From: a bacterium
GTDB lineage: Bacteria > UBA8248
DNA length: 64,000 bases
Reading direction: 5' to 3'
Assembly: GCA_965207065.1 (NCBI GenBank)
Contig: OZ242260.1
Span: 64,001 to 128,000, forward strand
Of this stretch, positions 1 to 64,000 are shown piece by piece. Position 1 is the first letter of the stretch. The number at the start of each line of letters is the position of its first letter. The notes under the pieces are model-generated. The model made no database searches. It was not told the origin of the DNA and worked only from the letters and a program-made list of their open reading frames with translations. Both the position numbers and the translations under genes were made by a program.

Positions 1-145
1 TGCGCTTGCAACCTGGCGATACGATCCGAGGATATTGGCTCGGAACCAGATAGTCGATCCACTCTCTCTCTTCGCGCAATTCTGGGACGACCCCGACGAA
101 CGCTTGTCCATGGCCGTCGACCGACTACTGGAGCAATGGACATGA
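1..145 (+). CDS. 3' end of a gene cut by the window edge; probable partner (antitoxin/HTH regulator) of the downstream nucleotidyltransferase
   Basis: Frame 2 reads ALATWRYDPRILARNQIVDPLSLFAQFWDDPDERLSMAVDRLLEQWT* and overlaps the start of 136..909. Confidence 0.6.
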   Translation, partial: ALATWRYDPRILARNQIVDPLSLFAQFWDDPDERLSMAVDRLLEQWT

Positions 146-909
146 TAAAAGGACTTGACCGGTTCCGAGAGTATTTCACCGGGCACGAAGATAGCTACGC
201 GCTTATTGGCGGCGCTGCCTGCGATATTCTTTTCGGCGAAGCCGGACTTGCGTTTCGAGCCACTAAAGACTTCGACATTGTGCTGTGCGTCGAGGTGGTC
301 GGTGTCGAGTTCGGTATGGTCTTTGCGGACTTCCTTGAAGCAGGCGGATATCAGGCCAGAGAGCGCTCGACCGGCAAGCGGGAATTCTACCGCTTTCATC
401 GACCATCCGACGAAACGTTCCCGGCGATGCTCGAACTCTTCGCCCGGCGACCGGACACACTGAAACTGCCCGGCGGAGCCAAACTATCGCCGATACCTGT
501 TGAAGAGAATGTGATCAGCCTTTCGGCCATCCTTATGGATGACGACTATTTCGGATCGATTCAGAAAGCGCGGCGCGTTATCGACGATATAAGCCTTATC
601 GACGAGACAATCCTTATTCCGTTTAAAGCACGCGCTTTTCTCGATCTTTCCAGACGCAAAGCAAATGGTGAAGACGTTGATGCCCGACACATACGAAAGC
701 ACCGCGCCGATGTGTTCCGGCTCGCCCAGCTATTACCGGGTAGCGGCAACCTGCCCCTCGCCAGACCCATTCGGGCTGACTTGGCCGCGTTTCTTGATCA
801 GGTCGCAAGCGATCCGGACTTCGACTACAAGGCGTTGAAGCTACCACTGACATTGCCGGATGCGACGGCAATACTCGATGGATACTATCAGCTCGGCTCT
901 TTTGCCTAG
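136..909 (+). CDS. AbiEii-like nucleotidyltransferase (probable type IV TA toxin)
   Basis: Pol-beta-like motif IGGAAC...RATKDFD; C-terminal KHRADVFRL. Confidence 0.7.
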   Translation: MDMIKGLDRFREYFTGHEDSYALIGGAACDILFGEAGLAFRATKDFDIVLCVEVVGVEFGMVFADFLEAGGYQARERSTGKREFYRFHRPSDETFPAMLELFARRPDTLKLPGGAKLSPIPVEENVISLSAILMDDDYFGSIQKARRVIDDISLIDETILIPFKARAFLDLSRRKANGEDVDARHIRKHRADVFRLAQLLPGSGNLPLARPIRADLAAFLDQVASDPDFDYKALKLPLTLPDATAILDGYYQLGSFA

Positions 910-938
910 GTTGAAATGTATGAAAATCCTTGATGCGC

Positions 939-1038
939 AATTGGGAGCAGGAGAAGCGTTATCCGACCGGCACGGCGCGGGGCCCTGCTGAAGTTGCTCG
1001 ACAAGGCTCCTGAAACCGCGCTACGCCTGCTAACCTGA
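939..1038 (+). pseudogene. 3' remnant of the HTH antitoxin whose intact copy is 37892..38227
   Basis: NWEQEKRYPTG..ALLKLLDKAPETALRLLT* with a frameshift. Confidence 0.85.
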
Positions 1039-1540
1039 GAGGGCTCAAACAAATCGGTCAGGAGTCTCCAGGGAATGGTGGAGCTTTGGGTCAAATTTTA
1101 GGATGCGATAGTATTTTGGCAATAAAGTTATCTGAACATCTCTGAGATAAATGCTTTTGAAGATTCAGGTATCTTGCGCTTTGGCGCATGAATGCCCAAC
1201 AGGAAAATTGCCACCATGATCGCTCAAGTGTGTCATTCAACAAACGGGGGCCCTATTGAAAAAATTTACTTGGGAACGAGCGCGAGAGCCGTCAAATCAA
1301 AGGAATGCCATAGTAAGGGATGGTGAATTCGCCGTTTTGTAGGCCGGAAAGGAAATTATTGTGAGGCGGAAGAAAAGCTCCCCACCCTTGCGCGCGAGCC
1401 GGGACGGCTCATGATTCGGTTTCGATTATAGAGGTTTTTCTCATAACCCGTCGTGAAGGACCTGAGTCCGTACGACATCTGCGGCGATTTTACTTAAAGT
1501 TCGGCGCCGGACGTGTTCTTGCGTGATGCGGCCAGGCGCG

Positions 1541-2371
1541 CTACGCGCCGGGTTGTTCCTTCCGCTTTTCGATGGCCGCGAGCGCCTGCTCTTTATCTTC
1601 TGTGTCTTCCACGCGGCGCGCGGTGTCCACCGCGGCGTCGATTTGCCCGGCTTCGGCCTGCGCCACGGCGATGTCCCGATACGCCCAGGAGCGGTAAAGC
1701 GGCTTGCCGATGCCGCCTGCGGAACTCAGAGCGGCGGGGAAATCTCCCGCACCCGCCTGGCCTGTGGCGATTTCCTGCAAGGCCCAGGAGCGCCAGGAAG
1801 GGTCGCCGATTTCGCGGGCGTTCCGGACGGCAGCGGTGAAATCCCCCGCCCCGGCCAGGGACATGACGTTTTTCCACGCTTGCTCGGAAACGCTCTTTTC
1901 GTCGCGGATATCCTCGATCGCCTCCAGAGCGGCGTTCAGCGTATGGGCAGCGATGGCAGCGGCGGGGCCCCTCTGAACGGCGGAGAAGTGTTTGAGCGCC
2001 ACCATTCGATCGTCGGGGTCGTCGATGCGGCGAATCGTCTCGACGGCTTCGCTGATCTGTCCCGCCCCCGCCTGGGCAATGGCGATCTCCCGCAGGGCGG
2101 AGGCGTGGAAAAGAGAACTCCCGATGCCGCGCGCCGTCTCGATGGCGCCCTCGATGTCCCCCGCCTGCGCCTGTTCGACGGCGCGTTCGCTCAGGTGAAT
2201 GGAGCGGTTGGTGATTTCGCTCAGGAACCGGGCGTTTTGAGCCTCGGGCGTCAGTTCGCGCCCATCGAGCGCCTCCTCCCCGGTATCCGCGCTAACCGGA
2301 GCCGGAGCGGGCTCCCCGGCTTCGCGCCGAGCCCCCGGTAATCGCATGAAACTCCGGAACATGTTTCTCAT
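1541..2371 (-). CDS. TPR-like alpha-helical repeat protein
   Basis: Repeated ALxEIAxAQAxAGxxxxAxxTARxI units; paralog at 36558..37388. Confidence 0.8.
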   Translation of the reverse strand: MRNMFRSFMRLPGARREAGEPAPAPVSADTGEEALDGRELTPEAQNARFLSEITNRSIHLSERAVEQAQAGDIEGAIETARGIGSSLFHASALREIAIAQAGAGQISEAVETIRRIDDPDDRMVALKHFSAVQRGPAAAIAAHTLNAALEAIEDIRDEKSVSEQAWKNVMSLAGAGDFTAAVRNAREIGDPSWRSWALQEIATGQAGAGDFPAALSSAGGIGKPLYRSWAYRDIAVAQAEAGQIDAAVDTARRVEDTEDKEQALAAIEKRKEQPGA

Positions 2372-2727
2372 CCGGCCCCTCGCCTGTCCCGTTCGTGAGC
2401 GGTTGTTCCAATCCCGGGTCGTCTTTCCAGAGGATTGACGCGTAATGCATCGTAAAAATTAATCCTGATTCTTAATACAGGTATTATCCTCGCATTCATT
2501 ATATTTTGCATTCGAAAAGGCGCGTTTATAGCTTTTACCACGTAATTGGCGAGAAAACGAAAAACATGAAAAGGGAGCGCGCCCGATTCCGCATTCGGCA
2601 GGGAAAGAAGAAAGTGGTGCGTCTACCCCTTGATCGCCCCGGCCACGATTCAGGCGGCGGAACCGGTGAGGGCGGCGGAAAAGGACAGTAATCCCTCGCG
2701 TGACGCCGCGCGCGCAATTTCTGTGGG

Positions 2728-4389
2728 CTATGGACGCCGTCCGTCCTTCAAGCGCCGGAAAACCTCCGTTCCCCAGAGCGGAGAATCCATCCTGACGTGA
2801 TCCCAGGGCGTTTTACCGCCCTCGTCCCTTGCCGCCGGGTCGGCGCCGGCGGCAAGCAGGGCCTGCGCGACGGCAGGGACGGCCTTGCCGAAACACGCCG
2901 CCACGTGCAGGGGCGTGCGCCCTTTCCTGTCCCGGGCGTTCGGGGCGGCGCCGGCTTCGACCAGTGCCGTCACGATCCCGGGCGTCCTGCCGCCCGCCGC
3001 ATCATGCAGGGGCGTCCATCCTCTCGTGTCCCGGGCGTTCGGGGCGGCACCGGCATCGATGAGGGCCGTCACGACCCCGGGGGTTGCGCCGGAGCCCGCC
3101 GCACAGTGCAGGGGAGTCACGCCTTCTCCGGTACGCGCGTCCGAATTGGCGCCGGCTTCGATGAGGGCCGCCACAATCCCGGGATGCCTGCCGCCCGCCG
3201 CCGCCCGGTGCAGCGGAGTCCAACCGGCTTCATCCCGCGCGTTCGGGTCGGCGCCCGCCCGGACGAGAACCGACGGCACCTCGGGGATACCGGCGTTCAT
3301 CGCCGCGCGGTGCAAAGCCGTCCGTCCTTTTTCATCTTCCCCTTTCGGGTCGGCGCCCGCCTCCACCAGGGCCGCCACGACACCGACGGCGGAACTGAAT
3401 CGCGCCGCCACGCACAGGGGCGTCTGCCCATCGTACGCGCGCGCGTTCACGTCGGCCCCCGCATCGAGCAGCGCCGCAACGATCCCGGGATTCTTCGCGC
3501 CCGCCGCCGCCCAGTGGAGAGGTGTCCAGCCGGTTTCATCCTGCGCCAGCGCGTCGGCGCCCGCCCGGACGAGAGCCTCCGCCATCTCGGGGGTTTCGCC
3601 GTTCGCCGCCGCCCGGTGCAGGGGGGTCACTCCCTCAAAGCGCGCGTTCACGTCGGCGCCCGCCTGCACCAGTATCGTCACGACTCCGGGGGTCGCGCCG
3701 GAGCCCGCGGCGCGGTCCAGAGGCGTCATTCCCTCCTGGTTCCGTGCGCGCGCGTCGGCGCCGGCCCGCAGCAGCGCGAGCACGACCCCGGGAGTCCTGC
3801 AGCGGGCGGACGCCTCGTGCAGGGGCGTCTCTCCCTTGATGGACCGAGCGTCCGGGTCGGCCCCGCTCCGCACCAGGGCCGTCACGACCCCGGAGGTTCC
3901 GTTGAACCGCGCCGCTGCGTGCAGGGGAGTCCGCCCGTCCCCGGCCCGCGCGTTCGGGTCGGCGCCCGCCTGCGCCAGGGCCGTCACGACTCCGGTGGTC
4001 GCGCTTCGCGCCGCCGCCGCGTGCAGGGGGGTCCATCCGGATTTTTCTACCGCGTTCGGCTCGGCCCCGGCCTGAACCAGAGCCGTTACGACGCCGGGAG
4101 TCGCGCCGAGCGCCGCTGCGTGCAGGGGAGTCGCTCCGTCTTCATCCCGCGCATTCGGGTCGGCCCCGTTTTTCACCAGGGCCGCCACGACCCCGGGCGT
4201 CCTGCCGAACGCCGCCGCCCTGTGAAGAGGGGTCCATCCTCTCTCATCCCGCGCGTTGACATCGGCTCCGTCCTGCAGGCGGCGGAGAGTATCCGCCGCG
4301 CCGGCGCGCTCGAAGAATTCCTTCGTGTTCCAGACCTCGCCGGAATATGCGGTCGCCATCATCGACTCTCCCGTCTCGTTACGGGTCAT
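2728..4389 (-). CDS. Ankyrin-repeat protein (553 aa)
   Basis: Many tandem GxTPLHxAA...VVxALVxAGADPNARD repeats. Confidence 0.95.
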   Translation of the reverse strand: MTRNETGESMMATAYSGEVWNTKEFFERAGAADTLRRLQDGADVNARDERGWTPLHRAAAFGRTPGVVAALVKNGADPNARDEDGATPLHAAALGATPGVVTALVQAGAEPNAVEKSGWTPLHAAAARSATTGVVTALAQAGADPNARAGDGRTPLHAAARFNGTSGVVTALVRSGADPDARSIKGETPLHEASARCRTPGVVLALLRAGADARARNQEGMTPLDRAAGSGATPGVVTILVQAGADVNARFEGVTPLHRAAANGETPEMAEALVRAGADALAQDETGWTPLHWAAAGAKNPGIVAALLDAGADVNARAYDGQTPLCVAARFSSAVGVVAALVEAGADPKGEDEKGRTALHRAAMNAGIPEVPSVLVRAGADPNARDEAGWTPLHRAAAGGRHPGIVAALIEAGANSDARTGEGVTPLHCAAGSGATPGVVTALIDAGAAPNARDTRGWTPLHDAAGGRTPGIVTALVEAGAAPNARDRKGRTPLHVAACFGKAVPAVAQALLAAGADPAARDEGGKTPWDHVRMDSPLWGTEVFRRLKDGRRP

Positions 4390-4859
4390 CCAGGGCGGGG
4401 TATTTCTCGGGGGGAATGAGCGATTCTAGCAGGAATGCGTGTCTGCGCAACTCTTTCGGCGCAACTTGCCGAATCCCGTTTTGAGCGAACCTGATCCGAG
4501 GTAATGTTTCTCCCTCCGCCACGCTGCGGGTCTCGCACCGCTTCTTCCGCACCGTATCGGCCGACGCATCGGGTTGGCGTGACATGAAGTCGCGGGCGGC
4601 TTTTTCGGGATGAAGGCGTCTTCCCGGCGATGAGTTGCGACGCTCCGGTTGGATACGTTCGGCTTCTCCCCCCGCCTGGTGGTAATGATTCCCATTGCCC
4701 ATAGAAGAATCGATATTCACCGAGCGGGAGAAATTGCAAGGATAATGAACGGGCATTCCGTTCATTTCCCGGCTGCGCTGCTGGCGCGATCGGGTTCGTC
4801 TCCTCTATATATAATAGGTCTGGACTCCACGCCGATATCGCAACGACGCAACCCCCCAT

Positions 4860-5100
4860 GCGCCTGATATGACGGAACCCGCAGCGGGAGTTGTTCTCCC
4901 CGGACGAAATCATTCTGCTGCGAATGGGCCTGGAGTTGTTTCCTTTCACGCCGTTTGCCGAACGGATATGGGCATTGCGGAGTAACCTGGCCAGCTGCGA
5001 CGCCTGGTACGTGGCGCCGGGTTGTCCGCTGATTACGCTTGACCTGAAGCTCGGCCGCGCTACGGGTCCGGCCTGCGGCTTTCTCGCCCTGCCCCGCTCA
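4860..5100 (+). pseudogene. VapC/PIN toxin C-terminal relic
   Basis: ERIWALRSNLASCDAWYVA-PGCPLITLDLKLGRA resembles a VapC C-terminus with an internal deletion; N-terminus missing; second copy at ~33715-33960. Confidence 0.65.
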
Positions 5101-5559
5101 CCGACAAGAAAGAAACTCCGAGCCCATGGATGAGTCGAGGACTCGATCCGGAAAACGGCCTTCATCATCATGCCGTCAACGGGGCTGCCGGAACCTCCCG
5201 GTTTTGTGGTTCGGCGCTTCGGGATCCACGCGTCCGGTCCGGTGCGGCCCGCCATCGCCGGCTCGCCTCCCCGAGGGTTTTTCCGTCATCACCCCGTATC
5301 CGCGGCGACGCAACTCGCGGGAAAAATGCCGTTCGGAACGCTCGATTCGCCGCTATTCCGGCGCTCCGCTCATCGGGCATACGCCTGCGGGTCCGGGGGA
5401 TTGCGTTCCGGGGCGGGGAGAAACACGAGGGTATCCCCGGTCGCCCGAGCAACCCTGGAGCGAATGACACAGGAACGATGGCAGGCCGGAAGAAGTCAAG
5501 GGGCAAACGTTTGATGAGACAGGGTCGGCACGCAGGATTCGGCAATAGCCCGCCGGGCA

Positions 5560-6131
5560 AAGGGAATAACTTGACAATCTACCGGAGTTTACTTCATATT
5601 CATATAAACGATAGTGAATAAGGTGATGGTTTCATGTTTCGCCCGCCCGCCGATTGCGGTCTTCTCACCCAGGGCCGAATTTAGCGAGAAAATCACCTTG
5701 ACAAAACGGAAAAAGCTGTAGCAATATCGGTGTAGCAATAGAATCCAGGAGGCGCGATTGACGCGGGGTTGCTCGCCGGGAACGATATACTCAGCTAATG
5801 AGGTTCGGAACAGGCGGGTACTACATCGGGAATTGGCTCCTCGGGGATAACGTTGCAGCCGACCCCGAATGTCTGTATTGAGGTTGCATCGGCCCAAAGG
5901 AAGGTTTCTCGAACGGAGTGGTCGTCACCCGGAAGAGGAGACGGGTTCAACGTAACAGGAAGCTTAATCGGCTGAGCAACTTTTTTAGAATCACGAATCG
6001 TGTACCATTACATTCCGGAAGGCGAGCCCGGTAGTAACCGTCCTCCGGTAATTAATTCAGGAAGACAACCCAGAGTTAGAGATAATGGAATTTAACGGAG
6101 AGGAGGATGCTAGAGATTTAGAGAAAGCCGG
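5560..6131 (+). promoter_or_regulatory. Non-coding leader/promoter region; the copy at 32693-33260 lies upstream of lipoprotein cassette A
   Basis: TTGACA at 5571 and 5698; conserved in the inverted copy, where it runs directly into the lipoprotein 5' UTR. Confidence 0.45.
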
Positions 6132-6327
6132 CAAATACACGTTAAGTTTCTCCCCTCGCCAGTCACCCCACCGAACGCGCTCTGATACGATAAACACCTG
6201 ATTTCATTCACCTTTAACTCAATCGGCATATATTCCGGCGCTTGCAACCTCGTCAGGCGTGTGCTCCAATACGCTCCTGTTTGATGCCGCGTGTTTGCGA
6301 TTTGATTACGGTTTCAGGGGAGGATCC

Positions 6328-7509
6328 ATGCCGAAAAGAAGCGGGATCAGGCTCACGAAGCGCGCCGTCGACGCGCTCTGTGTCGAGGGGAAGGACGCGG
6401 TCTTCTGGGACAGGGAACTGGCCGGTTTCGGGGTGCGCGTCTACCCCACGGGGCGGAAGGTCTACGTGGTGCAATCGAGGGGGCCGCGCGGGCCGAAGCG
6501 CAAGGCGCTGGGCCGTCACGGGGATATATCGTGCGACGAGGCGCGCAAGCTTGCCGCCGCCCTCATCGACCGCATCAAGCGGGGGGAGAACCCCGCACCC
6601 GGTGCGAAACTCACCGTGGCGGGGCTGGCGGAACGCTTCATGCGCGTCCACGTGTCGGCGCACTGCAAACCGCTCACCGCCGTTTCCTACGGCAGCACGC
6701 TGGAGAAGCACGTCCTGCCGTCATTTGGCGAGATGGGGGTCGGCGAGGTCACGGGAGGCGACGTCATGGCCATGCACCACCGCATGCGTGAGACGCCCAA
6801 GGCGGCCGACATAGCGGTCGACGTGCTCTCGAGAATGTATGTGCTGGCCGAGGCGTGGGAACTCATACCGCCCGGGAGCAATCCTTGCTCGGCAGTGCGC
6901 CGCTACCGGAGGCGCCCCCGCGAGCGGTTCCTGACGCCCGAGGAGTTCCGCCGCCTGGGCCGCGCGCTGCGCGAAGCGGAGGCGGAGGGCTCGGCCCGGC
7001 CGTCCACGATTGCGGCGCTCCGCCTCGTGATGCTGACCGGGTGCAGGAAGTGCGAGATTCTGGAACTCAACTGGGACGACGTGGATCTCACGGCGGGGGA
7101 GCTCAGGCTCAGGGACGCGAAGTCGGGGCCGCGCATGGTCCACCTGACGGCGCCCGCGCTCGTGGTGCTCGGTCAAGTCCCGCGCACGCCGGGGGAGGCC
7201 CGCGTGTTCCCCGGGCGGGAAGGGAGGAGCCACAAGCCCTACTTCGACCTGGTCTGGCGGCGGGTGCGGGCTCGCGCGGGACTCGAAGACGTAAGGGTCC
7301 ACGACCTGAGACACTCCTACGCCAGCCGGGCGCTCGCGCTGGGCGAGGGGCTGCCCATGATAGCGAAGCTGCTCGGACACGCGGGGATATCGACGACGGC
7401 GCGCTACGCGCACCTGATGCGCGAGGCGGAGAAGACGGCGGCCGCCCGGGTTGGGGAGAGTATCGGGGTCCATCTGGAGCCTCGGGCCACGGAAGCGCGG
7501 GCGGAATAG
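6328..7509 (+). CDS. Tyrosine integrase with N-terminal arm-binding (DUF4102-like) domain
   Basis: WDRELAGFGVRV N-terminus; TGCRKCE, HDLRH, LGH, TARYAH catalytic motifs; RBS GGAGG before ATG 6328. Confidence 0.93.
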   Translation: MPKRSGIRLTKRAVDALCVEGKDAVFWDRELAGFGVRVYPTGRKVYVVQSRGPRGPKRKALGRHGDISCDEARKLAAALIDRIKRGENPAPGAKLTVAGLAERFMRVHVSAHCKPLTAVSYGSTLEKHVLPSFGEMGVGEVTGGDVMAMHHRMRETPKAADIAVDVLSRMYVLAEAWELIPPGSNPCSAVRRYRRRPRERFLTPEEFRRLGRALREAEAEGSARPSTIAALRLVMLTGCRKCEILELNWDDVDLTAGELRLRDAKSGPRMVHLTAPALVVLGQVPRTPGEARVFPGREGRSHKPYFDLVWRRVRARAGLEDVRVHDLRHSYASRALALGEGLPMIAKLLGHAGISTTARYAHLMREAEKTAAARVGESIGVHLEPRATEARAE

Positions 7510-7525
7510 CGGGGAGGCGCGGGAG

Positions 7526-8731
7526 ATGGCGAAGCTGCAGGGCGGGACGCTCTCGAACCGCATGGTGGAGAAGCTTGTCGTCGAAAAAGACTCTGTTTTC
7601 TGGGATCGCGACCTCACGGGCTTCGGCGTGCGTGTCTACCCCACGGGGAGCAAGGTCTACGTCGCCCAGGTCCGGGGGCCGAAGGGTCCCAGGCGCGTGA
7701 CGGTGGGCCGGCACGGTGTGATCAACGCGGATGAGGCGAGGAAGCGCGCGGCCTCGGTCATCGCGCGGGTGAAGGCGGGCGAGGAAGTAGCGTCCGGACC
7801 GGCGAAGCCCGCGGGAGGCCCCACGGTGGCCGATCTCGCGCGGCGCTACATGGAAGAGCACGTGGCGGTCCGGTGCAAGCCGAGCACCGGGGACCTCGCC
7901 CGCGCGGTGGTATGCAAGCACATCCTGCCGGCCCTGGGCAGGGCGCCGCTTGCGGCGCTCGAGCGCGCGCAGGTGGCGGAGTTGCACCAGCGGCTGGGCA
8001 GGACGCCCTACATGGCGAACATGGTGGTCCGCACCCTGAAGCTGATGTACAGGCTGGGCGAGGGCTGGGGCATGGTCCCCAAGGGATGCAACCCGTGCCG
8101 CGCCATCGTGAAGTATCCCGACCGCAAGCGCGAACGCTTCCTGACCGATAAGGAGTACACCCGCCTGGGGCGCGTCCTGGAGGAGGCCCGAAACAGGCGC
8201 GGTTCGGCGGGAGCGGTGGCGGCCATCCGCCTTTTGATGCTGACCGGGTGCCGGAAGAATGAAATACTCTCGCTTCGCTGGGAGAACGTCTCGCTCGAGG
8301 CGCGCGAATTCAGGCTGCCCGGCGCCAAGACGGGCGCGCGGGTGGTGTCCTTATCGCCGCCGGCGCTCAAGCTCCTCTCCGCCCTGCCCCGGACGCCTGA
8401 GAGCCCGTGGGTTTTTCCCGCCAGGAACCCCGGCGAACACGTACGCTCCGTCCACCATGTCTGGAAGAGCGTCTGTTCGCGCGCCGGTATCGAGAACGTG
8501 CGGGTCCACGACCTTCGCCACTCCTACGCCTCGCGCGCCCTTGCCCTGGGCGAGAGTCTCACGATGATCGGAAAACTCCTGGGGCACTCCCAGATCAAGA
8601 CCACGGCGCGCTACGCGCACCTCGCGCGCGAGTCGGTGCGCGATTCGGCCGAGCGCGTAGCAGCCAGTATTGCCGACGACGTACTGGAGGATGACTGGAG
8701 GCGGGCTATCGGTTCAGAACACGTCCCGTAG
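7526..8731 (+). CDS. Second, tandem tyrosine integrase of the same family
   Basis: WDRDLTGFGVRV; TGCRKNE, HDLRH, LGH, TARYAH. Confidence 0.93.
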   Translation: MAKLQGGTLSNRMVEKLVVEKDSVFWDRDLTGFGVRVYPTGSKVYVAQVRGPKGPRRVTVGRHGVINADEARKRAASVIARVKAGEEVASGPAKPAGGPTVADLARRYMEEHVAVRCKPSTGDLARAVVCKHILPALGRAPLAALERAQVAELHQRLGRTPYMANMVVRTLKLMYRLGEGWGMVPKGCNPCRAIVKYPDRKRERFLTDKEYTRLGRVLEEARNRRGSAGAVAAIRLLMLTGCRKNEILSLRWENVSLEAREFRLPGAKTGARVVSLSPPALKLLSALPRTPESPWVFPARNPGEHVRSVHHVWKSVCSRAGIENVRVHDLRHSYASRALALGESLTMIGKLLGHSQIKTTARYAHLARESVRDSAERVAASIADDVLEDDWRRAIGSEHVP

Positions 8732-8874
8732 CGGCGCGGGCCGCGTCCTTCCGACCTTCCTGATGCGCAAGACTTCTCGCGCTCACTCGCTCTCCGGAGA
8801 ATCGACGCCAGCTCTCATATCCGCATGATGCGCGACCGGGGTCCGGAAAACCATCCACTCCCCGCTTCCGCAGG

Positions 8875-9180
8875 CTATGCGGGGTGATAACGCTTCACGT
8901 TTATCTCGCCCGCCCGCACCCGCATGCGCGAGGCGTCGCACCAGGCCTGCATCCGCAACAACATGTCCATGCTTACGCCGAAAGCCTGCTCGATACGCAG
9001 CGCCATCTCCGGCGACAGCGACGCGTTGCCGTTCAGCAGGGCCGAAAGCGTCGCCCGGCGAACACCGAGAATCTCGGCGCTCCTCGTCACGCTCAAGCCC
9101 AGCGTTTCGAGCACCTCCGTGCGTATGAACCTTCCGGGATGCGACGGGGTCATGCGCACCTCGATACCGTCTCTCGCCAT
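8875..9180 (-). CDS. higA: HigA-family antitoxin
   Basis: PSHPGRFIR...LSPEMALRIEQAFG motif. Confidence 0.9.
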   Translation of the reverse strand: MARDGIEVRMTPSHPGRFIRTEVLETLGLSVTRSAEILGVRRATLSALLNGNASLSPEMALRIEQAFGVSMDMLLRMQAWCDASRMRVRAGEINVKRYHPA

Positions 9181-9470
9181 CAGTGGTAATCCTCCAGATT
9201 GAGATGGTCCATGCGGCCGTCTACTTCGGAAAAAGTAATTCGCCAGTTGCCGGACACCGCAACACTCCACACGCCCCGCCGCGCTCCCCCAAGCCGGTGG
9301 ATGCGCCAGCCGGGAGGCGCTTCGGCGATGAAAGCGTCCATGTCTTCGGCAAGAATCAGCGCCGTCATGATGTTTCGCGCCCTGTCCACCAAATCCTGAC
9401 GCAGGAATCGGGAAGAATCATTTTCAAGCAGGCGACGCAGTCCCCGATGACGAACAGAACGAATGATCAT
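9180..9470 (-). CDS. higB: HigB-family (RelE-like) toxin
   Basis: IRSVRHRGL...WSVAVSGNWRITF...LEDYH; upstream of and overlapping higA. Confidence 0.9.
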   Translation of the reverse strand: MIIRSVRHRGLRRLLENDSSRFLRQDLVDRARNIMTALILAEDMDAFIAEAPPGWRIHRLGGARRGVWSVAVSGNWRITFSEVDGRMDHLNLEDYH

Positions 9471-9661
9471 GTATCCATATGTACGGCAACGCCGTTCGGA
9501 TTGCAACCGGGATGCCCGGTTTCCGCATCTTCCCCTTCCTCCCGAATGAAGGCGCCTGAACTCCGGGCGCCGCCCCGCTCGGGAGCGGCCACCACCATCG
9601 TCCGGACCTTGCCGGGAAGCGATGAGGGCGCATCGGCGCCCTCCGGCCTGGGAATCGCTCT

Positions 9662-10003
9662 CTATTCCGCCATGCGCCTGAGCCCCGTGAGCGGCCGGAG
9701 GCGGACCGTCCGCGAGGCGGGCTTAGCAGGCACGCTGATCTCCTCGCCGCTGAAGGGCAGGATCATCCGGCGCGCCTTTCTCGCAGGCTTGCGCGCGACT
9801 TCGATCTTCAAAAGGCCCGGAAGCGTGAAGACGCCCACGGCGCGTCTTTTGAGGTGACGCGCAATGAGAGTTCCGAGTTCATCGAGCACCAGGGCCACGT
9901 CTTTTTTGTGAAGCCCCGTCGAATCGGACAGCGCACCCAGCAGTTCGGACTTTTTCATCGCCGCCCGTAACGCCGTTTCCTTTCGTTTCGCCTGTTTCGC
10001 CAT
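9662..10003 (-). CDS. HU-family DNA-binding protein
   Basis: KKSELLGALSDSTGL...FTLPGLLKI...PFSGEEISVPAKPAS. Confidence 0.85.
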   Translation of the reverse strand: MAKQAKRKETALRAAMKKSELLGALSDSTGLHKKDVALVLDELGTLIARHLKRRAVGVFTLPGLLKIEVARKPARKARRMILPFSGEEISVPAKPASRTVRLRPLTGLRRMAE

Positions 10004-10331
10004 CCCGCGTCTCCTCTCGATGTTTTCGCCCGCTTCTCCCCGGAGGGTTCGTATCACGCGCCTGCGAACCGCGCCGCCGGACCCGGTGAATATGATTTTT
10101 TCGGTGAACGGATTCTACCGATCATACCCGGTTCCCCGGCGCCGGACAACGCCGCCGGCCGGGTGAAACCACCGAAACCTCCCCGACGAGGCCGCGCCGA
10201 GTCGCCGTCATCCCGCCGCCCGCCGGCGAGAGGTGGAGGCCGGGGAGAGAAGCCCGGGGCCGAGGGTGCGGGATCGAGAGAGAGGCCGCCGCGCCCCTCC
10301 GCCATCGACCCACGACCCGGGAGGATTTTCC

Positions 10332-10679
10332 ATGACAAACCCGAAACCATCCGCTGCGGCGCACTTGTTCGTCCTGGCGGGACCCGCTCTCGCGCTGCTC
10401 CTCACCCTTATCGCCATAAGCGGCGGGATGGGCGTCCGCTTCATCTCCGCGGCCTGGCTCCTCGCCGCGCTCTGGACCATCGTCACCGCGCTCTCGGGCG
10501 CCCTGTGGCGGGCGTACCGCGGCGACCGGTCCGCCTTCACCGCCTACACCCTCCCCGAGAAGAACGAGGATCGCTTCGATTGGGAGACCCGCACGGGGCG
10601 TTACTCCTGGCGGCGTGATTACGAGGAGGGCGAGATGTACGATGATGATTATCCCTACGGTCACGGCCCCTTCGCCTGA
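10332..10679 (+). CDS. Small membrane protein, unknown function
   Basis: RBS GGAGG; two hydrophobic segments and an acidic tail. Confidence 0.6.
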   Translation: MTNPKPSAAAHLFVLAGPALALLLTLIAISGGMGVRFISAAWLLAALWTIVTALSGALWRAYRGDRSAFTAYTLPEKNEDRFDWETRTGRYSWRRDYEEGEMYDDDYPYGHGPFA

Positions 10680-11078
10680 GCGCGCGATGAACTCCGCTCT
10701 CTCCCGCTCATGCGGCGGCGCGCGCCCCGTATCCCGGCATACCCCCCTGGTTGTTCGCCGCGGCGTCCGGTCCTCTTCACGGACGCCCATATTATCCGAA
10801 ATCAATCCGCGCGCAAGGAAATTTTGTAGCGGATTTCCTGCGCCTTGCCGCCGTACGCGCTCACGTCCACCACCCACAGCGCCGGGGTTTGATAAAAAAA
10901 TCCGAAATGAATGCGCGTAGAGCGGCCGCATCCCTCTCTTCCTCCACAGGCGCGCCCCGCCCCGCCGGGAGGCGGAGCCGGGCCGGGAGGGGGCGGCGGA
11001 AGGGGTCCGGGAGGGAGGCTCTCCCGGTCGAGGTTTACTTCCGCCGCCATCACCCACCCACTCCAAGGAGGCCGCGCG

Positions 11079-11381
11079 ATGCGTAAACCCAAACCCGAAG
11101 CGAACACCTTCCTCATCCATCTTCTGGGCCCTGGCCTGGCCGACGAGCGATACGAGGTCAAACGCTATAAAGCCACGGGAGAGGGCGACATCAGGCCCGC
11201 GCCCTTTCCCGAGAGCGGGAAGCCCAGGAGGAGGCGCGTGACCGCCTCGCGCCGTATTGTCAGGGAGATGCGTCCCGCACGTGACGAGCTCATCGTCTGT
11301 ACGGGGATCAAGGTCCCCGGGAGCGGACTGCAGCTCTGGGGCGAACACCTCGTCTGGGGCCGGATGATGAGCAGGGGATGA
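11079..11381 (+). CDS. Hypothetical protein
   Basis: RBS AAGGAGG before ATG 11079. Confidence 0.5.
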   Translation: MRKPKPEANTFLIHLLGPGLADERYEVKRYKATGEGDIRPAPFPESGKPRRRRVTASRRIVREMRPARDELIVCTGIKVPGSGLQLWGEHLVWGRMMSRG

Positions 11382-11471
11382 AGTCCCTCCTGGGAAGCAT
11401 TTCCGCCCGCAAGACATCTCGCCGGCCCACTGCCGTCCGTGCGGACTCCAGTCGCCGGAAGGAGGGAAACC

Positions 11472-12281
11472 ATGCCCCATAAGGACCCGGAGAAGCGACG
11501 CGCTTATGATCGCAAACGCCACAGGCGGAGAGCGGACGAACGCCGCGCGCGGAATTTATGTCCAAAATGCGGCCGGGATTATCCCGCGCCCGGGCGAAGC
11601 CACTGCGAATCCTGCCTCGCGAGAAACCGGGCCGCCGAACGCGCCCGGTACGCCAAAGCCCGGGGAGAGGGGGCTCGATACGGAGGACGCTCTCCAGAGA
11701 GCCGCCGCCGCATGGCGCGTGTGAGGGCGAGGAAGCGCCGGGACGATCGTCTCGAAGCCGGGCTCTGCACGACTTGCGGCGAACGAGAACCCGCCGAGGG
11801 CGCCACCGTCTGCGAAAATTGCAAGGATTCGCGCCGCGCGGCGGAGAAGAAGCTTTATGAAAAAAGGCGCGCCGGGGGACTTTGCGGAAGATGCGGAGGA
11901 GAGGTCCTCGCGGGGGCTTCGACGTGCGCCTCGTGCGCCGCAAGGGACGTGAAACGCCGACCGCGGAAGAACGCCGCGAGCCGGGCGCGCTATCGCGAAA
12001 GACGCGCCCGCGAGATCTGCGTGGACTGCTCATCCGACACACAAGGAGCATCGAGGTGCGCACCGTGCGCACGACGATCATACCACTCCTCCGGCGAGCA
12101 CAGGGGGATGCCGGTCTTTCCGGCGCGGTTCACCGTGGTGGAACTCAATACGGGCGCAGAGCACGGCCCCCTCGACTCCTGGGAGGAGGTGGCCATGTGC
12201 CTCGCCTTCAAGAGGCTCTCCCGCGAGGAAGTGGAGGTGGTCGAGGACGCGCCCTTGATTTCCGGGCTCGCCGGGTGGTGA
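11472..12281 (+). CDS. Arg-rich protein with four CxxC..CxxC (Zn-finger-like) units
   Basis: CPKC/CESC, CTTC/CENC, CGRC/CASC, CVDC/CAPC; RBS GGAGG. Confidence 0.75.
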   Translation: MPHKDPEKRRAYDRKRHRRRADERRARNLCPKCGRDYPAPGRSHCESCLARNRAAERARYAKARGEGARYGGRSPESRRRMARVRARKRRDDRLEAGLCTTCGEREPAEGATVCENCKDSRRAAEKKLYEKRRAGGLCGRCGGEVLAGASTCASCAARDVKRRPRKNAASRARYRERRAREICVDCSSDTQGASRCAPCARRSYHSSGEHRGMPVFPARFTVVELNTGAEHGPLDSWEEVAMCLAFKRLSREEVEVVEDAPLISGLAGW

Positions 12282-12380
12282 GCGTCGCCTGAGCCGGCAC
12301 GGGTACGTACCGCCGGCGGACCGACGACGCAGGAGGGGGAGGGTTCGCCGCCTCCCTGCTCCGCAGCCGGCCCATCGACC

Positions 12381-12833
12381 TCAGGGCGTCTGCCGGAAGC
12401 GGCTTCGCCGGGGGGGAGTCTCCGATTCGCTCAACGCCCGGAGGAGGAACCTGCCGGGCGAACGCCCGCGCCATTCCCGAGGCAAGGCGAGTCCCGGGCC
12501 GCGGGGCCTTCGCTCGACCCGCCAGGCCGCCACCCATACCGGGAGAGAGACCAGGAGCGCCTGAACGCTTGAGGGGAGCGGACCGAAGAAGCCCGCGACT
12601 GCGGCGCCGCCGAGCGCGAGCCACGCCACCAGGGCGGGACCCGGATAGCCCGAGCGGGCGAGGCGCCTGCAGGCGAGCGCGAGCGGCAGGCCGCACGGCG
12701 CAACCGCCGCCAACTCCACGAGGGAGGCGGGCGCCATCATTCCGGACACGGACCCCGCGCGCAGAACCTCTTCCGCGATAATCCCTCCCGGCAGCCACAG
12801 CAGCGCCGGCAACCAGTATCTCAGACTTGCCAT
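12381..12833 (-). CDS. Hypothetical membrane protein
   Basis: RBS GAAGGAG; several hydrophobic helices. Confidence 0.55.
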   Translation of the reverse strand: MASLRYWLPALLWLPGGIIAEEVLRAGSVSGMMAPASLVELAAVAPCGLPLALACRRLARSGYPGPALVAWLALGGAAVAGFFGPLPSSVQALLVSLPVWVAAWRVERRPRGPGLALPREWRGRSPGRFLLRALSESETPPRRSRFRQTP

Positions 12834-13035
12834 GTTTTCTCCTTCCTCACGTCCGCGCGCCTTCTGACACGAATCCGCGGCAAAGGCAAGCCCCCTCCGC
12901 GAGTGGTTCCCGCCGGGTGAGAACCTCCTCCCGAGAGTGAGAGTGAAGCGGGGAGCCGGGCAAATGCCCGGCAGGGGAGAGGGAGACGGTCTCCAGCTCC
13001 CGCCGCCGGCGACAACCCCGAGAGGAGGCCTGGCC

Positions 13036-13170
13036 ATGTACGAGAACGACTACGACGTCGACGTTCCCACCGCGGACGAACTGCTCGCAGAACTCGGACT
13101 CGACGCCTACACGATCCGCAAGCTGCGCGACGAGGCGCAAGGCGAGGCGGAGGAGTTCTGTAGCGTGTAG
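13036..13170 (+). CDS. 44-aa acidic protein
   Basis: RBS GAGGAGG; MYENDYDVDVPTADELLAELGLDAY... Confidence 0.55.
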   Translation: MYENDYDVDVPTADELLAELGLDAYTIRKLRDEAQGEAEEFCSV

Positions 13171-13247
13171 GGCGAACCGGAGGGTAGAGAGAAAGGCTCT
13201 CTACCTCCCGTCACTTTTTCACACTCTCACCACGAAGGAGTACTACA

Positions 13248-13688
13248 ATGGCATTCGGACTGAACCGTGCGGAACTGATCGGGCGTCTCGGCGCCGACGT
13301 CACCATCAACCATCTCGCGAGCGGGGGGCGTGTCGCGAATCTTTCGATCGCCACGGATGAGGGGTACGTGGATCGACAATCGGGCAATCGAGTGGAAAAA
13401 GTCGAGTGGCACCGCGTAGTCACCTTCCAGCCGGGCCTCGTCGATATGTTCGAACGGCACGCGAAGAAGGGACGCCTGGTCTACGTCGCCGGCAAGCTCC
13501 AGACCCGCCGCTGGAAGAAGGACGAGGAGGATTCGGATCGCTTCTCCACCGAGATCCTCATCGCGCCCGGCGGGGTCGTGCAGTTCCTCGACAAGGCGAA
13601 CGGGAGCAGCAACGGAAACGGCGCGCACCCCGAGACGGCCGACGTGGCGGCGACCGCGGGCGTAGCCGGGCAGGAGATTCCATTCTGA
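13248..13688 (+). CDS. ssb: Single-stranded DNA-binding protein
   Basis: LNRAELIGRLGAD...EWHRVV...KKGRLVYVAGKLQTRRW; C-terminal EIPF. Confidence 0.95.
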   Translation: MAFGLNRAELIGRLGADVTINHLASGGRVANLSIATDEGYVDRQSGNRVEKVEWHRVVTFQPGLVDMFERHAKKGRLVYVAGKLQTRRWKKDEEDSDRFSTEILIAPGGVVQFLDKANGSSNGNGAHPETADVAATAGVAGQEIPF

Positions 13689-14287
13689 TCACCCCGGGGG
13701 TCGGCGCCACGCGCCGGCCCCTTCTTTTTTGCTCCGGATCCCGAGGAGGCCCATATGCCCCGAACACCCTCTCCCGCGTCTTTCCCGCCCTGCCGGCTCT
13801 CTCATCTACAGGGGGTCACCCGGGGAATCTCCGGTTCCGTGAACGGTAAACCATGTTCCCGGAAGATCGGCAGAAACGCTGCAATCATCCCGTATTCAAG
13901 ACAGTGGCTCAGTCTCCCCCCCGCTGCGGGAATTCCGGGCCGAATAACGGCCCGGAATGACCCTTTCCGCAGCATGAGAGATTGTTTCCCGATGAGCTTC
14001 GCCTTCATCGTGAAACACCAGAAGCTCTAGTGTCCCGGTGGCGGTCCTAGTGTCTCTCTCTTGGCGTCCTCATTTTAGCACGAACGCCGGGCGAATAAAG
14101 GGTGGCCGCAAGCGGCCATCATTTGCCGGTACCCCCCAAAAAACGATGAGGCGTGTTTTTCGGGAACCCCCCGGAAAATGACGAGCCCTTGATTCGCCCG
14201 CCTGCGGGCGCCGGATACCCGGCGCCCTTACGTGCTGAAAATGGGACGCCAAGAAGCGCATCCGTTAACTCTCTGGAGGAGAAAGGC

Positions 14288-14659
14288 ATGGATACCACCG
14301 TGGTGAACCTGAACGACTATGTCGCAGAAAACGACAGTGGCTTGCTGGTAAGGATCGACCGCAGGACGAAGTGGGGAAACCCCTTCCGGGTCGGCACCGA
14401 CGGCGACCGCGACGACGTCATCGAGAAATACCGGCGATGGCTGTGGGAGAAAATCCAGCGCGAGGAGCTGGACCTCCACGAACTCGCCGACCTCCAGGGC
14501 TGCGAACTCGGCTGCCACTGCCATCCCCTCCCCTGCCACGGCGACGTACTCGCGCGCGCCGCCGAGTGGGCAGCCAGGTATCTCGACGAGATGCCCAGGG
14601 AAGTGGGGCGCAACGAGCGTGGCTACGCTCTTCCCGAATTCAACCATCCCCTCGCTTGA
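14288..14659 (+). CDS. DUF4326-like protein
   Basis: IDRRTKWGNPF...LGCHCHPLPCHGDVL motif. Confidence 0.85.
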   Translation: MDTTVVNLNDYVAENDSGLLVRIDRRTKWGNPFRVGTDGDRDDVIEKYRRWLWEKIQREELDLHELADLQGCELGCHCHPLPCHGDVLARAAEWAARYLDEMPREVGRNERGYALPEFNHPLA

Positions 14660-14680
14660 GGACAACCAAAGGAGTGAACG

Positions 14681-15631
14681 ATGACTGCCACCACAACGCA
14701 CAAGGAGATGATCATGCACGAGTACGCAGAGGACGAGACTCAGAACGAATCTTTCACCGCCATGATCTGCGAGCAGGCCGCACTGTTCGGCGCAACTCCC
14801 GGGCCGGATGAGTTCGACAACCGCACCGTGTGGGACGTGACCGAGTCCACAGACGCCGTCCTGAGAGCCTTCCACCTTCTCGCGGAGGCAGCGCCTGACG
14901 GAACGCAACTCGCCGACGAACGCAGTAATCTTCTCTGGGGTTTCGTCAACGCCTTAGACGCCCAGGCGCAGCGACTCGACCGCGCCGCCGACAGGATCAT
15001 CCCGCAAGTCCGGGAACTCCAGCGCGAGCAGGACGGCTCCGAGATCCGCTCGCGTGAACTCGAACTCAAGATCGACCGCGCGCAGAATCTGAACGACCGA
15101 CGCGACGCCTTCGAGCAGATGAGAGACGCTGCCTCAGAGGCCTACCGCGACCTCACCGGCGAGGTATGGCGGCCCAGGCGGGGGTCGCACGTCTCACAGA
15201 CCGGCAAGCTCACCTCCGCCGTCATCGAGGCGCGAGACTTCCAGCGCGCCAGAAAGGACCGCGAGAACACGGCCCACCTCCCCCAGGGAACCCTCGTCGC
15301 CGTCGCGGGCGGCAAGGAGGCGAACGATGCGGGGAAAATCATCGCGCATCTCGACAAGGTCAAGGCCAAGTACGCCGACGTCGTTCTCGTCCACGGCGGC
15401 GGCCCGGGCGCCGAGAAAATCGCGGCGGGATGGGCCGAGCGCAACGGCATTCATCAGGTGGTATGCAAGCCCGACTGGGAGGCCCACGGCAGGGCGGCTC
15501 CCTTCAGGCGCAACGACGAACTCCTCAGCCTTCTCCCCAAGGGCGTGATCGCGTTCCCGGGCAGCGGCATCACGGACAATTTGATCGACAAAGCGCGGGC
15601 GCTCGGCATACCCGTAAAACAGGTCAGTTGA
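14681..15631 (+). CDS. DUF2493 (SLOG-like) domain protein typical of conjugative elements
   Basis: LVHGGGPGAEKIAAGWA...AAPFRRNDEL...IAFPGSGIT. Confidence 0.8.
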   Translation: MTATTTHKEMIMHEYAEDETQNESFTAMICEQAALFGATPGPDEFDNRTVWDVTESTDAVLRAFHLLAEAAPDGTQLADERSNLLWGFVNALDAQAQRLDRAADRIIPQVRELQREQDGSEIRSRELELKIDRAQNLNDRRDAFEQMRDAASEAYRDLTGEVWRPRRGSHVSQTGKLTSAVIEARDFQRARKDRENTAHLPQGTLVAVAGGKEANDAGKIIAHLDKVKAKYADVVLVHGGGPGAEKIAAGWAERNGIHQVVCKPDWEAHGRAAPFRRNDELLSLLPKGVIAFPGSGITDNLIDKARALGIPVKQVS

Positions 15632-16235
15632 TTGCAGCATCCGACGGGTCGCGTCGCCCGGCGGCGCGGCCCGTTTTTGTTCTCCTTCGTTAGCCGTCGC
15701 ACACGCCTCTCCTGTTTGCTCTTCTCATCTCCTCCCGCTCACTCGCCGCGGCTGCTCCCGCTCGCCATTCTCGCCGGCAAAAATTCCCCCGACTCGCATT
15801 CCCGAAGATCCCTGCGCTAGCCGCCCTTCGGCGCTTCTTTCAGCACACCGGACGCACCTCGGTGCAGGTGCAGGCCATGCGCGCCCCCGGCATGCAATCC
15901 CTTGCGCAAACGACGCCGAATCCCGCCTCCTTGATGCCGAAAAAAGTAATACCAATCCGGTAGCACCTGAACCCTTTGAAATTCCTGCACTTAAAGGTGT
16001 CGTATGCTCATTGTAACTCGGCGTAATATGGGGATTTCCTGCAGGATACCAAATTGGTAGTACTCAGACACGCGCTGCGCTATGATGAATACCGATTTGG
16101 TATTGCCAACTTCCGACATCGATTCGAGGACTTCCCGGTTCGCGGCAAGTGTATTCGGTGCAAGGAAACAGGAATCCCCCGCTCTTTTTGGACCGGAATC
16201 GATGAAAATCTTCACGAAAAGGAGCGGCGAAACGA

Positions 16236-16586
16236 ATGGCGCAGACGGCACAGACGGCACAGAAGAACATCCGCTTCACGTCCGAACAGTGGAAACGCGT
16301 CGAAAAAGAGGCCGAAAAGCGAGACATTTCGCCGAACCGGCTCGTGGTCGAGCTCACAATGGAGGGTCTGGAGCACCGGGAATGGCCGCGAACCAAAGCA
16401 GAAATCCATCTGTTACGATCGGCAATGTTTGTCGCTCAAGCCATCATTCACGACATGGAAATGGCCGGACGCGAGGAGGAAATCGAGCAAATCAGCAGGA
16501 ACATCTCCGAAATCGCACCGGAATTGCCGGGTAATTCGGCAACTGAACCTTTGGATCAGGCAGTTACAAGAACCAACAATTCGTGA
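16236..16586 (+). CDS. Small putative ribbon-helix-helix DNA-binding protein
   Basis: KNIRFTSEQWKRVEKEA...SPNRLVVEL; paralog at ~56742-57110. Confidence 0.6.
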   Translation: MAQTAQTAQKNIRFTSEQWKRVEKEAEKRDISPNRLVVELTMEGLEHREWPRTKAEIHLLRSAMFVAQAIIHDMEMAGREEEIEQISRNISEIAPELPGNSATEPLDQAVTRTNNS

Positions 16587-16679
16587 ATCGATATCCACCA
16601 TCTAGGTGTCAATTGCGCAACAAAACGGTTGGAAAGTTCAGTCTCGCTGGGTCTCAGCACAAAACGGACATCTTCCCGA

Positions 16680-16809
16680 ACCCCTTCGGCATCAGGCCAC
16701 GACTGAATACGCTCACTTGGCTGACAGCCACCTTGCCGATGCAGCGGAGAAGATCGGAAACACGGTTATCGCAACTGTGAAAAGACGCAGAACATCGGAC
16801 CCGCCATGA
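16680..16809 (+). pseudogene. C-terminal remnant of a tyrosine integrase
   Basis: HQATTEYAHLADSHLADAAEKIG resembles the ends of the integrases at 6328 and 7526. Confidence 0.55.
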
Positions 16810-17007
16810 CACACCTCTCGAACCCCCTCACTTATCCGGCAAATTGAACCCGTTTACGTCGTACCGAATCGGTAAAATCCCGTACTTCTTCCTGGTGCAA
16901 CAGGAGACTGAGGGTTGAGGACGCTCACGATAGCATAACCATTTAGCCAGGGAATCATCTGGCCTGATTCAAATGGCCATTTCGCCGTCAGGAGTAGGTA
17001 ATTTGAA

Positions 17008-18318
17008 TCATCGTGATTTCATCTCTCTCACAGAACGGACGAAATCGACATGTTTCGCGCGAGATTCCGCAGTCACGGGGATTTCGGTCGCCCTTATCTT
17101 GGTGCAGATCGTTTCCATCTCCTGGCGCGTCAAGTCCGGATACGATGAGCAATTACACGAGAAGGCGATGTAGCGGTGCAGGTCCGCCAAACCCATGCAA
17201 ATCACGCCTCGCATCCGCCATGTTTCATTCTGATTCGCAATCCTCTCGTGTTCATCAAACGGCAGGAATGCATCCGCCGTTTTCAGGTGTGCATCTCCTA
17301 CGAACGCCACGATTGGCCGAAGCAACCAACGATCAACGATGTTGAGTTTAAGAAGAGCCTTTGCGTGCCCCTCGTTTTGCAATAGCGGATTGTAAAACTT
17401 GAACTTATTCGACTTGATTCCAGCATTGCGAGACCGGCGGCCCGCCTTGAATAATTGCGTCCACTGCTTCTGGCCAGGCTTTCCAAATACCCACCCGTTT
17501 ATTTCTTTGGTCTCAATCAGAAATAAAGCACTTGGCGACACCAAGATATGGTCGATTTGCGTTGTCCCTTGTCCGGAAGGCAACATGACGTCATTGAGCA
17601 GCATCCAATCCCTGTAATGTCTCATCAACTCCCGACCGACTAAACGCTCGCCATCGTTAATCGGAGCTGCTGTCAAATCTCGTGTATGGCTGCCCTGAGT
17701 CCGGCGGCCTTCCTGCCCGTTTCTTTTATGTCCAAACCATCGATGAACCTCACGTCGGCGATCACGTCTGCCAGATGACGGAAGCCGCGTAGCAGGCGCC
17801 ACCGCTTCTCGGCGCTCACGGCGAGCTGATGCACGAGGCTCAGCGCCGTCTTCTCGCTCAGGCAGTTCCTGGTCTTCGCCGTTCGCAGCCGGATGGTGGC
17901 GAAGGTCGTCTCGATGGGGTTCATCGTCCGAAGGCTCTGCCGGTGCGCAGCCGGGAAGTCGTAGAATGCGAGTAGTTCCTCCCGACGGCGTTGGCTGAGG
18001 CGAATCAACTGTTGTGGTGCCGAGTTTCCGGCCGAGCAGATACAGAAGAAGCGCTAAAACGATAGCGCCCCCGCTCAAAACATCCAATGGCCCATCCACC
18101 ACGTCAGGGACTAATGTCGTCCAGGACACGGCACTCTCGGAAGCGGAAAATTCAGGCATATTTGCGTTGTAGACGACAATCTTCTGGCCAATATGCACCA
18201 AATCAGGATTTTCGATACGATTCCATCTCTGCAATGCGTCCACGCTGACGCCATAACGAGTCGCAATTTCGGAAAGCGTCTCTCCCGGTTCGACATGTGT
18301 CTCTATGATTTTGTTCAT
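17008..18318 (-). CDS. LysM-TM-NERD nuclease-related domain protein containing an in-frame IS256 remnant
   Basis: HVEPGETLSEIATRYGVSVDALQRWNRI (LysM); TQIDHILVSPSALFLIETK...NPLLQN (NERD). Confidence 0.75.
   Translation of the reverse strand: MNKIIETHVEPGETLSEIATRYGVSVDALQRWNRIENPDLVHIGQKIVVYNANMPEFSASESAVSWTTLVPDVVDGPLDVLSGGAIVLALLLYLLGRKLGTTTVDSPQPTPSGGTTRILRLPGCAPAEPSDDEPHRDDLRHHPAANGEDQELPEREDGAEPRASARRERREAVAPATRLPSSGRRDRRREVHRWFGHKRNGQEGRRTQGSHTRDLTAAPINDGERLVGRELMRHYRDWMLLNDVMLPSGQGTTQIDHILVSPSALFLIETKEINGWVFGKPGQKQWTQLFKAGRRSRNAGIKSNKFKFYNPLLQNEGHAKALLKLNIVDRWLLRPIVAFVGDAHLKTADAFLPFDEHERIANQNETWRMRGVICMGLADLHRYIAFSCNCSSYPDLTRQEMETICTKIRATEIPVTAESRAKHVDFVRSVREMKSR
17664..17985 (-). mobile_element. 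IS256-family 3' remnant with terminal sequence
   Basis: LLAFYDFPAAH..LRTMNPIETTFATIRLRT; ends in CATACACGAGATTTGACAGCAGCTC. Confidence 0.8.
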
Positions 18319-18724
18319 TTCGGAAACGGCATCCAGCCGACAATGTCTCTTGGGCCGGTGGTGAGGACCCATGTCTTCCCGGTTTGGTAGTCCGTCAGAA
18401 ATGTATTTCGAACTGCTAATCCTGAGGTGAATACAACAAACCTCGCTTCACGCGTACCGGATGTATCCGGTAGACCCAGCACGGGCATCTTCTGCCAAGT
18501 TACTTCGCCATTTCGTGCTTTCACTAACTGATCTACATTCCCTGTGTATCGGTCCAATCGCAACGTCCACCTCACCGCTAGGGGGGGCTGCACAATCGCA
18601 AATCGGCCCTCTCGCGGCAGTGGCGTGGATTGGTGGACTCTGGCCACATTAGAATGTGGCGATGCCGAGCCGGCTAGAAAAAAACTATGCAAATAATCAC
18701 TCCAACAGGTATACAACTGTGCAT
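18315..18724 (-). pseudogene. Exported hypothetical protein frameshifted in a T7 run within its signal peptide
   Basis: RBS AGGAG and ATG at 18724; one extra T restores MHSCIPVGVIICIVFFLAGSASP...; its stop overlaps the LysM gene start (ATGA). Confidence 0.55.
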
Positions 18725-19941
18725 CACTCCTACTCCAATTCGTTCGTCAGGTCATGGCAATATGCATTATTAGAAAAAATATCCCGCTTCAATTGTTGTC
18801 TACGAAAATAGTGTATTTTCTTGTCAATTCCAAGCAACGGTTTGTTTTTATATGCACAAGAAGCTCTTTATCGTCTTCATACGGAGGCAGTGAAAGGCAA
18901 CTTGGGGTTGGAGGGTAGGCATCTCACCATGACGAGTAAAGCGACATTGATCGTGGCCCGCCGTTGCCGTATGTGCGATCACGATGATGACCCCAACTGA
19001 TTTTCATCTATACTCCTCCCGGTTTTTGTGTTCTGGAATCATTCCACAATCGTGGAGCGAAGGCGACGGTGTGGTTCCGGTTCATACGGCCATGGTTTCA
19101 AGTCAATGGTAGGACGTTAAGACATATAATTGATTCGGCCCTATGAAACATTTCGATATACTCATATTCGTATAGGTCTTCAAGGATGTTTTCGACTCAC
19201 AGCTAAATGGTGTCAGCCAGTACATGAGCACAGACAAATCGTTGCGAACTGAATTTTGGAGAGCAGCCCGACAGGAACGTTCCAGGATACGCGACAGTTA
19301 TAATTTGCTCGCTTTCGAGTTGATTAAATTCTGCTGAAAGCAAACCTGAATCAAAATTCACAAAAAACAAAGGGCCAATTGGACGGTCAGGAAGTTGAAA
19401 ACGCATGTTTGGTGCTGGAGCCTCGTAGTGGCGGCGACGAGCTCGGCGATGATCTTGTCGAGTTGCTGGCCGCAATGGCCCTTGTATGCAACGCAATCCT
19501 GAAAATGCAGGAGCTCAATTACCCCCAGCACTCTGAACTCAGGAACGATCTGGGTGCATTCAGAATGATGCTTAAGCACTACGTCGAACTCGAAGATGAT
19601 AAAGACCAGGTGGAGTAAACACTCCACGCCCCCTCGGCACCATTATCTGGTTATCTTGACGTCTCCAGTACATGGCATACAATCCAGCCGAGGGAGAGCT
19701 TTATTGAGCCGTATGTTCTACTTCTACCGTGTGCAGCGAGCTGAGTCGAATCAACCGGGCGGTAGCCACCCCTCTAATAGGCGTGGAGGGGTTACGCTGA
19801 GGAGGCAATGATAGAGATGGCCGCATTCATCGTGGTTGTAGGGGACACGACGTGGCTATACCGAGGTGTATGGCCGCGCATGAGGGCGCGTAGTGTTCGC
19901 AAGTTTTTGAGGGACTTTCCTGACAGATAGGAGGATTGACG

Positions 19942-20874
19942 ATGCAGATAAGATCAAATTTTGTGATTTGCGCAAGAAATATCGTTAGTGAGCAAAGATG
20001 CTCTTACTTTGGGTCTGAGCCCCGAGAAACAACCTACTTGGAAGTTCCATTTACTGCAGAACCGCATCCAAGGAAACACCAACTTAAAAAAGAAACTTGG
20101 CTGAAACGATTGATGGATCGCGCGGGAACGGGAGATATATTGATATTCGCTCATGGCTACAATAATTCTCCTATGGATGCCATGATACGTCACGATCAAC
20201 TCCAAAACATACTGTTCAGAAATGGCTTCGATGGAGTAATCGTTAGTTTTGACTGGCCCAGCTTCCATTCTGCTATGAATTACGAGGAGGCCATTGAAGA
20301 TGCGTATACTACAGCAACAAAACTATGTGAAGATGGTATAGCGATCATTAAATCTGCTTGCAAACCTCCGTCAAAGATTCATCTGCTCGGACACTCATCC
20401 GGTTGCTATGTAATAAATCAGGCTTTTGTTCAAATAAGCGATGCGAACACTGAAATTGATTGTGATGTTGATCAAATCGCGCTTATGGCTGCAGATCTGC
20501 AGATAAAATACTTAGAAAAATTAACTCCTTTAGTGTCGGTGGCTAAGCGCATTACGAATTACCAAGCGCCTTATGACGGCGTATTGTTTGTCGGAGATAT
20601 GTTTTATCAACGTGAGGATTACAGGGTGGGTCTTTGGGGGCCATCTAAAAAAGTCGCCCCGAACGTGGTCAACGTAAATACGTTACAGCATTGGGATATG
20701 TTGGAAAAAGAAGATGATTCTGATGCGGCCACGGAAGGATCACATTCTTGGTATTTTGAAGATAACACACTTGGTGATGATTTGGTTCAAGTTTTGGAAG
20801 GGAAAGAGCGTCACTTCCACACTCGCACACATGATTTTGGGGAATTGTTTTTGACTAAAAAAAGACAGACTTAA
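19942..20874 (+). CDS. Alpha/beta hydrolase (DUF900-like), AT-rich cargo
   Basis: FAHGYNN, FDWPS, GHSSG nucleophile elbow, HSWY. Confidence 0.85.
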   Translation: MQIRSNFVICARNIVSEQRCSYFGSEPRETTYLEVPFTAEPHPRKHQLKKETWLKRLMDRAGTGDILIFAHGYNNSPMDAMIRHDQLQNILFRNGFDGVIVSFDWPSFHSAMNYEEAIEDAYTTATKLCEDGIAIIKSACKPPSKIHLLGHSSGCYVINQAFVQISDANTEIDCDVDQIALMAADLQIKYLEKLTPLVSVAKRITNYQAPYDGVLFVGDMFYQREDYRVGLWGPSKKVAPNVVNVNTLQHWDMLEKEDDSDAATEGSHSWYFEDNTLGDDLVQVLEGKERHFHTRTHDFGELFLTKKRQT

Positions 20875-20957
20875 TCACACTGATCGCCCAAAACGGAGGT
20901 TCAAGTCCTGTAGATGCTGGATAATTTCTTTTGGCGCATATCGGTTGAGGGCTTCAC

Positions 20958-21170
20958 CTAGACCAGCGATATCTGTCTCACCTCGTGACCTAACTTGCCG
21001 ATCTCGCGGCCCAAATAGTGTGTGCTTCCATTTGCCTCCATCGCAACCAAGCGTCGCAGTTGTGACACCAGATAACCCAGCACCTTCCCTTTCGTGAGTT
21101 TCTTTTGAAATGCGACCGAACCGTTCGACCTCGCGCCGTGGAGTTGAAATTCCTGTTTCGCCATAACAAC
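20958..21170 (-). pseudogene. IS110-family transposase N-terminal fragment
   Basis: AKQEFQLHG...VAMEANGSTHYLGREIGKLGHEVR. Confidence 0.8.
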
Positions 21171-21880
21171 TCCGATAATGAGGTCCTATTCCATGGTTCT
21201 TTTTCAGCAGGGCGGTAAGGGATGCCAGCTAGCCCCAGTGTGATGTTGCTAGGAGGGCGCATCTTCCCCATCATTTTCCGACACGGACCGACCGGGCTGC
21301 GCAGAAGTTGTAATTCGCCCGCTTCCGTTTTGATTACTTATTATAAAAAACTGATTTTCAACAAGACTTCGAATTATGTCTGTTTCCGAATGGTATCAAC
21401 GCGATAGCGGAATGTCACCGCCGTTAGAATTGCCCCAACGTCTGAAAACGGGCGAAAACATAAAAGCGCGGGGTGTAATGAAACGACGACTCTCGAACAA
21501 GAGCCTGAACCTTTTTGCCTTCTGCCTGCTCTGGTCATGGAACCGATTACGATGCTGAGTAAGCGGAATTACCTAATTCAGACCTGTTCATCCCCTCTCA
21601 GGCGGGGAGCACCGATCACCTCGACTTGATTGGGACCATGGAATGGGCTCACAAGTTTTTTCGTAGGCATCACATCGTCGAACTCGCCGGGAAATGGAAT
21701 TGGGAAGACGAATACTACTGCAGAGAATCACACTCGGCGTCTGGGACTTTCCTCTCCGTTGCCACGCGATAGTCTTGTTGGGAAATGAATTAACTGTATT
21801 TTGAAGCACAGGAACCGCATGAAAGACCCCCGATCGAACTCAAGGTTCGAAGCAGGTCGAACGCCTAAAAAACAATTTGG

Positions 21881-23062
21881 TCAAGGTGACCACGGAATGA
21901 AACGGATCAAGAGTGTCGTTATTTCAATGCCCGCATAAATCGTGAACAGATAGATGCTTACAATCAATCCGATGTTTTCCATCCGCCGCATATTCATGGG
22001 CCATGGTTTTTGCTCGTGGAACCGTTTCCATGTTTCTTTAGAAATACCCTTGCCCGCCAAGCGACGCTGACATTGATACATCCATCTACGACGACCGGCA
22101 ATAGTCGGCAAGAGGAGTGCTAAAAACAGTAATCCCAGCGCCCAAACCCCCGCCCTCTGGCCTATATCATTGCTTCCAGCCGGTTGGGACAACATTGATG
22201 CGATAGCTATACATAAGCCGGGTGCGATGGCCCATGATGCTATTTCCAGCGCTATATTCCAATTCTCGAGTCCAAAATCATTCGCTGGACGCTCGGGATC
22301 AAGTTGAATGAAATACCTGGTTCCGTTCAAGGGGAATTGATCCAGCGCAGCGAAATAGATCGTTTGCAGAAAGATTTGAAAAAGAACCAGAAATCCCAAA
22401 CCCAAAAGCAGGAATTCTTCCACCTCCAACATCGAATTAAGAGTAATTTGTGTCCACGGCGGGGGGATACGCGTAGAATCCGATGGCTGAATGGGTTTAT
22501 CAAAAAGCCACTTTACATCGAAGTCAGGATCTTGAAGTGCGAGTTCCATTTGCCTAGAGTAATCTACTTCCCCGAAATACATTAGATAGGTTTCATAATA
22601 ATCAACGGCAGCAAATATAAGTGCACATACAGCCGCCAATACAAGCAGCCAGCTGTTTCGGATTTTTTCTAGTTTCGATGTGAGCTCGCAGGCATCTACA
22701 TGGTTAATAACGCTACCGTCAAGATATGTTTTGACCACAGATGCAGAATCACTTGCTGATTGCCGCCATGCTTTCTGAAAGGGTTCCCAGGTCAACTTTA
22801 CGACGCCACCAACAATGATGATGAAAAGGGGAAATAAAACCCAATTCATCTTGTCGAAATATGATCGATACTCTGGCACCTTTTTCGATGCAATGAAAAC
22901 CAGGTGATTGTTGTCTGGCGGGCAAAGAGGGGTTTCACCAAATCCCATCCACCAAGCACAACCAAGGACAATCACAGAGTAGGCTAGAAAACACCATAGA
23001 AATATTATAAGTGGTCCCTGTTCCGGCCATATTTTCTTGAAAAGCAACCATAGATGCTTCAT
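21881..23062 (-). CDS. Multi-pass membrane protein, AT-rich, unknown function
   Basis: Long ORF with about seven hydrophobic segments. Confidence 0.75.
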   Translation of the reverse strand: MKHLWLLFKKIWPEQGPLIIFLWCFLAYSVIVLGCAWWMGFGETPLCPPDNNHLVFIASKKVPEYRSYFDKMNWVLFPLFIIIVGGVVKLTWEPFQKAWRQSASDSASVVKTYLDGSVINHVDACELTSKLEKIRNSWLLVLAAVCALIFAAVDYYETYLMYFGEVDYSRQMELALQDPDFDVKWLFDKPIQPSDSTRIPPPWTQITLNSMLEVEEFLLLGLGFLVLFQIFLQTIYFAALDQFPLNGTRYFIQLDPERPANDFGLENWNIALEIASWAIAPGLCIAIASMLSQPAGSNDIGQRAGVWALGLLFLALLLPTIAGRRRWMYQCQRRLAGKGISKETWKRFHEQKPWPMNMRRMENIGLIVSIYLFTIYAGIEITTLLIRFIPWSP

Positions 23063-23513
23063 GCGATTTTGCCTCGATTCAACCAATTGATGATGAAGTA
23101 TATCGCAATATCAGATGTGCAATAAAATTTTTTCTAAACAGTGAAAATGGATGGAGTGCCCACGAATTGACGATCAAAACCGATAATCTTTCGCGAAAGT
23201 AGAGCGAGAATTTCTGGTAGTGAACGCCTTGAGTACCCGGAAAACGCAGACCACGCTGACGGCAATACAATGCATGGCGACATTGCGGTCTGCCGGAACG
23301 GGGAAGCCGTTCTCTGAATCCGGATATGTTCAACCGAAATAGGCATGCGGGCTCGTCCCACGCGCGGGGCGCCACCCTGGTTCCTTTTTTCGCTCACACC
23401 GAAGGGTTCTGCGCCGTGATTCGATCTGCCCGGTTGGTATATGCTTTACGCAGGCGGATTTATTTGATAGAAATGCTCGGAGGACAGATCCTAAACTCCA
23501 TGGTATGGTATCA

Positions 23514-24131
23514 ATGTCGAAATCACGGACACAACGGGATCGGGCGAGCGAAATCCTGCGCAGGCGGGGAATCGTGCGCTTGTTCGAGTTCAGGGATGCC
23601 GGGATCACGGCGGCCACGATAAGCCGAATGGTCAAGGATGGCGAAGTCATAAAACTGTCACGCGGGCTATATCAGTTGCCCGATGCGCCCCTCGACGCCA
23701 ATCACAGCCTGGCCGAGGCGGCGAAGCGGGTTCCCAAGGGCGTCGTCTGTCTCGTCTCGGCGCTTGCATACCACGAGTTGACCGATCAGATTTCACGCGC
23801 GGTCTGGATGGCGATCGGCGCCAAGGACTGGGCGCCGAAGACGGGAAACCCGCCGGTACGGATCGTTCGGTTCACGGAACAGCTTCTCATGGACGATGTC
23901 GTCACCGTGCATATCGAGAACGTGCCTGTGAAAATCTTCGGCGTCGCGAAGACGATTGCCGACTGCTACCGGCATCGCCGGACGGTGGGACAGTCGGTTG
24001 CACTGGAGGGTCTTCAGGAAGCGCTTCGACAGGGAAAAGCCACCCCGGCCGCAATCACCCGGCATGCGGAGCGTGGCGGCGTGGCCACAGTGCTCCGACC
24101 CCATCTCGAGGCGCTCACCGCAAATGGCTAG
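23514..24131 (+). CDS. AbiEi-family type IV antitoxin
   Basis: N-terminal wHTH (LSRGLYQL), VVCLVSALAYHELT, AKTIADCYR. Confidence 0.88.
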   Translation: MSKSRTQRDRASEILRRRGIVRLFEFRDAGITAATISRMVKDGEVIKLSRGLYQLPDAPLDANHSLAEAAKRVPKGVVCLVSALAYHELTDQISRAVWMAIGAKDWAPKTGNPPVRIVRFTEQLLMDDVVTVHIENVPVKIFGVAKTIADCYRHRRTVGQSVALEGLQEALRQGKATPAAITRHAERGGVATVLRPHLEALTANG

Positions 24132-25005
24132 GGAGGTCAAAAACATCGCGGCCTCGGTTCGGACCCGTCTCCTCAGGATCAGCAAGGAGAAAGGCCTGAA
24201 CTTCGATCTGGTGCTGACGCACTATGCGATCGAGCGCTTGCTCTACCGCCTGGCGCAATCACGCTACGCCGAGCGTTTTGTTCTGAAAGGGGCGATGTTG
24301 CTGATGACGTGGTTCGACGAGCCGCTTCGCGGTACGCGTGACCTCGATCTCCTGGGTCACGGCAACCCCGCACCTTATACCGTACTCGGAGTCTTCAGAG
24401 AAGTTCTCGGTCAGGAACAGCCCGACGGCGTTCTCTTTGGCGCCAATGAGACGAGTATCGGCCGCATTCGACAAGAGAACGAGTACGGCGGTCTCCGCAT
24501 ACGGACGCCGGCCGAGGTCGGCGGCGCCCGCATCGTCGTCAACGTCGATGTCGGCTTCGGGGAAGCGACCGAACCTCCTGCCGAGTGGCTGGACTACCCC
24601 GTTCTGCTCGATATGCCGGCGCCGCGGTTGCTGGGTTACGCGAGAGAGACCGTGATTGCCGAGAAATTCCAGGCCATGGTGGCTCTGGGCCTGGCCAACA
24701 GCCGGATGAAGGACTACTACGACCTGTGGGTCATCAGCCGGACCTTTGACATTGATCGCTCGCGCCTCGCAGGGGCGATATCCGCGACTTTTGCCCGGCG
24801 GCGCACACCGATTCCGGATGCCGTTCCGGACGGGTTGTCACGCGCGTTCGCGGAAGACGTCGTCAAGCGACGACAATGGGAGGTCTTCAAGCGTGATTTA
24901 GGGGTCGACCCCGGTCCGCTCGACAGTGTTTTGGAGACGCTCGAAGCCTTCCTGATGCCAGCTGCTGTGGCCGCCCGTGAAACGGGTGGTCCGGATGGCG
25001 CTTGA
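24124..25005 (+). CDS. AbiEii-family nucleotidyltransferase toxin
   Basis: VLKGAMLL..RGTRDLDL, AEKFQAM, NSRMKDYYD. Confidence 0.9.
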   Translation: MAREVKNIAASVRTRLLRISKEKGLNFDLVLTHYAIERLLYRLAQSRYAERFVLKGAMLLMTWFDEPLRGTRDLDLLGHGNPAPYTVLGVFREVLGQEQPDGVLFGANETSIGRIRQENEYGGLRIRTPAEVGGARIVVNVDVGFGEATEPPAEWLDYPVLLDMPAPRLLGYARETVIAEKFQAMVALGLANSRMKDYYDLWVISRTFDIDRSRLAGAISATFARRRTPIPDAVPDGLSRAFAEDVVKRRQWEVFKRDLGVDPGPLDSVLETLEAFLMPAAVAARETGGPDGA

Positions 25006-25319
25006 ACGTGCAGACACGCCGACTCAAGTCTCTTGAATGTCCGTAGCGTGGCCGAAGGAGATGTCAGTTTCAGGCCACACAGTCATGATTGGCGGAAACA
25101 GCATCGGCCAATCGAATCCATGCGAAGCCCTGGTTCTCTTGCTCGGGCCGGATCACCTGTCTCGAAGCGGCCCCGATAGACGAGCATGACTTCTTCGAGC
25201 GTTGCTGCCTCGACGGCGCGGAGCCCCCATACTCATCGAGTTGGAAGTCGCGCTGACCGATCTTGCAGAGGATGTTCTCACCAGGTTCCGGATTCACCCC
25301 GAATTGAATTTACATTCTG

Positions 25320-26085
25320 CTAAATCCACAACAATCCGAATCCCTTGGAAGGCTCGCTCATGTTCCTGGCCTGCGATCCGGAATCAGGCTTCCGGGAGTT
25401 CACCCCCAGCCGGTCGACGTCACACTCGTCTCCGGAGAACGAATGCGAACCGGACATGGGGACGGACTTTTCACCGCCACCCAGCCAATCGATATCACCG
25501 CCATCCGGCAGAGTAGGCGCGCCGGCGCTAAACCCCATCGCACGTGCGATGACGTAGGCCGCCTGCGCGGCGGCGTCCCTGAGCGCCGCGTCGTCGAGAT
25601 GGGCGTAGACGGCGGTGGTCTCGCGCCTTCGGTGTCCGAGTAGGCGGCCTACGGTGGTGAGTCCCACCCCGTTCATTACGCCCTGAGACGCCCAGGTGTG
25701 GCGCAGGTCGTGGATCCTGAGGCCGGACAATCCCGCCTCCTCCCGGACTCCGCGCCAGAACGCATGGAGCTTGTCCGTAGTCAGCTCATCCGGAAACACC
25801 CGCACGGCGCCATCGGCCCTCGGTAAGCCCCCAAGCAGTTCCGCCGCCTCGGTTCCGAGCCACAGCGTCCGCGGGCCCGTCTTGGAATCCCCGAGACGCA
25901 CACTCGCGCCGTCATTGGATAATTCCCCGATCTGCTCCCATTCGAGGTTGAGCGCTTCTGACAACCGCGCCCCGGTGAGCGTGAGGAGACGTAAGGCAGC
26001 TACCGCCCAGGGATATTCTTCCCGATGATGGTCAAGCACGACGTTCAGGCGCATCAGTTCCACGGCACTGAGACACCGGGCGATA
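25320..26085 (-). pseudogene. Catalytic half of a tyrosine integrase, 5' part replaced by RIT sequence
   Basis: TGARLSE, HDLRH, LGH, TAVYAH; no N-terminal domains. Confidence 0.8.
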
Positions 26086-26089
26086 GGTC

Positions 26090-26285
26090 TGCGGGGGTTC
26101 TTGATGACGTTGGCGAGATGCTGCCTCCCGGCACCGGAGCGGGTCGGCACATGCTGGCTCTGGCCACCTATCTCGGCCACGTCCATGTCACCAGTACCTA
26201 CTGGTATCTGGAGGCGACCCCGGTTCTGCTGCGCGGCATTGCCGAGGCGGTGGAACAGGCTCACACCAATGGAGGCGCCCGATGA
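26090..26285 (+). pseudogene. RIT element RitB 3' fragment
   Basis: LATYLGHVHVTSTYWYLEATP; overlaps the start of the next recombinase. Confidence 0.75.
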
Positions 26286-27061
26286 CCGATCTTGCCCCCC
26301 ATCTCTCCGCCTTCCTGCGGGAGTACCTTCCCAACGTACGGCAATGCAGCCGCCACACCTTGCAGGGCTACACCGAGTGCTTCCGGCTGCTCGTGGCCTA
26401 CACGGCGCAACGGGTCCGGACCCGTCCCTGCAAGCTCAAGATCGAGCACTTCACGGTGGCGTTGCTGTCGGCCTTCCTCGAGTCCCTGGAGAAGGACCGC
26501 AACAACAGTGTGGGCACACGCAATGTCCGCCTTGCCGCCATCAAGTCGTTCTTCCGTTATCTGGAATACCGTGTGCCGAACTGCCTCGACCTCGCGTTGC
26601 AGGTACGCGCCATACCGCAAAAGACCGCCAACAAGCCGCTGATCGACTGGCTCGATCAGACCGAAATGCAAGCGATCCTGGATGCCCCGGATACTGGAAA
26701 GATGGCAGGTCTGCGAGACCGGGCGATGCTGCATCTGTGCTATGCCGCCGGGCTGCGGGTGTCGGAACTGACAACGCTCACGCTCGACAGCGTGTCCGGC
26801 CCCCGACTCGGGACCCTCCGCATCCTGGGCAAGGGACGACGCGAACGGGAACTGCCCATGTGGAAGGAAACGAGGGCCGTCCTCAATCAGTGGCTCGACG
26901 CCAGGCCGTCGGTCACCAACCGATACATGTTCCTCAATGCACGGGGACGGGCGATGAGCACGGACGGCTTCGCATACCTTCTCGACAAGCATGTCACCAC
27001 GGCCGCCAAGACCGTCGCGTCGATCAAGACCAAGAGAGTGACCCCGCATGTGCTGCACCAC
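26282..27061 (+). pseudogene. RIT element RitC recombinase, truncated at its HxxRH motif
   Basis: TRNVRLAAIKSFF, GLRVSEL, GKGRRER; similarity stops at TPHVLHH. Confidence 0.8.
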
Positions 27062-27185
27062 TATGTCGACTCCATGACTATGTCTTGTAATTCCGCTCGT
27101 TTCAGTCTTTATCGGCGAATGAGCGCGGCTGTGGCGATATAGTTCGGACTCCATCCATCAACTCGGAGAGAGGGAGGAGTCCACC

Positions 27186-28085
27186 ATGAGACATGTCATC
27201 AATCACCAAGTGGTACTGTCGCAGGCTCCGGAAGGTCCGCTTGCAACATGGCTCGGCAGGTTTGCGGACTCGGCGAGCAGACAGGGATACACCCGTTCAT
27301 CGGTCCGTCGACGGATTCTGCTGGCCGCCGGTTTCAGTCGATGGCTCGGGCGAGAAGGGATCGACCTGAGCAGCATCAACTCCGATCATCCAGGGCAGTA
27401 CCTGCGATACCGCACCCGCCGCGTACGGCTTCATCATGGTGACGCGGCTTCACTCAGGCATCTCATCGATTTTCTGCGTCTTGAGACGGTGATCCCCGCC
27501 GAGTCGATACCGCTCGGTCATGCGACCGAGGCCGAGCGTTGTGTGCTGGCCTACGAGCAATACCTGAGCGAGGCGCGTGGCCTGGCCACGGCAACAATAC
27601 TGAACTACGCGCCATTTGCGCGGGCCTTCCTTCAGTATCGCTTCGGCACGGGTCAAGTGACCTTATCGTGTCTGCGCGCCGGCGATGTCGTGGATTTCGT
27701 TCGACACGAGGCGCCGGGAATGAACAAGAAGCGCGCGAAGCTCATGACCACGGCGTTGCGCTCGTTTCTGCACTACGCGCGGTATCGTGACGAGGGAATG
27801 CCGGATTTGGCCGCCGCCGTTCCCGTCGTCGCCAACTGGTCGATGGATACCCTTCCGCGCGCGATCTCCGCCGATCAGGTTCACAGGCTATTGACCAGCA
27901 TCGATCGCACCACCTCCATGGGTCGTCGCGACTACGCCATTTTGCTGCTGTTCGCACGACTCGGACTCCGCTTGAGCGAAGTCGCCTGCCTCGAACTCGA
28001 TGACATTGACTGGCGCAACGCGACGCTGAACGTGCGCACCAAGGGAGGCATGCGCAACGATTTTACCTTGTCCCATGAGGGATAA
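27186..28085 (+). pseudogene. RIT element RitA recombinase, 3'-truncated
   Basis: RRDYAILLLFARLGLRLSEV; lacks HxxR and the catalytic Tyr. Confidence 0.8.
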
Positions 28086-28185
28086 GATGAGTTTCACCGC
28101 CCGTTTCTGCCCGTCCGTGAGCGGTCCCCTGCGCAGGTGCCGATCCACCATCCAGCCGCGCATCGCCGCCTTGCCACGGCCTGAC
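28080..28185 (-). pseudogene. Short relaxase/helicase (TrwC-like) fragment
   Basis: RGPLTDGQKRAVKLILS. Confidence 0.45.
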
Positions 28186-28641
28186 TACTACTATTGAACG
28201 AGATAGCCCAAGAAACGTGAGTTGGCTTCCTATCGCTCACGATGTAGCTATTTGCTTCACCGCTTTTCCTGATAAAGGATCCATACGTTATCTCAACTCT
28301 ACCCTGGAGTCGTTCATCAAAACAATCAATAGGGCTACCGTCGCGCAAAGCAGAATTATCGCTGGGCGTTCGGAAACTCTTGTACGTTCATTAACGCGGA
28401 AACGAACTTGAAAAGATTGACATGAGATTCAAAAGCGATATCATGAATATTTGGTTTTTCTGGTCGGTCCGGGAGTCGGATAACTTGGTATAATCGTTTC
28501 ACATATCTAGTCTGGAGAGTCCTTTCGGGTAAAGTCCAGGTTGCACGGCAACCTTTCGGCCAAAGACGCTTGAACATGAACACGGAACATTCCGAAGCCC
28601 GATTCAAGAATGTCTCCAACTTGCGTTGCCGGCTTCTGCGT

Positions 28642-28659
28642 GTTATATTTATATATAAC
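28642..28659. promoter_or_regulatory. Palindromic operator of the mazEF/pemIK-type operon
   Basis: GTTATATTTATATATAAC immediately upstream of the RBS. Confidence 0.65.
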
Positions 28660-28671
28660 TCGGAGGATTTC

Positions 28672-28929
28672 ATGCATACGACAAATCTGCGCAAAGTCGG
28701 TGGTTCCATCATGCTAGCCGTTCCCCCTGCCCTTCTTGACCTCCTGAAACTCGGGGTCGGCGCGAAGGTGGAAATAGACGTGGAGGACGGTCGCCTGATC
28801 GTCGAGCCCAAAGCACGTCCCGTCTATTCACTCGATGAGCTTCTCGCGCAATGCGTAGAGACCTCTACGCAGCCCGCCGAGGACCGCGCCTGGATTGAGG
28901 CCAGACCAGTTGGCAACGAGTTGTTGTAG
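28672..28929 (+). CDS. MazE/PemI antitoxin
   Basis: LRKVGGSIMLAVP AbrB fold; YSLDELLAQC. Confidence 0.9.
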   Translation: MHTTNLRKVGGSIMLAVPPALLDLLKLGVGAKVEIDVEDGRLIVEPKARPVYSLDELLAQCVETSTQPAEDRAWIEARPVGNELL

Positions 28930-29261
28930 TGAAGCGGGGTGAAATCTGGCTCGTCAGCCTCGACCCCACCGCAGGCCATGAACAACAGGGTACCCGTCCG
29001 GTACTGATCGTATCCCCAGACCCGTTCAATAGACTCACCGGGACGCCCGTGGTCTTGCCGATCACATCGGGCGGCGACTTTGCGCGCAGGGCAGGCTTCG
29101 CAGTTTCTCTCTCGGGCGCGGGTACCCGAACAACCGGTGTCGTCCGTTGCGACCAGCCGAGGTCCCTTGATCTCGCTGCCCGCAACGGGGCGCGTCTCGA
29201 AACCGTTCCTGAACTTATTATGGACGAAGTGCTTGCCCGACTCGCCACCATCCTCGAATAA
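28929..29261 (+). CDS. MazF/PemK toxin
   Basis: RGEIWLVSLDPTAGHEQQGTRPVLIVS. Confidence 0.93.
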   Translation: MKRGEIWLVSLDPTAGHEQQGTRPVLIVSPDPFNRLTGTPVVLPITSGGDFARRAGFAVSLSGAGTRTTGVVRCDQPRSLDLAARNGARLETVPELIMDEVLARLATILE

Positions 29262-29672
29262 AAAGTGATTGTTCGTCTTCAAGGCCGGACCGCACCCTTC
29301 AGTGATTTCCCGTTTCGGGTCCCAGTTCTTGTGAATAACGCTAATTTGGGGAACTATATACGAAAGTGCCGAAGGGGGAGGTCAATAGGTGGGGTAATAT
29401 TTAAAGGCAAGCTGAAATCTCATAACTGGGGAGGAGATATTGTGGGAACAATTCATGAAGGTGATGCAGGGTTTTAATTTGAAATCCTAGCCACCGCTAG
29501 AGAAACCCCATATAGCCCCCGGCTCCGCTCGGGGGTTATTCTTCGATTTAGAAGGGAGGATTCAAATGGGTGGGCAATTAAGTATTCAAGAAACCATTAC
29601 GATTGGTCTAATCATCGGTATTGTTAGTGGTGTGTATCGCCTTTTATCATTGCTCTAATTGAGAAATGTTGA

Positions 29673-30068
29673 ATGTCACTGAAGCGGAAGGAGCAGATAA
29701 TAAAATTAAGAGAATACTTGGTGGACCAATATCAAAACTTCAAGAACGCAAGGCCACTTCCTCCAATTCCTGAATCCGATCAACAAGAAGAAATTCCAGC
29801 AAGTGTACCGTTGGAAGCATTTGCCAATAGCCTGACTGTCACTTTGGATAATTCTTTAGAGTATGACGCATACGCTCTGAAAATTGAGGAGCGTGGACAA
29901 ATAAGATTCACTTTGCAACGCTTAGAATTTATGAGAAACAAATTAAACGAATTGGGTGCCCAGAAAACTCCCCCACGTTCTGCTCAACCAGAGTTTGAGT
30001 TCTATGAAAATTTCTTTTTCGAGCCACTACGAAGACTTGAGGGACTTGATTTTCCAGCCAAGAACTAA
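29673..30068 (+). CDS. Hypothetical protein, AT-rich
   Basis: 131-aa ORF, no recognised motif. Confidence 0.45.
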   Translation: MSLKRKEQIIKLREYLVDQYQNFKNARPLPPIPESDQQEEIPASVPLEAFANSLTVTLDNSLEYDAYALKIEERGQIRFTLQRLEFMRNKLNELGAQKTPPRSAQPEFEFYENFFFEPLRRLEGLDFPAKN

Positions 30069-30656
30069 CACTCCATCAAGTTAAGTTTTTATTGGGGAAT
30101 ACGGGAATCAGGCCCGGTCGGGCCGCGTTCAGAGCCCCAGGTCCATCTCGATCCGCTTCCCGCGGCCGGGTTCGGGAGTCTTCGCGCGCGGCGTTTCCCG
30201 TCCGGTTTTCATGCCCGGGGATGAGGAATCTGCCAGCTCCCGCTCCGTAGTTTCGCGCTCGTGTCTTCCCCCGGAACCGGATACCGGGGGGGCAGGAACG
30301 CCGGATGCGCCGTCGCCTCCCGGCGAAAACAGCTTCATTTGCTTTCTTGGTGGGGTTTACGGGTGAATCCATCGTCAGGCTTCCCCGCTTCATCCCCACG
30401 AAGGCGGGAACATGAATCAGTAATTGCCTGATTTCAAATTCATCGATTCAAAAGGTTCGGCATCGAAACCATGGATCAAATGGTGCGATGATATGCTCCC
30501 TTGAAATGAGGGATGCGAAAATCCGCCAGGAGGTTTTTGGTGCTCTTGCGACAGGCAGGCGAGGACAAGAAAAGGCATACGTGGCACCGAAGAACGGTAG
30601 CCAGAGCGGAAAACTCCTGCATCTACACCGACCGCATAGCTTGATAGATGTCCACA

Positions 30657-30720
30657 TAAGAAAGGGACCGCCCTCTCTCAATTTCAGTGGATCCTGGGAG
30701 AGAGGGACAGTCCCTTTTTC
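30657..30720 (-). terminator. Long GC stem, terminator-like
   Basis: AAAGGGACTGTCCCTCTCTC...GAGAGAGGGCGGTCCCTTTCTT on the minus strand. Confidence 0.6.
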
Positions 30721-30761
30721 TCATATACCAAGTACATCCGAGTCGAGTAGAAAGAAGAACA

Positions 30762-30864
30762 GGGGCTACCCGTTGTTCCCGCTCCCGGCTCGAGGACTCA
30801 AACTCATAGCAAGGAGCGGTACTGTTTGCTTCATCACGAGGGAAACAACCAACGGGCAACCCCC
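30762..30864 (-). ncRNA. Putative three-way-junction structured RNA, copy 1
   Basis: Covarying stems relative to the copies at 47991, 52755 and 61375. Confidence 0.7.
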
Positions 30865-31000
30865 TTTTTCGCTCTCCTTTTATCGCCTCAGGCCTCGGGG
30901 CTTAACCCCGGGGGCCTGAGGCGTCTTTCTTCCTGCTTGTTTACGCCGAACGCGCTGAACGAACACACCGGGGCGTTCCCAAGAGGAAACACCGCCTTGC

Positions 31001-32644
31001 TTATTTCTTGCGCGCACCAAACGCGCCGGCAGCAATTCCGTTCGTGAAATTGGCGTTAAATTCGCCAACTAGGACGGGAGGTGCGTCCGCCTCTGCACGG
31101 TTGGCAGCACTGTGGAACTGTCCACTGATGGAACCGGCTGCGCCGCCGCCGGCCGCCGTTCCGTTTTCCAAAGCGAATCCACTAGTAATGCCGGCCGCTA
31201 CGTTCACGTTCCACTTGTTAGCCGGACCGCCATCGAGATCAAAGTTCGATATCGTCCCTTGTATCGTATTCGCATTTCTCAGGGTTGATTCATCGAAATA
31301 AGCCTTAAGACTCACATCCGCCGTGAATCTTCCGGAGGTCGCCGTGTCCAGGGTACCATCTTCTTTCTTGGCTTCGTGAACATAGACGCCAGCAGCTTCA
31401 CCCTCATATTCGGCCATGCCCGTGACGGCATCAAGGCTGGTCGCATTTGGAAGGCTGGACGTCGCGAAGGTCTGGACCGTTTCGTACTCGGTGACATTGC
31501 CGCCCTGCGTCTTTGTGTCGAGCCAGAAACCATAGGTCATATAGTCGCCATCCGGCTTTGATACCGTGGCGCCAGCAGCCGGGGTGAATTCCCATTCGCT
31601 TGCGTTCAGTTCATTGAACTTGCCCATGGTATTGGTTGAAACGGTACAACCACCGGACGCTACACACCTGAAAGTACCGGACGCGCCATCAAGCATTCCC
31701 GAGAATTGCGACGCCCTGCCTGTGGCGGTATCGGCGTCATATTGAACATAAGTCTGGGTTTGGTTTGCCTGGTTAGGGAATTTCGAGGAAGCAATTTTCC
31801 CGTTATCGGCCTCTAAGACCGCATAGGTGTCCATTGCGGTCGTGTCAGTATCCCTGTCGACGGTGAGATCATATTCACTGCTGAATGCAACCTGATCGGG
31901 AACTTCGATGTCCGAGTGCAGAACGATGATTTTCCTGTCCGATCCTATGTTCCGAACGAGCATCTGTCCGTTACCGAAGGAAGCCACCCTTTCGTACATC
32001 GGGTCGTTATCGGCAGGAAGCGCTCCATCCGCGACTTCGACCTCGACAGCACTTCCCGTGTGCTTGACTGTCACGACATAATTTTCAGTCGCAGTAGGAG
32101 CATCTAAATCCGTTGGAGCTGTGGTCAAATCAAATGGTCGGGCGGCCGTGGTGGCCGAATCTCCCTCCGTGTTGATGGCCGTTTTTTTCGTGAGGGCGAC
32201 TTTGTTCGCGGCCGCCTTGGTCGCCGCGGCGGCGGCGGACGCATCAGCGGTGCTCTTCGCGGTCGTCACCATGCCGACATATTTCATTACGTCGGCGAGT
32301 GCGGCTTCCGCGTCCGCCTGGGCGTCTTCCGCATGCGCCGTGTTGTCGGCCGCCTGGGCCGTGGCATTCGCGGCCATGGCGTCCGCTACCCTGAGTTCCG
32401 CTTTCGCGTAGGATGCCTCATCGTACATTTTATTCGCTTCGACAGCGGCCAAGGCCGCCTGCGCGTCCTCATAAGCCTGCATGGCCGCGCTCTTCGCATC
32501 TTGGAGCGACGTGTCCGGCGTCGTTCCCGGATCCGTCGTGTCGGCAGTCCCGCCGCCGCCGCCGCAGCCTGCCAGCGCGATGGCGAACACCGCCGCCAGG
32601 GCAAAAGCGTAAAACTTGCTTATCGATTTCTCTCTGAACATCAT
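31001..32644 (-). CDS. TbpB-like surface lipoprotein, cassette A (type 1 N-terminus)
   Basis: Lipobox LAG-C, poly-Gly, Ala-rich stalk, DYMTYGFWL, beta-rich C-terminus ending GAFGARKK. Confidence 0.85.
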   Translation of the reverse strand: MMFREKSISKFYAFALAAVFAIALAGCGGGGGTADTTDPGTTPDTSLQDAKSAAMQAYEDAQAALAAVEANKMYDEASYAKAELRVADAMAANATAQAADNTAHAEDAQADAEAALADVMKYVGMVTTAKSTADASAAAAATKAAANKVALTKKTAINTEGDSATTAARPFDLTTAPTDLDAPTATENYVVTVKHTGSAVEVEVADGALPADNDPMYERVASFGNGQMLVRNIGSDRKIIVLHSDIEVPDQVAFSSEYDLTVDRDTDTTAMDTYAVLEADNGKIASSKFPNQANQTQTYVQYDADTATGRASQFSGMLDGASGTFRCVASGGCTVSTNTMGKFNELNASEWEFTPAAGATVSKPDGDYMTYGFWLDTKTQGGNVTEYETVQTFATSSLPNATSLDAVTGMAEYEGEAAGVYVHEAKKEDGTLDTATSGRFTADVSLKAYFDESTLRNANTIQGTISNFDLDGGPANKWNVNVAAGITSGFALENGTAAGGGAAGSISGQFHSAANRAEADAPPVLVGEFNANFTNGIAAGAFGARKK

Positions 32645-34653
32645 TTAGTGAGTCCTCCTGAATACATAGAAAAAGGGATTTTCAGCGAATTTCCGGCTTT
32701 CTCTAAATCTCTAACATCCTCCTCTCCGTTGAATTCCATTATCAAACCCTGGTTTATCTTTATTAGCCGGAGAGCGGATACTACCGGGCTCGCCTTCCGG
32801 ACTGTATGGGACACGATACCTTATTGGAAAAAAGTTGCTCAGCCGATTAAGCTTCCTGTTACGTTGAACCCGTCTCCTCTTCCGGGCGACGACCACTCCG
32901 TTCGAGAACCCTTCCACCGGGCCGATGCAACCTCGATACCGACATGCCTTCCGGGTCGGCTGCAACGTTTGCCCCGAGGCGCCAATTCCCGATATAGTAC
33001 CCGCCTGTTCCGAACCTCATTAGCTGAGTATATCGTTCCCGGCGAGCAACCCCGCGCCAATCGCGCCTCTTGGATTCTATTACTACACTGATATTGCTAC
33101 AGCTTTTTCCGTTTTGTCAAGGTGATTTTCTCGCTAAATTCGGCCCTGGGTCAGAAGACCTCAATCGGTGGGCGGGCGAAACATAAAAACCATCACCTTA
33201 TTCACTATCGTTTATATGAATATGAAGTAAACTCCGGTCGATTGTCAAGTTATTCCCTTTGCCCGGCGGGCTATTGCCGAACCCGGCGTGCCGACCCTGT
33301 CTCATCAAACGTTTGCCCCTTGTCTCCTTCCGGCCTGCCATCGTTCCTGTGTCATTCGCTCCAGGGTAGCTCGGGCGACCGGGATACCCTCGGGTTTCTC
33401 CCCGCCCCGGAACGCAATCCCCCGGGCCCGCAGGCGTATGCCCGATGAGCGGAGCGCCGGAATAGCGGCGAATCGAGCGTTCCGAGCGGCATTTTTGCCG
33501 CGAGTTGCGTCGCCGCGCATACGGGGTGATGACGGAAAAACCCTCGGGGAGGCGAGCCGGCGATGGCGGGCCGCACCGGACCGGACGCGTGGGTCCCGAA
33601 GCGCCGAACCACAAAACCGGGAGGTTCCGGCAGCCCCGTTGACAGCATGATGATGAAGGCCGTTTTCCGGATCGAGTCCTCGACTCATCCACGGGCTCGG
33701 AGTTTCTTTCTTGTCGGTGAGCGGGGCAGGGCGAGAAAGCCGCAGGCCGGACCCGTAGCGCGGCCGAGCTTCAGGTCAAGCGTAATCAGCGGACAACCCG
33801 GCGCCACGTACCAGGCGTCGCAGCAGGCCAGGTTACTCCGCAATGCCCATATCCGTTCGGCAAACGGCGTGAAAGGAAACAACTCCAGGTGTATTCGCAG
33901 CAGAATGATTTCGTCCGGGGAGAGCAACTGCTGCTGCGAGTTCCGTCATATCAGGCGCATGGGGGGTTGCGTCGTTGCGATATCGGCGTGGAGTCGAAGC
34001 GTATTATATATAGAGGAGGCGAACCCGACCGCGCCAGGGTCTGCCCTGGAGTCTGGTTGAAATTCATGAATTTTGCAGATTTTCAGGAAGACAGGCAAGG
34101 AACTTCATCACGGACATGGGTATGATGCGCATCTTGTTTACCATGGCGCCGGGCAATGTCCGGATATACGTATTCTCCTGACGACTCTCTCGCCGGTAAG
34201 GAACACAAAGCCGGGACTCCGATCGCGCAAGCAGCGCAGTCGGGAAATGAACGGAATGCCCGTTCAATATCCTTGCCGTTTCTCCCGCTCGGTGAATATC
34301 GATTCTTCTATGGGGAATGGGAACCATTACCACCAGGCGGGGGGAGAAGCCGAACGTATCCAACCGGAGCGTCGCAACTCATGGCCGGGGAAACGCCTTC
34401 ATCCCGAAAAAAGCGGCCCGCGACTTCATATCAGGCCGAACCGTACAATCGGTGACGGATGCCAGGCCAACCCGATGCATCGGCCGATACGGTGCGGAAG
34501 AAGCGGTGCGAGACCCGCAGCATGGCGGAGGGAGAAACATTACCTCAGATCAGGTTCGCTCAAAACGGGATTCGGCAAGTTGCGCCGAAAGAGTTGCGCA
34601 GACACGCATTCCTGCTAGAATCGCTCATTCCCCCGAGAAATACCCCGCCCTGG

Positions 34654-36213
34654 ATGACCCGTAAAGAGACGGGAGAATCGATGATGGCGACCGGATATTC
34701 CGGCGAGACCTGGAACACGAAGGAATTCTTCGAGCGCGCCGGCGCGGCGGATACTCTCCGCCGCCTGCAGGACGGAGACGATGTCAACGCGCGGGATGAA
34801 CGAGGATGGACGCCTCTTCACAGGGCGGCGGCGTTCGGCAGGACGCCCGGGGTCGTGACCGCGCTGGTCGAAGCCGGGGCCGACCCGAATGCGCGGGATG
34901 AAGACGGAGCGACTCCCCTGCACGCAGCGGCGCTCGGCGCGACTCCCGGTATCGTAACGGCTCTGGTTCAGGCCGGGGCCGAGCCGAACACAGCAGAAAA
35001 AACCGGATGGACTCCCCTGCACGCGGCGGCGCGGTTCAACGGAACCCCCGGGATCGTGACGGCCCTGGTGCGGAGCGGGGCCGACCCGGACGCTCGGTCC
35101 ATCAAGGGAGAGACGCCCCTGCACGAGGCGTCCGCCAACTGCAGGACTCCCGGGGTCGTGCTCGCGCTGCTGCGGGCCGGCGCCGACGCGCGCGCACGGA
35201 ACCAGGAGGGAATGACGCCTCTGCACCGCGCCGCTGACTCCGGCGCGATCCCCGGAGTCGTGACGGTACTGGTGCAGGCGGGCGCCGACGTGAACGCACG
35301 CTTTGACGGAGTGACCCCCCTGCACCGGGCGGCGGCGAACAGCGAAACCCCCGAGATAGCGGAGGCTCTCATCCGGGCGGGCGCCGACCCGCTGGCGCAG
35401 GATGAAACCGGCTGGACACCTCTCCACTGGGCGGCGGCGGGCGCGAAGGATCCCGGGATCGTTGCAGCGCTGCTCGATGCGGGGGCCGACGTGAACGCGC
35501 GCGCGTACGATGGGCAGACTCCCCTGTGCGTGGCGGCGCGGTTCTCCTCCGCCGTCGGGGTCGTGGCGGCCCTGGTGGAGGCGGGCGCCGACCCGAAAGG
35601 GGAAGATGAAAAAGGACGGACGGCTTTGCACCGCGCGGCGATGAACGGCGGTATCCCCGATGTGGCGTCGGTTCTCGTCCGGGCGGGCGCCGACCCGAAC
35701 GCCCGGGACAAAGCCGGTTGGACTCCGCTGCACCGGGCGGCGGCGGGCGGCAGGCATCCCGGGATTGTGGCGGCCCTCATCGAAGCAGGCGCCAATCCGA
35801 ATGCGCGTACCGGAGAGGGCGTGACTCCCCTGCACTGTGCGGCGGGCTCCGGCGCAACCCCCGGGGTCGTGACGGCCCTCATCGATGCCGGGGCCAACCC
35901 GAACGCCCGGGACAAGAGAGGATGGACGCCCCTGCATGATGCGGCGGGCGGCAGGACGCCCGGGGTCGTCACGGCCCTGGTCGAAGCCGGCGCCGCCCCG
36001 AACGCGCGGGACCGGAAAGGGCGCACGCCCCTGCACGTGGCGGCGTGTCTCGGCAAGGCCGTCCCTGCCGTCGCGCAGGCCCTGCTTGCCGCCGGCGCCG
36101 ACCCGGCGGCAAGGGACGAGGGCGATGAAACGCCCCGGGATCACGTCAGGATGGATTCTCCGCTCTGGGGAACGGAGGTTTTCCGGCGCCTGAAGGACGA
36201 ACGGCGTCCATAG
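34654..36213 (+). CDS. Ankyrin-repeat protein (519 aa), paralog of 2728..4389 with one repeat fewer
   Basis: Ankyrin repeats; 34-aa difference after repeat 2. Confidence 0.95.
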   Translation: MTRKETGESMMATGYSGETWNTKEFFERAGAADTLRRLQDGDDVNARDERGWTPLHRAAAFGRTPGVVTALVEAGADPNARDEDGATPLHAAALGATPGIVTALVQAGAEPNTAEKTGWTPLHAAARFNGTPGIVTALVRSGADPDARSIKGETPLHEASANCRTPGVVLALLRAGADARARNQEGMTPLHRAADSGAIPGVVTVLVQAGADVNARFDGVTPLHRAAANSETPEIAEALIRAGADPLAQDETGWTPLHWAAAGAKDPGIVAALLDAGADVNARAYDGQTPLCVAARFSSAVGVVAALVEAGADPKGEDEKGRTALHRAAMNGGIPDVASVLVRAGADPNARDKAGWTPLHRAAAGGRHPGIVAALIEAGANPNARTGEGVTPLHCAAGSGATPGVVTALIDAGANPNARDKRGWTPLHDAAGGRTPGVVTALVEAGAAPNARDRKGRTPLHVAACLGKAVPAVAQALLAAGADPAARDEGDETPRDHVRMDSPLWGTEVFRRLKDERRP

Positions 36214-36557
36214 CCGATAGAAATTGCGCGCGCGGCGTCACGCGAGGGGTTACTGTCCTTTTCCGCCGCCCTCACCGGTTCCGCCGCCTGAATCGTGGCC
36301 GGGGCGATCAAGGGGCAGACGCAGCACTTTCTTCTTTCCCTGCCGAATGCGTAATCGGGCACGCTCCCTTTTCATGTTTTTCGTTTTCCCGCCAATACGT
36401 GGTAAAAAGCTATAAACGCACCCTTTCGAGCGCAAAATTTTTTACAAAATAAAATGTATGCGAGGATAACGCCTGTATCAAGAATCAGGATTAATAGTTG
36501 CGATGCATTACCCGGGATTGGAACAACCACACACGAACGGGACAGGTGAGGGGCCGG

Positions 36558-37388
36558 ATGAGAAACATGTTCCGGAGTTTCATGCGATTACTTGAGGCTC
36601 GGCGCGAAGCCGGGGAGCCCGCTCAGGCTTCGGTTAGCACGGATACCGGGGAGGAGACGCTCGATGGGCGTGAACTGACGCCCGAGGCTCAAAACGCCCG
36701 GTTCCTGAGCGAAATCACCACCCGCTCCATTCATCTGAGCGAACGCGCCGTCGAACAGGCGCAGGCGGGGGACATCGAGGGCGCCATCGAGACGGCGCGC
36801 GGCATCGGAAGCTCTCTTTTCCACGCCTCCGCCCTGCGGGAGATCGCCATCGCCCAGGCGGGGGCGGGACAGATCAGCGAAGCCGTCGAGACGATTCGCC
36901 GCATCGACGACCCCGACGATCGAATGGTGGCGCTCAAGCACTTCTCCGCCGTTCGGAGCGGCCCCGCCGCTGCCATCGCCTCCCATACGCTGAACGCCGC
37001 CTTGGAGGCGATCGAGGAGATCCGCGACGAAAAGAGCGTTTCCGAGCAAGCGTGGAAAAACGTCATGTCCCTGGCCGGGGCGGGGGATTTCACCACCGCC
37101 GTTCAGGCAGCCCGCGAAATCGGCGACCCTTCCTGGCGCTCCTGGGCTTTGCAGGAAATCGCCACAGGCCAGGCGGGGGCGGGAGATTTCCCCGCCGCTC
37201 TCAGTTTGGCAGGCGGCATCGGCAAGCCGCTCTACCGCTCCTGGGCGTATCGGGACATCGCCGTGGCGCAGGCCGAAGCCGGGCAAATCGACGCCGCGGT
37301 GGATACCGCGCGCCGCGTGGAAGACCCCGAAGATAAAGAGCAGGCGCTCGCGGCCATCGAAAAGCAAAAGGAACAGACCGGCGCGTAG
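36558..37388 (+). CDS. TPR-like helical repeat protein, paralog of 1541..2371
   Basis: Near-identical translation. Confidence 0.8.
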   Translation: MRNMFRSFMRLLEARREAGEPAQASVSTDTGEETLDGRELTPEAQNARFLSEITTRSIHLSERAVEQAQAGDIEGAIETARGIGSSLFHASALREIAIAQAGAGQISEAVETIRRIDDPDDRMVALKHFSAVRSGPAAAIASHTLNAALEAIEEIRDEKSVSEQAWKNVMSLAGAGDFTTAVQAAREIGDPSWRSWALQEIATGQAGAGDFPAALSLAGGIGKPLYRSWAYRDIAVAQAEAGQIDAAVDTARRVEDPEDKEQALAAIEKQKEQTGA

Positions 37389-37891
37389 CGCGCCTGGCCG
37401 CATCAGGTAAGAACACGGTCCGGCGCCGAACTTTAAGTAAAATCGCCGCAGATGTCGTACGGACTCAGGTCCTTCACGACGGGTTATGAGAAAAACCTCT
37501 ATAATCGAAACCGAATCATGAGCCGTCCCGGCTCGCGCGCAAGGGTGGGGAGCTTTTCTTCCGCCTCACAATAATTTCCTTTCCGGCCTACAGAACGGCG
37601 AATTCACCATCCCTTACTATGGCATTCCTTTGATTTGACGGCTCTCGCGCTCGTTCCCAAGTAAATTTTTTCAATAGGGCCCCCGTTTGTTGAATGACAC
37701 ACTTGAGCGATCATGGTGGCAACTTTCCTATTGGGCATTCATGCGCCAAAGCGCAAGATACCTGAATCTTCAAAAGCATTTATCTCAGAGATGTTCAGAT
37801 AACTTTATTGCCAAAATACTATCGCATCCTAAAATTTGACCCAAAGCTCCACGATTCCCTGGAGACTGCTGACCGATTTGTTTCAGCCCTC

Positions 37892-38227
37892 TCAGGTTAG
37901 CAGGCGTAGCGCGGTCTCAGGAGCCTTGTCGAGCAACTTTAGCAGGGCTCGCGCTGCGCCGGTCGGATAACGCTTTCCCTGCTCCCAATTTCGGATGGTC
38001 TCATGCGGCACGTCGATACGACGCGCCAGCTCGACTTGAGAGAGCCCCAGACGTCGCCGGACCCGGCGCGCGTACCGCGCCATGTCCTGCATTGCCTCGG
38101 CGTCGTCTTCATGAATCTGCAAGGCGATCTCCGCCTCGGTAGTGGCGTCCACCACTGCAGGGTCGAACCGCTCCTTGGGGAAGGTCCCCGGGTCGTCAGG
38201 ATTAATCCTGACCTTTGTTGTACTCAT
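37892..38227 (-). CDS. XRE-type HTH antitoxin
   Basis: RRRLGLSQVELARRI...IRNWEQGKRYPTG. Confidence 0.85.
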   Translation of the reverse strand: MSTTKVRINPDDPGTFPKERFDPAVVDATTEAEIALQIHEDDAEAMQDMARYARRVRRRLGLSQVELARRIDVPHETIRNWEQGKRYPTGAARALLKLLDKAPETALRLLT

Positions 38228-38483
38228 AGTCCTCGACCTCCTTCTGGTTGGCCTTGCGGGCCGATATGATGCGGATCGCAGAACCCCGGATCGTGTATAT
38301 GACGACATACGCTCTCCCGTCGATCATGCCGAGCAGCCGATAGCGAGCCTCGCCATAGTCGAGTCGGCGATCCTGCGCTACGAGCCGGTTCGGGTCGAAG
38401 AATACGCGAACGGCATAGGCGAAGTCGAAACCGCGACGAGCGAAACAGGCATTGTTCTTCGCATCGTCCCATTCAAATTCCAT
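38202..38483 (-). CDS. BrnT-family toxin
   Basis: MEFEWDDAKN...IRIISARKAN. Confidence 0.9.
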   Translation of the reverse strand: MEFEWDDAKNNACFARRGFDFAYAVRVFFDPNRLVAQDRRLDYGEARYRLLGMIDGRAYVVIYTIRGSAIRIISARKANQKEVEDYEYNKGQD

Positions 38484-38667
38484 ATCAATCATATAGGCCA
38501 ATGGCCTATCCCAGTCAAGCAGTCGAGTTCCAGCGGAGTTGTCAACTTACTGTTTCGACCAGAGAATCTGCTGGAATTACGTAGACGTGGTAAAGCGGTT
38601 CGGGAAAGCAATCGCCGAAGCCTGACGTGCTCGATATGCGCGGAGCATGAGTAAACTAGGCAATGAT

Positions 38668-40184
38668 GGGTCTGTTGAAAAACCCCCCACATTATGGTTC
38701 GGTATATGGATACTATCTCGCCCGAGATGGGAGTTCCCTCGATGTTGGACCGCAAGAGGCGCGAGCAGCTGGATTTGTTCGTGGCCGGTTCGCTGGATCA
38801 GCTGATCCCCGAGGATCACGTTCTGTACCGCGTGCATCAGGTACTGGATTTGAGCTGGCTTCGCGAGGAGGTGGCGGCGTGCTATTGCGCGGACAACGGT
38901 AGTCCGGGTTTGGACCCGGAGGTGGTGGTGCGATTGATGCTGGCGGGCCTGTTGCTGGGCTACGTTCACGACCGGCGTCTGCTTCGCGAGGCGAAGGTGA
39001 ACCTGGCGATCCAGTGGTTCATCGGGTACGGGCTGCACGAGGAGTTGCCGGATCATTCGAGCCTGACGCGGGTCCGTCAGCGGTGGGGGGAAGAGCGCTT
39101 CAAGGAGATATTCCGGCGCACGGTGCGTGCATGCCTGGAGGCGCAGGTGGCGAAGGGAGAAGTGGTTCACGTGGACGCTTCGTTGATACGCGCGGACGTG
39201 AGCTGGGAGAGTCTGGCGGAGCGTCACGCGAGCGAGGTGGTGCGGGAGAACGACTCGGAGGAGGAGACGGAGAAGAAGCGTGGTGGCCGGGGTTCGGGGA
39301 AGGTGAGCCGTACGGACCCCGACGCGCGCCTTGCGCGCAAGAGCGCTCGCGCGGGGTTCGAGCCGAGCTACAAGCACCACGCGGTGGTGGACGATGAGCG
39401 GGGTGTTGTTCTCGACGTTGCGGTGACGGAGGGGACTTTGAACGAGCGGGCGATGATGGCGTCCCAGTTGGAAGCGGTATGGGAGGTATCGGGTTGCCCG
39501 CCCGGGTTGGTGACGGCGGATTCGGGCTACGCCTACTCGGAAGTCTACGCGGCTTTGGAGCGGCTGGGTGTCGCTGCGCTGATACCGGCGAAGAAGGAAC
39601 CCTTGCAGAGCCGTGTTCCGTTGCGGCTGTTCCGCTACGACGCGCGCCACGACTTGGTGAAGTGTCCGCGCGGCAAGAAGCTGCTCCCCCGGCGGCCCGC
39701 CAAGGGGGGGCGTTATTATCGTTCGAGGACGCGGGATTGCGCGGGCTGCGCACTGGGCGCCGGTTGTTTGCCGAAGGGTTGGAGGAGCAAGGTGGTGCTG
39801 ATACCGCACAACTACCCGGCGCTGTTGCGCGCGCGTCGGCGCCACGCGCGCCGGGGGGAGGAGGAGCGTCGGCAGTGGCGCCGGCACATGAGTCGCTCCG
39901 AAGGCTACCACGGCGAAGCGAAGAGTTGGCACGGACTGGCGAGGGCGGTGCGCCGCGGACTCGACAACGTGCGGATCCAGTCCTACCTGACGGCGACTGC
40001 GGTGAACCTCAAGCGGCTGGCCGCCGCCCTTGCGGCGCATTTATTCGCCCTCAGGAGGGCCTGCGCCGCCCGGAGACGCGGAATGCGCGTTCCTGGCGGC
40101 TTCACGCGCCGATTGGGCTTGCTCTCCCAAGCCGCGTGAGCCGCCAAAACACCCGTACCCAACACCGGGTTTTTCAACAGACCC
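38668..40184 (+). mobile_element. Intact IS1182-family insertion sequence
   Basis: Perfect 18-bp terminal IR GGGTCTGTTGAAAAACCC; 5-bp target duplication ATGAT (38663-38667, 40185-40189). Confidence 0.93.
38742..40139 (+). CDS. IS1182-family transposase
   Basis: LPDHSSLTR, VDASLI, SRTDPDA, ADSGY, EGYHGEAK. Confidence 0.9.
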   Translation: MLDRKRREQLDLFVAGSLDQLIPEDHVLYRVHQVLDLSWLREEVAACYCADNGSPGLDPEVVVRLMLAGLLLGYVHDRRLLREAKVNLAIQWFIGYGLHEELPDHSSLTRVRQRWGEERFKEIFRRTVRACLEAQVAKGEVVHVDASLIRADVSWESLAERHASEVVRENDSEEETEKKRGGRGSGKVSRTDPDARLARKSARAGFEPSYKHHAVVDDERGVVLDVAVTEGTLNERAMMASQLEAVWEVSGCPPGLVTADSGYAYSEVYAALERLGVAALIPAKKEPLQSRVPLRLFRYDARHDLVKCPRGKKLLPRRPAKGGRYYRSRTRDCAGCALGAGCLPKGWRSKVVLIPHNYPALLRARRRHARRGEEERRQWRRHMSRSEGYHGEAKSWHGLARAVRRGLDNVRIQSYLTATAVNLKRLAAALAAHLFALRRACAARRRGMRVPGGFTRRLGLLSQAA

Positions 40185-40539
40185 ATGATAGACGGATTAG
40201 ACTAATCTGCCTTGCAGAACTTTCGCCATTCAGGAGTGCGCCATGAAGACTCGAAGCGACCCGTGACTCGACAGGGTGCTTCATGATACCGCGAAGGAAG
40301 TGCTCATGCGGCACGATGTTGAAGTGACGGCGAAATGGCTGGGCTGATTGGTCCACAGAAGGCTGATTTAATCCGTCGTCCCCGACCAGCTTTCTATACA
40401 AGTGCCCCGGTCTCTTGTTTTGATTTAGCGTAATATGCTATCCGCTACATTTGTATTATATTTAATTCGTCAGCGTCAGTCTTGTTACAGCACGAAAACA
40501 TGCAATTCGATTGCGCAAACAATCAGTAAATGATACTTT

Positions 40540-41349
40540 ATGCGCATGATAATGAAATCCCGTCGGGTACACACCAAAGATTATATCAGAAACCTTCTCG
40601 CTAGCGGGAGCCATCACTTTACTTCAAGCGACGCTCGCGAAGCGCTTGGCGTGTCTCCGGACGCCGCCAAACTCGCCCTGAACCGACTGGCCCGGCAAAA
40701 TATGATCGCCCAACCCTCCCGGGGCTTCTACGTAATCGTTCCTCCGGAATACCTCTCTCTGGAGTGTCTGCCGGCGGACCAATTTATCCCGGCGCTGATG
40801 GAGCGCCTAGGGCAAACCTACTATTCAGGTTTGCTTTCAGCCGCGCAATACCACGGCGCGGCCCATCACCGGCCCCAGGAATTCCAGGTGCTGCTACACA
40901 AAGCCCGTCGGCCGATCCGCTGCGGCCGGGTGCGCGTGGTCTTCATCGTCCGCAAGCATCTTCGGAACGTACCTGCAAAAAATTTCAACACGCCCCGTGG
41001 CACGATTCGGGTCTCGACGCCAGAAGCGACGGCCGTCGATCTCGTCGGCTATTCTCACCATGCAGGTGGACTCGACCAGGTGGCGACCGTTCTCTCCGAA
41101 CTCGCAGTGCAGATCGATCCGGAGAAACTGGTGACGGCCGCGCAGACCGCGCCGATCACCTGGGCGCAAAGACTTGGATACCTGCTCACGTTCGTCAATG
41201 CCCGCGAACGGATCGTCCCTCTGAAGGACTATGTCAGGAGAGAAGCCCGGAGAACGGTTCCGCTTCTCCCCGGCGCATCAAGTGAAGAAGCGCCTCGCGA
41301 TGCGGACTGGAAGCTCTTCGTAAACACGGACGTAGAGCCGGACCTGTGA
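40540..41349 (+). CDS. AbiEi-family type IV antitoxin
   Basis: RGFYVIVPPEY, GLLSAAQYHGAAH, STPEATAVDL. Confidence 0.88.
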   Translation: MRMIMKSRRVHTKDYIRNLLASGSHHFTSSDAREALGVSPDAAKLALNRLARQNMIAQPSRGFYVIVPPEYLSLECLPADQFIPALMERLGQTYYSGLLSAAQYHGAAHHRPQEFQVLLHKARRPIRCGRVRVVFIVRKHLRNVPAKNFNTPRGTIRVSTPEATAVDLVGYSHHAGGLDQVATVLSELAVQIDPEKLVTAAQTAPITWAQRLGYLLTFVNARERIVPLKDYVRREARRTVPLLPGASSEEAPRDADWKLFVNTDVEPDL

Positions 41350-42185
41350 TCCCGCGCGACTATATCACCGAGTGGCGGGCGCAGGCGCCATGGGTGCAGG
41401 ATTTCCAAGTCGAGCAAGACCTCGTCATCAGCCGGGCTTTGATCGCGATTTTCAATCACCCGATCCTGGGAGAAGCGCTGGCCTTCCGGGGAGGTACGGC
41501 GCTCTACAAACTCCACATTCATCCCCCGGCCCGCTATTCGGAGGACATCGACCTCGTACAGGTCAGGACCGAACCGGCCGGGCCGATGATGGGAGCGGTT
41601 CGAGAAGCCCTCGATCCATGGCTCGGGAAACCGCAATACAAACAGACCAAAGGACGCGTGACATTCAATTACCGCTTTCAGTCCGAGGATGCGCCGCCCC
41701 TTCCGCTGCGGCTGAAAGTGGAAATCAATTCACGGGAACACTTTGCGGTTTACGGATTCACTCGGCTGCCCCTTACCGTGTCTTCGCGCTGGTTCGAGGG
41801 TAGTTGCGCGATCACCACGTATACGCTCGAGGAGTTGCTGGCCACCAAGCTGCGCGCCCTCTACCAGCGTCGTAAAGGCCGGGATCTTTTCGATCTTGCG
41901 GTCGCGCTCGAAACAGGAGCGCTCGACCCGGATCGGGTCGTCGCCGCGTTTGTGAAGTATATGGAGCGAGACGGCCACGAAGTGATGAGAGCCCTGTTTG
42001 AGCAGAACCTCCAGGCGAAACTGCGCGACCCGCAGTTCAACGCCGATATCGGCCCGCTTCTGGCGACCGGATTTTCCTGGGACGCCGATCAAGCTGCGGC
42101 AATCGTCCGCTCCAGACTGCTTGCGCGATTGCCGGGCGAGCCATGGCAGGGCGGCAAAGAGAACAAGGGAAACACGGAGGAGTAA
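41346..42185 (+). CDS. AbiEii-family toxin
   Basis: FRGGTALYK, RYSEDID, KLRALYQRRKGRDLFD. Confidence 0.9.
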   Translation: MIPRDYITEWRAQAPWVQDFQVEQDLVISRALIAIFNHPILGEALAFRGGTALYKLHIHPPARYSEDIDLVQVRTEPAGPMMGAVREALDPWLGKPQYKQTKGRVTFNYRFQSEDAPPLPLRLKVEINSREHFAVYGFTRLPLTVSSRWFEGSCAITTYTLEELLATKLRALYQRRKGRDLFDLAVALETGALDPDRVVAAFVKYMERDGHEVMRALFEQNLQAKLRDPQFNADIGPLLATGFSWDADQAAAIVRSRLLARLPGEPWQGGKENKGNTEE

Positions 42186-43346
42186 AAAGGGGCGCGGAAC
42201 CTGCGAGGATGGCTCGTCACTTTAGTTGGGGATGGGGTGACGGGCCCGTCTGCAAGTACTTGCCCCTCAACGATTTCTTGCCGGCAGCCATTCGTTACTC
42301 TCCGAGCGCCCTATCCTCAAGAATCTTTTCTTGATTCGATGTGTCGACACGCTCTCTTTTCATCGCCCACCAAGTATCGATTTCATCTTGAAATCATTCC
42401 TGTGATTGTGAATCCTGTTCTGAATTCGGCTTCAGGAACATGTGCTCAAGACGGAACGGGAATCGTTAAATTTTCGTATATCTCGATGAACCTTGATGGG
42501 CAGAGTGCGCAGCCCTTCTCAAAAGCCGGTTCGCGATAGCTTATCTCCGGGTATGCTACCCGGCCCTGAGAATTCCCTGATGAACATTATTCCCACGCCC
42601 ATGACGACCCCGGTTCGCACCTGCTGTGCCGTTTACAAAAATGACGATCTTTTTGACTGGTACTGCGACCGTGATCCAAAAAGTGTTTCCGCTCCGTCGC
42701 GGACTGGCAACAGAATTGCCGGGAGATTTACTGGAGACAATGTCGGAGAAGTACACGGCCGATCCTCGCTAAATACGGGAGCAAAAAGATTCGTCACTCC
42801 AAGGTCATTGCCTGGCCTTCGCTGCATCGGTCTGAGTGTGCAGGCTGAGATCGACGTCCGTGTTATTTTCATCAATACACAAATCTCCGTAACGTTGCTA
42901 TCGAATGCGCCACCGCTATAATCTCAAAATTCAGGTTTTTGAAGACATTATTAGGGTGAGATTCGAGCCGAGGCTTGTATGCACAAGGCGCAACGACTTT
43001 CGCCTCTGAGTGAATAAACGAGTTCGGAAACGTTTTGTCCAGAGGCAAAGAGGCAGCACCCAATGCGCAGGCTGGACTGATGATCGGCGACGAGAGCGGC
43101 AATCCGAGAAAGGTTGTTCTCGTTTCGCTATCATGTCACAAGCGCTTCCGGTGCTCTCTGGTCAGCAAAGCTGTCGGAGCTTAAATATCTGTTGACTATC
43201 ATGCCCCCACAAACCGTTATTTGAAATACGAGGAACCGTGGCGATGAGACAAGCGAAAATGCTGGGAGCCGTCGTGGTTTTGGCGGCAATTTTGTCCGGT
43301 TGCAAAACGACCGATACTGACTTCGATGAGAGTTGGAAGATGGCCC

Positions 43347-43530
43347 TGATGCGCTCCGGATAGAGAAGGCGTTCGGCGTTTCGATGGACACGCTGATGCG
43401 GTTGCAGAACAGCCACGACATCGCCTAGGCGCGAAAGCGCGAAGGCGAAATCTCGCCCCGTACAAGGGGCGCGTCGCTTGAGGCGTATTGGGAGTTGGGT
43501 GAAAACGTTTCCAGGACGATAGCGGCCGTA
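43347..43530 (+). pseudogene. HigA 3' remnant plus flank, repeated at ~54309-54485
   Basis: ALRIEKAFGVSMDTLMRLQ with an internal TAG; shared downstream sequence. Confidence 0.75.
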
Positions 43531-43809
43531 ACCCGGAAATGCGTTTCGTCAACTACTCCGTGCCGCTCCTCCTGCGTGGTGGCGGACCATGGCGCCTTGT
43601 CCATGAGCGAAGTTGCCGGGTGGGCGCTCGATCCCGACCCCCGGATGCGCGAGTTTCCATCAGTCGGCTTGCGATATGAGCACGAATTCGATCGAATCAC
43701 GCTCGACCGGCGAACGCCGCTGCGTCTCCGGGAACGTCGCCGCCTCGGGGGCGAGGGGCCACCGAACGCCCCCCTCTCGACCTACGAAAGCTCCTGAACA
43801 TCTTCCTGG

Positions 43810-44490
43810 CGAATCCTCGTGTTGACATGAATGCCGCATGCCGGATTGTGTTTTCTGCCTCTCGTGAAAATCTCACCCTGTATCCGGAATGAACGGGCGG
43901 TCTCGATTGCCACGCTCGAATGACGACACTCCCCCCGGGCGTCCGTCCGCTCACGCCGTGACGGCGGTTACAGGCTGGCCACGGCTTCGTACGCCGTCCC
44001 GACGGGACGGGCCCGGCGCGTTGTTTTCGGGACCATTCAAGTCGACAGAAGAGCCTGGCGCTTCGAGTGCATGAACGGAATAATAATATCCACTTTTTCT
44101 CGTAGAAGACAACAAAATCATCTGCATCTGGTTGGTGGTGAGGCCCACTTCGTCGCCTCCGCCGACGGCCGACAGCAGCGCGAAGGGGTGTGCAAAATTT
44201 GCAATGCATCCGATATCTTTTTGATTACGGGCTTTAAAATGTAGATTTCACGCCATAATATAACAATTATAACGAGATAAATATCAACTAGATATAAGAA
44301 TTCAACGCTATTCCAAAAGAGTCCTCCATCTAAAAAGCCGGAAATTCGCAGGAAAATCCCTTTTTCTATGTAATCAGGAGGACTCACTAAATGATGTTCA
44401 AAGAGAAATCGATAAGCAAGCTTTACGCTTATGCCCTGGCGGCGGTGTTCGCGCTGACGCTGGCCGGCTGCGGCGGCGGCGGCGGAACGG
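43810..44490 (+). repeat. Conserved upstream block and 5' end of cassette B (direct repeat of 57256-57885)
   Basis: Aligned by eye; near-identical over the last ~300 bp. Confidence 0.9.
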
Positions 44491-46076
44491 CCGCCGTTGA
44501 AGAAGAGACGCCCGCCATGCCGACACAGCAGGAAATGTGTGAGGGTGACGGCGGTCGGTATAACGCGGACGGTTCATGCTCCTCTGCCGCGGAAGTTGCC
44601 GAAGAAGGCGCCCTGAGCGATGCGCAGGAAGCCGCCATGATGGCCTATATGAAGGCCAAGGATTATGTAGAAAGCGCGGTGGACCCTGTGGCGATGTCGA
44701 ACGCGTACAAATACGCGGCGATGGCCAAGGAATCTTCCGACGCGGCGGAGATGGCCACGACTTCCGCAATGGCCATGACTCACCAGACAGCGGCCGAGAA
44801 GTACCGTGACATGGCGATGGAAGCTTCCATGATGGACGGCCTGGGAATTACCATGCTCGCGAACAGGCAGTTGAACAAAGCGCCAGAAGATTTGCAGGAA
44901 CAGCCTGACCCGCCGAAACCCATCACGAATGTAAGAAATGTCCACGCCGAGATAAATACTGTTTCTCAGACTACGACTCCGAACAGCGACGGGGCTACCG
45001 TACCTACGGTCGCGGTAACTTACGCCGCAACGGCAACTAAACCAACCTTTACAATTACCGACTATGAGGCTGGCGAATCACCAAAGAGTTTCTCGATGGG
45101 AAGCTTCATGGGAACCGAATTGGTGAACATTGAGACTGATGTAGGTGGAGTGGCCGGAAGAACGAATGTCGTTCTTTATTCAGACAGGGCGCAAACTGAA
45201 TCTGTAACCAATTATGCCGATAGCGGAGACGATTTCGTTGATGTCGGCGCTCTGGTGGGTGGCGCAAATCATGTAACCTCACTGTCAGAGGGACAGATTT
45301 CAGGAGCGATGGGAGATAAGGTAGAGGGCACATATAATACGGATTCGAAAGACAATAACCCGGCTGTATCGGGCGCCTTCTACTGTTCTATGACTCTATG
45401 CACCTTGAACGTAAATTCCAAAGGAATGATAACCGCAAACGTCGGCTATCAATTCCGTCCGGAATCCGGCAAGACAACAAAAGATGATACAAGCTATCTC
45501 ACCTTGGGCTTCTGGCTTACCGCTCCCACCGCCTTGACTGCGGAAGGGGCGGCGCCTGGCGGTATCGTGGCAGGCGCTTTTGGGATGGGGCAAGGAACTG
45601 CTGTTGAAATACCGGCCGCGTTAGAAGAAACGGCCACCTATGAAGGTATCGCTACCGGCCTGTATGCAACAAAGGACGGTATCAGCTATTTCAGTGGCGA
45701 CGCCATGCTCGAGGCTAACTTTGGACAGGTAAAGGACCTGGCTGATGATGCTGATGATACTACCGCTGGTTTCCGGGGAAGTGTAAGCGGAAGCATTTCG
45801 AACATCACTGCTGGTGGAATGAAGATGGAAGGTGAGCTCGGCTTGTCTGCTGCGAATATAGCCGGTGATACAACTGGCACATATTCCGGAAATACAAAAG
45901 GCAGCGTAGGAGACAGCAGGTTTGTTGGAAGCTGGAGAGGAACATTCTATGAAGCAGGAAGAGCGACCACTCCAGCCGATTCAAGGTATCCGATGTCTAC
46001 GGCTGGAACGTTCAGCGGTTATGATGAATTCAACAACTCCAGCATCTTGGGCGCTTTCGGCGCGAACAAGCAGTAG
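44391..46076 (+). CDS. TbpB-like surface lipoprotein B1 (type 1)
   Basis: LAG-C lipobox, poly-Gly, YLTLGFWL, ATYEG, ends GAFGANKQ. Confidence 0.85.
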   Translation: MMFKEKSISKLYAYALAAVFALTLAGCGGGGGTAAVEEETPAMPTQQEMCEGDGGRYNADGSCSSAAEVAEEGALSDAQEAAMMAYMKAKDYVESAVDPVAMSNAYKYAAMAKESSDAAEMATTSAMAMTHQTAAEKYRDMAMEASMMDGLGITMLANRQLNKAPEDLQEQPDPPKPITNVRNVHAEINTVSQTTTPNSDGATVPTVAVTYAATATKPTFTITDYEAGESPKSFSMGSFMGTELVNIETDVGGVAGRTNVVLYSDRAQTESVTNYADSGDDFVDVGALVGGANHVTSLSEGQISGAMGDKVEGTYNTDSKDNNPAVSGAFYCSMTLCTLNVNSKGMITANVGYQFRPESGKTTKDDTSYLTLGFWLTAPTALTAEGAAPGGIVAGAFGMGQGTAVEIPAALEETATYEGIATGLYATKDGISYFSGDAMLEANFGQVKDLADDADDTTAGFRGSVSGSISNITAGGMKMEGELGLSAANIAGDTTGTYSGNTKGSVGDSRFVGSWRGTFYEAGRATTPADSRYPMSTAGTFSGYDEFNNSSILGAFGANKQ

Positions 46077-46094
46077 AAACAGAGTATAACGCCA

Positions 46095-46385
46095 TCATCG
46101 GCCCCGGGCTCTCTGAGCCCGGGGCCGGGGGTTCTCAAAGCAAACGATTTATTGGACCTGGTTTCAACCGCCCGCCCTCTTCTTTCCCGGAAGGGGACGT
46201 AACCCTCAGGGGGCAAGTGATGAAAATGCTCAGATATTCAGGATTGGCGGTACTTGTCGTGTGCATTGCGGCATTTGCCTCCGGTTGCGGCGGTGGCGGT
46301 GGCGGCGGTACTGCGGATGATATGACGACGGTGATGGAATGCCCGCAGGGCAAGATCGGCACGTACCCGGACTGCATGGATCCGC
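46095..46385 (+). repeat. Conserved intergenic spacer and type 2 5' end (repeat of 59543-59835), with hairpin GGCCCCGGGCTC-TCT-GAGCCCGGGGCC
   Basis: Near-identical in cassettes B and C while the flanking coding cores differ. Confidence 0.9.
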
Positions 46386-47923
46386 CAAAGACCGATGCTG
46401 ACAGGATAGCCGACGCGAGACGGGAACTTTCAATTATCCTTACGAATGCCCGGGCACGAGCGGGGGCGGCGAGTTCGGCCGCGGCCGCGATACGGACCAA
46501 TGCCGACGCCACGCCCGCTCAAATCACGGACGCCAACAGCGAGAGTAATACGGCGCAAAGCGCCCTGGCGCGTATCGTGAGCGCGAATACTGCGGCAACC
46601 CTGGCCACTACGCCGGCGGAGGCGAATACGGCGCTTACGGACGCGAGAGCGGCTCAAGTCACTCTCAACACATCCGCATCGGCAATATCCAGGATTCAGG
46701 GCGCCGTGCAAGCGGCCGCGAACCGTCGCAGACAACAGGCAGCGAACGAGGCCGTCTTGACGGGCGGGTCCTCGCTCATCAAGCACTTGAGGGACAACAG
46801 GAAAGTATCCGATGCGGTTCTGAGTGGACTAGCGGCCACTTCCCTCGTGGGGGGGGCAACAGGTTCTACTACAGGCACCGCCACTTATCCGTACCACAAA
46901 GGTGACCCCGCAACGCAATATCCAACCCCCAGGAATACAGATAGAGGCGTGCTGGGAGTAACGGTATCGGTCGGTACGACGCCCGTATCGTCGAATAGCC
47001 AGACGGGCAAAATCTCCGGGTCAGGGCGTCTCTCTAAAGGCTTCGACCTGAAAGACGGCGGTAGATTCGCCACTGTCTACACGGATATTACGGTAGACAC
47101 AAGGGTAAGGCAAAAAGATGGGAATACCGCCACAGATACTGCCACAGAGGACACTACTGTAGGGGATACTGACGACGGTATAGACCAGCGGTATCAGTAC
47201 GTCGCCGACGATGATTATCTGCTCGCCGGAATCTGGCTCGATGATGCAACTGCCAGCACTTCCACCCTGATGGCATTTGGGTTCGGGAGTCAGGCTCTAG
47301 CCGCGACTCACGATTTCTGCACCGCTGCTGATGTAACTAACACTACTTCGCTGTCTAGGGCGTGCGGTAATGCGACCGGTAGAAACTTTAACGAGATAGC
47401 CGGATTCGTTGACGAAAATGAGAGCACGGAAGCAACTTACCGCGGGGGTGTGAACGGCGCGTATTTCGCCGGCGGAAAGGCCAGCCATTTCAAGGCGAAT
47501 GTATCGCTCACGGCTACATTTGTGCGCGGAACCGGGACAGATGCTACGGGCAGCAAGATTTCAGGAGAAATCACGGGCATCAGCGCCGGTGGAAGTTCCG
47601 TCACGGGAAGCATTGATTTGAAGGAACAGGCGCTTGGAAATGACATCAGCGGCGCTTTTGGAACTGATGGGGCCGGTGGTGATGCCGCTGGCGTAATAGA
47701 GGGTCACGCCTATACCGGCAGCTGGAAGGGCCAGTTCTTCGGAATGAGAGCCAGGAAACTGACTCCCGTTACAACCGGAACAGTTGCTAATAACGATCGA
47801 ACAACAACGACAACCTACACCCCGGACAAGCCTGGTTCTGTTGCAGGCTCGTTTTACGTCAACAGACAGACGGTTGGCGAAGGAAACGCCGCCTTCATCG
47901 GGGCGTTCGGGGCGCACAGGTAA
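46217..47923 (+). CDS. TbpB-like surface lipoprotein B2 (type 2)
   Basis: ASG-C lipobox, poly-Gly, DYLLAGIWL, WKGQFFG, ends GAFGAHR. Confidence 0.85.
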   Translation: MMKMLRYSGLAVLVVCIAAFASGCGGGGGGGTADDMTTVMECPQGKIGTYPDCMDPPKTDADRIADARRELSIILTNARARAGAASSAAAAIRTNADATPAQITDANSESNTAQSALARIVSANTAATLATTPAEANTALTDARAAQVTLNTSASAISRIQGAVQAAANRRRQQAANEAVLTGGSSLIKHLRDNRKVSDAVLSGLAATSLVGGATGSTTGTATYPYHKGDPATQYPTPRNTDRGVLGVTVSVGTTPVSSNSQTGKISGSGRLSKGFDLKDGGRFATVYTDITVDTRVRQKDGNTATDTATEDTTVGDTDDGIDQRYQYVADDDYLLAGIWLDDATASTSTLMAFGFGSQALAATHDFCTAADVTNTTSLSRACGNATGRNFNEIAGFVDENESTEATYRGGVNGAYFAGGKASHFKANVSLTATFVRGTGTDATGSKISGEITGISAGGSSVTGSIDLKEQALGNDISGAFGTDGAGGDAAGVIEGHAYTGSWKGQFFGMRARKLTPVTTGTVANNDRTTTTTYTPDKPGSVAGSFYVNRQTVGEGNAAFIGAFGAHR

Positions 47924-47990
47924 CGAAGAAAAACGCCTCAGACCCCCGGGTGTAAGCTCCCAGGCCTGAGCGAAAGAAGGAGAGCGAAAA

Positions 47991-48093
47991 GGGGGTTGCC
48001 CGTTGGTTGCTTCCCTCGTGATGAAGCAAACTGTACCGTTCCTCGTCATGAGTTTGAGTCCTCGGACCGGGAACGGGAGTAACGGGCAGCCCC
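47991..48093 (+). ncRNA. Putative structured RNA, copy 2
   Basis: GGGGTTGCCCGTTG/TAACGGGCAGCCCC closing stem plus two internal hairpins. Confidence 0.7.
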
Positions 48094-48134
48094 TGTTCTT
48101 CTTATACGCGATTCGTAAGTGCTTGATATATGAG

Positions 48135-48195
48135 AAAAAGGGACCTCCCTCTCTCCCAGGATCGACTGAAATTGAGAGAGGGCGGTCCCTTTCTT
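48135..48195 (+). terminator. Terminator-like stem after the RNA
   Basis: AAAGGGACC.CCCTCTCTC...GAGAGAGGGCGGTCCCTTTCTT. Confidence 0.55.
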
Positions 48196-48755
48196 ATGTG
48201 GACATCTATCAAGTTATGCGGTCGATGTAGATGCAGGAGTTTTCCGTTCTGGCTACCGTTCTTCGGTGCCGCGTATGCCTTTTCTTGTTCGTGCCTGCCT
48301 GTCGCAAGAGCACGAAAAACCTCCTGGCGGGTTTTCGCATCCCTTACCTCCAGGGAGCATATCATCGCACCATTTGATTCATGGTTTCGAAGCCGACCCT
48401 CTTGAATCGATGAATTTGAAATCAGGCAATTACTGATTCATGTTCCCGCCTTCGTGGGGATGAAGCGGGGAAGCCTGACGATGGATTCACCCGTAAACCC
48501 CACCAAGAAAGCAAATAAAGCTGTTTTCGCCGGGAGGCGATGGCGCACCCGGCGTTCCGGCCCCCCCGGTATCCGGTTCCGGCGGAAAACGCATGGCCTT
48601 GATCGCACGCCTGCGCGCGTCTGTCGTAAAACCGTCGAAATTCCGTTTTCTATCTGGTTGAAATCCTCATATATTCGTCATCCAGGACCACGGGAGCGCC
48701 GGCTGGAAATCCCCGGCGCCGCTCCCGCGACACGCAAGATGGGGAGAGCGACTCT

Positions 48756-49335
48756 TTGGGAATCCGCGCACGAGACAGAAATCGCAACGGCCGGAGGGCC
48801 GTCCTGGATCCGGCCGCGTGGTACCGCTCCTTGTTCTTGGCGGCAGTCTTCGTCGTTTCCTTGTCGGCGCTGGCCTGCGTCGTCGGTCTCGCTCGCGACA
48901 CGACGGGCCATGACTGGCATGCGAGCGGCAAGCTCTTTTGGGCGGAAACACTGCTCGCACTAAACTTCGACCCCAGGACACAGGTCAAATACCGGACGAG
49001 GGAGGGCAAGGAAGTGACTATCGCCCGCGGCGACCTCACGTTCAGCGGCGAAGCACTGCTGGCGCGGGACCGTCTCCTACACACGGCGAAGCGGTCCGCC
49101 GAACTTGGCGCCTGGTGCGGCATCGGCGGCGCGCTGATATGCCTGGCGCTGGTCTGGTGTCATGAGGCCGAACGCGGCGAGCGGCACACGCCGCAGGAGC
49201 CTCGCAGGATGAGGCCGGACTCGGGTTCACCGACGCCCGCGGCCACGGCGCACGTTCGCGCACCGGCGGACCGGCCGAAGGGACCGGATGCTCCGCGGCC
49301 TAGGAAACCCCGTCCTGCGGGTACGGACCGCAGGA
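48756..49335 (+). pseudogene. Probable N-terminal fragment of a TraD-like coupling protein
   Basis: Two TM segments flanking a ~60-aa loop, then a Pro-rich linker; no ATPase domain. Confidence 0.4.
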
Positions 49336-49344
49336 CGGCGGCCC

Positions 49345-49830
49345 CAGGCTCACCCGACGGTGGAGCTTCGCATCTGCGATACCTGCCCGCGCCTCGAGGA
49401 CGCCGCGAGCATCATCGCCCTCTACGCCTCCCTGATCCGGTGGCTGGCGCGCCTGGACGGCGAGGGCCGCCTGCCGCCCGAGCCGCCCACGGAGATCATC
49501 GCCGAGAACCGCTGGCTCGCCCAGCGGTACGGTGTGCTGGCCTTTCTCGGCGACATGGACCTTGGAGGGCGGGTGGACATCGAGGACTACGCAACGGAAC
49601 TGATCGAGAAACTCACCCCCGACGCCCGGGCGCTGGCGTGTGAGGATCAAATGCGCCACGCGCTCACCATCATCCGGGAGGGCAGCAGCGCAGACCGGCA
49701 AGTCGATCATTTCCGTCTTTGCCGCCTGAATGGCGAAAGCCGCGAAGAGGCCATGCGCTCCGTGGTGGATATGGTGCTCGCCGAAACCCGGGGGAGGGTG
49801 TCCTCTGAACGCCCGGACGGCTCGAGGTGA
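49345..49830 (+). pseudogene. C-terminal fragment of a YbdK-type carboxylate-amine ligase
   Basis: HPTVELRICD, ENRWLAQRYG, GSSADRQ. Confidence 0.8.
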
Positions 49831-50105
49831 AACGGAGGCCTCCCGCAGAGCGCACTCCGGTTTCCGTTCCGATAGAAACAAATCACTCTAAATGGGGTCC
49901 GAACGGCGAGGGGATCGGCGTAAACGCCGGCGGGCGGATGGATTCCATGTGAGCGATGTTCACGAGTCGCCCGTCAGGACAGGCGCTTCAAATCCGGTGA
50001 TCATCCAGGGCCGGGTGGAAAGCATGGTTTGTGATCCCCATTTTCTATTATGGGATATCCGGTGGCAAGCGGCTAGGATTGCGATTTCATGAGCGGGTCA
50101 TTGGG

Positions 50106-51227
50106 ATGAGAATCCTGGGACGGATCATGTGTCTTGCCGCGGCGCCTTTTCTGCTTGCGGGATGTGTGATCACTACCGGCCTGGGAGGGGCCGTGGGCGG
50201 AGCGCTGGCGATTTATCGCGCCCTGGAGATTACAGTCGTGACAGGCAAGGCGTTGTCGCCCAGGGAGCAGTCGGGCTAAGACGCCCGGTACGGTGAAATC
50301 GCGGAATGGGGCGAACCGCAAAGAATCGGCTGTTTTTCCGGGCCGGAAAGGCAAAAAGCCACGGCGAGCGGTGAATTCCTCGCACTGGAGATCGGGCGAA
50401 AAACACGCATGTTCCTGACGAATGCGAACGCTCGGGGTTGCCGGATTAGGCACCAGGGTGGAGCCCGCTCCATCGAACTCGGCGCGCCGACTCAAGCGTC
50501 ATTCGTTAACGTTTGCCGCGACCCCGTCTCCGGCCGTGATCATGCGTTGGTTCTCACGTCCGTCGGCGTACGATCGAGCGTCCAGGTCTGGTCCGTCGAA
50601 CCTGCGACGTAAACCCCGGTTTTTCTGTTTTCGGAGGATTTGGCGACAGTGAAGGATCGGGCCGGCGACGAATGGGGAATGGAGCGTCTGGTCGCTGCTG
50701 ACGGGGCCTGCCTCTGGAGAGGCCTGCGAGCCGCACGCAAGACCACCAGCGCCGCTATATCCGTCCTGGGCGTAGGCCGAGTGAATCGAGGTTCCGATGG
50801 AGGGGTCGTCCGTATTGCCGACACGCGGGATTCCGGCCGCGACGGCTCCGAAGAAAAAACGGTCTATGCCGACGACGCTGGGAGAAGCTCCTGGCGCATC
50901 GTCCAGGCGTTCGGCTCGGCCTCGTGCGAAACGGCGGAGGTGGTTCTCGTGCTGGACCGCCGCAGGAGTGCCTGGAGGTCGGTGTAAGATTTTGCGCCTG
51001 CGCATTCGAAATGTTTGAATTTTCCCTTGCGGGGCATGGTTGTGAGAGGTGACCGCCTGTTCGCCCGGATATGTGCGGATTGCGAATCGGACGGGCGCCG
51101 GGACTTCGTGATCGATTTATGCTCGTTCACGCTGAAGCGCCTGGATTCGGGAACCAGGCAGCCGGGAGCCGGCCCGACGAGAAATCCGCCGATCCCCGAC
51201 ATCGTCAAGGAGGTTTTCAGGGAATAG
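50106..51227 (+). pseudogene. Lipoprotein gene interrupted by three in-frame TAA codons
   Basis: LAG-C lipobox; one frame throughout, with stops at 50277, 50610 and 50985. Confidence 0.6.
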
Positions 51228-51824
51228 TCGATGACCGCCAAGAACGCACCGCACCCAGGCTCCGCCTTCCCGTCTCTTCCTTCGACAAGCCAATCAGAAA
51301 CGACGTCGGAGAAGGCGAGAGGCTTCACACTTCACCTCCCGAGTGGCAAGCAAACGCACGAACGACTCAAACACGCTCGCCGCGGAGGAGAGCAATACCC
51401 TGGACCACGGCGCGTAGTTTAAAGGACATCGATATTCAGAGCCGCAAGCAGCAGATGTATCGTGTCTCGGAGAGTTATGGGGAATTCGACGAATCTGTTC
51501 TTGCGCGTCGATATATACCGCACTTAATGAACGTTTGGTGTTTTGAGGTTCGTCGAGACGGTTCCGGGTCTTAGGTTTGCAGGTTGAATTGCTCCGTGAG
51601 AGTGGCGTTGCGCCACGAAACGGTTGCAGGCCCGATGGCATGAATATGATTTCTTGAAGAGAAAGCTCTCATGCCGGGAGCTTGCCGTACCGGGCCTGAT
51701 TAATGTTTGGAGAAGTTGAGCATATAATAGATAATACCCGGCGAATCGGGGGAACCCTGACGACCACGCCTCCCTGTCGATCCCCGGTTTCCTGTACGGT
51801 GTCACGAATCGAGAGGCCGGCGCA

Positions 51825-52319
51825 ATGAAACCTGTCGTATACATCGAAACATCGGTCATCAGCTATCTCGTTGCGCGTCCCTCACGGGATGTCGTGGTTG
51901 CCGCATATCAGGAAGTGACGCGCGAATGGTGGCGAGTGGCGGCGAGTAGATTCTCACTTGTTGCATCGGAGCTTGTCGTCACGGAATCGGGAGCGGGCGA
52001 TAAAGAAGCTGCCCGTGAGCGTTTGGAGGCGCTAAAGGCCGTTACGCTTCTCAACGTTACCGAGGAAGCCGAGGATTTTACCCGACGTCTGCTTGTTCTT
52101 GGCGCGGTCCCGGGCCAGGCCGCCGTTGACGCCGCGCATATCGCCTTTGCGTCCACGAACGACGCGGATGACCTGATCACGTGGAACTTCCGACATATCG
52201 CCAATGCCGCGATACGCTCAAGAATCGAGCGGGCATGCCGTCAGAACGGCTACCAACCGCCGATTATCTGTACCCCAAGCGAACTGATGGAGGTGGATCA
52301 TGAATCCGATAACGACTGA
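51825..52319 (+). CDS. PIN-domain (VapC-like) protein
   Basis: VYIETSVISYL, DAAHIA, LITWNFRHI. Confidence 0.88.
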   Translation: MKPVVYIETSVISYLVARPSRDVVVAAYQEVTREWWRVAASRFSLVASELVVTESGAGDKEAARERLEALKAVTLLNVTEEAEDFTRRLLVLGAVPGQAAVDAAHIAFASTNDADDLITWNFRHIANAAIRSRIERACRQNGYQPPIICTPSELMEVDHESDND

Positions 52320-52497
52320 CCCCATCATCGCCGAAGTTCGGGCGATTCGTGACGAATACGCTGCCCGGTTCAACTATGATGTGGGTGCGATCTTTCGCGA
52401 CATCAGGGACAGGCAGGAGACTTCCAACCGCAGCTATGTAAACTATCCACCGCGCCGCACAATTGATGAATTTAACGAATCGTCAATTTCAGAATAG
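52300..52497 (+). CDS. Small partner of the PIN protein
   Basis: DPIIAEVRAIRDEYAARFNYD; overlaps the PIN gene. Confidence 0.7.
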   Translation: MNPITTDPIIAEVRAIRDEYAARFNYDVGAIFRDIRDRQETSNRSYVNYPPRRTIDEFNESSISE

Positions 52498-52754
52498 GGT
52501 TTGCTGAAGAATCGGGATAGGGAATGGTTCGTATTCAGGTTCAGGCGGTTTGGCTCACACCGGGGACATGGTGGAATTTGTGCTTGCCACGGGCATCCAG
52601 AGGGTTCTCCAGAGAGCGGCAGGCTGTTAACGGTTGCCTTGATTACATGGACAAAGAAAACTAAATCGTTCTTTAAAATCTACCATCAAGGCGCTGCAAT
52701 GGAAGCAAGGATAGACGCCCTTTAAAAAAAGTAACTGCTTCCGAAAGGTTATTA

Positions 52755-52861
52755 GGGGTTGTCCGTTGGTTGCCTCTACATCGTCGGGAGGTAAATTGTA
52801 CCGTTTTCCTGGTTAAGAGTTTGAGTCCTCTCACCGGGAATCGGGAACAACGGGCAACCCC
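52755..52861 (+). ncRNA. Putative structured RNA, divergent orphan copy 3
   Basis: Same fold with compensatory changes; invariant GAGTTTGAGTCCTC. Confidence 0.7.
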
Positions 52862-52989
52862 ACTTTTTGTAGCCGCTTTATAGGAAACCCTCCTGCCAGG
52901 GCGACCTTGAGGAGAAGCGGTGAGTCGCATGTTGAGATCGTCGAACGGCTGCAAATAGGAAAGCTGAACCATTACAAAAAAGGCCTGCT

Positions 52990-53600
52990 CAAAAAGATCG
53001 AAGATCGCGGAGGCAGTAGCAAGGATCTGATCGAAGCACTCCTCTACAAGCTGTGGCACTCCTATTGGGAGAAAGACCGAGCCGCCGATACCGACAGCGA
53101 TACACCGGAGTCGGCCCGCGCTGCATCCGGGTCGGGGAGCAGGTTGCCCGCCAGAATCGCATGAAGGTTGAGCATCGTGTGGCGATTGAAGCCGATGTTC
53201 TCCGCCGAATCAACGAGAAACTCGATTGCTTCATTATGGTTGAGGATCATCTGCGCTTCGTGTCGTTCCTTTCCTTCCGCTTCTTCACCGAGCTCAGGCA
53301 GACGCGTAGTATCGAGCAGAAAATAGGTGTTTCCCTCGAGACGGCTCGAGTTCCAGGCCAGATCGATTAACAGCCAGTTCAAGGTTTTTTTGACGTAGGC
53401 GCCGTCAGGCTGCGCCTCCATCTCCGGCCTTCCAACCTTGTGGAGGTTCGACCGCTCCGTATCTGAGAGACAGAAGGTGTCGTTGGGCCGGTGAGAATTA
53501 AGGAATTCCCGGTTATACCCGACCGGCTTACGTGACTGGTGGGCCGGTGGACATACTTCCGAATCTCGATGCTGGGACCGGAGATTGGCGGCAGGACTTC
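52990..53600 (-). pseudogene. Fic-family protein relic
   Basis: LIDLAWNSSRLEGNTY, EAQMILNH, LHAIL; frameshifted, Fic motif absent. Confidence 0.7.
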
Positions 53601-54159
53601 GAGACGTGCTCTAGCTGTGGAGTCTCCTGCAGGCACTTGTGGGCCTCCAGCGAAACCGCTCTTGGTACGCCGTAGCGCGCTCAGCGGCCCGAGCCCTTCA
53701 CGAACAGACGATTGGCATCGACGAGAGAGACTTTAGGCGGTATTGCAGGGTAGGCGCGGCGGAGCGGACTTCAGTGCCTCGCTAATGCTGCGCGGTCATG
53801 TCTACTGGATGCCCACGAACGATCTCCTCGATTGCTCGCAGGTTTTCTTCTTGTACATGCCTCTCCACGTTTCTCTCCAAATTGCGCGTATATCTATACA
53901 CACAATTCAAGGCATCTACGCGCAGCTTTGAACTGTACGCGCAAACAATCTGGCGCGTATTCCTATAATGTTACGTGTAGAACACCTGGCGCAGCTTTGG
54001 AATCTGAATCTCTACCGGCAACCCTCGCCCGGGGGTTACGAAAAACAGGAGGCTCACTTTCCAGATTGACGAGGCCGAGATCGAAATCGCCGACCTGAAC
54101 CATGAAGACTATCACTGGATTGGGAGAATGATGATGTGTGCAACCGGTGGTATACGAAT

Positions 54160-54430
54160 GAAGAACCCGGCTCATACGGCGGCTTCGTAAAGAGCGAGAT
54201 CATCGAAGCGCTCGGCTTGTCGGTGACCGAAGCGGCAAGGGATTTGGGAGTCACTCGTCCGGCGCTCTCCGCACTACTCAACGAGCGCGTGGTTCTCTCG
54301 CCCTTTACGGCGCTCCGGATAGATAAGGCGTTCGGCGTCTCGATGGACACGCTGATGCGGATGCAGAAGAACGGCTGCGACATCGCCCGGGCGCGAAGGC
54401 GAAATCGACCTCGTCCCCTATAAAGGGCAG
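54160..54430 (+). pseudogene. Degenerate HigA antitoxin
   Basis: GGFVKSEIIEALGLSVTEAARDLGVTRPALS...ALRIDKAFG. Confidence 0.75.
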
Positions 54431-54551
54431 GTCGTTTGAGGCGTATTGGAAGTTGGGTGAAAACGTTTCCAGAATTGCCGCCGTGCACCGACGCTCCTGC
54501 AATGCCTCTTGTTCACAGACCCAATATCTCGCCGGTAGAGCCGCCTTGCGA

Positions 54552-54764
54552 TCACGCGAGCATCAGGCGCTCGCCCTTGGGTTGCGGAACGGCGCGTCCC
54601 AGTTCCTTCGCCCGTTCAATCCAGAACTGCATGGCGTTCTTGATATTCCGCAACGCAGTTTCCTGATCGTCGCCGTGAGCCGTGCATCCGGGCAATTCGG
54701 GCGCCTCGGCGATGAATGCCTGATCTTCGTTGCTCCAATAGATGATGATCTCGTACTTGTGCAT
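54552..54764 (-). CDS. hicB: HicB-family antitoxin
   Basis: AFIAEAPELPGCTAHGDDQETAL. Confidence 0.88.
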   Translation of the reverse strand: MHKYEIIIYWSNEDQAFIAEAPELPGCTAHGDDQETALRNIKNAMQFWIERAKELGRAVPQPKGERLMLA

Positions 54765-55018
54765 TAGTCGTCTCCACGCAGCTTATATTTCAGTACCAAC
54801 TGCCGAACCTGTCTCACCTGATAAGGTATCGCGTGTCCGCCACGGCTCTACAGGTTGATGATTTCCAGAATGCCTTCCTTGTCGAAGAGGTGATGGCTTC
54901 TTCGTATACGCTCCTCGAATCCCAGATACTCCATCAGGGTTCGCAGATCGGAGAATCGGATGTTCGCGTCCGACCTTCCACCGAGGATCGTCTGCAACAG
55001 TCGCTCGTGTCGGTTCAT
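54764..55018 (-). pseudogene. HicA-family toxin with an internal stop
   Basis: DANIRFSDL...SHHLF..EIINL*...PYQVRQVR. Confidence 0.75.
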
Positions 55019-55938
55019 TCGCTTTGTTCCTCAACTCGTCTGCATCACAGGCTTCGCGCGCTAACGGTGTCGCGCTGCTGGAGAATCTCCGTGAGGTTCG
55101 ACTCGGCGACGTCGACGGCGCTGTCGCGAAAGACGATGATGCGCTCACCGGCGGATCCGAGCGCATCAAGACAGGCAACGGGGCCGGACGCCAGCAATTT
55201 TGCATCATCTCGAAAATCGCCTCATCGAGGCAGGCGACAGTATCCGCCGTATGGGTTTCCGGATCGCTGAAACGATCGTTTCCCGTATACGCTTTATTCT
55301 CATAGTCTGGTCCGTGCCGGACTCCGGAAGAAGTACAGGTACTCCCATTCCAGATTTTTCCGGCTCGAAAGGAAATCTGTTCCTCCTCATCCTTCGATCA
55401 ACAATCGTAAAATAGCGAGGACATTGGTTCAATGATGAAAGCATATTCTGATTTTTTACACGATAAAAACGCAAGTCTTTTTCGCTCCATCGCTCAGGCC
55501 GGCGCCACGCCCGATAGCGCCGGCCAGGCATGCTCTCACGCAGTGAGGCGTGACGGTGGCGCCTGGATGGCGACGGATTACTGCAATCGAGGCAAAGAAT
55601 ACCGCAAATCGCCGATTTCTGCGCGGAAGCCATCTATGCCGCCATCGAGAGGGTCTTCACGAGCGCGCCCGGCGCCCCGCAGCAAAGAGCATGACCCGGA
55701 TGTGCCAAGACCTATAGAGCACCCGGAAATTCGTCGGTTAACTGGAGCGACGTGCAGACGCCTTCCTTGCTCACAATTCGGCAGTTTGAGCCAATGTCAC
55801 CCGAAACACCGGAAGTTAAAACTTATTCGAGTAAAGTACAGGATTTGTTATGGTGGACAAGACGATGATGAATACAACATCGGATTAGAGCGCGCCTGGC
55901 GCTTGAATGGATGTGCTCGCGTTGGAATCTTCTTCGAA

Positions 55939-56268
55939 TCAATCCTCTCGCGGCGCCCGCATCCAGCCTGCAATGTCCCGCGCTCCATGCAGGACGCGCC
56001 AGACGTCGATTTCGGTCTCCCCCTCGATGTAGAAGACAAGATACGGATACTTCCCTACGGTCCGGAAGCGCAGGCCGATGAGGTTGAGCTCATGCGCATA
56101 ACGGGGCGAACCCGCTTCCGGTCGCTCGCCGATATGGCGGATGGCATCTTCGAGCGCGTCGATGAAGCTCAATGCAACCGCTTCTCCCGACTCGGCTAGA
56201 TAATGCTCGACCGCCTCTTCCACATCGCGCCGCGCTCGCTCGCGAAGGACGACCTGTTTGTCGCTCAC
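55939..56268 (-). CDS. parE: ParE-family toxin
   Basis: ARRDVEEAVEHY, YPYLVFY, VWRVLHGARD. Confidence 0.9.
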   Translation of the reverse strand: MSDKQVVLRERARRDVEEAVEHYLAESGEAVALSFIDALEDAIRHIGERPEAGSPRYAHELNLIGLRFRTVGKYPYLVFYIEGETEIDVWRVLHGARDIAGWMRAPRED

Positions 56269-56504
56269 CGCGCAGGCGTTTTGCGAACCCGGCTGCGGAG
56301 CCGGTTGAAGTAGGCCGCATCGGCGGTGACTGCCGATGGAGTGGAGGCACCTTCGAGAAGCAGACCGCGCAGATGCTCGCGATCCCGGTCCTTGCGGATC
56401 AACTCCCGAACATACTCGCTCGAAGTGCTGTAGCCGTGTGCGCTGACTTGATCGTCAACGAAGGACTTCAGCGACTCTGGTAGTGATATGTTCATCGTAC
56501 TCAT
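56265..56504 (-). CDS. parD: ParD-family antitoxin
   Basis: TMNISLPESLK, YSTSSEYVRELIR. Confidence 0.9.
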   Translation of the reverse strand: MSTMNISLPESLKSFVDDQVSAHGYSTSSEYVRELIRKDRDREHLRGLLLEGASTPSAVTADAAYFNRLRSRVRKTPAR

Positions 56505-56741
56505 GCTCCAATACTGCCTGTATTGGCAAAATTTGTCAAGAATACACAGACATGTATGGGCCTCGGGCGCGACTGTAATCGCCGCCGTGGTCCGATACTC
56601 CTGCGGTCCCTAACGCAGATGCTTTCGATGGGATGGATTGGCCCTCCCATCGCCTGCTTCAATAAGGCATGTCGTTTTCAAAATTGTGGTCCACAGAAAA
56701 ATAAAAAGGCCGTTATCAAAAGAATTCGCCTCCCAAGAGCG

Positions 56742-57110
56742 TCAAGTCACCGGTTCAGGACCCTGGTGAGGAATTGCGTCAACGGGATTAGCGCTCTCAT
56801 CATCAACTCGTTCCCGTAAATCATCCACCGATTTACCCGGCAATTCGGGAACGACTTCGGAGAAGTGCCGAACAATTCGCTCGATCTCATCCTTTTTTCG
56901 ATCCCGTTCCATGTCTCGTATTATTGCCTGCGCTGCGAATATAGCAAAACACAACAGGTGGATTTCCACCTCGGTTCGCGGCCATTCCCGGCGCTTGATA
57001 GCCCCCATCGCGAGTTCGACCACGAGCCTGTTGGGCGATTTTTCGCACCTTTCGGCTTCTATTACGAAGCACTTCCACTGCTTCGGCGTGACCCTGATGT
57101 TCTTTTGTAT
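56742..57110 (-). pseudogene. Paralog of 16236..16586 lacking an in-frame start for its N-terminus
   Basis: QKNIRVTPKQWK...SPNRLVVEL...REWPRTEVEIHLL. Confidence 0.6.
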
Positions 57111-57255
57111 TGATTGGCCATCGGTTTTTGGCTTATCCTTTTGTGAAGTTTATCACGCTGATTGGTCTCCAATCGGGCTTAATAATTTCGCTGGCATCGG
57201 GCGCACTACGTTTGGAGCGCATACATCCCCAAAATGCCTCCTGAATTTCTTCCTG

Positions 57256-57885
57256 TCGAATCCTCGCGCCGGTATGAACCCCGCATGGCGGATTGTGTTT
57301 TCTGCCTCTCGCGAAAATCTCATTCTGAATACGGAATGAACGGGCGGCCATCATTACCACGCCCGAATGACGACACTCCCCAGTCTTCCGTCCACTCATG
57401 CCGTGACGGCGGCGACAGGCTGACGGCGCCATTCAATTCGAAAGAAGATACGGGCGCTTTGGGTATATGAACGGCTCTGCAAGATCGATTTTTTCTCGTA
57501 GACGGCAACAAAATCATCCGCATCTGATTAGCGGTGAAACCCGCTTCGTCGCGCCCACCTCTCCGACACAGGCGCGACAGGACGCGCAGAATTTGTAATG
57601 AATCCGCTATCTTTTTGATTACGGGCTTTAAAATGCAGATTTAACGCCATAATCAAAGAATTATAACTAGATAAATATCAACTAGATATAAGAATTCAAC
57701 GCTATTCCAAAAGAGTCCTCCATCTAAAAAGCCGGAAATTCGCTGAAAATCCCTTTTTCTATGTATTCAGGAGGACTCACTAAATGATGTTCAGAGAGAA
57801 ATCGATAAGCAAGCTTTACGCTTTTGCCCTGGCGGCGGTGTTCGCGCTGACGCTGGCCGGCTGCGGCGGCGGCGGCGGAACGGCC
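57256..57885 (+). repeat. Conserved upstream block and 5' end of cassette C
   Basis: Direct repeat of 43810-44490. Confidence 0.9.
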
Positions 57886-59526
57886 GTGATGGAAGAAGAG
57901 ATGCCGATGCCGATGCCTGACCCGCAGGCGGATTGCATGGATGCCGGCGGCCGGTATAACGCGGACGGTTCCTGCACCTCCGCTGAGGACGTAGCCGAAG
58001 AAGGCGCCCTGAGCGACGCGCAGGACGCGGCCGCGGCGGCGGCAGCGGCTGCGATGATGGCCGTGGGCGGCGCGGTGGACCCCGTGGCGGCGCATAACGC
58101 GTACGGTTACGCGAAAATGGCAGCGGATGCCAACACGGCGGCGCAGGCGGCCACGACTTCCGCAGACGCCATGGGTCACCAGATGGCGGCCGAGACGGCC
58201 CAAGGCAAGGCGATGATGGCGGCTGGCATGCGCGGTCTGGGAATCACCAAGGAGGCGAACGCGATCACCAACCAGGCCGATATCGACAATGCCATTCTCG
58301 AGGGCCAGGATCCCGACGATCCCGATTCCAACGCGACAAGAGTGGGTACGGAGTTGGCCGCGACGGCTGCTGAAGAAGCCGCGCGGACTACAGTTGCAGA
58401 TAGTGGTCCTGGAAGCGTTTCTCAAGGCGCGCCGGCCACAAGTACAACGGTTACTTACGGCGCCAGTGGACCTACGTTCAAGGTAACCGGACCCGGAACC
58501 ACTTTGCAGCTGGGCGAATCTCCGGTAGGCGTGCTGACGACCCGCGGCGGCTGGAAGGGCAGGGAACTGGTGGAGAACGCCGCTTCCGACACTTACGTCA
58601 TGGCCTTCACGGACATCCAGGCGCCCACGATGAGGCAGAATTATGGAGATGCCACTACTGGTACAGAAGGCAATGAGGCCGAATTGGGAATAGGCCATAT
58701 CATCACCGGCGATATTCCGGGAGACGGCTCCACTTTCACGGGAACGCGTAACGTTTCCGCTACGGACAACATCCCGACACAGATGGGGCAGTTCAACTGC
58801 CCTGAAGCAGCCTCAGCAACCGGTTGTTCCATCAGCGTTGACGAAGACGGCGCAATCGTGTCGGTTCAGGGCTACGTGTGGCGGCCTCAGACATCCGGCA
58901 CGACCCCCGCGACCGACGCCGACTACCTGGCCTGGGGCGTCTGGCTGACGGTTCCGGACGGCACGGATGACTCGGACGTGGCCTTGGCAGGCGCATTCGC
59001 GAGCGGCAACGACGTGTTCACGGTCGATGCCGATCTCAAAGGCACGGCGACATATAACGGCGTAGCGAGCGGCCTGTATTCGGCGGCCGGCATGGTCGAA
59101 TACTTCGACGCGGACGTCACCCTGAATGCCAACTTCGGCGGAACCGTAGGTGCTGATTCCGATCCAGATACTGATGGCAACGACGGGGTGCTCATAGGCG
59201 CCGTCACCGGCACCGTCTCCAACATCAAGGCCGGCGGAATGGACATCGACGGTATGCTGACGCTGAAGAGAGCGCCCGTCATCGCTGGCGCACAGGACGG
59301 CGACAGCACGACCGGCTTCGGCGGCGACACCTCCGGTTCCCTGGCGGGCAGGGCAGTGTCGGGTGAATGGGGCGGCCAGTTCTACGGTCCCAACGACGCG
59401 AGCGGCAAGGGAGTCGAGACCGAATACCCCACGACCGCCGCGGGCACCTTCGGTGCGGCAGCGCCGGGTGTTGGCAGTGACATGGTCAGAATTCTGGGCG
59501 CCTTCGGCACGTGGAAGGCTGAGTAA
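57784..59526 (+). CDS. TbpB-like surface lipoprotein C1 (type 1)
   Basis: LAG-C, DYLAWGVWL, ATYNG, ends GAFGTWKAE. Confidence 0.85.
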   Translation: MMFREKSISKLYAFALAAVFALTLAGCGGGGGTAVMEEEMPMPMPDPQADCMDAGGRYNADGSCTSAEDVAEEGALSDAQDAAAAAAAAAMMAVGGAVDPVAAHNAYGYAKMAADANTAAQAATTSADAMGHQMAAETAQGKAMMAAGMRGLGITKEANAITNQADIDNAILEGQDPDDPDSNATRVGTELAATAAEEAARTTVADSGPGSVSQGAPATSTTVTYGASGPTFKVTGPGTTLQLGESPVGVLTTRGGWKGRELVENAASDTYVMAFTDIQAPTMRQNYGDATTGTEGNEAELGIGHIITGDIPGDGSTFTGTRNVSATDNIPTQMGQFNCPEAASATGCSISVDEDGAIVSVQGYVWRPQTSGTTPATDADYLAWGVWLTVPDGTDDSDVALAGAFASGNDVFTVDADLKGTATYNGVASGLYSAAGMVEYFDADVTLNANFGGTVGADSDPDTDGNDGVLIGAVTGTVSNIKAGGMDIDGMLTLKRAPVIAGAQDGDSTTGFGGDTSGSLAGRAVSGEWGGQFYGPNDASGKGVETEYPTTAAGTFGAAAPGVGSDMVRILGAFGTWKAE

Positions 59527-59660
59527 CAGCGCACAACACCTTTGGCCTCGGGCTCTCTGAGCCCGGGGCCGGGGGTTCTCAAAGCAAACGATTCATTGGA
59601 CCTGGTTTCAACCGCCCGCCCTCTTCTTTCCCGGAAGGGGACGTAACCCTCAGGGGGCAA

Positions 59661-61310
59661 GTGATGAAAATGCTCAGATATTCAGGATTGGCGGTACTTG
59701 TCGTGTGCATTGCGGCATTTGCCTCCGGTTGCGGCGGTGGCGGTGGCGGCGGCGGTACTGCGGATGAAGAGATGACGCCGGTGATGGAATGCCCGCAGGG
59801 GCAGATAGGGACGTACCCGGACTGCATGGACCCGCCGCCGACTGATGAGGAAAGAATAGAAGCGGCGCAGGATAGGCTCGCCGGCATCGTGGCCGACGCC
59901 CGGACGCGAGTGGGGTCGGCGCAATCGGATGCGAACGCCGTGCAGGGCCACGCGGACGCCACGGAAGCGCAGAAGACGAACGCCGGCAATCTCGGCAACG
60001 CCGCGCGGGACGCCCTGACGGATATTTTAGGCGCGACAGCCGCGGCGAACGTGGCCACCACGGGGGCGCAGGCGGAAGCCGCGGTTTCGGACGCGCAGAC
60101 GGCGCTGAACGACCTGATAAGCGCGCAGCAATCGGTGGCGAACATCCTGAGCGCCGTGAATGCGATTGCGAACCTTCGCCAACAACAGGAACAGGACGAG
60201 CGCCTCGCGACGAACGGTTCCGGGCTTATCGAGCACGTGAGAGCCAACAAGATCGTCTATGACGCCATTCTGGCAGCCATGACGGCGGATGCTGCGGTCA
60301 ACATGACTGTTGGTGAGACTGGTAATACAGATAATATGGCTGAATACCCCAGGGATACCGGGACGGGCGCGGACAGAGTCGTTGGAGAGCGTGGAGTTAC
60401 CGTAAAAGCCCTTTCATCGAACAGCACGACGCCGAAACTCAGCGGAACGAGCCGCCTTCCTAACGGCTTCGACCTGAAAAACGATACCAACACCCTCTTC
60501 GTAAACGCCTACACGGACATTACGAAAACGAGGGCTGATGTAAGAATGAGAACGGATGTCCTGACAGACACTGATTTAAGTGATGGCGATGATAGGTATA
60601 CTACAGAAGATGTGGCCGACACAGACTATCTGGTGGCTGGAATCTGGCTCGAGAATAGGGCAATCCATGCATTCGCGTATGGGAGCCAACCGATTCCCAC
60701 TAGCAGTCAAAACTTCTGTACCGGTATTGAAAATGTAAATGACCCACAGGGTGGAACAGGTAATACCAGAAATTGCGGTGATACAGGAACTTTACACAAT
60801 ATCACCGATTTCGTCGCGGAAGACAAAGACATGACGGCCACCTACCGGGGGGATGCGAACGGCGCCTACCTCGCGGACGGCAATATGAGCTATTTCGAGG
60901 CGGACGTTACGCTTACCGCCGAGTTCCAGAATGCAGCCAATACGGGCTCTGGCAGTATCTCTGGCGCAGTCACGAACATCGTCGCCGCCGGAAAATCCAT
61001 CGCGGGGAGCGTCGAATTACAGGAACATTCCTTTACAGATGGTACTATCAATACCGCTTTCGGGGGTGATGCCGTCGGCGTGGTTGACGGCAAATCCTTC
61101 AGCGGAGATTGGGAAGGCCAGTTCTTCGGAATGAGAACCAGAAGGTCCACGAAAACGGAAACGATTATGGACAATGATCCAGAAAGAACGGTTACGACGA
61201 CGTACTCGGCCGAGGCGCCCGATGCAGTGGCGGGAACCTTTTACGCCACGCAGCAGAGCAACCCGGCGGGAAGCGCCGCCTTGATCGGGGCGTTCGGTGC
61301 GAAGAGGTAG
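59661..61310 (+). CDS. TbpB-like surface lipoprotein C2 (type 2)
   Basis: ASG-C, DYLVAGIWL, WEGQFFG, ends GAFGAKR. Confidence 0.85.
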   Translation: MMKMLRYSGLAVLVVCIAAFASGCGGGGGGGGTADEEMTPVMECPQGQIGTYPDCMDPPPTDEERIEAAQDRLAGIVADARTRVGSAQSDANAVQGHADATEAQKTNAGNLGNAARDALTDILGATAAANVATTGAQAEAAVSDAQTALNDLISAQQSVANILSAVNAIANLRQQQEQDERLATNGSGLIEHVRANKIVYDAILAAMTADAAVNMTVGETGNTDNMAEYPRDTGTGADRVVGERGVTVKALSSNSTTPKLSGTSRLPNGFDLKNDTNTLFVNAYTDITKTRADVRMRTDVLTDTDLSDGDDRYTTEDVADTDYLVAGIWLENRAIHAFAYGSQPIPTSSQNFCTGIENVNDPQGGTGNTRNCGDTGTLHNITDFVAEDKDMTATYRGDANGAYLADGNMSYFEADVTLTAEFQNAANTGSGSISGAVTNIVAAGKSIAGSVELQEHSFTDGTINTAFGGDAVGVVDGKSFSGDWEGQFFGMRTRRSTKTETIMDNDPERTVTTTYSAEAPDAVAGTFYATQQSNPAGSAALIGAFGAKR

Positions 61311-61374
61311 AAGAGCATGACGCCTCACCCGGGGTTAAGCCCCGAGGCCTGAGGCGGTAAAAGGAGAGCGAAAA

Positions 61375-61477
61375 GGGGGTTGCCCGTTGGTTGCTTCCCT
61401 CGTGATAGAGCAAACTGTACCGGTCCTTGCTATGAGTTTGAGTCCTCGAGCCGGGAACGGGAACAATGGGCAACCCC
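61375..61477 (+). ncRNA. Putative structured RNA, copy 4
   Basis: Same fold; directly after cassette C. Confidence 0.7.
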
Positions 61478-61519
61478 TGCTCTTCTTATACGCCATTTCC
61501 GGCGTAGATGGCAAACGAG

Positions 61520-61582
61520 AAAAAGGGACTGCCCCCCTCTTCCGGCGATGCGGTAATTGAGAGGGAGGGCGGTCCCTTTTTT
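61520..61582 (+). terminator. Intrinsic terminator-like stem with T6
   Basis: AAAAAGGGACTGCCC...GGGCGGTCCCTTTTTT. Confidence 0.65.
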
Positions 61583-61772
61583 CGTGCGGGGATGTTTTGA
61601 GGGGGGGGTGGCGCGGCAAACACTTCCTCCTCGGGGTTGTTAAAAAAGGCCTTACGGATCACGCCAAACCATTCTCCCCATGCAGAGTCCCCCCAACAAC
61701 CACTCCCCCCTTGAGGGTTCTTGTCGTCTGACGAGAGAGGAAATCACTCCCCTTTGCAGAGCGCTCAACAAC

Positions 61773-61975
61773 CACTCCCCCCTTGAGGGGGTCGGGCTTC
61801 CCGAGGGGAAAGCCCGACAGAGGCCGAGCGGTTTGTGCGAAGGCCGATGTGGTGGGGGGTGAAATGCGTATTATCCCCACTCCGAGTTATACCCCCCACC
61901 GAATCGCTTTCGGGCTTACGCCCTCAGCTCTTCGTCGGCTTTCCCCTCGGGAAGCCGACCCTCAAGGGGGGAGTG
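61773..61975. repeat. ~200-bp palindromic REP/MITE-like element
   Basis: CACTCCCCCCTTGAGGG...CCCTCAAGGGGGGAGTG with nested internal arms; partial copies at 61701, 61745, 63982. Confidence 0.75.
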
Positions 61976-62574
61976 ATTGTTTTCTCTCTACTCGCTCGGA
62001 TTTGACCCCTATGTCAGGAACAGCAACCCCCCCTACCCCCCCTTGTCAGGGGGGTAAAAAGACCCTCTACCCGGCGGGGGCGCATCGCCTGGCAATGCCT
62101 CGCTCGCTCGCGGCAAACGCTTCCTCCTCGGGGTTGTTGAAAAAGGCCTCGTTGGAGGTGTGATGGTTTTGTAGGGGTCGCATATTATGCGACCCTCCCC
62201 GTTAGGGGCACGCGGGCCGCATATATGTAGCGCTCCCAAGAAGGGAGCGCTACCTACAAAAACCGTCCCTTCCCGGTCGAGTCGAATCCTCGTTCATAAG
62301 GACTTTTTCAACAGGCCCGCATTGCTCGCGTCTGAGGGACGCGGAATTTTCGGGCCGGGAGATTGATTCGAAGACAGGAATTGCGTAGCATTCTCCCTGC
62401 CAAGCAAACCTTGCGGTCTGGAAATCCGGGCCGCCCGCTGAATACAATACGCGCTTCGTCTCCCGATGAAGCGCGGAACAGGCGGGAACCCACCCAAAGT
62501 GAGGTTTGTTTGGCGACCGGCCCGGTCGAGACCGGGTTCCGGCTTCCATCCATCCGGGAGGGGAGGCGCGTCCG

Positions 62575-63342
62575 GTGCTGCCGGCCTACGTCATCAACCT
62601 GGACCGCCGGCCGGACAGGCTGGCGTCCATCTCGGAAAACCTGGAACGGACAGGCGTCGCGTGGGAACGGGTGCGGGCGATAGACGGGATGGACCTGCGT
62701 GGAACGAAATGGCTCGACCGGGCGTCGCTGGCCTGCAGTCTCTCCCACCGCAAGGCGATGCGGATGCTGCTCGATTCGCCGCACCCCGCCGCCCTGATCC
62801 TGGAAGACGACGCGGAGGCCGGTGAGGATATTCCGAAGTTTCTGGAATCCGTCGACTGGTGGCCCCGGGACCACGGGCTCCTCAAGCTCGACAGCCCCGC
62901 GGGTCCCTGGCTGCTCGGCCCCTGGTGCGGCGGCGCGCCGACGGGCCGCGCCCTCCATGAAATCCCCTACTGGGGCATCCTGGCCACCGGGTACCTCATC
63001 CACCGGGACGCCGCCGAAGCCGTGCTGGCGTCGCCTGACTGCGCGTTCTTCCCGATAGACGCCGTCCTGTTCCATCTCGGGTGGTCGAGGACGGCCCGGA
63101 GGCTGCGCCCGCTGTGGGTCGTTCCGGCGGTGGTCCGGCCACGCCGGGCGCTGGGGTCGGACATCGAGCGCCACCGGAAAGGCGTGCGCCTGAAAAAGGA
63201 ACGAAGGGCGGCGAAATTCCTGTTCGAGGTGAAAGTCACCCTGCGCCGGCTGGCCGGCGGCGTGCGGCGTCAGGAAATACCCTACCGCGCCCGGATGCCG
63301 GGTGGAGGGGACATCCGGCCGGATACCCGCGGCGTATCCTGA
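62575..63342 (+). CDS. Glycosyltransferase family 25
   Basis: AYVINLDRRPDRL, ACSLSH, LILEDD, PID; RBS GGGAGG before GTG. Confidence 0.88.
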   Translation: MLPAYVINLDRRPDRLASISENLERTGVAWERVRAIDGMDLRGTKWLDRASLACSLSHRKAMRMLLDSPHPAALILEDDAEAGEDIPKFLESVDWWPRDHGLLKLDSPAGPWLLGPWCGGAPTGRALHEIPYWGILATGYLIHRDAAEAVLASPDCAFFPIDAVLFHLGWSRTARRLRPLWVVPAVVRPRRALGSDIERHRKGVRLKKERRAAKFLFEVKVTLRRLAGGVRRQEIPYRARMPGGGDIRPDTRGVS

Positions 63343-63414
63343 GGGAGGGGTGAAGGGCGGGAGTGATTGTTTTCTCTCTACTCGGTCGACAAATTCACAA
63401 ATCCTCGCTCGGGT

Positions 63415-64000
63415 TCAACCCCCCCTACCCCCCCCTTAACAGGAACAGCAACCCCCCCCCACCCCCCCCTTAACAGGAACAGCAACCCCCCCTACCCCCC
63501 CTTAACAGGGGGGCAAGAAAAAACAAATCCCTTTCTCCCTGGCAGGGGACATCGCCTTTTTATACCCCCCTGTTAAGGGGGGGTAGGGGGGGTTGGTTTA
63601 TGGGGTTTCCCCTTAAAGGGGGGGTTGGTTTTCAGGTCGAGAGGGGCGTCTCCTCTATCCCGAAAAAGTCATCATTTCGTGATTCGGCGTATGGAGTCGA
63701 CCGGGGAGGGAACGGTAGGGACAGGCACAGGGGCCTGTCCGCTACAATGAAACGGCAAGGGCTTTTTCAACAACCCCTACTCGCTTGGATTTGAACTGCC
63801 CGGTCGCGTCAAACCCTCCCGCATTGGTCGGGTTTGACCTCCCGCATTGGTCGGGTCAAAAGCAACCCCCCCTACCCCCCTTGTCAGGGGGGTAAAAAAA
63901 AGCAAAGCTCCCCCGACAGGGGGAATAAAAAAAAGACCCCCCTGTTAAGGGGGGGGAGGGGGGGTTGCTTTTAGGGGGTTTCCCCTCAAGGGGGGGTTGG
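63415..64000. repeat. C/G-rich tandem and inverted repeats (AACCCCCCTACCCCCCCTTAACAGG units)
   Basis: Three tandem units at 63417-63510, inverted partner at 63565-63595, further copies at 62024 and 63864-63965. Confidence 0.75.

Follow-up and report, generated by a model that had tools for sequence, protein, structure and literature searches.

The lipoprotein gene cassettes of this bacterium are followed by a structured RNA element of about 100 nt, whose two hairpin loops are complementary to neighboring sites at and just upstream of the ribosome-binding sites (RBS) of lipoprotein genes. The best overall reading, held at about an even chance, is that of a new RNA family absent from Rfam, a C4-like antisense RNA borne in 3' UTRs that cross-represses lipoprotein paralogues; to judge from the complementarities, the lipoprotein genes probably switch one another off via this two-loop RNA. 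Four copies were extracted and aligned from the window, the 64-kb stretch of DNA analyzed here (Table 1), and the positions and strands assigned to them in an earlier sequence-only reading were borne out, as was its observation as a whole, from fold and stem variants to RBS complementarity and context. The interpretation offered there held in part: structure, strand, 3' UTR position and the match between P3 loop and RBS found support, but the invariance of the hairpin tip and the named target did not. Its four copies are those of the window; covariance model (CM) searches give ten for the source genome.

Table 1. Element copies, lipoprotein genes and flanking signals in window coordinates (energies in kcal/mol).
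Feature	Position	Strand	Description	Basis
RNA element, class A	30762..30864	-	P2 loop CCUCGUGAU, P3 loop UUUGAGUC	RNAfold -53.6, z -5.2; CM match G000:C1:94762-94864(-), 117.7 bits
Lipoprotein gene	31001..32644	-	ahead of copy 30762-30864	translation
RBS	32649..32657	-	GAGGACUCA at RBS of gene 32644-31001	
Cis anti-SD	44319..44327	+	GAGUCCUCC, about 50 nt upstream of Shine-Dalgarno (SD); predicted partner GGAGGACUC in leader	leader fold: 9-bp long-range helix, z -1.9
RBS	44378..44386	+	GAGGACUCA in SD region of gene 44391-46076, leader class L3; exact complement of P3-loop UGAGUCCUC	
First lipoprotein gene, first cassette	44391..46076	+	561 aa; lipobox LAGC then GGGGG	translation; no Pfam/NCBIfam family
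Second lipoprotein gene, first cassette	46217..47923	+	568 aa, C-terminus ..IGAFGAHR; stop 67 nt before RNA	translation
Hairpin	47934..47972	+	between stop codon and RNA; A-rich linker after, no U tract	fold -15, z -0.4
RNA element, class A	47991..48093	+		RNAfold -52.8, z -5.3; CM match G000:C1:111991-112093(+), 117.8 bits
Strong hairpin	48130..48197	+	A-rich 5' flank, U-rich 3' flank	fold -44.7, z -5.2
RNA element, class A'	52755..52861	+		RNAfold -52.9, z -5.8; CM match 90.1 bits
Cis anti-SD, second cassette	57713..57721	+	GAGUCCUCC	leader fold z -2.1
RBS	57771..57779	+	GAGGACUCA at RBS of gene 57784-59526, leader class L3	
First lipoprotein gene, second cassette	57784..59526	+	580-aa ORF behind GAGGACUCA RBS	ORF list; no Pfam family
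Second lipoprotein gene, second cassette	59661..61310	+	RNA next	ORF list; P0002 match at G000:C1:123661-125307, 50% identity
RNA element, class A	61375..61477	+		RNAfold -46.7, z -3.5; CM match 116.7 bits

All four window copies fold into a common three-way junction (RNAfold), consisting of the closing helix P1 (14 bp), the hairpin P2 and the long hairpin P3, which ends in the 8-nt loop UUUGAGUC. The stem variants originally quoted are all present, in P2 as UUGCUUC/GAAGCAA versus UUGCCUC/GAGGUAA and in P3 as CCGUUCCU/GGGAACGG versus CCGCUCCU/GGGAGCGG as well as GUC/GAC versus GCU/AGC. In an alignment of 57 distinct copies that was fitted to the model, both-sided changes occur at 25 of 36 pairs, standard pairs make up 93.6% of 2019 pair cells compared with 37-58% when the partners are slid, and none of 500 shuffles matched any of five pairing measures; an unfitted MAFFT alignment gives 93.0% paired against 32-62% slid, with both-sided changes at 12 of the 36 pairs. 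Compensatory changes thus back the three-way-junction fold. Since the opposite strand of two window copies reaches z-scores (-5.3 and -5.4) similar to those of the sense strand, at a weaker energy, thermodynamics alone does not settle the strand. The G-U pairs taken as an orientation marker in the sequence-only reading do favor the strand of the lipoprotein gene (196 G-U cells versus 47 A-C cells), pairing is 93.6% on that strand versus 86.2% on the other, and CM scores are 90-120 bits on one strand versus about 30 on the other, so that the compensatory changes and this asymmetry together define a structured, strand-specific element. Its orientation is without exception that of the lipoprotein gene upstream. 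The invariant stretches GUACC and GGGAA (junctions) and UCGU (P2 loop) have no proposed pairing partner.

A cmscan check against the Rfam covariance models, including that of C4 (RF01695), returned no family for the element, in keeping with its earlier description as unrecognized. Identity as a tRNA or tmRNA was rejected, ARAGORN finding 0 such genes in the window and the loop UUUGAGU being T-loop-like by eye only; hammerhead and other small ribozymes were likewise set aside, with no Rfam match and with junctions (CUGUAC, GAAC) that by eye are unlike the CUGANGA/GAAA core. Sixteen of 22 sister species carry the element, the remainder of the phylum adds one weak match, and copies are scattered at 1-17 per genome. 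Copies are 99-108 nt long, form four classes (A, A', B, and C) and are placed after a lipoprotein gene or the remnant of one, classes A' and C occurring without an intact upstream gene. Tandem arrays of two to three elements are found, and in those of class C the repeated unit, of ~185 nt, contains a lipoprotein C-terminal remnant. The class A' copy in the window has no lipoprotein gene ahead of it, carries a class B-like P2 loop, UACAUCGUCGG, and has CUUUUUG directly after P1; a class A' element with identical flanks exists in a further genome (G014, locus L052). The tip GAGUUUGAGUCCUC, described as invariant, is identical in all four window copies but not across the family, where the P3 tip of 61 aligned copies reads UGAGUCCUC in 39, UGGGUCCUC in 13 and otherwise in 9, with class C differing.

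Three window copies lie between the hairpin behind a lipoprotein stop codon and a strong U-tailed hairpin downstream, the context described previously, the last feature being shown for 48130-48197, which by its predicted fold is likely the operon terminator. The hairpin that separates stop codon and RNA is unremarkable in itself by its z-score, and its position is conserved in seven copies of the source genome. Seven of the ten copies in that genome come after a lipoprotein stop codon and hairpin, and class B likewise lies 3' of a lipoprotein gene. On the sense strand, between stop codon and terminator-like hairpin, the element thus occupies the position that marks 3' UTR-derived sRNAs. Lipoprotein genes and ORFs of no assigned family surround it. 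The cassettes have variable middles between conserved 5' and 3' ends, and the 5' region of 57784..59526 is repeated with the first cassette (repeat families D8 and D11).

Complementarity between the P3 loop and lipoprotein RBSs, the central observation of the sequence-only reading, is exact at three window genes and extends across the genus. The word GAGGACTCA occurs seven times in the window against 0.35 expected, a count that 0 of 100 shuffles reach; four occurrences are the antisense of the element copies and three lie 4 nt before the ATG at 44391(+), 57784(+), and 32644(-). Exact matches of 9-11 nt between P3 loop and leaders are equaled by 0-16 of 20000 loop shuffles, depending on the leader, and GAGGACTCA stands 2-10 nt from an ATG 3-24 times in RNA-bearing genomes compared with 0-2 times in five of six RNA-less genomes of the genus. 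The 3' end of 16S rRNA is canonical and so does not account for the ACUCA extension. For a duplex of 9-11 nt to form with a loop of 8 nt, the top of P3 would have to open. The leader of the type 1 lipoprotein genes, named earlier as the target, is a poor candidate, since it has a P3 match only and a cis anti-SD (GAGUCCUCC, five matches versus 0.65 expected) is predicted to sequester its SD, which makes the net energy of pairing with the RNA unfavorable. Opening the SD of the L3 leader is predicted to cost about 11.6 kcal/mol, for a net of +2.7 (both rough values), and the type 1 leader is the least accessible of those computed. The better-matched candidate targets are other paralogues.

A second, class-specific complementarity upstream of the RBS, which is new in this analysis, involves the P2 loop and a leader site just ahead of the RBS. 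It comes in two classes that match by sequence, the type A loop CCUCGUGAU with AUCACGAGG and the type B loop CAUCGUCG with CGACGAUG. All 9 nt of the class A loop complement AUCACGAGG in L1 leaders (9-19 of 20000 shuffles) and the class B loop matches L2 over 8 nt (56 of 20000 shuffles), whereas the non-cognate pairs B-L1 and A-L3 show no P2 match (4 nt). Both leader motifs are kept in 20 loci of 10 other genomes, with varying flanks. The hexamer TCACGA lies at most 14 nt upstream of GAGGACTC eight times in the genome, against about 0.6 expected, and a start codon (ATG or GTG) follows 3-10 nt downstream of the match in all eight cases. Class B loop and L2 leader occur together in all 11 genomes with a class B loop, and 10 genomes have neither; L2 alone occurs in two genomes, whose assemblies are split into 190 and 280 contigs. 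For A-L1, A-L2, and B-L2, rough accessibility-corrected energies lie between -4 and -9 kcal/mol per site. The two loops and the two target sites share the same 5'-to-3' order, and hence cannot form a single continuous antiparallel duplex as in C4.

These features suggest a mechanism in which the element would be co-transcribed with the surface-lipoprotein operon, as a piece of that operon's 3' UTR, an own promoter being probable at some loci (classes A' and C), and would, we infer, be released as a discrete small RNA. Both hairpin loops would serve as single-stranded recognition sites on the long closing helix P1. In the cell, the P3 loop UUUGAGUCCUC would pair with GAGGACUCA(AA), overlapping the SD of the family's lipoprotein mRNAs, and the P2 loop with a 7-9-nt site 2-3 nt upstream, where specificity would be set: CCUCGUGAU of class A would address AUCACGAGG in the leader of the class B operon and its tandem small-ORF units, and CAUCGUCG of classes B and A' would address CGACGAUG in the leader that precedes a third lipoprotein pair. 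Once bound, the RNA would keep ribosomes from entering, and a cassette that is expressed would thereby silence other lipoprotein loci, A repressing B and B repressing the third pair. A bolder and rather doubtful extension is an RNA-wired hierarchy resulting in one-at-a-time lipoprotein display, in which the two-loop RNA from each expressed class A cassette would shut the class B operon via its leader and 2-4 tandem decoy or small-ORF units with both sites, class B would shut the third pair, and the RNA with its swappable P2 loop would be a cellular, multi-copy counterpart of C4 that arose independently in an uncultivated lineage.

Several results speak against leader targeting. In a genome-wide target search by duplex energy, reversed-loop controls reach -38.5 kcal/mol, past the -36.2 of the top genuine class A site, and no leader ranks above 7th. 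An 8+7-nt word scan finds 17 sites for class A versus a mean of 7.7 (reached by 12 of 120 shuffles), 12 versus 8.8 for class B (34 of 120), and 10 versus 10.5 for class C (56 of 120). As the leaders are paralogous, many matching leaders amount to few independent events. Of the class C loop, UGGGUCCUC, only GAGGAC has a match in the family leaders, and a candidate target of this class lacks conservation in orthologues. In G044, a genome from another family, AUCACGAG and GAGGACUCA stand in an L2-like lipoprotein leader and the gene is followed by a plain terminator, but there is no RNA match even at E<=5, so that the leader motif need not depend on the RNA. Conservation of the loop where the lipoprotein RBS differs, which the sequence-only reading had named as evidence that would count against it, is found in part in G042, in which a weak relative of the RNA (38 bits) has the loop UGAGUCCUC and the SD region of the neighboring lipoprotein gene, GGGAGGUAACAG, matches only 6 nt. 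The non-significant scans and the RNA-less leader of G044 favor a structured 3' UTR module with a non-pairing role, such as a 3' exonuclease barrier, a stabilizing processing signal or a site for a protein reading the conserved loops and junctions, the leader complementarity then being a by-product of, for example, motifs shared in rapidly recombining cassettes; the constant place between stop codon and terminator and the invariant junction and P2-loop sequences point the same way. This explanation is nevertheless improbable, given that two loops each fit adjacent leader sites with class-specific partners, that the L2 leader accompanies the class B loop, and that free-standing A' and C copies with their own flanks and arrays of two to three are hard to reconcile with a stabilizer of the upstream gene.

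Still less probable is a cis-acting 3' UTR element, by which the P3 loop would contact the SD of its own operon mRNA and cause reduced translation of the first gene or mRNA cleavage, with no free sRNA. A precedent is the icaR mRNA of Staphylococcus aureus, in which an anti-SD-like motif in the 3' UTR complements the SD of the same mRNA (PMC3868564, partial text). Class A elements and a complementary RBS do share one cassette, and a single linked change has taken place inside one: L3 leaders read ACUCA in 57 of 62 cases and ACUCG in five, and the sole A/B-class RNA with the loop CGAGUCCUC belongs to a cassette with an ACUCG leader (A to G in the leader, U to C in the loop, UGAG becoming CGAG). 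This change, which also speaks for the preferred antisense reading, is one event, with a chance of about 5 in 62, and four other ACUCG cassettes retain the loop U, giving a G-U wobble. Beyond the icaR arrangement, however, the element has a conserved dedicated fold, copies of classes A' and C that lack an intact upstream gene, and a second loop whose fit to the leaders of other loci and not to its own (A-L3 and B-L1) indicates action in trans; the L3 SD is, moreover, predicted to be held by the nearer cis anti-SD at the rough energies given above. An element acting at the DNA level, as a signal for recombination or gene conversion at the 3' boundary of exchangeable cassettes or as a small mobile repeat, with a fold formed in ssDNA or irrelevant, would suit the scattered multi-copy distribution, the conserved cassette ends around variable middles, the class C repeat unit with its lipoprotein remnant and the short-read contigs of related samples, which break inside conserved modules as repeats would, but is very unlikely in view of the G-U asymmetry and one-stranded model scores, the conserved loops on stems that change in a compensatory way, flanks in which no terminal inverted repeats and no target duplications were visible by eye, and an inter-cassette homology that continues about 450 nt past the element (I6) and so leaves it no sharp boundary. 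The G-U excess and the one-stranded scores likewise speak against a MITE or an integron attC site.

For the preferred reading, a trans-acting antisense RNA, the resemblance to phage C4 RNA proposed earlier is apt in architecture and two-site complementarity, although the Rfam C4 model does not match. The C4 RNA of phage P1 is 77 nt long with annotated sites a (7 nt) and b (8 nt), b2 lying 10 nt before icd (AF234172), and its computed fold is a closing stem with two hairpins. In C4 the b' loop covers the RBS and a' gives specificity, and C4 relatives are multi-copy in Acinetobacter baumannii (PMC5320573, partial text). Common to C4 (P1/P7, RF01695) and the element are a stem closed by the 5' and 3' ends and bearing two hairpins, with differing stem and loop lengths; two short single-stranded segments facing two nearby sites, the downstream one at the RBS (for the element, by sequence); comparable site lengths (here 7-9 and 9-11 nt); G's at the foot of the closing helix that start the RNA; a capacity for multiple copies in a bacterial genome; and, presumably for the element, excision from a longer transcript, by RNase P at the 5' end in C4. 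Three local scans with RF01695 at E<=10 left the element without a match (family threshold 45 bits), a whole-genome scan yielded three matches of 16-17 bits, all away from the element, and the element model R2 scored 9.6 bits on P1 c4, out of register. The element is also longer than the phage RNA, and both of its sites are hairpin loops, whereas phage P1 C4 carries b' as the loop of its second hairpin, with a' placed in the 3' junction, making RNA and target colinear and antiparallel. Phage P1 C4 lies upstream of icd-ant in an immunity operon; the element lies downstream, in the 3' UTR of lipoprotein operons, and a phage or prophage immunity context (c4-icd-ant) does not occur at its loci.

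In staphylococcal RNAIII/rot and in OxyS/fhlA, two hairpin loops of the regulator contact two target sites around the RBS; these are other RNAs in other organisms with other target classes, and relatedness to them was examined by Rfam scans alone. Enterobacterial 3' UTR-derived sRNAs work with a linear seed and Hfq. In contrast, the element is a compact, multi-copy three-way junction with two loop seeds, and its proposed targets are paralogues of the host gene. It resembles such sRNAs, of which NarS is an example, in its sense orientation, its stop-to-terminator place and the proposed regulation by one mRNA of others after processing (PMC7038943, partial text).

If true, a new RNA family would coordinate a large, fast-evolving surface lipoprotein family purely by RNA, through a modular design with a constant loop for the RBS and an exchangeable loop for the address. 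Phage C4 logic would have been re-invented independently, or be shared with a very distant relative, and placed in 3' UTRs. The result would be a testable model of mutually exclusive surface-variant expression in organisms not yet grown, for which the two-loop rule and the natural A-U, G-U, and G-C series offer ready-made mutants. As to the lipoproteins themselves, the protein encoded at 46217..47923 has no PDB relative and 173 relatives in all, none with a Pfam family; the Atlas lead, to be taken as a lead only, is TbpB_B_D at 0.87-0.89.

The element of about 100 nt that recurs in the window is a real and new family of structured RNA, tied to a family of surface lipoprotein genes. The four copies described in the sequence-only reading are found where it placed them when the sequences are checked at their coordinates, and can be aligned over about 103-107 nt, with flanking sequence also common to three of the four. 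Folding predicts an identical three-way junction for all of them, comprising a 14-bp closing helix (P1), a hairpin of 6-8 bp with a loop of 9-11 nt (P2), and a long interrupted hairpin with the 8-nt loop UUUGAGUC (P3), at z-scores of -3.5 to -5.8. The opposite strand folds well too (z about -5.3, with energies ~5 kcal/mol weaker), and the strand is therefore not settled by folding energy alone. In a model-fitted alignment of 61 copies (57 distinct), standard pairs account for 93.6% of 2019 pair cells, a share that falls to 37-58% once partners are slid 1-3 columns out of register; two-sided changes are found in 25 of 36 pairs, and none of 500 shuffles reaches the observed pairing values. Because a fitted alignment leans towards its model, the count was redone on a plain MAFFT alignment using the structure of one copy, which gave 93.0% paired vs. 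32-62% slid and two-sided changes in 12/36 pairs. Comparison of class B with class A reveals three fully compensated P1 pairs (GCCCG/CGGGC to ACUCA/UGAGU). The excess of G-U over A-C cells (196 vs. 47) indicates that the structure is better on the sense strand of the upstream gene; pairing is 93.6% on this strand and 86.2% on the opposite one, and model scores are 90-123 bits and about 30 bits, respectively. Both the compensatory changes and the orientation previously deduced from G-U pairs are confirmed, and a structured RNA on the strand of the upstream gene is well supported.

The family had not been recognised from the sequence, and a scan of the window against Rfam 15 at gathering thresholds likewise returned no matches. 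Around copies of classes A and C, Rfam scans at permissive thresholds yielded only noise, namely mir-1684 (14.1 bits, overlapping the last 19 nt of the element), sR32 (8.1 bits), and flavivirus xrRNA (11.5 bits, opposite strand). ARAGORN found neither tRNA nor tmRNA in the window. The literature searched holds no description of the element.

Searched with a covariance model of 38 distinct copies, the genome that carries the window, a single contig of 4.48 Mb in which the window spans C1:64001-128000, has 10 copies, not four. Seven belong to class A, each 3' of a lipoprotein gene, and classes A', B, and C have one copy each. With the same model, the element is detected in 16 of the genus's 22 other species genomes, at 1-17 matches each, and is not found in 19 genomes from the family's eight other genera; among 51 genomes of the phylum the sole match outside the family is a weak one in genome G042 (38 bits, E 7e-5). 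None of 38 genomes outside the genus gave a blastn match to the element. A DNA pattern scan of metagenome contigs produced 14 loci; in 13 of them lie closely similar copies of the known classes, and L124, the remaining one, has no covariance model match. A protein scan found no relative in such contigs.

Class A copies lie 60-70 nt 3' of the stop codon of a gene for a lipoprotein of ~550 aa, in the order stop, hairpin, A-rich linker, element, ~40 nt, and a strong hairpin with a U-rich tail, so that the placement between a hairpin and a terminator-like stem after a lipoprotein cassette holds for this class. The cassettes comprise one or two lipoprotein genes each; leaders, signal peptides, the intergenic region, and C-termini are conserved and the middles variable. 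These lipoproteins have no sequence match in Pfam, NCBIfam, or PDB, and a sub-0.9 Atlas hit to TbpB_B_D is a lead only; 173 relatives occur in public data, few of them with a name, and these few are hypothetical proteins from metagenome bins. The class B copy is also located 3' of a lipoprotein gene. The class C copy is free-standing, yet is preceded by a remnant readable as a lipoprotein's last residues, and in other genomes 2-3 class C copies follow one another in tandem, repeating every ~185 nt, some of these arrays directly 3' of an intact lipoprotein gene. The class C loci L067, L054, L059, and L061 have a conserved palindrome, TGACC-N4-GGTCA, roughly 100 nt 5' of the element; the preceding gene's terminator and a TATAG-like box come before it. 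Palindrome and box possibly act as operator and promoter for an RNA gene that stands on its own.

Several smaller observations concern the cassettes. An antisense ORF of 162 aa on the element is not conserved, ATA replacing ATG in most copies. A promoter and terminator consensus scan of window positions 43700-48700 gave the same counts as shuffles. Across this region, short-read DNA contigs from four runs of related samples have a several-fold higher summed depth over the conserved cassette modules (leader plus signal peptide, intergenic region, C-terminus plus RNA) and end inside them, as is expected of collapsed multi-copy repeats. A 456-nt block, 94% identical in two cassettes, runs past the RNA and terminator and holds an ORF of 91 aa without a Pfam or NCBIfam family.

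Locations of the element and of other features (W, position in the window; G000, genome carrying the window)
Feature	Location	Strand	Remark
Element copy	W 30762-30864	minus	
Element copy	W 47991-48093	plus	
Element copy	W 52755-52861	plus	class A'
Element copy	W 61375-61477	plus	
Element copy	G000:C1:3987825-3987929	minus	class B
Element copy	G000:C1:1626573-1626672		class C
Class C locus L067	G000:C1:1625073-1628172		palindrome
Tandem units 5' of class B operon	G000:C1:3991586-3992205	minus	outside window
456-nt block	W 48135-48590; 30263-30718		two cassettes
91-aa ORF	W 48130-48405		in 456-nt block
Antisense ORF	W 47561-48049		rejected
Inverted duplication	W 982-5876; 32806-37948		two arms
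Ankyrin-repeat gene	W 2728-4389	minus	first arm
Ankyrin-repeat gene	W 34459-36213	plus	second arm; Ank_2 E 1e-137
C-run/G-run repeat	W 62006-62060; 63431-63519; 63844-63898		also in locus L064
L2-like leader, locus L149	G044:C1:3757800-3761000		another family

The P3 loop matches ribosome-binding sites. The word GAGGACTCA occurs seven times in the window vs. 0.35 expected, four times as the antisense of the RNA copies and three times in the Shine-Dalgarno (SD) regions of three lipoprotein lead genes, in agreement with the 9-nt complementarity first noticed in the sequence-only reading. Across the whole genome, GAGGACTCA with a start codon after it picks out paralogous loci: all seven class A cassettes, the operon of class B, three tandem small-ORF units 5' of that operon, and two further lipoprotein loci, together with one unrelated gene. 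The 3' end of the 16S rRNA is canonical, and the ACUCA extension is thus not ribosome-driven. The motif is frequent in genus genomes bearing the RNA (3-24 matches) and at background (0-2) in five of the six RNA-less ones, the remaining 8-Mb genome (G016) having seven matches in other contexts; this correlation is confounded, since RNA and leader travel in the same cassettes. For the P3 tip against any family leader the match is 9-11 nt, and 0-16 of 20000 shuffles are as good.

A second, class-specific complementarity, read by comparing loops with leaders, is new here and involves the P2 loop. L1 leaders, which belong to the class B operon and the units upstream of it, have AUCACGAGG 2-3 nt 5' of GAGGACUCA, and all 9 nt of the class A P2 loop are exactly complementary to AUCACGAGG. 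L2 leaders, those of a third lipoprotein pair, have CGACGAUG 2 nt 5' of GAGGACUCA; CGACGAUG is complementary over 8 nt to the P2 loop found in classes B and A'. Conservation of these motifs extends to 20 loci of 10 other genomes, with flanks that vary. The 9-nt match of class A to the L1 units is equalled by 9-19 of 20000 shuffles and the 8-nt match of class B to L2 by 56 of 20000; the non-cognate combinations, class B with L1 and class A with the lead-gene leaders of its own cassettes (L3), reach 4 nt each and give no signal. An L2 leader is present in all 11 genomes with a class B loop, two with L2 only are fragmented assemblies, and ten have neither, a co-occurrence that is not an independent statistic because the genomes are kin. 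The tandem units 5' of the class B operon number two to four and measure about 130-260 nt each; their layout recurs in loci L093, L096, L099, L101, L104, L105, and L108. Each unit contains AUCACGAGG, GAGGACUCA, and a tiny ORF (e.g., MQHATKPSPVS), the end of which, CUCGUGA, is an inverted repeat of the unit's UCACGAG. These units could act as decoy targets, encode leader peptides, or form a switch in cis.

Leader and loop also show one linked change. The genus has 62 leaders of class L3, 57 with ACUCA and five with ACUCG. Only one RNA of the A and B classes has the loop CGAGUCCUC rather than UGAGUCCUC, and the gene whose 3' UTR contains it has an ACUCG leader. In the other four ACUCG cassettes the loop U is kept, so that a G-U pair is still possible, and the series is the classical path from A-U through G-U to G-C. 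It amounts to one event, for which the chance is roughly 5 in 62.

Together the two loops suggest that the most likely function of the element, with about an even chance of being correct, would be that of a two-loop anti-RBS regulator acting across paralogous loci. Rough accessibility-corrected energies are -4 to -9 kcal/mol per site for class A on L1, class A on L2, and class B on L2. RNAcofold of RNA plus leader, a method that cannot form loop-loop pseudoknots, gave a ddG of 0 for 16/16 pairs. Several results weigh against pairing. Leaders are not singled out by a genome-wide duplex-energy scan, in which reversed loops do equally well or better, and a genome-wide bipartite word scan (8+7 nt) gives counts not above those of shuffled loops. 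In G044, a genome of another family, an L2-like lipoprotein leader has a hairpin, AUCACGAG, and GAGGACUCA; no element is detectable in this genome, and a plain terminator lies 3' of the lipoprotein gene. The weak RNA relative in G042 keeps UGAGUCCUC next to a lipoprotein gene whose SD region matches only 6 nt, a case of the loop being conserved where the neighboring RBS differs, which tells in part against the model; an insertion-sequence-like gene lies just 5' in this locus. The class C loop has no target among family leaders, and a candidate site at an amine-oxidase-like gene (GAGGACCCAA) was rejected, its leader not being conserved in six orthologous or paralogous loci of other genomes.

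Some other role in the 3' UTR, where class A copies reside, is rather unlikely beside the matches of both loops to leaders. Slightly less probable is a cis contact between the 5' and 3' UTRs, to which the linked change within one cassette would fit; for the class A loop and the L3 leader of its own cassette, the rough accessibility-corrected estimate is +2.7 kcal/mol, because a cis anti-SD about 50 nt 5', GAGUCCUCC, is predicted to base-pair with the L3 SD. L3, the target originally proposed, matches in sequence and is energetically the least favorable of those estimated. A DNA-level signal is very improbable for an element that pairs better on one strand.

An anti-RBS regulator with two loops would follow the same logic as the phage antisense RNA C4, to which the element had been likened. 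The phage P1 record annotates c4 as a 77-nt RNA with 7-nt a sites and 8-nt b sites, b2 lying 10 nt before icd, and this RNA folds as a closing stem with two hairpins. As described in PMC5320573, C4 is excised by RNase P at the foot of its P1 stem, the b' loop covers the RBS and a' confers specificity, and Acinetobacter has many C4-like copies. The likeness extends to this logic and not to model similarity, site order, or gene position: the C4 model (RF01695) run over the genome has no match at the elements, and the element model scores 9.6 bits on P1 c4, out of register. In phage P1, b' precedes a' in the RNA, so that RNA and target are antiparallel and colinear, whereas the two loops of the element stand in the same order as their target sites; the element also sits downstream of its own host genes.

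The window has further features of its own. Its G+C content is a mosaic, ranging in 2-kb windows from 0.46 (20-22 kb) to 0.69 (2-4 kb), with AT-rich regions upstream of lipoprotein cassettes. A palindromic C-run/G-run repeat (..CCCCCCCTACCCCCCCTTGTCAGGGGGG..) is present in several copies. An inverted duplication of roughly 5 kb, the pieces of which are 89-98% identical, flanks about 27 kb and has a long ankyrin-repeat gene in each arm; homologous recombination between the arms could invert the segment they enclose.

Follow-up and report, generated by a model that had tools for sequence, protein, structure and literature searches.

Three paralogous lipoprotein genes, here called A, B, and C, lie within the window, the 64,000-nucleotide stretch of DNA that was analyzed, and from AAAGCCGG (44334 in B, 57728 in C, 32700 in A) through the Shine-Dalgarno (SD) sequence and the signal peptide their leaders match completely or almost completely. 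Immediately upstream of this common part is a slot of 26 nt that reads CTATTCCAAAAGAGTCCTCCATCTAA in leaders B and C and an unrelated, purine-rich GAGAGGAGGATGTTAGAGATTTAGAG in leader A. The B-type slot contains GAGTCCTCC, the exact complement of the extended SD GGAGGACTC found further down the same leaders (9/9 nt in both B and C). The question raised by this locus is what such an exchange of slots does to the translation of genes that share the rest of their leader. A preliminary description of this DNA proposed that leaders B and C are translationally locked, being silent or conditional, and that the ribosome-binding site (RBS) of leader A is open. We favor a modified version of that proposal, with a probability of roughly 0.55: a cis-acting anti-SD hairpin, supported chiefly by RNA folding models, would strongly lower translation initiation on B-type leaders, and it is placed in a slot that elsewhere in the family usually holds an orphan SD. 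The features on which this reading draws are collected in Table 1.

Table 1. Features of the three modules (numbering of the window; minus-strand features are given in their own 5' to 3' direction)
Feature	Positions	Strand	Basis or value
Candidate -10 hexamer TATAAG of the putative B-type promoter	44293-44298	+	aligns with TG-n-TATAAT and GATAAT
GAATTCAACG box, common to A-type and B-type leaders, immediately upstream of the slot, leader B	44298-44307	+	leader alignment
GAATTCAACG box, leader A	32736-32727	-	leader alignment
26-nt B-type slot containing the anti-SD, leader B	44308-44333	+	boundary at 44334 from match limits and contig loose ends
26-nt B-type slot, leader C	57702-57727	+	leader alignment
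26-nt A-type slot, purine-rich, with AGGAGG at 32723-32718	32726-32701	-	leader alignment
Anti-SD GAGTCCTCC, 5' arm of the 9-bp outer stem, leader B	44319-44327	+	isolated duplex -16.1 kcal/mol
Anti-SD GAGTCCTCC, leader C	57713-57721	+	exact match
Extended SD GGAGGACTC, 3' arm of the stem, leader B	44377-44385	+	exact match
SD GGAGGACTC, leader C	57770-57778	+	exact match
SD GGAGGACTC of gene A	32658-32650	-	predicted mostly unpaired
Genus-conserved leader core, running on into the signal peptide	44334-44390	+	matches in relatives and leader alignment
Inner hairpin, AAAAAG 44332-44337 with CTTTTT 44360-44365, plus a small GGA/TCC helix	44332-44365	+	MFE structures
Gene B, 561-aa lipoprotein, lipobox LAGC, predicted TbpB/fHbp/hemophilin-like fold	44391-46076	+	
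Gene C, 580-aa paralogous lipoprotein	57784-59526	+	
Gene A, 547-aa paralogous lipoprotein	32644-31001	-	
3' element behind module B, tip GAGTCCTCG at 48056-48064	47977-48103	+	z -5.4
3' element behind module C, tip at 61440-61448	61360-61487	+	z -5.4
3' element behind gene A, tip at 30799-30791	30879-30752	-	z -3.3

The proteins themselves give some sense of what is being regulated. In A, B, and C the lipobox LAGC is followed by a glycine run, and genes B and C are intact. Searches of Pfam, NCBIfam, and PDB sequences returned no match for the lipoproteins; 233 homologues were found at E ≤ 1e-3, and the 120 that were listed come from metagenome-assembled genomes and are named "hypothetical protein" at most. 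An AlphaFold model of B, built from a 38-sequence alignment (mean pLDDT 71.4), has hemophilin, HpuA, fHbp, and TbpB chains as its top Foldseek matches (E 4e-5 to 3e-3, query TM-scores 0.17-0.21), and on this model the fold of B is probably of the TbpB-like surface lipoprotein type. The resemblance to those lipoproteins thus lies in the lipobox signal peptide and the structural matches of the model, and B differs from them in having low TM-scores and no match to their sequence families. Gene B has a dN/dS of 0.36 relative to its 84%-identical orthologue, and because it is also intact we consider it a working gene. That orthologue (L041) carries the genus-typical leader, which implies that leader type and coding sequence have recombined. 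The organism is uncultured and probably host-associated.

The letters of the anti-SD and SD are exact at both sites, as the preliminary description had reported with their coordinates, and its observation of an unrelated 26-nt segment in leader A is likewise borne out by slots of equal length and unrelated sequence. In each of the two window copies, 49 nt separate the anti-SD box from the SD, which is followed by the 5-nt gap ACTAA and the start codon (ATG at 44391 in B and at 57784 in C). Both strands of the window together hold five occurrences of the 9-mer, compared with 0.65 expected, and none of 100 shuffled sequences reached five or more; the plus-strand occurrence at 32650-32658 corresponds, on the opposite strand, to the SD of gene A.

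Minimum free energy (MFE) structures of leaders B and C pair the 9-mer with the SD, and that of leader A leaves its SD largely single-stranded. The outer stem, a perfect 9-bp helix with six GC pairs, is predicted in the MFE structure of all six B-type leaders that were folded. Inside it, the AAAAAG and CTTTTT hexamers, which had been put forward as a possible extension of the stem, do pair in the predicted fold of B, where they form an inner stem, and both hexamers are unchanged in 9/9 B-type leaders. As whole molecules, B and C are unexceptional against shuffled sequences: the predicted MFE is -22.0 kcal/mol for B (z -1.7, with 10/200 shuffles folding as well), -20.3 kcal/mol for C (z -0.7, 44/200), and -20.6 kcal/mol for A (z +0.6, 139/200). 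The case for the hairpin consequently rests on the identity of the paired bases and not on overall stability.

Predicted accessibility of the SD follows the slot type. The mean probability that the SD is unpaired is 0.07-0.09 for B-type leaders (n = 7; the two copies with core indels give 0.14-0.27 and 0.00; B-type range 0.00-0.21), about 0.6 for A-type leaders (n = 3, range 0.52-0.71), and 0.44-0.50 for genus-typical leaders (n = 53, range 0.13-0.67), and it barely shifts when the 5' end of the modeled RNA is moved among 75, 85, 100, and 130 nt upstream of the ATG. The predicted energy needed to open the ribosome site, computed over positions -14 to +3, has a median of 12.1 kcal/mol in B-type leaders (range 5.5-13.6, n = 9), 3.8 kcal/mol in A-type leaders (n = 3), and 4.1 kcal/mol in genus-typical leaders (n = 52); the B-type minimum of 5.5 comes from L007, the copy that precedes a truncated gene. 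Under thermodynamic models of initiation, with their scaling constant taken as general background, a difference of ~8 kcal/mol would correspond to a more than tenfold drop in initiation.

A mechanism consistent with these predictions would run as follows. The anti-SD box would be transcribed as part of the B and C mRNAs and would pair with the extended SD GGAGGACUC of its own mRNA, producing a GC-rich stem of 9 bp around a 49-nt loop that contains the inner hairpin. A 30S subunit would then reach the start site of B at a cost roughly 8 kcal/mol higher than on leader A. In evolutionary terms, the B-type swap would have exchanged a 5' box that attracts ribosomes or has a stabilizing effect for one that excludes ribosomes, and translation of B-type genes may be weak by default or may depend on the opening or cutting of the hairpin. 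The original contrast between locked B and C and an open A holds up in the predicted SD pairing and opening energies, but "silent" is hard to reconcile with an intact gene B at a dN/dS of 0.36. "Conditional" or "damped" suits the B-type genes better, since the integrity of B and C and the purifying selection on B make a permanent lock unlikely and require some route of unlocking.

The relatives place this device in a large family. The genome to which the window belongs (4.48 Mb, 59.5% G+C) has seven copies of the leader, five B-type and two A-type; three of the five B-type copies carry the exact 9-mer, one ends in ...TCG, and one reads GAATCCTCC and precedes a truncated gene. The core from 44334 onward, common to dozens of paralogues in the genus, has matches at E ≤ 0.01 in 17 of 22 genus genomes, with up to 18 per genome, and the part of the leader upstream of 44334, in a search that covered 40 relatives, matches solely in the window's own genome and in the sister species G014. 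Searching with the 131 nt specific to B-type leaders recovered the five copies of the same genome, four in G014, and a partial one that lacks the slot in G017, so that these 131 nt have matches in 3/23 genus genomes, the window's own included, and the anti-SD slot itself is found in 2/23. The B-type variant is thus young, which weighs against the lock. From loci L001-L085, with weaker and partial matches left out, we took 70 distinct leaders, and their slots fall into nine B-type, three A-type, 52-53 genus-typical, and six other. Metagenome contigs were also searched with a pattern anchored in the flanks, in which the anti-SD was optional; its 13 matches were all unrelated sequences, so that no further B-type leaders came to light. 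In four sets of DNA contigs, assemblies break at the repeated leader, and the slots on the loose ends at 44334 are of A-type and genus-type and stem from paralogues or from other species, a pattern that bears on neither expression nor phase variation.

What usually occupies the slot can be read against the ribosome. The 3' end of the 16S rRNA in this genome reads ...CACCTCCTTTCT and ends ...GGATCACCTCCTTTCT, and the genus-typical slot reads GAAAGGAGGT. A perfect 10-nt complement of the 16S 3' tail is present in the slot of 53 of the 63 leaders with a recognizable core, and in 0/53 is it followed within 4-12 nt by ATG, GTG, or TTG. Because this 16S complement has no start codon behind it, the genus-typical slot is, by its sequence, an orphan SD box, and the real SD follows about 57 nt further downstream. 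Leader A has a weaker version of 6 nt (the AGGAGG of Table 1), also with no usable start codon behind it, and an A-type copy in G014 has the full 10-nt complement. The preliminary description overlooked that the segment in leader A represents, in local form, an orphan SD box found throughout the genus. B-type leaders depart from the family norm twice, in having no orphan SD and in having a CCUCC-containing anti-SD in its place.

The orphan SD box may perhaps serve as a ribosome standby site, in protection of the 5' end, or in pairing with the pyrimidine tract of the leader, and in several predicted folds it does pair with that tract. A known counterpart is the STAB-SD of Bacillus thuringiensis cry3A mRNA, which the available text of PMC4113751 describes as an SD-like 5' stabilizer: it binds the 3' end of 16S rRNA, does not direct initiation, and blocks RNase J1. 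The A-type and genus-typical slots, though not those of B and C, resemble it in sequence as 5' UTR complements of 16S rRNA that do not direct initiation. The STAB-SD, however, acts by stalling RNase J1, and in this genome (96% complete) the best match to the RNase J model TIGR00649 scored 18.6 bits against a cut-off of 400; with RNase J not found, the orphan SD box would need a mode of action other than that of STAB-SD. It differs further in being able to pair with the pyrimidine tract of its own leader.

The likeness of the family-typical slot to an RNA-stability device also lends some weight to a different view of the B-type leaders, in which the hairpin forms but mainly serves RNA processing or stability, as a site for a double-strand nuclease or as a protective 5' structure, and the output of B and C is about that of A. 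A predicted long, imperfect hairpin that spans the entire leader would suit such a role, as would B-type genes that are intact and under purifying selection. Yet the stem buries precisely the SD, so that initiation should suffer regardless; a 5' tail, predicted at about 14 nt, would leave the 5' end accessible; and no nuclease site is recognizable from the sequence. On balance, we regard a mainly processing or stabilizing role as unlikely.

An initiation-lowering hairpin also presupposes that the box is transcribed. The candidate hexamer TATAAG upstream of the B-type box aligns with TG-n-TATAAT in the homologous AT-rich region of the sister genome G017 (L118) and with GATAAT of leader A, and from it we infer a start near 44304-44306, ~14 nt upstream of the anti-SD. 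A scan for the sigma-70 consensus called no promoter on the plus strand upstream of B or C, TATAAG included. A promoter within the conserved core was considered and rejected, for the stretch from the pyrimidine tract to the SD varies among leader copies by indels of +1 and +3 nt, and these fall between the only candidate hexamers of the core. These indels are incompatible with -35/-10 spacing, which argues that the core acts as RNA. Transcription of the box is favored, indirectly, by this behavior of the core, by a homologous slot that is mostly a 16S complement, a signal that is meaningful in RNA alone, and by a -10-like element upstream of the box.

The alternative is that transcription starts downstream of the box, which would then be a footprint at the level of DNA, such as a recombined tip of the 3' element or a promoter or operator, with its match to the SD as a by-product. 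The 3' element in question is a three-way structured element of about 127 nt that lies behind every module and is present in 11 of the 15 genus genomes searched; among 27 forward copies, which were chosen by the first 12 letters of GAGTTTGAGTCCTC, the whole motif GAGTTTGAGTCCTC is found in 27/27. Its tip has the 8-mer GAGTCCTC in common with the cis box and offers a 9-nt complement to GAGGACTCA. The preliminary description held that the lock and the tip of this trans RNA rely on one and the same sequence, which is accurate for the 8-mer and fails at position 9, where the tip (...GAGTTTGAGTCCTCG) has G and not C. The slots of two B-type leaders (L002 and L033) share 13 nt of identity with the 3' element L103, more than in any of 200 shuffles scored against the 27 elements, and modules do recombine, as the different leader type of B's 84% orthologue indicates; together with the silent sigma-70 scan, these points speak for a DNA footprint. 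Against it, the similarity to the 3' element is insignificant for two of the four B-type leaders tested (L001 and L012, limited to 9-12 nt, p 0.18-0.26), the 8-mer is among the best-conserved parts of the upstream region, the -10-like element precedes the box, and the homologous slot carries an RNA-type signal in 53/63 leaders. A DNA footprint therefore seems doubtful to us, and the likeness of box and tip could possibly reflect either common origin or convergence on the same target.

How far the pairing has been maintained bears on whether it could be fortuitous. GAGTCCTC is unchanged in eight of nine B-type leaders, which come from two species, and seven of the nine keep nine contiguous complementary bases in one of two registers, A-GAGTCCTC-C with GGAGGACTC or T-GAGTCCTC-G/A with GAGGACTCA. 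The remaining two retain 7 nt (L046, with T to C in the SD) and 6 nt (L007, in front of the broken gene). One of eight anti-SD columns is variable, whereas elsewhere in the B-specific upstream DNA 49 of 105 columns are (p = 0.06 by a one-sided Fisher test, uncorrected for kinship); with the pseudogene copy excluded, the count is 0/8 (p = 0.009, likewise uncorrected). Only 6 of 105 sliding windows of eight columns are equally conserved. No compensatory double substitution in the stem was found among the nine B-type leaders, and the four kinds of change that do occur, C to G or C to A at position 9, G to A in L007, and the T to C in the SD of L046, all weaken it. The B-type copies are linked by descent or gene conversion, and the conservation statistics accordingly overstate the support.

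This kinship is also what can be said for chance complementarity that has hitchhiked with a recent duplication of modules: across the 131 nt specific to B-type leaders, the five copies in the window's genome show 87-97% identity, which amounts to little more than one event, and runs of pyrimidines and purines are frequent in these leaders. A perfect complement of the SD region of at least 9 nt, however, arose in the 75 nt upstream in only 0.2% of 20,000 dinucleotide-preserving shuffles, and a second species has kept the pairing although the upstream DNA around it has diverged by 16-20%. We think coincidence very improbable here. An RNA thermometer, whose stem would melt at higher temperature and free the SD, shares the general architecture of an SD within a 5' UTR hairpin but is scarcely credible, as the models keep the SD closed between 10 and 60 °C (unpaired probability ≤ 0.011), the perfect 9-bp, 6-GC helix has none of the mismatches typical of thermometers, and neither an Rfam match nor a weak or mismatched SD helix of the ROSE or fourU type that would open at physiological temperature was found. 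The Rfam 15 covariance models gave no match at the gathering score across the window, and at E ≤ 1 over 43900-48300 they gave two chance-level matches only, both on a terminator hairpin.

Several other candidates were set aside. Control of the leader by CsrA/RsmA finds no basis in this genome, where PF02599 has no matches. A divergent open reading frame that would use the anti-SD box as its own SD reads TTG-GAA-TAG and stops after two codons. A coupled upstream reading frame, with an ATG eight codons upstream and a TGA overlapping the start, is not conserved among the 70 leaders; its frame is lost in leader variants with CTACTGTAATC, which has an in-frame TAA, and in those with CTATTGATTC. An invertible switch was also rejected, since all 70 leaders have the stretch that separates the two 9-mers in one and the same orientation. 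Compared by eye, the A-type slot and the reverse complement of the B-type slot have little in common beyond GGAGGA.

The hairpin that we favor is a device of a well-known kind. In Bacillus subtilis, anti-SD-like sequences in mRNA pair with the RBS, inhibit initiation, and promote decay, according to the available text of PMC12697547. The B-type leaders share with the inhibitors described there a pyrimidine-rich, CCUCC-containing box that can pair with its own SD and is predicted to lower access to the RBS. They differ in that their box occupies an exchangeable slot of 26 nt, in a leader common to a large family of paralogues, and replaces an orphan SD, and it is this family context of the slot swap that is unusual.

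A second point of comparison concerns the 3' element. In the icaR mRNA of Staphylococcus aureus, as cited in the available text of PMC12697547, a motif in the 3' UTR closes the SD by pairing between the 5' and 3' UTRs. The motif on the 3' element here is similarly complementary to the SD of its own family and, by our models, could close the RBS. Unlike the motif described for icaR in that text, it is borne on a 127-nt three-way structured element that is repeated behind every module, and leaders B and C are predicted to be insensitive to it. Predicted net binding of the 3' element, opening costs included, is -6.4 kcal/mol to leader A and 0 to +2 kcal/mol to B and C, and the weak binding to the latter is attributable to leaders that are, on prediction, already closed.

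These relationships invite a bolder picture, in which the family would be governed by a three-part post-transcriptional code consisting of the invariant extended SD GGAGGACUCA, the invariant 3' RNA tip UGAGUCCUC, which can close that SD, and a 5' slot occupied by an orphan SD (open, ribosome-loaded) or by an anti-SD in cis (pre-locked). Once one member is expressed, its 3' RNA would act in trans to repress those paralogues whose leaders are open, B-type genes would stay locked until a specific cue, and the outcome might be a hierarchical or mutually exclusive display of variable TbpB-like surface lipoproteins, a translational counterpart of antigenic variation. We offer this as speculation that, taken whole, is quite unlikely to hold.

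An SD-sequestering hairpin on its own is an ordinary device, and the interest of this one lies in the family-wide architecture into which it fits. If the lock is real, near-identical paralogues in a variable family of surface lipoproteins would acquire different default expression through the swap of a single 26-nt cassette, and the replacement of an SD mimic by an anti-SD would spare the promoter core, the SD, and the coding sequence. Because the chemistry of SD and anti-SD pairing is universal, fusions of these leaders to a reporter should be workable in any host. The lock and the 3' element, which share the same seed, thus make up a concrete and cheaply testable model, and one that may provide a handle on the post-transcriptional control of a multigene surface family.

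The arrangement by which a nearly identical leader and signal peptide precede a divergent mature part is common to the first and second genes of modules B and C, two of the lipoprotein modules around the paralogous lipoprotein genes A, B and C. For the second gene, the stretch made up of intergenic leader and signal peptide is 98% identical between the two modules (46093-46308 in B; 59537-59752 in C), and the mature parts are divergent.

Behind these modules lies a structured element of about 127 nt, with a folding z of -5.4 in modules B and C (-3.3 behind gene A) and no match in Rfam. We found it genus-wide, in 11 of the 15 genus genomes searched. All 27 forward copies, which were selected by the first 12 letters of the motif, carry GAGTTTGAGTCCTC, and some of the stems flanking it differ between copies.

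Features in the window
Feature	Position (strand)	Remark
Second lipoprotein gene	46217-47923 (module B); 59661-61310 (module C)	
Structured RNA-like element, ~127 nt	47977-48103 (+), 61360-61487 (+), 30752-30879 (-)	behind every lipoprotein module
Structured 3' element, partial copy	near 52755-52861	
Bidirectional terminator-like hairpin	48134-48197	after structured 3' element
Orphan SD-like box of leader A	32718-32723 (-)	
Two large ankyrin-repeat proteins	2728-4389 (-), 34459-36213 (+)	made of 99-102-nt repeats
DDE transposase	38694-40139 (+)	between lipoprotein modules
AbiEi/AbiEii toxin-antitoxin pair	40540-42185 (+)	between lipoprotein modules
LysM-NERD protein	17008-18372 (-)	between lipoprotein modules

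Among the family leaders, 53 of 63 (relatives, L013-L082) contain a 10-nt box that is perfectly complementary to the 16S 3' end. This orphan box lies about 57 nt 5' of the true Shine-Dalgarno (SD) box, and in those 53 no start codon follows it. RNase J was undetectable in this genome. Ahead of the genus-typical leaders, about 90-130 nt 5' of the ATG, L013 and other genus-type loci share a conserved hairpin (..GTCCGCCGTATTTCAGGCGG..), which is followed by TTTGTGAAGGCCCG and, in L013, preceded by a tRNA T-arm-like GTTCGAGTCC. A separate leader family, represented by L010 (genome ~599,320-599,660) and L027, has the same extended SD (GGAGGACTCAC), here with repeated GGAGGCCTTCTC-like units on its 5' side; this SD is likewise predicted to be mostly paired (0.02-0.27).

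No convincing open reading frame was found in the more than 1 kb of DNA 5' of B and C (~43100-44390; ~56500-57780), of which 320-540 nt are kept among B-type copies in two species. Both upstream regions have a short Arg-rich reading frame (44071-44244; 57467-57598), whose similarity is no greater than the nucleotide identity of the two stretches. A genus relative (L118, G017) has an AT-rich homologue of the B-type upstream DNA with a perfect extended -10; this region adjoins a tRNA gene encoded on the other strand, and no lipoprotein leader follows it.

Several repeats were also observed. G/C-run repeats (ACCCCCCTGTTAAGGGGGGG...) spaced 372 nt apart lie at the window's end (63564-63628 and 63936-64000), and 'CCCCCCTTGAGGG' motifs at 61690-61790 resemble them. 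A CRISPR-like array whose repeat reads ..GGTTCATCCCCGCGTGGGCGGGGAACAC lies beyond the window (genome C1, ~927,250-927,420) and came to light through a list of GGAGGACTC sites. Ankyrin-repeat proteins like the two in the window are eukaryote-like and are often reported for host-associated bacteria.
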